Positions 1 through 27,148 of a DNA stretch of 27,148 nt are shown here, in pieces. Within the stretch, counting starts at the first letter, position 1. Every line of letters starts with the position of its first letter. A program made the translations under genes and the position numbers. Below the pieces are notes generated by a model, which was not told the DNA's origin, searched no databases, and worked only from the letters and a program-made list of their open reading frames with translations. Where the stretch lies: positions 1 to 27,148 of the forward strand of contig JANMUC010000435.1 of the NCBI GenBank assembly GCA_031391225.1, in the 5' to 3' direction. This stretch comes from Deinococcales bacterium. GTDB lineage: Bacteria > Deinococcota > Deinococci > Deinococcales > JAAFIG01.

Positions 1-1
1 A

Positions 2-1891
2 CACCCGCTTGAAACGCCACTCGAGCATTTGGAGCGCGTTTTCGAGCAAGCTGATTTGCCAGCCTTAGAAAGCCTGTTGCAAACCCGAGATGAACACGGT
101 TTTTTTCAAGGCTTGCGTGAGGTTCCAAAGACGGTGCTCAACAAACCCCTCGCCGCCAAACCTGCCAGCACCGACAGCGTTCGCGTCAACGTGCAACGCC
201 TGGACACCTTGCTCGCCCAATCAGGTGAACTGACCATTGCCAGAATCAAACTCGAGACTCGAGCCAAAAGGGTTGGCAACCTTTTAAACCGTTTGCAAAA
301 CGCCCGTAAAACCTGGCGTTCGGCGCGAGCCATGCGTAACCGACTGGCAAAAGACGTGCAAAACCCAGACCTGCAACAATTTTTGGGTTTCTTTGACCGC
401 AACGAAGACCGTTACCACCTGATGATCGAAAACCTCGAGCAACTTGTGGCAGACCTGGCGGAAGACACCGCTCAACTGCGCAGCGTCAACAGCATCATCG
501 AAAACGAAGTGCTGGCGGTGCGACTGCTGCCCGCCTCGAATTTGTTCCCCAACCTCGAGCGGTTGGTACGCGATTTAAGCCATAACCTTGGCAAAAACGC
601 CAAGCTTGAAACGATTGGCGGCGAAATAGGACTGGACCGTAAAATTCTGGACGGACTGCGCGACCCTTTAATGCATATGGTCAGAAACGCGCTCGACCAC
701 GGTTTGGAAACTTCAGAGCAGCGCCTCAAAGCAGGAAAACCCGAAATCGGCACGATCAAACTCGAGGTGCGGCAATCGGGCACTAAGATTGAAATTAGCC
801 TGACCGACGACGGCGCAGGAATCAACACCGCACGCGTGCAGCAAGTTGCCTTAGCCAAAGGCTTAATCCCAGAAAACACGGTTTTAAACCAAGAACAAAC
901 GCTCGAGTTGCTGTTCGCGCCAGGCTTTAGCACCGCCGCAACAATCACCCAAATCAGTGGACGCGGCGTCGGCATGGACGTGGTACGCGAGAACATTCGC
1001 ACTTTAAACGGCAGCATCAGCCTGCAAAGCCAAACTGGGCGCGGCTCGAGCTTCCACCTGCGCTTGCCAGCCACGCTCGCCACCAGCCGCGTGTTGGTGG
1101 TGCAAGTTGCCGACACTCGCCTTGCCATTCCTACCAACGCCATCGAACGCGTCGCCAGGGTACGTGCCAGCGACCTGCTCGAGCAAGACGGACAAGCCGC
1201 CGCGATTTTTGACGAACGCGCCATCCGCGTGACCGAATTGGCTGGTTTGCTCGAGCTGCCAAGTCGCCCCGCCTTGGACGGTTGGCGCGTGATGGTCAAT
1301 GTTGTCAGCCAAAACAAGTCGCTGTGCCTGATTGTCGATGCCTTGATTGGCGAACAAGAAATTGTGATTAAAAAACTCGGCTATCCGCTCGAGCAGGTTG
1401 CCCATTTGCAAGGCGCTGCGGTACTCGATTCTGGAATGCTCGTGCCCATTTTGAATGCCGAGATCATCATTCAAAGAGGCTTAATGCAACCCCAAGAGAT
1501 CAGTCCCAAACCTCAAAGCCTCAAAACCAAAACCCGCATTCTGGTCGTGGACGATTCGATCACCACCCGCTCCTTAGAGTGCACGATTCTCGAGAACGCC
1601 GGTTTTGAAACTCGAGTCGCCATCAACGGACTCGAAGCCCTCGAGATACTGCGCACCACAGATATTCAACTGGTGCTCTCCGATGTCGAAATGCCCTTGA
1701 TGGACGGTTTTGCCCTGACCAACGAGATTCGCAACACGGAAAAACTCAAACACCTGCCCGTGATTCTGGTCACCAGCCTGAACACGCTTGAGCACAAACA
1801 ACGCGGCGCTCAGGCAGGCGCGGACGCCTACATCATCAAAAGCGAATTTGACCAAAATGTGCTGCTCGAGACGGTCGCACGGTTGTTGTAA
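2..1891 (+). CDS. cheA: Hybrid chemosensory histidine kinase (CheA dimerisation + HATPase + CheW + C-terminal receiver; WspE/FrzE-like architecture), 5'-truncated by window edge
   Basis: Frame open from base 2. SVRVNVQRLDTLL dimerisation motif, N-box HMVRNALDHG, G1 DDGAGIN, F-box LFAPGFST, G2 SGRGVGMDVV, CheW domain, then receiver domain ILVVDDS...SDVEMPLMDG...YIIK. The Hpt domain would lie upstream of the window. Confidence 0.93.
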   Translation, partial: HPLETPLEHLERVFEQADLPALESLLQTRDEHGFFQGLREVPKTVLNKPLAAKPASTDSVRVNVQRLDTLLAQSGELTIARIKLETRAKRVGNLLNRLQNARKTWRSARAMRNRLAKDVQNPDLQQFLGFFDRNEDRYHLMIENLEQLVADLAEDTAQLRSVNSIIENEVLAVRLLPASNLFPNLERLVRDLSHNLGKNAKLETIGGEIGLDRKILDGLRDPLMHMVRNALDHGLETSEQRLKAGKPEIGTIKLEVRQSGTKIEISLTDDGAGINTARVQQVALAKGLIPENTVLNQEQTLELLFAPGFSTAATITQISGRGVGMDVVRENIRTLNGSISLQSQTGRGSSFHLRLPATLATSRVLVVQVADTRLAIPTNAIERVARVRASDLLEQDGQAAAIFDERAIRVTELAGLLELPSRPALDGWRVMVNVVSQNKSLCLIVDALIGEQEIVIKKLGYPLEQVAHLQGAAVLDSGMLVPILNAEIIIQRGLMQPQEISPKPQSLKTKTRILVVDDSITTRSLECTILENAGFETRVAINGLEALEILRTTDIQLVLSDVEMPLMDGFALTNEIRNTEKLKHLPVILVTSLNTLEHKQRGAQAGADAYIIKSEFDQNVLLETVARLL

Positions 1892-1930
1892 AAAAGTCGT
1901 TCGTCACTTGTGAAACATCCAACAACCTTC

Positions 1931-1936
1931 TACACT
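1931..1936 (+). promoter_or_regulatory. -10 box TACACT of a putative leaderless promoter for the NarL-family regulator
   Basis: TACACT-tctagc-ATG(1943); 6-nt spacing, no Shine-Dalgarno. Confidence 0.6.
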
Positions 1937-1942
1937 TCTAGC

Positions 1943-2599
1943 ATGATACGCATCTTGCTTGCCGACGACCACGCCCTGTTTCGCCAAGGACTCAAAAGCC
2001 TGCTCGAGACTGAAGCCGACCTGCGCGTGATCGGCGAAGCCCAAAACGGACGCGAAGCCGTGCGTTACGCCGCCGACACCAGACCCGACATTATTTTAAT
2101 GGACATTCAAATGCCAGAACTCGACGGGGTTCGCGCCACCCAAAGCATTCTCGAGATCAACCCGCAAGCCAGCGTGATAATCCTGACCATGTACCGCCAA
2201 GACTCTTATGTCTTTGAAGCCGTCAAAGCGGGCGCTCGAGGATACCTTTTGAAAGACGTGGACGGCACAGAATTGATTGACGCCATCCGTCACGTTTTTG
2301 AAGGCGGCACGCTCTTAGACCCCGAAATGGCAAAGAATGTGCTCGAGGATTTCCGCGTCAAAAAAGAAAGCCTGCCCGACGAAAAACGCGGCGACCTGAC
2401 CGAACGCGAAGCCGCGATTTTAAGATTGTTGGCGCAAGGCTCGAGCAACCAAGAGATTGCCCTGAAACTCAACATTTCCGAGAAAACCGTGCGCAACCGT
2501 TTGAGCGAAATTTTTGCCAAACTCCAACTCAACAACCGCACGCAAGCGGCGTTGTACGCGATTCGGGAAGGCTTGGCGAGCTTAGATGATGCCCAATGA
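1943..2599 (+). CDS. NarL/FixJ (LuxR-HTH) family response regulator
   Basis: [10 protein letters not shown]...MDIQMP..DG...YLLKD receiver plus LTEREAAIL...[21 protein letters not shown] 1943 preferred over the 1910 start because of the domain boundary and the -10 box. Confidence 0.95.
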
Positions 2600-3988
2600 T
2601 CTCATAGTTTTTGTGAGTGTATGTTCAATTAGTTCAGCTTCTTTTTGATCGGTTGAAATATGAAAAGTGTGGTCTGGTTTTGGAGACTTTCCACAAAGGA
2701 GGATATGGATTCTGTGCTCTCTTTTGCTTGGATTGTTCCTAAGATGAATGATTCTTTGTCGAGTTATTGGCAAAATACTTCCAACTAAGACAAAAAGCAT
2801 CAAAGCAAAAACAATATTCTCTGAGATCAAAGATATCGCAACGTATGAGACGATGGTAGAAAAAGCTCCAACTATCAGGAGCAGCAAAGTGATCGAATCA
2901 CTAATGTTTGTGCTTATGTCCATAGCCATCACCCGAAATCCGGAAAACTCGCGCAGCAAATACGTGTTCCCATGTGCAATCAAAACCTCGCCGTAAATGG
3001 CAATATCAGGAGTAACATATTGACCACCTGATTGAATTACGAGACGTTCTGCTTCAGTTTGTTGAATGTCAACAGTGTTAACAATAGCGTTTTTAAATGT
3101 TTCAATATCTTTTGGTCTATCTTGAATCTTAATTGCCAAAGCTTTTTCGAGCACTTGAGCAAATGCTGGATTGATATCGGGTGGAAACTCGAGCAAATTT
3201 GAGCCAAATAAACGATCTGCCGCATTTTGTGGAGGGTTTCCAGTTATTGCGTGATACAAAGTCGCTGCAAGACCATACACATCAGTGTATTCTCCAAATC
3301 TTGCTTCGTTTGCATACTGTTCAGGTGCAGCATAACCAGGTGTAATCAATTGGGTGTGTTTTGTTCTTTGGCTTGCACGAAAACGCCTTGCTGATCCAAA
3401 ATCGACCAGCACAACTCGAGCATCTTGGGTTAAGAAAATGTTGTCGGGTTTGATGTCACGGTGCAACAATCCCACGCTATGTACAACCTCGAGTGCTTTG
3501 CTTAACTTGACTGCTAATTCTTTCACGCTTTGTTCAGGTAATTTCTTTTCTCGAGCAATTTTTGCCCCCAGTGTTTCGCCCTTTAAAGCTTCCATCACCA
3601 AATACGCTGTATTATTTGCTTCAAAGACCTCGAACACTCGCACAATGCCAAGATGATTAAATCGCGTCAAAAGTTGAGCTTCTTCAAGAAACCGTGATTT
3701 GGATTCAAGAAAACCGTTTGTGCCCAAATTGTTCGGTGGTATCAAACTCGAGTTTTTACGGGTACTGCCATTGGGGAAAAGTTCTTTGATGGCAACTTCG
3801 CGCTGCAACACCATGTCTTTTGCCAAGTACGTGATGCCAAAACCGCCTTGTCCTAAAACGTGTCCAATCCGATATTTGCCCAGTATTGCGCCAGTTTGGA
3901 GTTGAAAACTTTGAATGTTTGCACCACAACTAGGACAAATCTGATCGCTCGAGGTTATGGGTGCGGCGCAATACAGACAGGAATCCAT
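2582..3988 (-). CDS. Hanks-type Ser/Thr protein kinase with N-terminal zinc ribbon and C-terminal two-TM membrane domain
   Basis: CLYC...CPSC ribbon; [31 protein letters not shown]; two hydrophobic segments near the C-terminus. Confidence 0.92.
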
Positions 3989-4178
3989 TCAGTGCCTTGT
4001 ACGAGGTCAAGCCCTAAAAAGTTGCCAAAAAATAGACTGGCTGAAATCAAAATGCTCGAGCCACCTGTTAAAAATTTGCTGACAAAGGGTTGACAAAAGC
4101 GTTTCAGACTAAGCCCGTGAAAACCAATTTATAGAACTGGTATCCACTGGTCTTGCTGCCAATCGCAGCCACCGTGGT

Positions 4179-4730
4179 TTGGCGGTTGGTTTTGGCGCTC
4201 ATCCTGATTACTGCGAGACGTACTCTGGGCGAGAAGTGTACCACGCGCCAACGGTATCTGACGGCAAAGGCGGATTTGTTCCAAACCCGAGAGTCTGCTC
4301 CGAACCTGGTGCATTTAAACGCATTGTCAACCTGCCCAAAGACCAATCGCAAGGCGTTCACACCGCCGATCCTGTGCCGCTGTTCGCCTTTGGTTCTGGC
4401 GCGAAATTGTTTCAAGGCAGCATGGATCAAACCGATATTCCAGACCGTTTTGTGCTGACCCGCACCCGCAAAACCGTGTGCTTACCGTGCGATGAAAGTG
4501 CGGATTATCCAAGTTCAATCACCGTGATTTTTCCGAATGCCGAAACCGAAGCCGTACCAGTCTCTACCGATAGCGTTTTTGTGTACTTGGCAAACGGACA
4601 AAAATTACCTGTCACAGGCGAAAAAATCAGGGTGACAGGCAAGCTCGAGTTAACCCAAAGCACCGATGAGATCACGCGGTACTCGAGTTTGGTTCAAGTA
4701 CGAAACGCAAACCTCCAAGTTCTGGAATAA
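4179..4730 (+). CDS. Hypothetical protein, C-terminal half reminiscent of DUF3299-like OB-fold proteins; start uncertain
   Basis: 183-aa ORF with RFVLT...CLPC...IRVTGKLEL pattern; no clear RBS or signal peptide in this frame. Confidence 0.45.
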   Translation: MAVGFGAHPDYCETYSGREVYHAPTVSDGKGGFVPNPRVCSEPGAFKRIVNLPKDQSQGVHTADPVPLFAFGSGAKLFQGSMDQTDIPDRFVLTRTRKTVCLPCDESADYPSSITVIFPNAETEAVPVSTDSVFVYLANGQKLPVTGEKIRVTGKLELTQSTDEITRYSSLVQVRNANLQVLE

Positions 4731-4766
4731 GCATTTTGGCGTGTGACACTCGAGCCTGAAAGTCCG

Positions 4767-4772
4767 TAAACT
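4767..4772 (+). promoter_or_regulatory. -10 box TAAACT of putative leaderless promoter (overlaps CTCGAG)
   Basis: TAAACT-CGAGCT-ATG(4779). Confidence 0.6.
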
Positions 4773-4778
4773 CGAGCT

Positions 4779-5597
4779 ATGAACATCAAATCCCTTGGTT
4801 ATCAAACAGATTTAATCTTTGCGCGTTTCTCGGGCGAAATTGTTGATAAAAACGACTACACCGTGGTTCGCACACCAAGCAACCCAACGTTTTGGTACGG
4901 TAATTACGTGTTGTTTCCCAAACCACCCGAAGCGCAAGATGTCACGCGATGGATGGAGATTTCAGCTCGAGAATTCCCAGACGCCAAACATTGCGTGATT
5001 GGTTTTGATAGCGTAAACGGCGAAATGGGCGCGGCTCGAGCCTTCGAGGCACTTGGTTTTGATGTGGTTGAAACGGTAGTCATGACCGCCAGCGAAGTTC
5101 ACACGCCACCAAAAATCAATCTTGAGGCAGAATACCGCCCGATTTTAACCAGCAAAGATTGGGAACAAGCCATTGCGCTCCGGATTGAATGCAACGATGA
5201 GCACGAACCCGAAGGTTACAAACTCTTTATCAGGCGCAAAATGCTCGAGTATCAACGCATGACCGAAGCAGGACTCGGCAACTGGTGGGGCGCGTTTTTG
5301 GACGGCAAAATGGTGAGTAGTTTGGGATTGTTCCTCGAGCATGGCGTGGGAAGGTTTCAGAGCGTCGAAACCCACGCCAATTACCGCCGCCGAGGATTGT
5401 GCGGAACGTTGGTTCATACCGCCGCCAGACACGCTTTTGAGCATCACAAGCCAAACGTGTTGGTGATGTGTGCCGACCCCGAATACCACGCCGCCAGAAT
5501 TTACGAGAGTGTCGGATTTAAACCTTCTGAGACGCAAATGGCACTCGAGCGACCACCAAAGGAAGACCAGGCATTCCGCAACTCGAGTTCCGAGTGA
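4779..5597 (+). CDS. GNAT family N-acetyltransferase
   Basis: C-terminal acetyl-CoA motif A: FQSVETHANYRRRGLCGTLV; A..IYESVGF motif B. Confidence 0.85.
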   Translation: MNIKSLGYQTDLIFARFSGEIVDKNDYTVVRTPSNPTFWYGNYVLFPKPPEAQDVTRWMEISAREFPDAKHCVIGFDSVNGEMGAARAFEALGFDVVETVVMTASEVHTPPKINLEAEYRPILTSKDWEQAIALRIECNDEHEPEGYKLFIRRKMLEYQRMTEAGLGNWWGAFLDGKMVSSLGLFLEHGVGRFQSVETHANYRRRGLCGTLVHTAARHAFEHHKPNVLVMCADPEYHAARIYESVGFKPSETQMALERPPKEDQAFRNSSSE

Positions 5598-5647
5598 AAA
5601 TCCTCGAGCCTTTGAGGGTAAAACATGAAGAATCGTTGTGCCAGAGA

Positions 5648-5705
5648 GGGTGAACACAGTTTTGAAAATAAGACGCACCTGACGGGCATTTTCGCAGGTT
5701 CACCC
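5648..5705. repeat. Nested hairpin: outer stem GGGTGAAC/GTTCACCC enclosing a 37-nt module (5659-5695) homologous to 26618-26653
   Basis: Direct inspection; inner stem GAAAAT/ATTTTC. Confidence 0.75.
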
Positions 5706-5729
5706 CTGCAGATTCCGGGCAATTCAAGG

Positions 5730-5735
5730 TAAACT
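5730..5735 (+). promoter_or_regulatory. -10 box TAAACT of putative leaderless recG promoter
   Basis: TAAACT-gattt-GTG(5741). Confidence 0.5.
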
Positions 5736-5740
5736 GATTT

Positions 5741-8083
5741 GTGCCAACCCGTGATGAACTGCGCGAACGACTGATCAAACCCCTGGCTCGAGAACTTGCA
5801 ATGGGCTGTCAGAACCGTGTGGTCACGGCGGGACTCGAGGCGTTGTTGAACAACGTCGCCCAACCGTTTCCGAAGGTACGGGAAGTGCTGGATGGTTACG
5901 GCATCATGAGCCAGACCGAGCGCGAAGAAAACCTTAAAACCGCGATTGCGCTGCTCGAGGCAGAACAAAAACCAGTCATCAATACCAAACCTGCGCCAAG
6001 CAAAAAACTCGAACTTCCACGGCTCGAGCGCACGACCTTGACACCAGATTCAGAAATTACACGGTTGCCGCTTGCACCCAGCGCACCCAAAAAACTGGCA
6101 CGACTTGGCATTAAAACCTTGCGCGACATGTTTCACAATTATCCCAGACGTTACGAAGACCGCCGACGACTGCCAGGATTTCACACCATCGAAGACGGCG
6201 CTCGAGTGACCGTGGTCGGTGCGGTGACGGACAAAACCCGTCACTCGCCTCGCAAAGGCATGTTGATTTTGAAGGCAAACTTGCGCGATGAATTTGGCAA
6301 CATGCTGTCCGCAACTTGGTTCAATCAACCTTGGGTCGAAGGGCAATTAAAAGAGGGCAACCGCCTGATTATCACGGGCAAAGCCAAACGTTTCGGGCGC
6401 AAACTCGAGCTTGCCGTCGAATATTTTGAGAACGATGATGAGGGGGGCGAGAGTTTCAGCACTGACCGCATCATCGCGGTGTATCACACTACCGAGGGTA
6501 TCTCGCAAGCCTTCATTCGCAAAGTTGCACGGCAATTGTTTGAAGCCCTACCCGAACCCGCAGATTTTCTCTCGAGCCAGCAACGCGGCATGTACAAGGT
6601 GATGCCTTACGTCCAAGCCTTACGTGAGGCGCACAATCCCAGCGAACTCGAGGAACTGGAAACTGCTTTAGAGCGCCTCAAATTTGACGAGTATTTGTTC
6701 CTCGAGCTTCGGATGCTCTTGCAGGGCGGCAGCAGTTTGGAAGGCAAACAATTTAGAGCACTCGACGAGCACATGCTCGAGTTTGAACGAATGCTGCCGT
6801 TCAAATTCACAAACGCTCAACGCCGCGCGATTCTCGAGATTGCGACTGACATGCGCGAACCCAAACAGATGGCGCGACTGATTCAAGGCGATGTCGGATC
6901 GGGCAAAACCGCCGTTGCCGCCAGTGCGCTTTATCTTGCGACTCGAGATGGTTTTCAAGGCGCGTTGATGGCTCCCACCGAAATTCTGGCGCGGCAGCAT
7001 TTCTCGAGTTTGACCAAATACTTGTACCCGCTCGGCGTGCGGGTGGAATTGCTGATTGGCGCGATGACGGGCAGAGAACGCATCGAGGCTCGAGAACGGA
7101 TCAAAAAAGGCGAGGTTGACGTGATCGTTGGCACGTCGGCACTGATTCAAGAAGGCGTCGAATTTGCACGGCTTGGCTTGGCTGTGGTGGACGAGGAGCA
7201 CCGCTTTGGGGTACAACAGCGCCGCGCCCTCCTCGCAAACCGTCCTGACGTGATCGTGATGAGCGCCACGCCCATTCCGCGCAGCCTTGCCCTGACCGCT
7301 TACGGTGACCTCGAGCTGACGACCATTGACGAACTGCCGCCAGGACGAACGCCAATTCAAACCAAACTTTTAATGGACACGCACCGCCGCCAAGCCTACA
7401 GCTTTGTCATGAAACAGATTCTCGAGGGACGCCAAGCTTTCGTGGTCGCGCCGCTGATCGAAGAATCCGAAAAAATGACCGAGATTCTGGCAGCCACGCA
7501 ACTCTCCGAAGACCTCAAACAGATTCTGCCAGACGCTCGAGTTGAACTTTTGCACGGCAAAATGCACCCCAGCGAAAAAGACGCGATCATGAACCGATTT
7601 CGCGCCCAAGAGTTCGATCTGCTCGTCAGTACCACCGTGATTGAAGTCGGCGTGGACGTTCCCAACGCCAGCATCATGGTGATCGAAAATGCCGAGCGCT
7701 TCGGGTTGTCGCAACTGCATCAACTTCGCGGGCGGGTTGGGCGCGGCGACAAGCAAAGTTATTGTGTGCTGATTGCGGGCGATCACAGCAAGAAAACCAG
7801 AGAACGTTTAAAAGTCATTGAAGGCACAACCGACGGTTTTAAAATTGCCGAAGCCGATTTGCGCCTTCGCGGACCAGGCGAGCTGCGCGGCACGCGGCAA
7901 AGCGGAATGCCAGATTTAAAACTGGGCGATTTGACCAGGGATACCGAAATTATTGAACAAGCCAGAAATCTTGCCAAAAGTATTCTGGAAGCAGACCCAA
8001 TGCTCGAGAAACCCGTGAATGCGCTGTTGAAAGTAGAATTGCAAGCTCGAGCGGAACAGGTTTCGATTCGAGATGTGATTTAA
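5741..8083 (+). CDS. recG: ATP-dependent DNA helicase RecG
   Basis: YPRRYED, wedge OB domain (WFNQPW), [80 protein letters not shown]. Confidence 0.98.
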
Positions 8084-8181
8084 GGATTTTGAGTACAATT
8101 TGAGTTTCAAAATGTGCTCTCAATACAGGAAAGTAAAATTTAATACGTGATTTCGCTGATGTGAAGTACGTTCAAAAACCT

Positions 8182-8187
8182 TAAACT
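8182..8187 (+). promoter_or_regulatory. -10 box TAAACT of putative leaderless promoter (overlaps CTCGAG)
   Basis: TAAACT-CGAGTC-ATG(8194). Confidence 0.6.
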
Positions 8188-8193
8188 CGAGTC

Positions 8194-8823
8194 ATGGGTT
8201 TTCGTGACGAGATTGAAACAATATTTTCTGGGAAGGCGTTTATTCGCCCATTATTTTACAATTACCGAGGAGGCTTGAAATTCGAGCTTTCCGAGGGTGA
8301 AACTGTGCTCGAGGCATTTTTGCTGGCGATGCAAAAGGCAACTGAAATTTGCTCAAGTATTTTTTCAAACTTTGAGCCAATGACGGTGTGTTTGCGAGTT
8401 CATACGTTTTCAAATCGCTTTTATCATCGTGTCAAACTCGCAAATCTAAAGGCGGCAGGCATCATTGTTCCCAAACACCGCGAAATTTGGCTCGAGCCAA
8501 TAAGTAAAGAAGGCAGGTTTGAAGAATCCGAACCTGAATGGTGGCTCAACGTGGCGTTTGAGGTTTCACCGAGACTGATTCAAAACTTTTTATGGTGTGC
8601 GCTGGCGCAAGATTTTGGTTTTATTCGTCCAAAAGCAGATTGCTTGGTTTATCTGTTCAATCTAAAATCTGAACTTATGGTCTGGGCTTACGATGACCGA
8701 GGTATGGATGTTGTTGGACCAAATAAAATCGCGCTCGAGAAACTGTACGATAAACACTCGAGTTACTTGCTCGATCATGACAGAGCCGTGATGGATGCCA
8801 CTTTTGCAAAATCTGATACTTGA
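8194..8823 (+). CDS. DUF3885-like protein
   Basis: LKFELS near the N-terminus and the YDDRGMDVV motif recalled for DUF3885. Confidence 0.7.
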   Translation: MGFRDEIETIFSGKAFIRPLFYNYRGGLKFELSEGETVLEAFLLAMQKATEICSSIFSNFEPMTVCLRVHTFSNRFYHRVKLANLKAAGIIVPKHREIWLEPISKEGRFEESEPEWWLNVAFEVSPRLIQNFLWCALAQDFGFIRPKADCLVYLFNLKSELMVWAYDDRGMDVVGPNKIALEKLYDKHSSYLLDHDRAVMDATFAKSDT

Positions 8824-8854
8824 AAATGCTGATGCAAGAAAAATCCCAAGACTT

Positions 8855-8860
8855 TAAACT
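8855..8860 (+). promoter_or_regulatory. -10 box TAAACT of putative leaderless promoter (overlaps CTCGAG)
   Basis: TAAACT-CGAGCC-ATG(8867). Confidence 0.6.
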
Positions 8861-8866
8861 CGAGCC

Positions 8867-9319
8867 ATGACCAACCCCATCATTCGTGCCGCTCGAGTTT
8901 CGGACTGGAATCAATTCCACCCATTCCTCGAGCATGACCGTCCAATTGATTCGCTCGAGAATGCGTTTTTGCGGTTTCAAAATCGGCTCGAGTCTCCATT
9001 GCACGGTGTTTTTGTGGCGGTATTGGATGCTGAAATTGTTGGCATTGCAATGGCGCACGAATGGGATCATTACATCATGAGCGGACGCAAGCAAATCCGA
9101 TTCTCGAGCTTGTACGTCAAACCTGAACATCAGAAAAAAGGCATCGGCAAGGCATTGTTCGAGGTGACTCGAGATTGGGCGAAAAGCATTGGCGCGACTT
9201 GGTTTGAATGGTACGCCAGCCAAAGTGCCAGTGGTTTTTACGAACGCTTGGGGTTTATCGGTGACGCCCAACCCGATCCTGAGCATCCTTATTTCGAGAT
9301 CGATTTCTCCAAATCCTAA
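8867..9319 (+). CDS. GNAT family N-acetyltransferase
   Basis: LYVKPEHQKKGIGKALF motif A; ASGFYERLGF motif B. Confidence 0.9.
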   Translation: MTNPIIRAARVSDWNQFHPFLEHDRPIDSLENAFLRFQNRLESPLHGVFVAVLDAEIVGIAMAHEWDHYIMSGRKQIRFSSLYVKPEHQKKGIGKALFEVTRDWAKSIGATWFEWYASQSASGFYERLGFIGDAQPDPEHPYFEIDFSKS

Positions 9320-9376
9320 CCGCATGTATCTCGAGCTTCACGTTCAATTCAATCTCGAGCGTTAGACTCAATTCTT

Positions 9377-10585
9377 GTGAAGACCTTTGCCGCATTGCAA
9401 ATTCCCGAATACCGTCGGTTTTGGATTTCGCAATGGTTTAGCCTGATCGGGTCTTGGTTGCAATCGAGCGCCCAAAGTTGGTTGGTGCTGGGTTTGTTCA
9501 CAGACCGTTCGACGGCAACAATTCAGCTTGGAATTCTGAATGCGATTCAGTGGTTGCCGTCCTTGGTGTTGTCACTTTTTGCTGGCGCGGTGCTTGATCG
9601 TTTCTCGAGAAAACACGTGTTGATCGTGACGCAAATTGTTTTGATGCTGATGGCTGTTTGCATGGGTTTGGTGGTTTACCTGAAAATTGCCAGCTTTGAA
9701 ATCGTGGCAATCATTGCTTTCATTTCGGGCTTGGCAAACGTGTTTGACATCATCGCCAGACAATCTTTAATTCCGCAACTCGTGCCAAAGCACCTGATGT
9801 CCAATGCTGTCGCGCTCGGCAGCCTGAGTTTTAATACGGCTCGAGTTTTGGGCGGCACAATCTTTGGTTTACTCGCCCCCATTTTTGGTTTGCACACGAT
9901 TTTCTGGTTGAATGCCGCATCATTTGTTGGCGTCATTATTGCCATCTCGAGCTTGAAATACCGTGCCGCCGAAGATTCTGGACAACACCGAATGCTTGAG
10001 GATATTCGGATTGGTTTGGGTTACGTCTGGTCGAACCGTGCGGTGCGCGACCCGATTGTGCTGCTGGGTTTGCTGTCATTGACGGTCATCAACTTTCCAG
10101 TCATCACGCCAGCCTATGCCAAATTTGCGCTCAACCTGAAGGAAACTGGCTTTGGTTTGCTCGGCTCGGCGTTCGGCATTGGTGCTGCCATCGGCGCGGT
10201 CTTCACCGCTTCACGCCCACCCGAGGCTCGAGTCAGGTTGATGACATTGGGTGCAATTGTTCTGTGCTTGGGCATGGGCAGTTTGTACTTTACTCCAACC
10301 CTCGAGCTTGCGGCGTTGGGTATTGGGTTGGCAGGCATGGGCATGATTTTGTTTACCGTCAGCGCCAACTCGACGGTGCAACTCAGCACGCCAGATTACT
10401 TGCGAGCGAGGGTGATGAGTGTCTACACACTGGTTTTTGCGGGTTTTGCACCGCCAGGAGCCTTATTTGTTGGGGCGTTGTTCGCCCGTTTTGGCACGCG
10501 GGAGGGCGTCTTGATTCTGGCAGTCCTGGGGTTGTGCTGCGTTGCCGCCATCCGTCCTCGAGTTCAGGCGCAACTGCAACGTTAA
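9377..10585 (+). CDS. MFS transporter (MFS_3/EntS-like efflux type)
   Basis: About 12 hydrophobic segments; GAVLDRFSRK motif A; P..LRARVMSVY in the second half. Confidence 0.9.
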   Translation: MKTFAALQIPEYRRFWISQWFSLIGSWLQSSAQSWLVLGLFTDRSTATIQLGILNAIQWLPSLVLSLFAGAVLDRFSRKHVLIVTQIVLMLMAVCMGLVVYLKIASFEIVAIIAFISGLANVFDIIARQSLIPQLVPKHLMSNAVALGSLSFNTARVLGGTIFGLLAPIFGLHTIFWLNAASFVGVIIAISSLKYRAAEDSGQHRMLEDIRIGLGYVWSNRAVRDPIVLLGLLSLTVINFPVITPAYAKFALNLKETGFGLLGSAFGIGAAIGAVFTASRPPEARVRLMTLGAIVLCLGMGSLYFTPTLELAALGIGLAGMGMILFTVSANSTVQLSTPDYLRARVMSVYTLVFAGFAPPGALFVGALFARFGTREGVLILAVLGLCCVAAIRPRVQAQLQR

Positions 10586-10588
10586 CAC

Positions 10589-11575
10589 TCAGGACTTCTT
10601 TTTAAACAACTTTTCCAAAAGACCTTTCTTCGGTTGTGGTTTGGCAAAAGATTTCAGTTCGGGCAGCGGTTCGGTGCGCATGGCAGCCCGTCCAAGTCCA
10701 GGGGTTGAAGGGACTGGATTAGCGGCGGGTACCTCGAGTACGGGTGCAATCGTATTGCGGTCTAAATTTCTGACCCGCTGAACGGTATGATGCCCAACTC
10801 GATTCAAGAAGGCGTTAAAAACTTCATGAATGTCTCGAGCGCTCGGACGGGCGGTCGGTTCTTTTGCCAGACTGCGATCAATCAGTTTGGCAATCTCTGG
10901 GTCAATTTCGCGGTGCAACGCCCGAATGGATGGCGCGAATTTGACCAAATGCGCGTTCTGAACCTCTTCGTACGTCTCGCCAGTAAAAGGACGAGCGCCA
11001 GTCACCAATTGAAACGCCATGACTCCAAGGCTGTAAACATCGGATTTGCTCGAGCTGCGTTCGCCCCGAAACACTTCAGGAGCCATGTAAAATGGACTGC
11101 CCGCCAGCAAACCAGGGTGCGCCTCGCTCGAGGCAGCCCCGAAATCTGCCAGGTACGCCCGTCCATCTTCGAGGTAGACATTGCTGGGTTTGACATCCTG
11201 GTGAATGACTTTTTTGAAATGCGCGTAATCCAAAGCGTCAGCAATGTCGGCAATCACCCTAAAGGCTTCACCCAGCGATTTGGGTGGCTCTTCAAGCGCA
11301 CCCTCTTTGAAATACTGAATTGCCAAGTGCGCATCGTCACCAAAAGGCACTCCAGAGAAAAAATGAATGATCTGCGGATGGTTCAGGCTCTTTAACATCA
11401 GCACTTCATTTGAAAACATTTTACCAAGGGTTGGATCATCAAAAATACCAGGCTTGGGAACTTTTAAAGCCACAGCACGGTTCTTTTGATCTCGAGCCAA
11501 GTACACGGTTGCCGTTCGTCCAGAACCAATCTGGATTTGAATCCGGTACCCTGGAATGTTCACTTCTGAAGTCAC
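10589..11575 (-). CDS. Ser/Thr protein kinase (non-RD, HQD catalytic loop), C-terminal amphipathic basic tail
   Basis: GSGRTATVY, VALK, IHQDVKPSN, DFG, GSPFYMAPE, DVYSLG; ends KKGLLEKLFKKKS. Confidence 0.9.
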   Translation of the reverse strand: MTSEVNIPGYRIQIQIGSGRTATVYLARDQKNRAVALKVPKPGIFDDPTLGKMFSNEVLMLKSLNHPQIIHFFSGVPFGDDAHLAIQYFKEGALEEPPKSLGEAFRVIADIADALDYAHFKKVIHQDVKPSNVYLEDGRAYLADFGAASSEAHPGLLAGSPFYMAPEVFRGERSSSKSDVYSLGVMAFQLVTGARPFTGETYEEVQNAHLVKFAPSIRALHREIDPEIAKLIDRSLAKEPTARPSARDIHEVFNAFLNRVGHHTVQRVRNLDRNTIAPVLEVPAANPVPSTPGLGRAAMRTEPLPELKSFAKPQPKKGLLEKLFKKKS

Positions 11576-11581
11576 CCTTTG

Positions 11582-11587
11582 ATTCTA
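11582..11587 (-). promoter_or_regulatory. -10 box TAGAAT of putative leaderless kinase promoter
   Basis: Minus strand TAGAAT-caaagg-GTG(11575). Confidence 0.6.
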
Positions 11588-11740
11588 ACTTGTTTCTGGA
11601 AAACCAACCAGGAAATTTGCACAACTTTAGAAACTCGGTTTCATCGTAGACGCCAGAAATGACTGGTAAAATTTGAAACTCGAGCAAACCAATGCTTAGG
11701 TGCAAAGCTTTGGAAACCAGGTTTTACGCTCGAGTTCCAC

Positions 11741-11769
11741 TTGACCAAAGGCTGCCACTCTGATAGCCT
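11741..11769 (+). promoter_or_regulatory. Sigma70-type promoter for tRNA-Pro
   Basis: TTGACC (11741-46), 17-nt spacer, extended -10 TGa-TAGCCT (11764-69), about 20 nt before the tRNA. Confidence 0.6.
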
Positions 11770-11789
11770 TCCTAAGCCAGCACTTGATT

Positions 11790-11866
11790 CGGGGTGTAGC
11801 GCAGCCTGGTAGCGCACTTGACTGGGGGTCAAGTGGTCGTGAGTTCAAATCTCGCCACCCCGACCA
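11790..11866 (+). tRNA. tRNA-Pro(GGG)
   Basis: 77-nt cloverleaf: acceptor CGGGGTG/CACCCCG, D arm GCGC/GCGC, anticodon stem CTTGA/TCAAG with loop CT-GGG-GG, T loop TTCAAAT, encoded ACCA end. Confidence 0.98.
11822..11866 (+). repeat. Left attachment-site direct repeat (45 bp, tRNA 3' half)
   Basis: CTGGGGGTCAAGTGGTCGTGAGTTCAAATCTCGCCACCCCGACCA, identical to 19919-19963. Confidence 0.97.
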
Positions 11867-11872
11867 TGTACT

Positions 11873-11907
11873 ACACGCATTCTTTCGAGGGTGCGTGTGC
11901 TTTTTTT
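11873..11907 (+). terminator. Element-supplied intrinsic terminator downstream of the restored tRNA
   Basis: ACACGCATTCT-TTCG-AGGGTGCGTGT (11-bp stem with 2 G:U, UUCG loop) followed by GC and T7. Confidence 0.85.
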
Positions 11908-11953
11908 GCGTCTTTGACACCTTATGCGGGGTTTTGCCCGTCTCGAGGTGCTC

Positions 11954-12487
11954 ATGGGTAGCGCTTTAACTTCTGCCATTCAATCGGCTGACTTTCCCGC
12001 ACTCCTCGAGCGTCACTTCCCCAACTCGCTAGGGCGCGGTTATCGCGTTCGTCCTGTCTGGCGTTCCGAATCTCGAGACACAGACGCAGCTCTAAAACGC
12101 TTTTCTGACGGCGCTTGGATTCTGACCGACTTTGCCCTGTCGAAGTCTTGGGATGCCTACCAATTCTTGACTGACCTCTGCTCCTACAGCCCTCGAGAGG
12201 CGGCGCGGTTGTTGATTCTCGAGGCTGGCATTCAAGACACGCCCAAAGCCCTCACAACTCCAAGCACGGGGATTCTCGAGCCGTTGGTGTTGGCAGAACT
12301 TCCCGAGTGCATCACCGACTTCTTGAGGTTAAACGCCTTGTACTTCGGTGGTCGTCTTCTCCTCCGCCCGGATGGAAGTGTCTCACCAGAAGCTCGAGCG
12401 TACTTCCTCGAGCCTTTAGCCGATTGGATGGCTTCCTGTGCTGCCAATTTTGGCTTAGGAACACTCAGAAATCACGGTGCAACATGA
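11954..12487 (+). CDS. Hypothetical protein with N-terminal primase zinc-binding-domain (CHC2)-like pattern lacking the Zn ligands
   Basis: RBS GAGGTG before ATG 11954; [13 protein letters not shown]...W.LTDF....DAYQFL....[13 protein letters not shown] parallels the DnaG N-terminal domain. Confidence 0.65.
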
Positions 12488-12693
12488 AGCAAAAACCACG
12501 CGCCGCCGTTTACTTGATACCCCTGCCCTTAAATCAAACCAAGACCAGAACAGCGTTTTTAACTCGAGTCAGGTTTTCGAGTGCTGGTTTTGCCCTTGCC
12601 GTAGCTCGCGTGAATGTTCACAGCAATAAACTTGAATCGTTCTCGAGTCGGGTGCTGTTTGGCGCTGGTCGGGTGGGTGCAACATGGGCATAA
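12484..12693 (+). CDS. Small hypothetical protein (69 aa), possibly overlapping the replication origin
   Basis: ATGA overlap with the upstream stop; overlaps rep start by 10 nt; same GGTGCAACATG start context as rep. Confidence 0.4.
   Translation: MKQKPRAAVYLIPLPLNQTKTRTAFLTRVRFSSAGFALAVARVNVHSNKLESFSSRVLFGAGRVGATWA
12511..12519 (+). other. Candidate double-strand origin nick site TACTTG^ATA
   Basis: Matches the CTTG^ATA nick motif of phiX174/pC194-type HUH initiators; lies about 165 bp upstream of rep. Confidence 0.45.
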
Positions 12694-13754
12694 AACGGTC
12701 TTTGGTGATCGCCTCGACTCAACGCATAGTCATTGCGTCGGCTGGCAACACCTGGCGCGAAGTTCACAGCGCAAACCGCAAACGCCGAAAACTGAACGGA
12801 CGTTTGCATGGTGGGATTCGTTCACTCTTTAAAAGCCTTGGGCGCGGTACAAACAAGCGGTGCAGCTTCTTAACCCTGACCGTTGACCCGCAAGACCAAA
12901 CACCCCAGCAATGTTATGAGCGCATGACCAAAGCTTGGAACGCCCTGGCGACTTGGTGGCGCAAAAGCTACCCAAGCATGAAGTTTTTTCGGGTGGTTGA
13001 ATTGCACTCGAGCGGCTTCCCTCACTTTCACGTCTTGCTGATTCGCGCCCCATTCATTGGAGTGCAAAGCATTTCTAACCAGTGGAAAAACTTGTTAGGG
13101 CAATCTCGAGCCGTGGTGCATATCCGTGCTGTCAAAGGGACTGAACACGCGGTTAGGTACTGTACAAAGTACCTTTTGAAACAATCCGAGGTCATTACCA
13201 AGCTCGAGGATGAAGCCAAAGAAGCTTTTAAGACTCGAGTTGAACACGCCCTCGAGTGGCAAGCGGCGGCAGATGAAGCGCGAAAACTTGGACTCGAGGA
13301 CGATGCGCGGCGCTGTGAAACCGAAGCCCGAAGAGTTGGCGGTGAACGTGATGAGGTGCGGATTGCTGCCCTGATCTGTGAGTTAAAGAAAGCTAGTGAC
13401 GAAGGCAACATTGACAGCGTGGCATATTTCGAGGACAGGCTTGAGCGGGTTAAAGAAGAGATTCGGGAAGCTCGAGCAGAGAAAAATGCAGGGGCGAATG
13501 CTGACAGCAAGAACATTGCGGATGCGTCTTGGTGGGGTCGTCGGGTTCGCCCGTGGAGTGCGTCGCGTGGCTTGCTCGAGAAGGAAGAGAGCAAGGGGGA
13601 AGCGTGGTGGGATAACGTTTCGGTTGTGCCGTTCATCACGCCAACACAGGCGGCAATGGTTGCGGCAAGTCTTGGTTTTGAGACTGAAAAATTCAATCCT
13701 GACATTGGTTTTTATGACTTTCGGGCAAATGCTCCGAGTGTTATTCGAGCGTAA
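12684..13754 (+). CDS. rep: Rolling-circle replication initiator, HUH endonuclease with two active-site tyrosines
   Basis: Motif I FLTLT (aa 62-66), motif II ELHSSGFPHFHVLL, motif III YCTKY (Y159/Y163), distal R.W..SRGLL. Confidence 0.92.
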   Translation: MGIKRSLVIASTQRIVIASAGNTWREVHSANRKRRKLNGRLHGGIRSLFKSLGRGTNKRCSFLTLTVDPQDQTPQQCYERMTKAWNALATWWRKSYPSMKFFRVVELHSSGFPHFHVLLIRAPFIGVQSISNQWKNLLGQSRAVVHIRAVKGTEHAVRYCTKYLLKQSEVITKLEDEAKEAFKTRVEHALEWQAAADEARKLGLEDDARRCETEARRVGGERDEVRIAALICELKKASDEGNIDSVAYFEDRLERVKEEIREARAEKNAGANADSKNIADASWWGRRVRPWSASRGLLEKEESKGEAWWDNVSVVPFITPTQAAMVAASLGFETEKFNPDIGFYDFRANAPSVIRA

Positions 13755-13765
13755 AAAGGCATTCC

Positions 13766-13831
13766 ATGAAAAAATCTAAGACCGTTCAGCCTAGTTGCGC
13801 CTGGTGTACTTGTACCAAGGTCGTGCTATGA
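13766..13831 (+). CDS. Putative 21-aa peptide MKKSKTVQPSCAWCTCTKVVL
   Basis: ATG 11 nt after the rep stop, preceded by AAAAAGG; stop overlaps the next ATG (ATGA). Below the ORF-track size cutoff. Confidence 0.3.
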   Translation: MKKSKTVQPSCAWCTCTKVVL

Positions 13832-13938
13832 CTCCTGATCAAAGGGCAAGAATCAAAGCTCGAGCAGACCGTTATCGTTCTGGCTTGTGGTTATTGTGGC
13901 GTGTTGCTCGAGTAGTGTGGAAAGTTTTCAGAAAGTAA
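13828..13938 (+). CDS. Putative 36-aa cationic amphipathic peptide MTPDQRARIKARADRYRSGLWLLWRVARVVWKVFRK
   Basis: ATGA coupling to the preceding ORF; translated by hand. Confidence 0.4.
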   Translation: MTPDQRARIKARADRYRSGLWLLWRVARVVWKVFRK

Positions 13939-14032
13939 TTTTGCTGCTCGAGCGCTGGAATGTTCACACCCGCGAACGTGGTTATGCACAGGTTCAAAAC
14001 GCTGCACAGTGTTTTTGCGGTGTTGCGTCACC

Positions 14033-14060
14033 TTGCGATTCTCGAGCCAAGCGCTACAAT
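14033..14060 (+). promoter_or_regulatory. Putative leaderless promoter of the TA operon
   Basis: TTGCGA, 16 nt, TACAAT (14055-60), 6 nt, ATG 14067. Confidence 0.65.
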
Positions 14061-14066
14061 GACCGC

Positions 14067-14381
14067 ATGACTGCACCTGCCAAAACTCGGGACTCGAGCA
14101 AATCACGCCCCGCCCCGCGCCGTGTGGATTCGGGCAAACCACAATTCTTAACCGACGAGAACGGCGTTAAAACCGCCGTCGTGTTGTCCCTCGAGACTTG
14201 GGAACGAATTGCCCCATTTTTGCAAAATGATTTGGAACGCGCCTTGATGGGTGAACCCGTTAACGAAGACGTGCCGCCGCGAATTGCCAAGAAATTACGC
14301 GCCCATGCCAAAGGCAAAAAAGATGAAATGCTCACGCTCGAGGAATTCAAAACCGAAGTCGAGAGACTCCGTAAATCGTGA
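14067..14381 (+). CDS. Putative type II antitoxin (104 aa)
   Basis: PQFLTDENGVKTAVVLSLETWE beta-hairpin-helix pattern and LTLEEFK C-terminus, both typical of RelE-partner antitoxins; GTGA overlap with the toxin. Confidence 0.75.
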   Translation: MTAPAKTRDSSKSRPAPRRVDSGKPQFLTDENGVKTAVVLSLETWERIAPFLQNDLERALMGEPVNEDVPPRIAKKLRAHAKGKKDEMLTLEEFKTEVERLRKS

Positions 14382-14677
14382 TAAGTCCAGATCGCGCACC
14401 GTATCAATTGCGTGTAGGCAAAAGCGCCGCAAAAGCAGTTTCAAAACTCAGTGACCAAGATTACGCCCGTGTCATGGATGCCTTGCTGTTGCTGTGCGCG
14501 GTTGGTCTTGGTGACATCAAAGCCTTGCAGGGTTATGACAAGGGCGCACTTCGTTTAAGGGTTGGACAAATGCGGGTTTTCCTGGTGGTGACAGGTTCTT
14601 TGATCGAAGTGATTGATGTGGAACAACGAGGCGAGGCGTACAAAACCAAAACTCGAGCCAAACTCAAAAAACGATGA
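14378..14677 (+). CDS. relE: RelE/ParE superfamily toxin
   Basis: A.K..SKL....Y.RV..AL; DIKALQG...LRLRVGQMRV...IEVIDV..RGEAY. Confidence 0.88.
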   Translation: MISPDRAPYQLRVGKSAAKAVSKLSDQDYARVMDALLLLCAVGLGDIKALQGYDKGALRLRVGQMRVFLVVTGSLIEVIDVEQRGEAYKTKTRAKLKKR

Positions 14678-14696
14678 TTTGAAATAAGGGGAAATC

Positions 14697-14903
14697 ATGA
14701 CTTCAACTTTCAAACGCCTATTGTCCGAGTACGAAGAAGCGGTCAAAGAGGTTTTGCATGAAATCAAGCGAGTGAAAAAAACGGGTGAAGATGATGAGGC
14801 AACTTTGTACGGAGCTTCTTCGCTTGTGCATCAAAAGTCAAAGTCTATTTTGCGTCAACTCGAAAAAGAGGCGCAAAAACCTGAAAAAACGAAGGGAAAA
14901 TAG
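14697..14903 (+). CDS. Small charged helical hypothetical protein, third gene of the TA operon
   Basis: RBS AAGGGG before ATG; 68 aa; precedes the operon terminator. Confidence 0.65.
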   Translation: MTSTFKRLLSEYEEAVKEVLHEIKRVKKTGEDDEATLYGASSLVHQKSKSILRQLEKEAQKPEKTKGK

Positions 14904-14960
14904 TTGCAGATTCCGTGCCGCGTTCCTGCATAATCACATTGCATAGTTGCATAAAACTCT

Positions 14961-15005
14961 TGGCTCGAGATTTGGTGTAAACCAAGCATCTCGAGCCATG
15001 TTTTT
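14961..15005 (+). terminator. Hairpin TGGCTCGAGAT-TTGGT-GTAA-ACCAA-gc-ATCTCGAGCCA plus TGTTTTT; probable TA-operon terminator
   Basis: 16-bp stem with 2-nt bulge and GNRA loop, T-tract downstream. Confidence 0.65.
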
Positions 15006-15025
15006 GCGTTGGTGAAACGGCTAGC

Positions 15026-15196
15026 ACTGATTCGGTGTACTGAATCAGTATCCTCTTTTTGAACAATGTCACAGAACGTTCTGTGACACTTGTAACGCCG
15101 TCACAATGCGCTTGTATCATATAACAAAGAGGTGACACAAACCGTCTGACACGGGTGTAACACCTGTAACATGCCTTGAAACGGTGTAACACCTGT
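15026..15196. repeat. Palindrome / iteron-like cluster
   Basis: ACTGATTCGG-TGTA-CTGAATCAGT (15026-49); perfect 22-bp palindrome TGTCACAGAACGTTCTGTGACA (15067-88); GGTGTAACACCTGT twice (15154-67, 15183-96); many TGTAAC/GTGACA motifs. Confidence 0.85.
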
Positions 15197-15226
15197 TACG
15201 GCTCAAGGTGGTGCGATTCGTTGCGG

Positions 15227-15571
15227 TCAAATTATGTCTATGCCGCGTTCTTTTTTAATCCATTCATTGACAGTCAACCCAGCTTCTTTGGCTTTCCGCT
15301 CTATTTCTCGAACCTGTTTTTCTTGATTAACCGCGTATCTGGAAAGCTCCAAAAATCGGTTCGCAACAAACATTCTCAGGTCGCCTTCTGTCAACGCTTC
15401 AAACTTGGTGAATCTTTCTGGTTCTTCACTTCGTTGACGGTCACGCCATTCGTCAATAATGTTTCGCACCAGTTCTGATGTACTGATTCCAACATGGGCG
15501 GCGGTGTTTTTCAGTTCGGCTTGCATCTCAAGCGGAAGATACAAAAACATCCTGGGTTGCTCTTTTGCCAT
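15227..15571 (-). CDS. Ribbon-helix-helix (CopG/Arc/MetJ-like) regulator
   Basis: RMFLYLPLEMQAELKNTAAHVGISTSELVRNIIDEW beta-alpha-alpha pattern; leaderless TAAACT-6nt-ATG. Confidence 0.82.
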   Translation of the reverse strand: MAKEQPRMFLYLPLEMQAELKNTAAHVGISTSELVRNIIDEWRDRQRSEEPERFTKFEALTEGDLRMFVANRFLELSRYAVNQEKQVREIERKAKEAGLTVNEWIKKERGIDII

Positions 15572-15577
15572 GACTAC

Positions 15578-15650
15578 AGTTTAGAGGCACAAACGGCATC
15601 TTGACATAGTAGCCGTTTGTGCTATCGTAATTGGTGACAGGTAGCCGTTT
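15578..15650. promoter_or_regulatory. Overlapping divergent promoters with inverted-repeat operator
   Basis: Leftward -10 TAAACT (15578-83); rightward TTGACA (15601-06), 16 nt, TGc-TATCGT (15623-28); 11-bp IR GCACAAACGGC (15587-97)/GCCGTTTGTGC (15612-22); GTAGCCGTTT at 15609 and 15641. Confidence 0.7.
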
Positions 15651-15703
15651 CTGTAAACCAAAAGTTACAAACAGAATCGCAACTCGTAGAAAGGCGGTGG
15701 TTA

Positions 15704-15970
15704 ATGGCACAAACTACAAAAACTTGCAGACTCGAGCCTCGCGTTTATAGCACTGCTGAACGAGTTGCAGAACATTATGGCGTGACACTTGGCGGCGCGA
15801 TTCGGATGTTAATTCTCTCCCAAGATGTGCGTCGGCAATTCCTTACACCTGAAGAATTGGGCGATGCTCCACGTCATCAAACAGGTGCAAGTTTTGGTTT
15901 TCCCTCGAGTAATTCGGCTCGAGTCTCAATCCCAAGCAACAAAATTCAGATTGGAGTAAGACATTCATGA
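15704..15970 (+). CDS. Second RHH-like DNA-binding protein (divergent)
   Basis: TTKTCRLEPRVYSTAERVAEHYGVTLGGAIRMLI beta-alpha-alpha pattern; RBS AAAGGCGG. Confidence 0.6.
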   Translation: MAQTTKTCRLEPRVYSTAERVAEHYGVTLGGAIRMLILSQDVRRQFLTPEELGDAPRHQTGASFGFPSSNSARVSIPSNKIQIGVRHS

Positions 15971-16530
15971 TCGAAGCAACCCCACAACAATTGAACCAAG
16001 CGGCGCGATTAGCGACCAGTCGAAATATGGATTTTCAAGATGCGTTAAATGCTGTAATGACTGACCCAAACGCGGCGGCAACCCTCGAGCGCAACAACAC
16101 AAGCCCTGACATGAGCGCCGTTCTTGAAGCGTTCTCTCGTGGCAGCCTTGCGGGTCGTGCGTCGCTCGAAATGGAACAACGTCAAGCCAGTTACGACAAA
16201 CGCATGAATGATATTGAAAACCTCGCGCTCGAGGCTTCTGAACAAATTAAACAGCTTCGCGGCGGTACGGCTGGACTCGCCCTCGGGTTCAGTGACCACT
16301 TGCGCCAACACTCAGAAATTCAAGCTGGTCAACGTGACTCGTTTGATATTGAACGCACTGCCCAATTGGTTCTCGAGGGCATGTCTGGCGCTGGCATGTC
16401 TGATGCTCAAAAAGAGCGTTACCTTGCCAGTTTGACAGACTTACCAAAGCCAAAAGCTAAGGCGCTGTTGGAATCCAATAAGGGCAAGTCAAAAAACAAG
16501 GTTCAAAACGAAAGCGAGGACGAAGAATAA
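15967..16530 (+). CDS. Hypothetical helical/coiled-coil protein with acidic tail
   Basis: ATGA coupling; heptad-like LEMEQRQ...IENLALEASEQIKQL; ends ESEDEE. Confidence 0.7.
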   Translation: MIEATPQQLNQAARLATSRNMDFQDALNAVMTDPNAAATLERNNTSPDMSAVLEAFSRGSLAGRASLEMEQRQASYDKRMNDIENLALEASEQIKQLRGGTAGLALGFSDHLRQHSEIQAGQRDSFDIERTAQLVLEGMSGAGMSDAQKERYLASLTDLPKPKAKALLESNKGKSKNKVQNESEDEE

Positions 16531-16796
16531 TGGACTCGCAAGCCGTTGCTGTTGGTATTCAACACGCTCACGCGGCTGGTAAATCGCGTGGCTTTGGTCA
16601 GGGCGCGGTCATCCTTGGCACGGTTGGCATTTTGGCTGTGATCGGTGCGATTGCTTTTTTAAATCAAAAAGCAGACGCTGACAAGAAAGACGCAATTTAT
16701 CAAGCTGAAAATCGCAGTTTCTCGAGTGGCGTGGACATTGGCAAGAAAGAAGCCCTTGACGCACAAAGACAAGTCTCGAGGGTGGTGAGCGTATGA
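16530..16796 (+). CDS. Single-pass membrane protein (88 aa)
   Basis: TAATG coupling; hydrophobic GAVILGTVGILAVIGAIAFL. Confidence 0.75.
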   Translation: MDSQAVAVGIQHAHAAGKSRGFGQGAVILGTVGILAVIGAIAFLNQKADADKKDAIYQAENRSFSSGVDIGKKEALDAQRQVSRVVSV

Positions 16797-17176
16797 GTTC
16801 GCTTAGGGATCGAATTATTATTGGGATTTCTGAATTCCGAGGGAATAATCAAGGGTCAGATTTTCTCAATTTAGACCGAGAAGGTGAATGGTCAAAGGTC
16901 AAGAATGCGCTTGCCTCACTCAAAAAAGAAGGCTTAATTTTTATTCGGCGCTCAGAAAACGGAGACGACCCGTACTACAGTTATTGGGCTTTGACTTCAC
17001 AGGGAGAAGGCAAGGTAAAACAGTTGAAACCCGCAGTGCAAAAAGTCACGGGTTCTGTTCAAAAGAAAATAGTCGTTTCTGTTGCCAAAAAAGCCACCGT
17101 GCAAATAAAAACCAATTCGGCTAAGTCGTCTACACTTAAGAAAAAACGCGGTTGGCTTTCCCGTCTTTTCGGCTAA
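16793..17176 (+). CDS. Winged-helix-like protein with Lys-rich tail and C-terminal amphipathic helix
   Basis: VKNALASLKKEGLI...YWALTSQGE wHTH pattern; ends KKKRGWLSRLFG, like a MinD-type membrane-targeting sequence. Confidence 0.65.
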   Translation: MSSLRDRIIIGISEFRGNNQGSDFLNLDREGEWSKVKNALASLKKEGLIFIRRSENGDDPYYSYWALTSQGEGKVKQLKPAVQKVTGSVQKKIVVSVAKKATVQIKTNSAKSSTLKKKRGWLSRLFG

Positions 17177-17193
17177 AGCTCTATCAAAAACTA

Positions 17194-17228
17194 AACCCGC
17201 CCAGCGCTGGCAAGCTGTGGGGCGGGTT
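17194..17228. other. GC-rich intergenic hairpin (AACCCGCCC...GGGCGGGTT) preceded by an A-tract; possible minus-strand terminator or RNA stability element
   Basis: 9-bp outer stem plus inner CAGC/GCTG; lies just before the RBS of 17247. Confidence 0.45.
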
Positions 17229-17246
17229 CAAGAAAGGAATAAAACT

Positions 17247-17546
17247 ATGAACAGTGTAGCTGTAAAAGCCGAAAAACTCAACTCACCTGACAACGTTCGG
17301 GCGAAACTCGAGAATTTAACTCGAGCCTTGAGCAACCTTCAAAGCACCTCGAACTTGAACCGCGTCACGATTGAAGCACATTTAACGCTTGAATCGGCAA
17401 GCGTGGAATTATTCGGGGTGCTTTTGCAACCCTTAAACCCACATATCCGCCGTCAAGCTCAGAACGCCATTCACGGCGCTTTGTGGTTGCTCGATTGCGA
17501 AAATCTCTCAGTAAACCACGGGGGTCAAGATGTCAAACTCTTTTAA
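17247..17546 (+). CDS. Hypothetical protein (99 aa)
   Basis: RBS AAAGGA before ATG 17247 (preferred over 17217). Confidence 0.65.
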   Translation: MNSVAVKAEKLNSPDNVRAKLENLTRALSNLQSTSNLNRVTIEAHLTLESASVELFGVLLQPLNPHIRRQAQNAIHGALWLLDCENLSVNHGGQDVKLF

Positions 17547-18051
17547 TCAAGTTTGTGAAGTTCGTTCCCAAGCCCTCGAGTGCGATGTGTGCGGCGTGTC
17601 GCTCGAGCCTTCGCAAGCGGTTCAATTGCCTGATCTTGGCGGCAATTTTAACGTGTGCTGCACTGATTGCACAACGTCTGAACGATTCTTTGACACGCTC
17701 GAGCGCGATTCAACCGCGTTCTTTATGCAGTTGTTGGCAGATGTTCCAGAGAACTTGAAAGCTTCAATTCTTGAAACGCTTGGTCATGCGGTCACAGGTG
17801 CTCAAATGCTTTGTTCAGTCAAGCCCAAAGGACAACCGCGCCGCGTTTCGTTCCTGGCGGCGCTCGAGAATGGCTCATCATTCGGGGCAAAACTGAAAGC
17901 ACTCGGCATGATGCCTGACCCGTGCGCGTTCGTGGCTGCTGATGGCGTTTTTCTCGAGGGCAAAGGCGTTTCTCTGGATGATCTCGAGGTGGTCGAGAAA
18001 TCAGAATTTGAAAAACTCGAGCGTGTTGTGTCTGGTGGTGGTCACGGATGA
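17530..18051 (+). CDS. Hypothetical protein with putative C4 zinc finger
   Basis: CDVC...CCTDC; overlapping-gene coupling on both sides. Confidence 0.7.
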   Translation: MSNSFNQVCEVRSQALECDVCGVSLEPSQAVQLPDLGGNFNVCCTDCTTSERFFDTLERDSTAFFMQLLADVPENLKASILETLGHAVTGAQMLCSVKPKGQPRRVSFLAALENGSSFGAKLKALGMMPDPCAFVAADGVFLEGKGVSLDDLEVVEKSEFEKLERVVSGGGHG

Positions 18052-18410
18052 ACTTCCACCGTGGCGATACTCCCCTTCAAGTTCGTATTCAGTTCGCAAG
18101 TCATGAAGTGCGTTTGGGCGCTTTTCAAGTGCTGCATTCCGCCCTCGAGCAACACAAGCTAAACCCGTCGCTCGAGCTTGATTTTGTGACGGGTCAAGCG
18201 CTTCTCGAGTTTTCTTCTACAGCATTTCAAGGCGAGCCTTTACGGGCGTTTAAGCAATCCATGCTTGATACGTTGTCTGGCGAAAAGCGAACAACCCCAG
18301 CGCAGGACATGGCACGACGCTCGAGCGTTCGTGACTCATACCGCGTTGATGTTGATGCCCAAGCAATGAGCATTCGCGCCCGTGGTATCCCACGTGAATG
18401 GGATAGGTGA
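18048..18410 (+). CDS. Hypothetical protein (120 aa)
   Basis: ATGA coupling within the operon leading to xis/int. Confidence 0.65.
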   Translation: MNFHRGDTPLQVRIQFASHEVRLGAFQVLHSALEQHKLNPSLELDFVTGQALLEFSSTAFQGEPLRAFKQSMLDTLSGEKRTTPAQDMARRSSVRDSYRVDVDAQAMSIRARGIPREWDR

Positions 18411-18413
18411 ATC

Positions 18414-18662
18414 ATGCCAGGCTTAAAATTACTTTCGGCTGCCGAAGTCGCAGAACTCGAGCATCGTGAATGTTTGGACATGAAACACACGGCGGCTGTT
18501 CTTGGTGTGAGCATCAGTTCTTTAACCGTTGAAGTTCGTGCGGGTCGTCTTGAATGCCTTCGCATGGGTGCTCGAGGGCGGCGCATCATCATCCCAAAGA
18601 AAGCCCGTGAACGCTGGCTTGAGCAGAGCGTGACCAGTTGGAAGTCTGCCGATGGCTCGTAA
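18414..18662 (+). CDS. xis: Excisionase-like MerR/HTH_17 DNA-binding protein
   Basis: LDMKHTAAVLGVSISSL...VRAGRL...RMG...RRIIIPK.A.ERWL pattern; overlaps the integrase start. Confidence 0.82.
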   Translation: MPGLKLLSAAEVAELEHRECLDMKHTAAVLGVSISSLTVEVRAGRLECLRMGARGRRIIIPKKARERWLEQSVTSWKSADGS

Positions 18663-19824
18663 ACCAAAACTACGCAATGCCAAAGGCGCGGGTGGCAGTC
18701 CATTTCTTCGCAAAGATGGGCGTTGGACTGCCTCGGTCACAATTGGCTACCGTGACGGCAAACAAATCAAAAAATGGGTGTACGGCTCGAGTCAGCGCGA
18801 GGTCGTAGAACAGCTTCGAGCATTGCATGGTCAAGCCTCGAGTGCCATTTTACCGAACCGTGAAAACTTGAATCTTGGTATCTGGCTTGATCGCTTTTCT
18901 GATGCTCGAGGGCGTGACCTCAAGCCCAGCACTCGGGATATGTACAAACACTATGTCAGACATTGGAAACGCGAGTTAGGCGACACACCTTTAGCCCGAG
19001 TCAATCCTTTGATGGTTCGGGCGGCGCTCGTGCGTTTTTCTGATGCCAACTTGGGTGACTCTTACCGCAAAGCGCTTTACAACTTTATCAACGCTGCTTT
19101 GAATGAAGCTGTAAAGCTCGACATACTCGAGGTGAATCCTGTTGTCAAAGTGGACAGACCAAAGGTAAAAGTCACCAACACTCGAGGTGCTTGGACTGAA
19201 GAGGAAGCCCGTGCCTTTCTCGAGGTTGCGGCGGGTCATGCGCTCGAGCCGTTGTTCTCGCTTTGTTTGGTGTGTGGCTTGCGAATTGGTGAGGCGCTGG
19301 CGTTGCACTGGAACGCTTTGCAGGGTGATTCTTTGAACATTGATTTCAGCCTAAACCGTTCCAAGGATGGCGGCATGTTCACCACTCCGAAATGGGGTTC
19401 ATTTGGTTCATTACCCTTGCATACAGAAACCCTTGCCATGCTCGAGCAGCACCGCCTTAAATTTGAGAAACGCAAAACCCTAGCAGTTGAAGCGGGTTTA
19501 TGGAAAGAACACGCTTTGATGTTCCCTTCAGAAGTTGGAACGCCCCTTAATTATCGTAACGTTTTACGTGTCTTTGACGGTTTCGTTTTGAAAGCTGGCA
19601 TCCCGCGTTATGGTGGTTCTCACACCTTCAGGCGTACTTTTGTCACTTTGGCAATGGGGCAACTCGAGCCGAAGGAAGTCCAAGAAATTGTCAGGCATAA
19701 AAGTTCAGTTATCACGATGGATGTCTATGCACGAGTTCGTAGTTCAAGACGCAAGAAACTTGGTTTAAGCCTCACGTCTTTGGTGACTCTGAATGACACC
19801 TCAGAAGTCGGTGAACGCCAATGA
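18652..19824 (+). CDS. int: Tyrosine recombinase / integrase
   Basis: N-terminal arm-binding-like region (RKDGRW.A.V), SAM-like core, catalytic GLRIGE, SHTFRR, VRH, TMDVYA; ends 94 bp before the right att repeat. Confidence 0.97.
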   Translation: MARKPKLRNAKGAGGSPFLRKDGRWTASVTIGYRDGKQIKKWVYGSSQREVVEQLRALHGQASSAILPNRENLNLGIWLDRFSDARGRDLKPSTRDMYKHYVRHWKRELGDTPLARVNPLMVRAALVRFSDANLGDSYRKALYNFINAALNEAVKLDILEVNPVVKVDRPKVKVTNTRGAWTEEEARAFLEVAAGHALEPLFSLCLVCGLRIGEALALHWNALQGDSLNIDFSLNRSKDGGMFTTPKWGSFGSLPLHTETLAMLEQHRLKFEKRKTLAVEAGLWKEHALMFPSEVGTPLNYRNVLRVFDGFVLKAGIPRYGGSHTFRRTFVTLAMGQLEPKEVQEIVRHKSSVITMDVYARVRSSRRKKLGLSLTSLVTLNDTSEVGERQ

Positions 19825-19918
19825 TCGGTAAAACTCAGTACCTCTGCAATCATCAAAATATGCTGACTGCACGGCATTTTCTCGAGTTTGGCGTTTTCTC
19901 TTTTGTTGTTGGAATTCG

Positions 19919-19963
19919 CTGGGGGTCAAGTGGTCGTGAGTTCAAATCTCGCCACCCCGACCA
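19919..19963 (+). repeat. Right attachment-site direct repeat (displaced tRNA-Pro 3' half)
   Basis: Identical to 11822-11866. Confidence 0.97.
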
Positions 19964-19968
19964 AGAGA

Positions 19969-20000
19969 AAACCCCGTTTTGAACGGGGTTTCTTTATTTT
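19969..20000 (+). terminator. Intrinsic terminator, probably the original host tRNA-Pro terminator
   Basis: AAACCCCGTT-TTG-AACGGGGTTT then CTTTATTTT, immediately after the right repeat. Confidence 0.8.
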
Positions 20001-20160
20001 TCGAGCGGCAAGCACACCAAATTATTAATACCATGTACCTGGTGTGTGACCAAGGTCCAAGCAAACGGGTACAAAATCTGCAAAGAATCGCCTTCTCGAG
20101 CCTTACAACTTTGTAGCCCAGATTGTTATTGTTTGCCCTCAAACCAACCAACATAAGATC

Positions 20161-21195
20161 ATGCAAACAACACAACAACCTGTCGCTCGAGGGAACAACC
20201 CCTCTCCGCTGTCCAGTAGCAGCGCCATGTGGTTGGGTATTCTGTTCAGCACTGCTTTTACCGCCTTCATCTGGGCGCTCGGTAACCGACTTTCCAGCGT
20301 TCCTCATGCCCCAGATACGGGCGCAGCCCATTACTACTGGAAACTGATTGACCCGACTTTTATTTCTCGAGCCTCGGCTTGGGGTTTGTACTTGGCGCAT
20401 CAATTTGTTTCTTGGGGACTTATTTTTTACGCTCAAACCAGGGTCAAAAAGTACACCAACGGTTTGCACCCAGTCAACATTTGGGCACTGGGCGCGAACG
20501 CTGCATTTATTGTGCTGCACTTGTTGCAAACCCATGTTTGGTATGACGGTCTGGCGCAAGACGTCTCGATTTTCTCGAGCCAAGGCAGTGTGATTGTGTT
20601 GTTGGTATTTATTTTAATCATGGAAAATCCGCGCCGTGGTTTGTTCTTTGGCATCAAAGCACCGCTTGCCAAAGACGCGGTGGGTTTTGTCAGAAAGTAT
20701 CACGGTTATTTCTTTTCCTGGGCAGCCATTTACACGTTTTGGTATCACCCGATGGAAGCCACCCCAGGGCATTTGATCGGCTTTTTTTACATGTTTTTCT
20801 TGATGCTGCAAGGTAGTTTGTTTTTCACCCGCATTCATACCAACAAATACTGGACGTTTGTGCAAGAATTCTTGGTGCTGATTCACGGCACATTGGTCGC
20901 CGTGTTTCAAGGCGCGGGCTTGTGGTCCATGTTCTTGTTTGGCTTTGGCGGCATTTTCATCATCACGCAAATGTACGGGCTTGGACTCTCGAGAATCGCG
21001 CGTTTTGCCCTGATTGGCGTGTACGCCCTGGCAGTCACTTTCGTTTACAGCGGACGTGGTTTGGGTAAACTCAACGAGATCATTCGGATTCCAGCCATTG
21101 ATTACTTGCTGGTGTTTGCCTTAACGGGTTTGATTGCAGGTCCAATGTGGCTCTACAAACGTTTTGCTGTCAAAGCCCCGGCTTTGCCGAGCTAA
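20161..21195 (+). CDS. Multi-pass membrane protein of unknown function
   Basis: About 9-10 hydrophobic segments with several intramembrane or interface His residues (HQF, HLLQTH, YHGY, WYHP, GHL, IHG). Confidence 0.8.
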   Translation: MQTTQQPVARGNNPSPLSSSSAMWLGILFSTAFTAFIWALGNRLSSVPHAPDTGAAHYYWKLIDPTFISRASAWGLYLAHQFVSWGLIFYAQTRVKKYTNGLHPVNIWALGANAAFIVLHLLQTHVWYDGLAQDVSIFSSQGSVIVLLVFILIMENPRRGLFFGIKAPLAKDAVGFVRKYHGYFFSWAAIYTFWYHPMEATPGHLIGFFYMFFLMLQGSLFFTRIHTNKYWTFVQEFLVLIHGTLVAVFQGAGLWSMFLFGFGGIFIITQMYGLGLSRIARFALIGVYALAVTFVYSGRGLGKLNEIIRIPAIDYLLVFALTGLIAGPMWLYKRFAVKAPALPS

Positions 21196-21211
21196 CGTTT
21201 GAACCTCGAGT

Positions 21212-22048
21212 TTACTTGACCGCACCTTGGGTTAAGCCCCGAATCAATTGTCTCGAGAAAATAATGTACAACACCAGAATTGGCAGCACCGCCAGCGTTA
21301 GGGCGGCAAGCACGGCGTTCCAATCGCTGATGAATTGCCCCAAAAACACTTGAGCGCCCAAAATCACTGTTTTGGTGGACTCGAGCGGCGCAAGAATTAA
21401 CGGAAACCAGAGGTCGTTCCAGACTGGAATCATGTTGAAAATCGCAACCGTGCCAAGCGCTGGACGCACCAGAGGCAGCACCAGCCAGAAGACGCGGTAT
21501 TCGCTCGCGCCGTCAATGCGGGCGGCATCTTTGAGTTCTTTGGGAATGGTCTTAAAGAAGGCAGTCAGCACAAAGGTTGCCAGCGGAATGCCGCTGGCGA
21601 CGTAGACCAAAATCAGGGCGAACAGCGTGTTGTTGATGCCGAGTGCGACCATCATTTTGAGTAAACTGACCGTGCCAAGCCGAATCGGAACCATAATGCC
21701 GATTGCCAAGTAAATGCCCAAGAGCGGATTGCCACGAAAATCGTATTCGGCAAGGGCAAACGAAGCCATCGCGCTCGAGCTTAAAATCAAAACCAGTGAA
21801 ATGATCGTGACGATCAAAGAATTCAGAAAATACTGTTCAAAATGGGCGCTCGAGAAAACGGTTTGATAACCGACCAGATCAAAGGTGCTGGGCGTTGGTA
21901 GCGCCAGTGGCGAACCAAAAATAGCAAGGCGGGCTTTGGTCGAGTTCATGACGATCAGTAATGTTGGAAATAATGCAATGAAGGTGTAAATCAGTAGCAC
22001 GGTATGAACGCCAGCGTGGGAGAAAAATGTTTTGGTTTTGGGATTCAT
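21212..22048 (-). CDS. Carbohydrate ABC transporter permease (MalG-like)
   Basis: EAA loop IPKELKDAARIDGASE; WNDLWFPL; six TM segments. Confidence 0.95.
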   Translation of the reverse strand: MNPKTKTFFSHAGVHTVLLIYTFIALFPTLLIVMNSTKARLAIFGSPLALPTPSTFDLVGYQTVFSSAHFEQYFLNSLIVTIISLVLILSSSAMASFALAEYDFRGNPLLGIYLAIGIMVPIRLGTVSLLKMMVALGINNTLFALILVYVASGIPLATFVLTAFFKTIPKELKDAARIDGASEYRVFWLVLPLVRPALGTVAIFNMIPVWNDLWFPLILAPLESTKTVILGAQVFLGQFISDWNAVLAALTLAVLPILVLYIIFSRQLIRGLTQGAVK

Positions 22049-23001
22049 AATTCCACGTTCTCGATTCGACGTTGAAAACCAAACAAGTAAATCAAAACCC
22101 CAATCAAAATAATCACCAGCATGATTCCAGCCACGGCAGAACCCAAGAACGGATCACCGCCTTGAAGTTGAAAACCAAAGAAAGTACGGTAAAAAAAAGT
22201 TCCCAGCAAATCAGTCGAGAAACTCGGACCTGCCAGCGCACCTTGGGCGCTATAAACCAGATCAAACGCGTTGAAATTTCCAACAAAAGTCAGCACGCCA
22301 ACAATGCCAGCCGTCGGCAGCAACAACGGAAATTGAATTTTCCAAAAAATTGTCCAAGCGTTCGCGCCGTCCACCCGTGCCGCCTCGAGAAACTCTTCAG
22401 GGATGCGAATAATACTTGCCAGAAAAAGCATCATTGGAATGCCGACGTACTGCCAAACCGAAATCAGCGACAGGGTAATCAATGCCGAATTTTCGATGCC
22501 CAGATTCATTAAATTAAGCAGTGGAATGTTGCTCGAGATACCCCAGAGCGGGCTGAGAATCAACTTCCAAGCGAAACCGACAATCACCACCGAAAGCACC
22601 GTTGGCGTGAAGATTAGGGTGCGATACACAACGCTGCCACGAATTTTCAAACTGAGCAAATACGCCAGCAGCAAACCCACCGGATTTTGCACGCACATGT
22701 GAATCACAAAAAAAATCAGATTGTTCTTTAACGCATTCCACAACCGACTCGAGAGGGTCGGATCGGTCAACAACTCGCGGTAATTCTGAAAGCCCACCCA
22801 ATGCACAATATTTTTTTCATCGCTCGAGAATAACGACAAACGTAAACTGTCCAGCATTGGGAAAATCATAAAAGCCGTGTAAATCAGCACGGCTGGGAAA
22901 AGAAAAACCAGAATGTGAACTGGGAATTTCTGGATGAATTTCCGCAGAAAAACCAAAATGCGATTGGGGAAATTTTGATTTGCTTGCTGTTTCGAAATCA
23001 T
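22045..23001 (-). CDS. Carbohydrate ABC transporter permease (MalF-like)
   Basis: VGFQNY..L..D; EAA loop IPEEFLEAARVDGAN; FNAFDLVY. Confidence 0.95.
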   Translation of the reverse strand: MISKQQANQNFPNRILVFLRKFIQKFPVHILVFLFPAVLIYTAFMIFPMLDSLRLSLFSSDEKNIVHWVGFQNYRELLTDPTLSSRLWNALKNNLIFFVIHMCVQNPVGLLLAYLLSLKIRGSVVYRTLIFTPTVLSVVIVGFAWKLILSPLWGISSNIPLLNLMNLGIENSALITLSLISVWQYVGIPMMLFLASIIRIPEEFLEAARVDGANAWTIFWKIQFPLLLPTAGIVGVLTFVGNFNAFDLVYSAQGALAGPSFSTDLLGTFFYRTFFGFQLQGGDPFLGSAVAGIMLVIILIGVLIYLFGFQRRIENVEL

Positions 23002-23070
23002 ATCGTCTTCCTCAAGCCATAGTTAAAGCGTGGAGGGGAATAAAATTCGTCTCTCGAGCTGGGAATTAAA

Positions 23071-23116
23071 CTCCCTTCTCCCGATGTTGGGAGAAGGGCT
23101 GGGGATGAGGGTAGAC
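23071..23116 (+). repeat. REP-like palindromic element (46 bp)
   Basis: CCCTTCTCCC-gatgtt-GGGAGAAGGG followed by CTGGGGATGAGGGTAGAC; inverted copy at 26590-26671. Confidence 0.8.
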
Positions 23117-23122
23117 CAAGTT

Positions 23123-24385
23123 TTACTTCTTGGGTTTGTACCAAGCCTCGAGGTTCTTTTGCACCATATCGGCAGCAGCTTTTGGTGTCATTGTACCGTT
23201 CAGAACGCCAGCGCTGGCAGCCCAAAGGTCATTTTCGTTGTTGAGCTTTTCATTGCGTGACAAAATCTGGTAGCTCGAGCGAATTGTGCTCTCACAGTCA
23301 TCACGCCAACCCACGAATTCTTGTGCCAGTGGGTCTTTGAGCTTGATCTTGGCTTTGGAGAGCGAGAAGAAACCAGGCAGCGCATTGGCGTAAATCTCGG
23401 CAAATTCTGGGGTGGTCATCCACTCGAGGAACTTCTTGGCGGATTCTTTGTTCTTGCTGTTGGCGTTCAAGCCCGTGGCAATGTCGGTGTGGTCGCTGAT
23501 GTAGCACTTTTTCGCGCCCGCTGGAAGTGGTGGTTTGAACGCGCCGAGTTCAAATTTGGCGTTGGCTCGGAAGCCCGAAATTTCCCATGAACCGCTGGGG
23601 TAAATCGCACCACGTCCCAACGAAAACAGGTTTTGGGCGTCTGGATACGAAACGCTTTGATAACCTTGCTCGAGGTACGGCGTCCATTTTGCCAGGGCTT
23701 GGAAGGTGCGTAAAAAGCCGCCCGTGTTGTACTTGGCTTTGCCTGCAATCAAGCCCAAACGACCTGTCTCGCCTTGCCAGTAGTTGGGTCCAATGTTTTG
23801 AAAGCCAACTGTGGCACTTTCCCATTGGTCTTTTGTGCCCATGACCAGTGGTGCGTACTTGCCGTTTTTCTTGACGGTTGCGAGCAGTTTGTAAAACTCA
23901 GCTTCAGTTTTTGGTTCGGTCAATTTGAGTTCGGCAAAGATCGCTTTGTTGTAGATAAAGCCGTGAATCACACTTGCCATTGGCACACAAAAAGTATTTT
24001 TACCATCATCGGTTTGCCAAGCACTTTTGGCGACATTCGAGAAATTGCTCATGCCAGCAATGTCATTCAGGCTTGCCAGGTTTCCTTTGTTGTACAACTC
24101 GAGCGACTTGTCAAACGGACGACAGGTAATCAGATCGCCTGCGCTGCCACCTTGAAGCTTGGCGTCCAGGGCGCTGTTGTACTCGGCTGGAGCACTTGGC
24201 GCGAAGGTCACTTCAATGTCAGGAAATTTTTTATTGAACGCTGGAATAATCTCGTTCTGCCAGATTTTCAGGTCGTCGTTGCGCCAAGATTCAATACTGA
24301 TCTTGGTTTTACCCTGACCGAACGCGAGTCCCGCAAGTGCCACGCCACCTGCGAGTAAAAGGAAAACCGATGCCGATTTCTTCAT
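23123..24385 (-). CDS. Sugar ABC transporter substrate-binding protein (family 1)
   Basis: RBS AAGGAGG; signal peptide without lipobox Cys; AGDLITCRPFD, FIYNK.IF..L, GAIYPSGSWE. Confidence 0.93.
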   Translation of the reverse strand: MKKSASVFLLLAGGVALAGLAFGQGKTKISIESWRNDDLKIWQNEIIPAFNKKFPDIEVTFAPSAPAEYNSALDAKLQGGSAGDLITCRPFDKSLELYNKGNLASLNDIAGMSNFSNVAKSAWQTDDGKNTFCVPMASVIHGFIYNKAIFAELKLTEPKTEAEFYKLLATVKKNGKYAPLVMGTKDQWESATVGFQNIGPNYWQGETGRLGLIAGKAKYNTGGFLRTFQALAKWTPYLEQGYQSVSYPDAQNLFSLGRGAIYPSGSWEISGFRANAKFELGAFKPPLPAGAKKCYISDHTDIATGLNANSKNKESAKKFLEWMTTPEFAEIYANALPGFFSLSKAKIKLKDPLAQEFVGWRDDCESTIRSSYQILSRNEKLNNENDLWAASAGVLNGTMTPKAAADMVQKNLEAWYKPKK

Positions 24386-24512
24386 CCCGTGCCTCCTTGT
24401 GGGCGTGTTCCGCCCCGTTCTGATGTTGAGAATATCAGCCTATCTCGAGGTATGCTGAAAACGCAAATCAAATTGTAATATCTGAATAACTTCGTTTTTG
24501 ACTGGAGGGATT

Positions 24513-25499
24513 GTGCGCGTTGGAATCGTCGGGACTGGTTCAATGGGGTCTGTACACGCCCAAGCCTGGCTTCAGGCGGGTGTAGAGCTTTCTGGTGTGA
24601 TCTCAGGGCATCTCGAGCACGCCCAAACCTTCGCCCAAAAACATGAGATCCAAGCTTTCTCGAGGTTGGAGGAAATGCTCGAGGTGGTGGATGTGCTCGA
24701 TATTTGCGCCCCAACGCATTTGCACCGCGATATGACCGAAGCTGCCGCCAAGGCTGGCAAGCACGTGATCTGCGAAAAACCGATTGCGTTGACCCTCAAA
24801 GATTCAAAAGCCATGATCGAAGTTTGCTCGAGTCAGAACGTGCGGTTGTTTATCGCCCAAGTCGTCAGGTTTTTCCCGCAGTATCGTGCCGCTCAAGAAA
24901 TTCTTGCCAGTGGTCAACTCGGAAACCTTGGCGTGTTGCGCCTGAAACGCGCTGGGTATCAACCAAGCTTGAACTGGTTTTTAGACGAAACAAAATCTGG
25001 CGGCATGGTCATGGATTTGATGATTCACGATTTCGATTACGCCCTCTGGATTGGTGGCAAAGTATCTCGAGTTTATGCCACCTCCGCTCGAGCCTCTAAC
25101 CCAACCTCGAGCGGAGATTACGCCCTTGTAACCCTGGGTTTTGAATCTGGCGCGATGGCACAAATTGAGGGTGGTTGGTGTTACCCAAAAGGTACGTTTC
25201 GTACCAGCCTGGACATTGCTGGCAGCCAGGGTCTTATCGAATGGCATTCGGACAACTCGAGTACCATCAAAAGTTTCCTCGAGCCTCAAAATTCGGGTGT
25301 TGGTGCGGTTGGGATTCCTAGTTCAGTGCTGACCGAAGACCCGTACACCACTCAGATCAAACATTTCAAACATGCCATCACCACGAACACGCCCTTTGAT
25401 GTCACGCCCGAAGATGCCCTGGCAGCTTTAGAAATCGCCCTCGCCGCTCGAGAATCCCTGAAATCAGGTCGCGCCGTGCATTTGGGAAGCTCGAGATGA
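24513..25499 (+). CDS. Gfo/Idh/MocA family oxidoreductase
   Basis: RBS GGAGG before GTG 24513; VGIVGTGSMG Rossmann fold, PTHLH, CEKP, DLMIHD.D. Confidence 0.93.
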   Translation: MRVGIVGTGSMGSVHAQAWLQAGVELSGVISGHLEHAQTFAQKHEIQAFSRLEEMLEVVDVLDICAPTHLHRDMTEAAAKAGKHVICEKPIALTLKDSKAMIEVCSSQNVRLFIAQVVRFFPQYRAAQEILASGQLGNLGVLRLKRAGYQPSLNWFLDETKSGGMVMDLMIHDFDYALWIGGKVSRVYATSARASNPTSSGDYALVTLGFESGAMAQIEGGWCYPKGTFRTSLDIAGSQGLIEWHSDNSSTIKSFLEPQNSGVGAVGIPSSVLTEDPYTTQIKHFKHAITTNTPFDVTPEDALAALEIALAARESLKSGRAVHLGSSR

Positions 25500-26497
25500 G
25501 GGTCGGTATCATGAGCTTCGCGCACCTTCACGCCGAAGGGTATATCGGTTTGCTGCGCTCAATGCCCAACGTTGAAGTTATCGGATTCTCTGACCTTGAC
25601 CCAACTCGAGGCATGAAAATAGCGCAACAATACTCGAGCCACTGGTATCCAAGCCACGAAACGCTGCTCGAGCAAGACCTTGACGCCGTGATTGTCTGCA
25701 CCGAAAACGCCACGCGCCGCGAAGCCGTCGAAATGGCGGCTCGAGCGGGCTGTCATATTTTGTGCGAGAAACCGATTTCGGTCACGCTCGAGGATGCCCT
25801 GGCAATGCGTGATGCGGTCACAAGCTCTGGCGTGAATTTCATGACCGCCTTCCCAATGCGTTTTGACCCGAGCCTCCAAATTTTGCGCGAACGCATTCAA
25901 GCTGGCGATCTTGGGCGCGTCTACGGCATGAACGGCATCAACCATTCAGAAATTCCCAAAGCCCACCGCGCCTGGTTCGCAGACCGTGAACTCGCTGGTG
26001 GCGGCGCGGTCATGGATCACACCGTTCACCTGACCGACCTCTACCGCTGGATTTTCGACACCGAAATTCTCGAGGTGTACGCCGAAGTCAGCAACCCGTT
26101 TTACCCAGACGTGGACGTGGACACTGCTGGAATAATCACCCTCAAACTTGAGAATGGCATGTTCGCAGGGATTGATTGCAGTTGGTCGCGCCCAACCACT
26201 TACCCACGCTGGGGACACCTGAAACTCGAGGTGGTGGGCGAACGCGGGTCGCTCGAGATTGATGCTTTCGCGCAACATTTAACCGTCACCAGCAGCAAAC
26301 CAGTCATCAGAAACCCAAACTGGCACGGTTGGGGCAGCGATCCGAACAAAGCCATGCTGACAGAATTTTTTGCCAGCATTACCGAGGCTCGAGAACCCAG
26401 CGTGACCTGGAAAGATGGGTTTGAGGCTTTAAGGGTGGCGTTGACCTGTTATGAGTCAGCGGGGATTGGGCAACCTGTGAGGCTCGAGAATTTGTAG
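25496..26497 (+). CDS. Gfo/Idh/MocA family oxidoreductase
   Basis: ATGA coupling; CEKP, GGGAVMDHTVHLTD. Confidence 0.92.
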   Translation: MRVGIMSFAHLHAEGYIGLLRSMPNVEVIGFSDLDPTRGMKIAQQYSSHWYPSHETLLEQDLDAVIVCTENATRREAVEMAARAGCHILCEKPISVTLEDALAMRDAVTSSGVNFMTAFPMRFDPSLQILRERIQAGDLGRVYGMNGINHSEIPKAHRAWFADRELAGGGAVMDHTVHLTDLYRWIFDTEILEVYAEVSNPFYPDVDVDTAGIITLKLENGMFAGIDCSWSRPTTYPRWGHLKLEVVGERGSLEIDAFAQHLTVTSSKPVIRNPNWHGWGSDPNKAMLTEFFASITEAREPSVTWKDGFEALRVALTCYESAGIGQPVRLENL

Positions 26498-26589
26498 TTT
26501 CAAGAATCAAAAAAGAGTAGGGACAAGCCCATACACTCCGACTCAATCATATTTTCTATTTCTCAAACACAAAAATCTGCAATTGCCCT

Positions 26590-26671
26590 GTCTACCCTCA
26601 TCCCCAACCCTTCTCCCGTCTTGACCATAAAACGCACCTGCGGGCATGGTCGCAACATCAGGAGAAGGGAG
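26590..26671 (-). repeat. Second copy of the 46-bp REP-like element (44/46 identical) interrupted by a 36-nt hairpin module (26618-26653)
   Basis: Direct comparison with the reverse complement of 23071-23116. Confidence 0.85.
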
Positions 26672-26708
26672 TTCGATTCTTTTACACGTGTGACTCAAGG
26701 TTTTTCGT

Positions 26709-26759
26709 CCTTCTCCCGCCATGCGGGAGAAGGTGGCGAGCTTGCTCGCCCGATGAGGG
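26709..26759 (+). repeat. REP-like double hairpin
   Basis: CCTTCTCCCGC-cat-GCGGGAGAAGG, GGCGAGC-tt-GCTCGCC, cGATGAGGG. Confidence 0.75.
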
Positions 26760-26861
26760 CTTCAGGTGAGATACAGCATATTTTCTTGTGTCAGAAACGA
26801 GTTCTTGTATTATTAAGTCGGAGTCAATGGAACAAGCCTTACCCCTACGGGAATTGCTTGT

Positions 26862-26887
26862 GTAGGGTGCGACCCTCGTGGTCGCCC
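26862..26887 (+). repeat. GTAG-type REP
   Basis: GTAG-GGT-GCGACC-ctcgt-GGTCGC-CC. Confidence 0.65.
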
Positions 26888-26917
26888 TTGCCACCAAATC
26901 GGTAAGTTATTAAATGC

Positions 26918-27133
26918 CTAAAGATTCGAGTAAGTGGCATAAGCGACACATCTGCTGAGTTTCTGCCAAAAGTCGAGTTCGTCCTGTTCGACTTCAAATC
27001 GTATTAATGGGTCAGTTTTTTGGTCACCTTTTCTCGCCCAATACACAAGAGCCTCAAAATCAGTGCGGTATGTCCAGTTCGCATGGGCAATTGCATTTCG
27101 TAACGCACGAATACGAGTGGTAAGTACCAACAC
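26918..27133 (-). pseudogene. Possible C-terminal remnant of a HEPN-domain protein
   Basis: LRNAIAH (RxxxxH) motif; frame closed by TAG immediately upstream of the GTG, so a frameshifted or truncated gene if real. Confidence 0.4.
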
Positions 27134-27148
27134 CTAAATAAGTTAAAC

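Follow-up and report, generated by a model that had tools for sequence, protein, structure and literature searches.

To our knowledge, HIP1 has gone unexplained for thirty years, with all known cases lying in one phylum and each having a methylase. The uptake sequences of Haemophilus and Neisseria act as marks of own DNA in uptake, a role recently proposed for HIP1 as well. HIP1 (GCGATCGC) and the alternate cyanobacterial HIPs are short, GC-containing palindromes that are 15-300-fold over-represented (PMC4390886, PMC5861425); they occur in all reading frames and in intergenic DNA, are shared by clades, are retained between related genomes above other words, and are more evenly spaced than chance. 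HIP1 has been read as a chromosome-organising binding word, with a reported periodicity of 10-90 kb (Xu et al., 2018; PMC5861425), has been linked to transformation (bioRxiv 10.1101/2024.09.10.611283; PMC13756078), and has been suggested to play a Chi-like role (bioRxiv 10.1101/2024.09.10.611283). The uptake sequences USS (Pasteurellaceae) and DUS (Neisseriaceae) are genome-wide and in all frames, with the peptides that they encode about doubled (PMC2817400; PMC7811141); these words are missing from recent imports, the amino acids at the motifs are conserved like others, and a weak drive at the population level is compatible with all this. Here we describe the hexamer CTCGAG in Deinococcales, which resembles both groups in these respects and is a denser counterpart of cyanobacterial HIP1 in another phylum. 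Our literature search found no publication on CTCGAG hyper-abundance in Deinococcales.

Results

CTCGAG in the window and in the genome

The window (the whole stretch of 27,148 nucleotides that we analyzed) holds 187 CTCGAG sites by exact count over positions 1..27148 (6.9/kb), within the 185-190 given by the initial annotation, and dinucleotide-preserving shuffles of the window yielded 5.0 ± 1.9 sites with a maximum of 10, so that the observed number is a 37x excess. Positions 1-11821 (left flank), 11822-19963 (an integrated element), and 19964-27148 (right flank) have 7.11, 7.49, and 5.85 sites/kb, likewise in agreement with the approximate 7, 7.5, and 6/kb first reported. The enrichment extends to the 5.17-Mb genome, where we counted 33,079 sites (6.4/kb; ~1 per 150 bp), which is 26x the zero-order expectation from base composition and 74x a motif-masked Markov-2 expectation. 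The remaining 15 NTCGAN hexamers are ordinary, with 0-16 copies each in the window and 28-2,299 copies each across the genome, so the claim that the motif is CTCGAG and not TCGA stands. One-mismatch variants are close to normal (0.76-2.35), transition variants being the commonest of these neighbours; the flanks of the word are nearly uninformative, and longer palindromic extensions are rarer than expected (CCTCGAGG; O/E 0.32), the word being strictly the hexamer.

Such an excess could have trivial causes, namely the usage of codons or amino acids, a bias towards TCGA, a family of dispersed repeats, or an artefact of assembly or binning. Codon usage alone can bring high-GC DNA to 3-7 CTCGAG/kb, and MAG binning by oligonucleotide frequency may drop CTCGAG-poor contigs. 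Against this, the codon-preserving excess is 8-9x here versus 1.6-2.5x in high-GC controls, the single-contig complete chromosome of a relative shows an equal excess, and kilobase stretches of the window are matched without differences by independently assembled contigs (freshwater-sediment metagenomes; a second study), indicating that the excess is not an assembly artefact. Together with the NTCGAN counts and the almost information-free flanks, the codon shuffling, the complete chromosome, and the independent assemblies rule these causes out, leaving them a negligible probability, and we are highly confident that the hyper-abundance is real.

Reading frames and the proteome

In the genes of the window, CTCGAG falls 88, 41, and 39 times in the three frames, with 19 sites fully intergenic (7.9/kb), and the 168 genic sites compare with 20.5 ± 3.8 after codon-preserving shuffling. 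Across the genome's genes there are 28,265 sites versus ~3,400 after synonymous shuffling (~8x), and the frame counts of 16,665, 4,976, and 6,624 versus 2,500, 415, and 510 amount to a 6.6-13x excess per frame; spacers (7.2/kb) are at least as dense as genes (6.3/kb). The initial annotation had argued from occurrence in all frames and in intergenic DNA that codon usage was an unlikely cause, and the ~8x excess that amino-acid-preserving codon shuffling leaves, in every frame, bears this out. CTCGAG is kept up by a force on the DNA itself, not on proteins or codons.

The proteome carries the imprint of this force. Leu-Glu is its most over-represented dipeptide (O/E of 2.34 in this genome and 2.1-2.2 in the family, versus 1.10 in Deinococcus), and 73% of Leu-Glu pairs are written CTCGAG where 3% are expected. 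The force thus suffices to set how 73% of these pairs are spelled and to double the dipeptide, an example of how strongly protein sequences can be bent by a weak force on DNA.

Distribution across Deinococcota

In one uncultured Deinococcales family, CTCGAG reaches 4.3-6.8/kb in every one of the 19 genomes, which span 5 genera and 44-61% GC. Sister families have 0.01-3.4/kb, and in Deinococcus the word is depleted. CTCGAG is a lineage-wide hyper-iterated DNA word.

Conservation, turnover, and spacing

For placing the organism and comparing sites we used one marker gene of the window:

5741..8083, + strand: recG (Pfam RecG_wedge, DEAD, Helicase_C, RecG_dom3_C), with 19 CTCGAG sites

This recG is 95-97% identical to those of uncultured Deinococcales MAGs, and its CTCGAG sites are kept in other genera at 25-44%, versus 11-16% for other hexamers, and at 0% in Deinococcus. 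Within the genus, motif positions change ~5x slower than comparable synonymous positions: CTC is kept at 91% inside the motif versus 63% outside and GAG at 94% versus 75%, while whole sites are retained at 79% versus 45% for other hexamers in coding DNA and at 73% versus 44% in spacers. The amino acids at motif positions are conserved like others (51% vs. 48%). Between genera, whether a conserved Leu-Glu position is occupied in one is independent of its occupancy in another (odds ratio 1.17, p 0.5), and for sites in frames 1 and 2 the odds ratio at deep divergence is ~5. Such turnover of occupancy is consistent with a pressure on density more than with functional sites that stay in place. The force on each site is weak (scaled advantage ~3) and acts alike on spacers and genes.

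Sites are spaced more evenly than chance (CV 0.89 vs. 1.03), as shown at short range, contigs of this genome reaching 27 kb at most and the complete relative being sampled in 20-kb pieces. Gaps below 20 bp make up 3.4% versus 10.6% expected, gaps above 500 bp 2.2% versus 3.1%, and a gap of 6 never occurs. With both neighbouring sites and long gaps rarer than expected, the force saturates locally; avoidance of GAGCTC, seen in the missing gap of 6, also produces exclusion at short range, to which instability of close repeats possibly adds.

One explanation is a functionless molecular drive, in which biased repair or gene conversion (for example, heteroduplex correction between polyploid genome copies) would turn one-off variants into CTCGAG faster than mutation removes the word, which would itself be useless to the cell. 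A weak, uniform per-site force acting alike in genes and spacers, the turnover of positions between genera, and a protein cost seen as Leu-Glu doubling are all consistent with such a drive, as are the commonest one-off variants being transitions, which a mutation-conversion balance predicts. However, a search for repair enzymes specific to the word, of the Vsr type or other, found none, a drive acting on each site independently does not predict that sites avoid one another or that long gaps are scarce, and the force has been stable across five genera and 44-61% GC; we consider a drive of this kind improbable. Another explanation is that CTCGAG is bound by an abundant protein that organises the nucleoid or chromosome, with selection keeping a minimum density of sites. 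Even spacing, few long gaps, and a strong exclusion below 20-50 bp that approximates a protein footprint speak for it, and the strict hexamer with its under-represented extensions makes a hairpin unlikely and a dimeric protein site plausible. On the other hand, no candidate protein is known, and the short-range exclusion has the other sources given above; we hold this explanation to be quite improbable, at little better than one chance in ten.

Methylases, restriction enzymes, and repair enzymes

The initial annotation regarded CTCGAG as a HIP1-like word driven by methylation or repair. The first part stood, the word being hexamer-specific, present in all frames and spacers, clade-wide, and independent of codons; the proposed mechanism found no support in a shared methylase, an XhoI-type nuclease, or Vsr. 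Under that mechanism, an orphan CTCGAG methyltransferase would mark sites for strand choice in mismatch repair, for replication control, or for methyl-dependent recombination, and selection for enough marks would raise the density, as in Elhai's model of HIP1. Cyanobacterial HIPs do accompany a cognate methylase (PMC4390886), CTCGAG methylases exist in nature, such as the m5C CTCGAG enzyme of Halorubrum (PMC8112702), and the ~150-bp spacing with few long gaps would suit a strand-discrimination signal. Every member of the family also has several methylases, among which a non-orthologous set may recognise CTCGAG.

The gene content, in contrast, argues against a methylation-linked word. In the 19 family genomes no orthologous DNA methylase common to the family was found in PF00145, PF02384, PF07669, PF01555, PF02086, or PF05063, so the search for an orphan CTCGAG methyltransferase produced no shared candidate; a complete 5.09-Mb family genome has zero PF01555 genes, and a 91%-complete one has zero C5 methylases. 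XhoI-family nucleases of a sister family have a partner methylase, for which the matches in these genomes were only weak and partial, with none in three genomes, and the XhoI-type endonuclease (PF04555) was found in 0 of 19. MutH is present in 2 of 19 genomes, Vsr was not found in the genome of the window, and the deamination products CTTGAG and CTCAAG are not depleted. Two genus-conserved D12 methylases pair with CbeI-like (GGCC) and SacI-like (GAGCTC) systems, beside which GGCC and GAGCTC are avoided in the genome. Judged by gene content, a methylation link for CTCGAG is not supported, and we rate a methylation-linked word as unlikely; the methylase link of HIP1-type words appears incidental.

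The integrated element and imported genes

The element in the window is bounded by a perfect 45-bp direct repeat (11822-11866 = 19919-19963) and comprises the following features:

11790..11866, + strand: tRNA-Pro(GGG) (ARAGORN), the last 45 bases of which (11822-11866) form the left attachment repeat
11867..19963, + strand: integrative rolling-circle-Rep element of 8.1 kb, with the right attachment repeat at 19919-19963
12684..13754, + strand: replication initiator of the REP_ORF2-G2P family (Pfam PF23343, E 1.6e-14), with 8 CTCGAG sites
18652..19824, + strand: tyrosine integrase of the element (Pfam Phage_integrase, E 7e-13), with 9 CTCGAG sites

A contig from an independent metagenome joins position 19918 to 11822, corresponding to a circular or tandem form of the element. 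The element (11822-19963) carries 61 CTCGAG sites (7.5/kb), which is the host-level density. Its Rep has homologues in four of the genus's five other genomes (89-94% identity) and in a single genome from a second genus (65%); beyond the family there were just two marginal partial matches (19-25 bits), and IMG/VR gave none. The Rep relatives are thus confined to the CTCGAG-rich family, and with 4.9-8.4 sites/kb they match its density.

Recently imported genes are different. Three imported methylase genes (1,945, 1,035, and 975 bp) have 0 CTCGAG, and 27 of 2,014 long genes, with a mean of 40% GC, lack the word. The force on CTCGAG has yet to reach such genes. The proposal that the element is native to the lineage or long resident holds, since the element is family-restricted while recent imports carry no CTCGAG. 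The word can therefore serve as a practical clock for foreign DNA, with 5-8/kb in native or long-resident DNA and none in fresh imports.

Discussion

The reading that we favour, at a probability of roughly one in three (0.35), is that CTCGAG may be read as an own-DNA word by an uptake or recombination system. A host DNA-transaction system would recognise CTCGAG as a mark of "own" DNA, the likeliest reader being DNA uptake and/or recombination during natural transformation, and new sites would then spread in the population as fragments with CTCGAG are preferentially taken up or recombined. The excess with its hexamer specificity, coding-independence, and clade-wide spread is consistent with this, as are the ongoing constraint within the genus, the turnover at depth, and the even spacing. 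Three parallels with USS/DUS point the same way, namely the doubling of Leu-Glu, the word-free imports, and the normal conservation of amino acids (Findlay and Redfield, 2009; PMC2817400). Plausibility is added by the link of HIP1 to transformation and by the ComEC uptake channel, found in 18 of 19 family genomes, although ComEC is non-discriminating, being equally present in the Deinococcus controls, which are without the word, and present also in the Thermus controls.

Other observations count against own-DNA recognition. Thermus and Deinococcus are generally held to take up DNA without sequence preference. The deficit of gaps below 50 bp is more suggestive of a bound protein's footprint, or of short repeats being avoided, than of uptake on the scale of fragments; the effect of HIP1 on transformation depends on methylation, yet no matching methylase was found here; and a functionless conversion drive fits the same data about equally. 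The fuller proposal, that CTCGAG is a methylation-independent self-recognition word for the uptake or recombination machinery, strong enough to have reshaped the proteome and yet purged by the sister genus Deinococcus, is a little less probable. If it is true, CTCGAG would be without precedent as a six-base palindromic signal of this type, and no iterated word known from a bacterial genome would be denser.

Comparison with known systems

XhoI/PaeR7I-type systems recognise the identical sequence CTCGAG; resident restriction targets are normally avoided, whereas here the word is enriched, and the cognate pair of endonuclease and methylase genes was not found. Chi-type hotspots are also over-represented short words read by a DNA-processing machine, but they are asymmetric, strand-skewed, and far rarer, and the palindrome CTCGAG carries no orientation. 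With USS/DUS, CTCGAG shares the doubled peptide, the absence from imports, and the presence of ComEC. The uptake sequences are, however, asymmetric words of 9-12 bases at ~1/kb that are often paired in terminators and whose uptake bias has been shown experimentally, unlike this 6-base palindrome at 6.4/kb; the difference in length, symmetry, and density weighs against uptake as the explanation.

Cyanobacterial HIPs are the closest match. Like them, CTCGAG shows an order-of-magnitude excess, occurrence in all frames and non-coding DNA, a clade-wide distribution, and conservation above background; a word-specific methyltransferase accompanies the HIPs, and none was found in the CTCGAG family. 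The words differ in length (six bases versus eight for HIP1), in phylum (Deinococcota versus cyanobacteria), and in density, CTCGAG being about six times denser than the typical ~1/kb. HIP1 sites are reported to be conserved between genomes, whereas occupancy of Leu-Glu positions by CTCGAG is independent between genera. The Deinococcota case is a second and independent one, is much denser, and apparently has no methylase in common. It allows one to ask which features of such words are general, and those that CTCGAG has in common with them are even spacing, conservation, distortion of the proteome, and absence from imports.

Abundance of CTCGAG and Identity of the Word

An exact count revealed 187 CTCGAG sites in the window, when compared to 5.0 ± 1.9 (maximum 10) in shuffles that preserve dinucleotides, and the word ranked far ahead of all other hexamers, the next palindrome being AAATTT with 18 copies. 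The densities which the initial annotation had obtained by hand count agree with the exact values: 7.11/kb to the left of the element (the 8.1-kb integrative element at tRNA-Pro(GGG), 11822–19963), 7.49/kb within it, and 5.85/kb to its right. In the whole assembly (5.17 Mb in 848 contigs; 50.4% GC), 33,079 sites were present (6.4/kb), which is 25.7-fold the base-composition expectation and 74-fold the second-order Markov expectation computed on a motif-masked background.

The initial annotation had named beforehand two results that would count against its claim: loss of the excess in a codon-preserving shuffle, or TCGA being the real word. For the former, synonymous codons were shuffled gene by gene in 4,718 gene calls (longest-ORF based), which keeps the proteins and the per-gene codon usage, the latter being itself motif-inflated. 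The excess persisted genome-wide (28,265 coding sites observed vs. ~3,400 after the shuffle), in the CTC GAG frame (16,665 vs. ~2,500), in the other two frames (4,976 vs. ~415 and 6,624 vs. ~510), and in the genes of the window (168 vs. 20.5 ± 3.8). Synonymous shuffling thus rules out codon or amino acid usage as the cause. The word was also slightly denser in non-coding DNA (7.2/kb) than in coding DNA (6.3/kb). For the latter, the other 15 NTCGAN hexamers are far rarer, with 28–2,299 copies each genome-wide vs. 33,079, indicating that it is the full CTCGAG that is enriched rather than TCGA. Apart from a weak preference for AAG/CTT, there is little signal in the sequences flanking the sites, and palindromic extension to 8 bp occurs less often than expected (CCTCGAGG: O/E 0.32), which rules out a longer repeat or a hairpin family. 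One-mismatch variants were present in approximately the expected numbers, transition neighbours being the commonest, and deamination products were not depleted. Artefacts of assembly or binning are excluded because the complete chromosome of a relative shows the same excess and independent sediment-metagenome contigs are identical to the window over matching stretches. We therefore regard trivial causes of the CTCGAG excess as excluded.

Separately, TAAACTCGAGnnATG was found in 29 copies genome-wide (window positions 4767, 8182, and 8855). Of the TAAACTCGAG copies, 5.8% are followed two bases later by ATG, compared to a background of ~1%, and based on this excess a small fraction of the 33,079 sites (a few dozen) seem to serve also as −10 boxes of leaderless genes.

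The word also marks the proteome. CTCGAG spells 73% of Leu-Glu dipeptides, when compared to 3.2% predicted from context-free codon usage (CTC for 11.9% of Leu not before Glu, multiplied by GAG for 27.2% of Glu not after Leu), and in the other two frames it fills 46–48% of the positions at which the encoded residues permit it. Leu-Glu is the top over-represented dipeptide of this proteome (O/E 2.34; other family members: 2.1–2.2; Deinococcus: 1.10; Trueperaceae: 1.43), and CTCGAG spells only 1% of Leu-Glu in Deinococcus. A Ser-Ser excess was seen in all groups compared and does not stem from the motif.

Distribution Across the Order

RecG (window 5741–8083) is 95–97% identical to its counterparts in MAGs of uncultured Deinococcales recovered from streams, some of them glacier-fed, ~72–75% to those of further uncultured Deinococcales, ~62% to Deinococcus, and ~54% to Trueperaceae. 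In the RecG neighbourhoods of uncultured relatives with at least 71% identity, CTCGAG was the top hexamer in every case (4.7–9.0/kb; GC 44–61%); Deinococcus RecG loci contained almost none. Whole-genome counts in 151 genomes of the order revealed 4.3–6.8 CTCGAG/kb in all 19 genomes of the window's family, which span five genera and comprise 18 incomplete MAGs and one complete 5.09-Mb chromosome (OZ252252.1). Other families of the order had about 0.3–3.4/kb, and the 35 Deinococcus genomes had 37–942 sites in total.

CTCGAG observed/expected under the codon-preserving null
Window's family: 5.3–9.0
Trueperaceae: 1.6
Deinococcus: 0.11

High-GC actinobacterial and phage DNA reaches up to 3–7 CTCGAG/kb, yet the excess there is only 1.8–2.5, and therefore the unusual feature is the excess at moderate GC and not the raw density. 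A scan of IMG/VR for triple-site clusters returned, among the matches listed, only high-GC phages whose density is explained by codon usage. In our literature search, we found no paper linking CTCGAG to iterated palindromes or to Deinococcales. As a side observation, Deinococcus (loci L014–L041 and genomes of family f3) avoids CTCGAG (O/E 0.11), GAGCTC, CTGCAG, GTCGAC, and CCCGGG, and the same palindromes minus CTCGAG are avoided even more strongly in the window's family.

Recently Imported Genes and the Resident Element

Three methylase genes with an evidently recent foreign origin contain no CTCGAG in 1,945, 1,035, and 975 bp. Among genes of at least 900 nt, 27 of 2,014 lack the word, and these have a mean GC of 40%, compared to 52% for all long genes. 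The element has the following boundaries.

11822–19963: integrative element, 8.1 kb, bounded by perfect 45-bp repeats at 11822–11866 (3′ end of tRNA-Pro(GGG)) and 19919–19963; tRNA-Pro(GGG) and element together span 11790–19963

Its genes include those for a rolling-circle Rep and a tyrosine integrase. In an independent sediment metagenome (run X2), 19918 is joined to 11822 on one contig, indicating that a circular or tandem form of the element is present as well. Clear Rep relatives in the 151 genomes were limited to the CTCGAG-rich family (four genomes of the genus, at 89–94% identity, and a single genome of a second genus, at 65%), and two Trueperaceae-side genomes had only marginal partial matches (19–25 bits). 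No relatives of the element were found in IMG/VR. A search of the 19 family genomes for prophages, in which an effect of the force on phage DNA would show, found no HK97-type capsid gene. The initial annotation had taken host-level density as the mark of a native, long-resident element and had proposed a density check on its relatives; the related Rep loci, all within the family, carry 4.9–8.4 CTCGAG/kb. Since Rep is family-restricted and the related loci are dense in the word, this interpretation is supported, as it is by the lack of the word in recent imports.

Conservation and Turnover of Sites

To follow the sites over time, we used reciprocal-best-hit orthologues from the same genus (230 pairs; 86% amino acid identity) and from another genus (172 pairs; 60% identity). 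Within the genus, the CTC Leu codon was unchanged in 91% of cases inside the motif vs. 63% outside, and the GAG Glu codon in 94% vs. 75%. In aligned DNA of the same-genus pair, the motif was retained in 79% (coding) and 73% (non-coding) of cases, compared to 45% and 44% for all other hexamers. The slowdown is ~5-fold after multiple-hit correction, which translates, under a standard mutation-selection-drift model, into a scaled coefficient of ~2.7 for selection or conversion. Equilibrium counts (CTCGAG:CTCGAA 14,094:1,140 and CTCGAG:CTTGAG 14,094:740, vs. background ratios of the same codons) gave an independent estimate of 3.1–3.5. Both estimates presuppose equilibrium and take no account of selection on the usage of the comparison codons. 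Between genera, conserved Leu-Glu positions were occupied independently (odds ratio 1.17; p 0.5), frames 1 and 2 kept an odds ratio of ~5, and motif-encoded Leu-Glu was conserved like other Leu-Glu (51% vs. 48%). Taken together, the conservation, codon, and neighbour-word data describe a weak, persistent, genome-wide restoring force under which individual sites turn over slowly.

Comparison of metagenome contigs with the window revealed 23 variable positions, none inside a CTCGAG site, a number too small for statistical power. At window 904–908, adjoining the CTCGAG at 902 within a cheA-like gene, contigs from all four independent freshwater-sediment runs (X1–X4) include a variant without the single bases 904, 906, and 908, which probably reflects strain variation or an ambiguous alignment.

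Spacing of Sites

The mean gap between CTCGAG sites is 151 bp. The spacing is more even than in a null in which synonymously permissive positions of long genes were filled randomly, with each frame at its observed occupancy.

Gaps between CTCGAG sites (observed; null; z)
Coefficient of variation: 0.89; 1.03; −20
Gaps under 20 bp: 3.4%; 10.6%; −42
Gaps over 500 bp: 2.2%; 3.1%; −12

Gaps of exactly 6 are missing altogether, since such a gap would generate GAGCTC, one of the avoided words. A functionless conversion drive fits the site dynamics but does not fit this spacing, and we consider it unlikely. The spacing does fit a binding site for a nucleoid protein, an explanation which we hold to be quite improbable. 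Independently of these, the genome-wide gap histogram has counts at 21 nt (304) and 24 nt (281) exceeding the plateau of ~245 for other multiples of three, which may reflect heptad-spaced Leu-Glu in coiled coils.

Methylase and Nuclease Genes

Given the many DNA methylases in this genome, we clustered all PF00145, PF02384, PF07669, PF01555, and PF02086 matches from it and from its best relatives, including the complete chromosome. No family-wide candidate emerged for the CTCGAG methyltransferase which the initial annotation had proposed to search for: with detection at the Pfam level, no orthologous methylase group spans the family, and non-orthologous enzymes of the same specificity may exist. 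C5 methylases are variable in the family, one 91%-complete genome having none; MT-A70 is present in 1 of 19 family genomes; and divergent D12-like ORFs of two other genera have no homologue in the window's genome. The remaining candidates, and an XhoI-type pair of a sister family, were as follows (C, contigs of this genome; L, retrieved loci).

C440:1–1945 (L088), loci L098–L103: three-gene cassette encoding a small protein weakly matching MmeI_Mtase, a ~520-aa Eco57I-type methylase, and a ~850-aa T5orf172/ResIII protein
C256, L192:1399–3368, minus strand: 285-aa D12-class methylase matching M.CbeI (PDB 7M6B; E 5e-94)
C699:5357–7287, L196:323–2253: 280–294-aa D12-class methylase and SacI-family restriction endonuclease (PF09566)
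L213:1198–3095, L214:464–2145 (sister family f4): convergent XhoI-family endonuclease and 340-aa PF01555 methylase

The C440 methylase was rejected as the CTCGAG enzyme since its mobile cassette has copies at 65–82% identity in other phyla (Bacteroidota and Verrucomicrobia) and in many metagenomes, contains no CTCGAG, and is not family-shared. The lack of CTCGAG indicates a recently imported, defence-like module. The C256 methylase was rejected as an M.CbeI-like GGCC enzyme, CbeI being a HaeIII isoschizomer acting on GGCC. Its gene overlaps a conserved 377-aa ORF without a Pfam match, probably the nuclease partner; the pair fits the near-absence of GGCC and, at 5.1 CTCGAG/kb, looks long resident. 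The CASP14 providers describe M.CbeI as an N4-cytosine methyltransferase of the alpha class that is required for C. bescii transformation (PMC8616854). The C699 methylase was rejected because it adjoins the SacI-family nuclease, a pair that matches the near-absence of GAGCTC. GGCC (443 sites; O/E 0.02) and GAGCTC (25 sites; 0–25 in most family genomes) are among the most depleted words of this genome, and therefore recognisable restriction systems accompany avoided words and none accompanies the enriched word.

An XhoI-family nuclease was absent from all 19 family genomes and from all 36 Deinococcaceae genomes searched (35 Deinococcus). The convergent pair is present in 5 of 23 f4 genomes, where CTCGAG counts are ordinary, and its 340-aa methylase had only weak partial matches in the window's family and, in three genomes (the complete one among them), no match at all. 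A search of the window's genome yielded no Vsr, and MutH is present in only 2 of 19 family genomes. These gene-content results weaken a methylation-linked function of CTCGAG, which we find doubtful.

Comparison with Known Systems

The force that maintains CTCGAG acts on DNA, is weak per site, density-limited, and old (five genera), and has not yet placed the word in recent imports. Our first-ranked explanation, at a probability of about 0.35, is that the word serves self-recognition in uptake or recombination; the reader which we infer would be the uptake/recombination machinery. It ranks first because three published signatures of uptake sequences are reproduced and ComEC is present in the family. 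As in the Haemophilus- and Neisseria-type uptake sequences (USS/DUS; PMC2817400), the encoded peptide, here Leu-Glu, is doubled, the word is absent from newly acquired genes, and amino acid conservation is unchanged at motif positions. The same idea of self-recognition in uptake or recombination has now been proposed for HIP1, the highly iterated palindrome of cyanobacteria (bioRxiv 10.1101/2024.09.10.611283; PMC13756078).

Follow-up and report, generated by a model that had tools for sequence, protein, structure and literature searches.

A small hairpin occurs twice, on the same strand, in the 27,148-nt stretch of Deinococcales DNA analysed here (the window), each time within another palindrome (Table 1), which raises the question of whether it is a mobile DNA unit or a structured motif kept for its function. 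An earlier note, made from the letters alone, had described both copies as one 36-37-nt module and offered both readings; the module, its coordinates and its strand held on re-checking, and the shared core ACGCACCTG(A)CGGGCAT is found twice in the window vs 0 times in 100 shuffles.

Table 1. Positions of the two units, their host repeats and neighbouring hairpins in the window
Feature	Position	Strand	Sequence or relation
Copy A, 37-nt unit	5659..5695	+	G-TTTTG-AAAAT-[AAGACGCACCTGACGGGC]-ATTTT-CGC
Host of copy A: GTAG-type REP hairpin, 'REP-C'	5648..5711	-	consensus GTAGGGGTGAACCTTGTGTTCACCC
Uninterrupted (empty) REP-A copy	23071..23116	-	matches the copy B host, unit removed, at 44/46 positions
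Host of copy B: 'REP-A' repeat	26590..26671	+	GTCTACCCTCATCCCCAACCCTTCTCCC-AACATC-GGGAGAAGGGAG
Copy B, 36-nt unit	26618..26653	+	G-TCTTG-ACCAT-[AAAACGCACCTGCGGGC]-ATGGT-CGC
Second small hairpin, empty here	26709..26733	+	CCTTCTCCCGCCATGCGGGAGAAGG

Copy A, with its rare AAAAT stem and mutated head (TTTTG instead of TCTTG), occupies the 5-nt loop of its REP-C host upstream of recG (alignment A1). The REP-C consensus is read on the minus strand and its head has mutated here to GCAGGGG; other REP-C copies in the genome hold units in the loop in either orientation. Excising copy A in silico leaves GGGTGAAC-ACAAG-GTTCACCC, the clean hairpin foreseen in the earlier note, and the search for empty alleles proposed there found exactly this sequence in two related genomes (L001 and L004); three others (L002, L003 and L005) carry an orthologous copy with compensated stems. 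Copy B, whose ACCAT stem is of the commonest class, is placed at the stem/loop junction of REP-A, a hairpin with a C-rich tail of the BoxC/triplex-motif type. Joining 26590-26617 to 26654-26671 yields a 46-mer that equals the reverse complement of the empty REP-A copy at 44 positions, so that removing the unit does restore an intact element, as had been claimed. The orthologous host hairpin of copy B is empty in the congener G004, and the counterpart there of the second small hairpin carries an oppositely oriented unit (it reads ...TTGGCGACCATGCCCGCAAGGTGCGTTTTATGGTCAAGAACGAAAGAGGG); the two genomes are therefore reciprocal in presence and absence. At its boundaries copy A shows no ambiguity (0 nt) and copy B 1 nt (C), so there is no target duplication beyond the single base pair already allowed for. 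As for the hosts, described as two unrelated palindromes, both turn out to belong to repeat families, one a GTAG-type REP and the other a BoxC/triplex-like repeat linked to DUF559 nuclease genes: inverted REP-A pairs bracket four of the eight such genes in the genome. At least 12 paralogous composites hold the same unit as copy B at the same host position, and unit orientation is fixed relative to REP-A; identical composites of unit and host repeat have probably spread in part by amplification of the host, meaning that not every copy is an independent insertion.

A free stem around an invariant loop

The possibility that only two copies exist does not hold: the assembly-wide pattern search proposed in the earlier note returned at least 298 strictly defined units across 152 contigs, a looser signature about 700, and signatures of the 5' half number 916 vs 185 in a reversed control. 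Units are 36-41 nt long, which makes them some of the smallest mobile DNA units observed in bacteria, and share one architecture: a 5' head (N-TCTTG), an arm, the invariant loop AARAYGCACC-T-nn-CGGGC (17-19 nt), the complementary arm, and CGC at the 3' end, the stem (5-6 bp) being free in sequence as long as it pairs. The head TCTT(G) has T at -2 in 202/205 and C at -1 in 204/205, and the loop can form a small inner helix. Most unit clusters (162/184) lie outside long ORFs, and among 121 scanned genomes of the order the pattern is restricted to one uncultured Deinococcales family. The loop is kept across genera whose RecG proteins are merely 71-82% identical, and such conservation of the loop implies a conserved recognition partner.

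The arms of copies A and B differ by two compensatory pairs (GAAAAT/ATTTTC against GACCAT/ATGGTC), as had been noticed at the outset, and the family bears this out. Counted without any stem filter, perfect pairing is seen in 145 of 161 stems; the perfect stems are of 15 distinct kinds, where shuffling gives 1.8 on average. The proposed covariation test (alignment A6) gave 48 double-changed cells where 15.4 were expected, a count that none of 500 shuffles reached, and 92% of cells paired vs 31-48% with slid partners. G-T pairs are nearly absent (3 among 805 stem positions in the unfiltered set, 4 among 186 cells on A6), which fits a DNA hairpin rather than an RNA. Lone hairpins fold weakly as DNA (copy A, -3.3 kcal/mol, z -0.5; copy B, -5.8 kcal/mol, z -1.3): the structure is supported by covariation, not by folding energy. 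In Rfam 15, only a tRNA passes the gathering threshold within the window and no credible match lies around copy A at E<=10, in keeping with the earlier view that the module is no known riboswitch or ribozyme. Nor is it a CRISPR repeat, since unit arrays are spacer-less, head-to-tail or nested, and lack unique spacers.

Empty sites, targets and orientation

Units are inserted, and apparently lost, precisely, as a whole and without target duplication. Empty orthologous sites in congeneric genomes could be aligned at four loci: copy A, copy B, a tRNA-Lys(UUU) gene whose anticodon loop holds a unit and whose site is empty in four congeners, and a rhaD-like (rhamnulose-aldolase-type) gene whose site is empty in five. 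The tRNA insertion is a fresh one. For an AAA-ATPase gene, matches in four congeners are 36 nt shorter, absence there being judged from match length only. In a recG tree (single-gene), the empty L001 is nested inside the filled clade, and the insertion point of copy A differs by 1 nt between lineages; the two together suggest precise loss and re-insertion, and copy A seems to have been lost precisely in one lineage. Hundreds of copies, self-nesting, empty sites and an insertion in a tRNA together give strong support to the reading as a very small mobile unit that is non-autonomous and enters hairpin loops without duplicating the target. Classical MITEs combine terminal inverted repeats with target-site duplication; this class was rejected because duplications are missing at all four sites with aligned empty alleles.

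Units are found in loops or fixed spots of other repeat families, in tandem, directly beside existing units, and nested in the apical loop of other units, where they enter after CACC or CACCT. The resulting Russian-doll nests and spacer-less tandem arrays reach about 9 units; nested units are co-oriented with their host unit in 54 cases to 0, and neighbours lie on the same strand in 49 cases and on opposite strands in 10. Across 81 non-redundant insertion sites, C stands at -1 in 54 and at -2 in 47, and T at +1 in 52; most units start with T and end with C, so both junctions and most targets read C^T. Boundary ambiguity ranges from 0 to 3 nt across sites (3 nt, CTT, at the tRNA), and unit boundaries are nucleotide-identical in very different targets, including the zero-microhomology copy A and coding sequence. 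Hairpin loops are the preferred but not the sole targets, stems of other repeats and plain coding sequence being used as well. Relative to the upstream gene, 73 units are sense and 58 antisense; most units fall between genes, with an excess at gene 3' ends (19 convergent vs 5 divergent gaps). In the four coding sequences inspected for insertions, the inserted length is always divisible by 3 and the reading frame is preserved (39 nt in C256; 36 nt in C460, in C602 and in the RAYT gene of C488), the unit in C460 being antisense to its gene, and units disrupt a defunct IS605-type tnpA, where they are present as insertions and not at gene ends. This is the pattern expected from selection on random DNA insertions.

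How the units may move

We favour, at a probability of about 0.6, a non-autonomous, strand-specific mini-transposon of single-stranded DNA, moved in trans by a putative enzyme. Such an enzyme would recognise the head and the invariant loop on folded single-stranded DNA (we infer that protein recognition of the loop is part of the mechanism), cut both unit ends at C^T and, keeping to one strand, join the freed piece to C^T sites exposed as single-stranded DNA; with its seamless excision, the process would be akin to IS200/IS605 'peel and paste' or to RAYT processing of REPs. The stem could stay paired because folding is selected for, or because the folded intermediate is repaired. A bolder proposal, tentative and rather doubtful, is that the units form a new minimal transposon class, in which a non-canonical enzyme acting on single-stranded DNA (not RAYT or IS200 TnpA) finds loops by structure and the stem is re-templated or repaired in each cycle. 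If true, the class would amount to one protein-recognition loop closed by an arbitrary stem; the re-templating would explain the clean compensatory changes, and guidance by structure the choice of exposed loops, tRNA anticodon loops included.

Spread could also be independent of any enzyme, by template switching or gene conversion between extruded hairpins at C/T microhomologies, quasi-palindrome correction then perfecting the stems. A dedicated gene was not found, most targets are hairpins, junctions at some sites are ambiguous by up to 3 nt (CTT in the case of the tRNA), both arms of a stem change together in clean double substitutions, and chimeric units take their 5' half from one stem class and their 3' half from another. 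Yet boundaries are identical even where microhomology is zero (copy A) or the target is coding, head and 18-nt loop persist across genera, and the 54:0 co-orientation and apparently precise loss are better explained by site-specific cleavage; we regard this route as improbable. Still less probable is a functional motif, protein-binding or RNA (a terminator, mRNA stabiliser or regulatory hairpin), selected site by site with dispersal as a secondary matter. The invariant loop, stems compensated even between orthologues while flanks diverge, and the intergenic, 3'-end-biased placement would suit it. As the primary explanation, however, this second reading of the earlier note is not supported: units point either way with respect to the upstream gene, hardly any G-U pairs occur, no Rfam family matches, single hairpins fold weakly, units interrupt a tRNA anticodon loop, coding sequences and a transposase gene, close relatives have the corresponding site without the unit, and no regulatory logic is apparent in nests or arrays that reach about 9 units. 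Movement through RNA, in which a small hairpin RNA would enter exposed RNA loops by ligation or reverse splicing, for example in transcripts of other repeats or in a tRNA cut at its anticodon loop, before being copied into DNA, we consider very improbable. It would account for strand-specific nesting, for the targeting of loops and for the missing target duplication, and the tRNA-Lys insertion lies at or next to position 33/34, the cut site of known anticodon nucleases; against it, the C460 unit is antisense to its gene, units lie in both orientations relative to transcription, G-U wobble is not tolerated, and 37 nt is below the size of any known self-splicing RNA.

Candidate enzymes and related elements

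For the favoured mini-transposon, an HUH enzyme (IS200/IS605/RAYT) may be the mover, and an HUH Y1 protein is the leading candidate. The compatibility suggested in the earlier note stands as far as seamless movement without duplication goes, but Y1 genes are unlinked to units and their distribution does not track them: one genome (G011) has 4 Y1 hits and 0 units, and two (G008 and G006, both incomplete MAGs) have units and no Y1 hit. The genome analysed here (G000) has four RAYT-like genes and one IS200-type tnpA. None of these RAYT-like genes or their orthologues is flanked by units; they have GTAGGGG-type REPs beside or within them, and where a unit was seen inside a RAYT gene, in one case, it occupies a REP loop. 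The proposed search for RAYT/TnpA genes near other copies accordingly found no Y1 gene flanked by a unit. No gene physically linked to units was seen, nor any candidate autonomous copy with a gene within the unit loop. RAYTs act on REPs in single-stranded form and cut them at CT dinucleotides on either side of the hairpin (PMC8266576). By the guide model published for RAYT and IS608, we infer, the TCTT head would not direct cleavage to CT. A second, weaker candidate is a Vsr-like DUF559 nuclease.

REPtrons join REP/REPIN elements, 20-40 nt hairpins that have a conserved tetranucleotide on their 5' side and number in the hundreds, mainly outside genes, to RAYT (TnpA-REP) Y1 nucleases acting on folded single-stranded DNA (PMC3116915, PMC3333891, PMC8266576). 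The units resemble REPs in being short, palindromic, abundant and mostly extragenic, with C^T junctions and no duplication. There are a number of differences: (i), the head is TCTT instead of GTAG/GTGG, the GTAG-headed REPs here being other families; (ii), the loop is conserved, not the stem; (iii), units are single, in direct tandem or nested (49 same strand, 10 opposite), where a REPIN is an inverted doublet; (iv), the RAYT-like genes here are flanked by GTAG-type REPs, never by units; and (v), units insert into REPs themselves, a tRNA and coding sequences. IS200/IS605 elements (IS608, and ISDra2 as a Deinococcus precedent) move by strand-specific, single-strand peel and paste with hairpin recognition, seamless excision and no duplication; they carry two different subterminal hairpins with guide tetranucleotides, use a fixed 4-5 nt 5' target and typically show a lagging-strand bias. 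The units share the missing duplication, strand-specific nesting (54:0) and, judging from the single-gene tree, excision. They have one hairpin, however, and no fixed target but a preference for C at -1 and -2 (54 and 47 of 81). By the sign of contig GC skew their orientation is split 73:65, with no bias seen; as a replication proxy this is weak, given short contigs from a fragmented MAG, and it may count to some extent against an HUH enzyme. Insertion sequences that target REP loops are known in IS1397/ISKpn1 and the IS110-family ISPpu9/IS621 (PMC3116915, PMC12288879). Repeat hairpins, notably their loops, are preferred landing sites for units too, but those are full-size elements encoding their own transposase. 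Rickettsia palindromic elements, palindromes of 100-150 bp, are tolerated in frame in protein genes and also in RNA genes. Units likewise insert in frame in coding genes and in an RNA gene; they differ in their size (36-41 nt), self-nesting and spacer-less arrays, and neither nesting in the own loop nor such arrays are known from the Rickettsia elements.

The closest published precedent comes from cyanobacteria, in the small dispersed repeats of Nostoc punctiforme and its relatives, for which PMC3116915 cites Elhai et al. 2008 (Genome Res 18:1484). These families, SDR1-8, are said to be non-coding dispersed repeats of 21-27 nt that nest in one another and in other repeats or hairpins, and whose mobility was reportedly deduced from orthologous presence and absence, with no target duplication or known enzyme. 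Our units are likewise tiny, non-coding, dispersed, mutually nested and mobile by presence and absence, a likeness of description. They belong to Deinococcota instead of cyanobacteria, are longer (36-41 vs 21-27 nt), have a defined build, a single hairpin whose stem is free in sequence but covaries and whose 18-nt loop is invariant, and nest specifically in their own apical loop. Both kinds of host genome have a hyper-abundant short palindrome, HIP1 in the hosts of the small dispersed repeats and CTCGAG in the host of the units.

The hairpin unit and its host sites

We show that DNA hairpin units of 36-41 nt are gained and lost as precise, strand-oriented pieces, without duplication and with a preference for hairpin loops, their own included. 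The two members in the window, copies A and B, were confirmed where the earlier note had placed them when their coordinates were rechecked, and their common core occurs twice in the window and in none of 100 shuffles. The excisions described there also stand: taking out copy B restores a 46-mer with 44/46 identity to the inverted copy at 23071-23116, taking out copy A leaves GGGTGAAC-ACAAG-GTTCACCC, and no target duplication is present, the boundary ambiguity being 0 nt for A and 1 nt for B. Folding as isolated DNA hairpins is weak (-3.3 and -5.8 kcal/mol; z -0.5 and -1.3). Rfam, which the note had proposed to search, holds no matching family, either in a gathering search of the whole window or in a permissive search around copy A. 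The possibility that only these two copies exist falls away: a fuzzy search for the core over the own assembly, G000 (848 contigs, 5.17 Mb, 50% G+C; the window is contig C426), returned hundreds of matches, and recursive excision, innermost units first, yielded 298 strict units on 152 contigs (246 innermost, 50 depth-2 hosts and 2 at depth 3). A looser signature of the 5' half occurs 916 times in the assembly vs 185 times in a reversed-sequence control, which suggests a total of roughly 700 units, and 68 contig ends bear it.

The unit reads N(T>G>C)-TCTTG-N5-[AARAYGCACC-T-n(1-3)-CGGGC]-N5'-CGC, in which TCTTG and CGC are near-invariant; further subfamilies have longer internal parts (e.g. TTAAAGCAGCACC...GGGCTT) and imperfect stems. 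Among 161 fixed-geometry matches, for which the stem was left unfiltered, 145 have perfect 5-bp Watson-Crick arms, with two or three different Watson-Crick pairs at each of stem positions 2-5 and 15 distinct perfect stems vs a mean of 1.8 with the arms shuffled. In alignment A6, made of 31 units selected by head and loop only, five of the six outer-helix pairs show both-sided changes, 48 cells are doubly changed vs 15.4 in shuffles (0/500) and 92% of cells are paired vs 31-48% with partners slid; the inner 4-bp helix (GC-A-CC/GGGC) is invariant and structurally uninformative either way. On these two sets of counts, the covarying closing helix that the earlier note had read from two copies is therefore real. 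G-T pairs occupy 3 of 805 stem positions, and this near-absence of wobble points to a hairpin of DNA rather than RNA. Some units are chimeric, with the 5' arm from one stem class and the 3' arm from another, a probable outcome of deletion or recombination from one conserved loop to another where units are nested or adjacent.

Most units are found in or beside other repeats. The apical loop of another unit, 3' of CACC or CACCT, holds 91 of the strict units, 79 directly adjoin another unit and the remaining 128 lie elsewhere, mostly at recurrent positions in other repeat families (see table). Nested units are always co-oriented with their host (54:0) and orientation relative to REP-A is fixed. 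The MITE-like element collects between one and about nine units in its central hairpin loop, so that its copies measure 98-420 nt in total. Over 81 non-redundant targets, C is preferred upstream of the insertion (-1, 54/81; -2, 47/81) and T downstream (+1, 52/81; +2, 41/81). With C as the last base of every unit and T as the first base of most, both junctions as well as the target tend to C^T, and the C^T sites within a unit (the CACC^T loop and the CGC^T end) would suffice for nesting and for spacer-less tandem arrays. The window itself holds a mosaic of repeats at 26525-26830, downstream of a gene ending at 26497; these recur at dozens of further loci, in the own genome as well as in congeners, and synteny of the window end with relatives stops at the stop codon of that gene.

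Units, host repeats and associated genes (positions without a contig are those of the window; C-numbers are contigs of the own assembly, G000, and L-numbers are loci)
Feature	Position	Sequence	Remarks
Copy A	5659-5695	GTTTTG-AAAAT-AAGACGCACCTGACGGGC-ATTTT-CGC	unit
Copy B	26618-26653	GTCTTG-ACCAT-AAAACGCACCTGCGGGC-ATGGT-CGC	unit
REP-A			host of copy B; three unit hot spots
REP-B		GTAGGGGCGCTGC^TTGCTGCGCCC	units in loop
REP-C, GTAG-type REP		GTAGGGGTGAACC^TTGTGTTCACCC	host of copy A; units in either orientation
Further hairpin family		CCACCTCCCCTAC-type	hosts units
MITE-like dispersed element	e.g. C712:3485-3775, C801, C273	ends TACAGCGGTTTTCATATCCGTTGACGCG...CGCGTCAAACATTGTGCAAGGTGCTGTA	~45 copies in G000
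Chimeric units	e.g. C622:6789-6825, C110:2037-2073, C104:5034-5070
Interrupted tRNA-Lys(UUU) gene	C844:12290-12401		36-nt unit
tRNA cluster	C844:12100-13500		L084, L087
tRNA-Gln(ttg) gene	C844:13192-13437		154-nt insert
RAYT-like genes with internal REPs	C532:4327-4950, C712:5846-6358, C488:8326-8911		loci L082, L083; orthologues L117-L119, L123
REP-A-bracketed DUF559 genes	C741:5710-6021, C741:10714-11028, C729:686-997, C738:16022-16318

Filled and empty sites

By its RecG the source organism belongs to an uncultured lineage of Deinococcales that is known through MAGs of stream and sediment origin, with five congeners at 95-97% RecG identity. Empty-site alleles of the hairpin at 5648, for which the earlier note had suggested looking in relatives, exist: upstream of recG the hairpin is empty in two relatives (L001, L004) and filled in the window and in three others (L002, L003, L005; alignment A1). 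The filled copies differ by compensatory stem changes (ACAAA/TTTGT, ACAAT/ATTGT, AAAAT/ATTTT) in units whose loop is unchanged bar one base, and the insertion point of L002 and L003 is shifted by 1 nt from that of the window and L005. The recG tree places the empty L004 at its base and has L001, also empty, within the filled clade (support 89/95 and 99/97); these positions suggest a history of gain, re-insertion and scarless loss, as read from a single-gene tree that inter-strain recombination may have shaped.

Genes are also interrupted. A tRNA-Lys(UUU) gene has its anticodon loop interrupted by a unit (i(32,36) in the intron mode of ARAGORN) and is intact in all four congeners that hold the orthologous tRNA cluster (alignment A2); the interrupted gene is probably dispensable, because another, different tRNA-Lys(UUU) gene (50/76 identical) is present on C325. 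The cluster is dense, with tRNAs for Met, Phe, Gln, Glu, Lys, Gly and more, and the intron mode also called a tRNA-Gln(ttg) with an insert in it and several other 'introns' elsewhere. In a gene for an aldolase-II/short-chain-dehydrogenase fusion (C460) a 36-nt unit lies in the linker, in frame and antisense, and is missing in 5/5 congeners; a WHD/AAA-ATPase gene (C602) holds another in frame, and its matches in four congeners are 36 nt shorter. The orthologous REP-A hairpin at the copy B site is empty in the genome G004, in which the small hairpin beside copy B (26709-26733), empty in the window, bears a unit. In G017, the tnpA of an IS605-type element is interrupted by two units. In two other samples, contigs that match a unit at 100% identity stop at its 3' boundary, and the assembled contigs of other samples showed neither an empty allele nor a joint.

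Mechanism and the search for an enzyme

A trans-acting enzyme would recognise head and loop on folded single-stranded DNA, cut both unit ends and join the piece into exposed C^T sites; we infer that a putative HUH Y1 enzyme is the most economical candidate. Enzyme-free template switching, a functional motif selected at its sites and movement through RNA each fit less well with exact unit boundaries, strict co-orientation, the virtual lack of wobble pairs, units lying both ways round relative to genes and disruptive insertions. Other candidates were rejected: a CRISPR repeat (spacers are absent), a classical MITE (no duplication), a riboswitch or ribozyme (the unit is too small, matches nothing in Rfam and occurs in both orientations) and an assembly artefact (independent MAGs of several studies contain this family).

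Mechanistically, the nearest models are REP/RAYT and IS200/IS605. RAYT cleavage of folded single-stranded REPs takes place at a CT dinucleotide on either side of the hairpin and is directed by a 5' tetranucleotide (PMC8266576); the C^T junctions of the units match this cleavage but their TCTT head does not. The units belong to neither group: the GTAG head, a unit-flanked RAYT gene and doublets are all missing, as are the two distinct ends and the fixed target of IS200/IS605.

Of the two readings in the earlier note, a HUH-compatible mobile unit or a structured motif, the former is favoured as far as the mobile unit goes, with a HUH enzyme as a candidate. Y1 genes of the own genome are a single IS200-type tnpA (C545) and four RAYT-like ones (C257, C532, C712, C488; PF01797). 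The note had proposed to look for such genes near units, and none of these five is flanked by units; the flanks of the tnpA also lack any unit-like hairpin. Neither there nor family-wide did PF01797 show a physical or phyletic link to units, and Y1 occurrence does not track unit abundance. The C257-type RAYT has REP-B on both flanks, the classical RAYT layout. In each of the other three RAYT-like genes, the stretch of coding sequence from the HUH to the Tyr motif contains GTAG-type REPs in frame, as hairpins or doublets; orthologues show tandem expansion of a GTAGGGGATGGT motif to (VGDG)n, and in the C488 gene a 36-nt unit lies inside the internal REP with the ORF still open and in frame. In a type I restriction-modification operon, the C532 gene is placed between an hsdM-like and an hsdS-like gene, an arrangement kept across two genera (L117 and L118, in G012/G016). 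A search for a gene in a unit loop, between matching 5' and 3' unit halves, gave no convincing autonomous parent. A weak test showed no bias of unit orientation relative to the sign of contig GC skew (73:65), and any bias relative to neighbouring genes is weak or absent (73:58).

DUF559 (Vsr-like nuclease) genes number eight in G000. REP-A, a hairpin whose C-rich tail is of BoxC/triplex type, lies in inverted copies on either side of four of them, three others have a common different upstream hairpin, CCACCTCCCCTACCTTCGGCAGGGGAG, and none of the eight is bracketed by the 37-nt unit. Because REP-A, not the unit, brackets these genes, DUF559 accounts for the repeat that hosts copy B; no link between DUF559 and the unit emerged.

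Distribution and significance

Of 18 other genomes in the family of the source organism, 16 contain the unit pattern; hits in a genome number 60-181 for the window's genus, 19-31 for genus g2 and 0-22 for g5, and the sole complete genome (G011) has 0 units. In the other four families of the order (102 genomes, Deinococcus-like ones included) only single chance-level hits were found, and the viral contigs scanned gave 0 matches. The invariant loop is conserved between genera at 71-82% RecG identity, which argues for a conserved recognition partner.

If our reading holds, the unit would be among the smallest mobile DNA with direct evidence of recent movement, namely lineage-specific insertions (a tRNA gene, two enzyme genes) and apparently scarless loss. 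Its anatomy of head, free stem and invariant loop makes the missing enzyme open to biochemical tests on a 37-mer oligonucleotide. Among published phenomena, the small dispersed repeats of Nostocaceae, as reported by Elhai (2008) and cited in PMC3116915, come closest, and literature searches found no description of this family; the range of poorly understood 'very small mobile repeats' would extend past cyanobacteria to Deinococcota. The units show how thickets of nested and tandem repeats get built, they fragment metagenome assemblies, as the unit-bearing contig ends and the exact breaks in other samples illustrate, and they put 12-residue inserts into proteins and interrupt RNA genes. Since they co-occur with GTAG-type REPs and RAYTs, DUF559-linked triplex-type repeats and a CTCGAG palindrome over-represented about 26-fold, the lineage is a natural laboratory for single-strand and hairpin DNA transactions. 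CTCGAG occurs 33,079 times in the 5.17 Mb, about once per 156 bp; in recG loci (L001-L066) it reaches 4.4-9 per kb across the uncultured Deinococcales family, a unit-free genus included, and the density falls to about 1.5 per kb for Trueperaceae MAGs and to 0-0.24 per kb for Deinococcus species.
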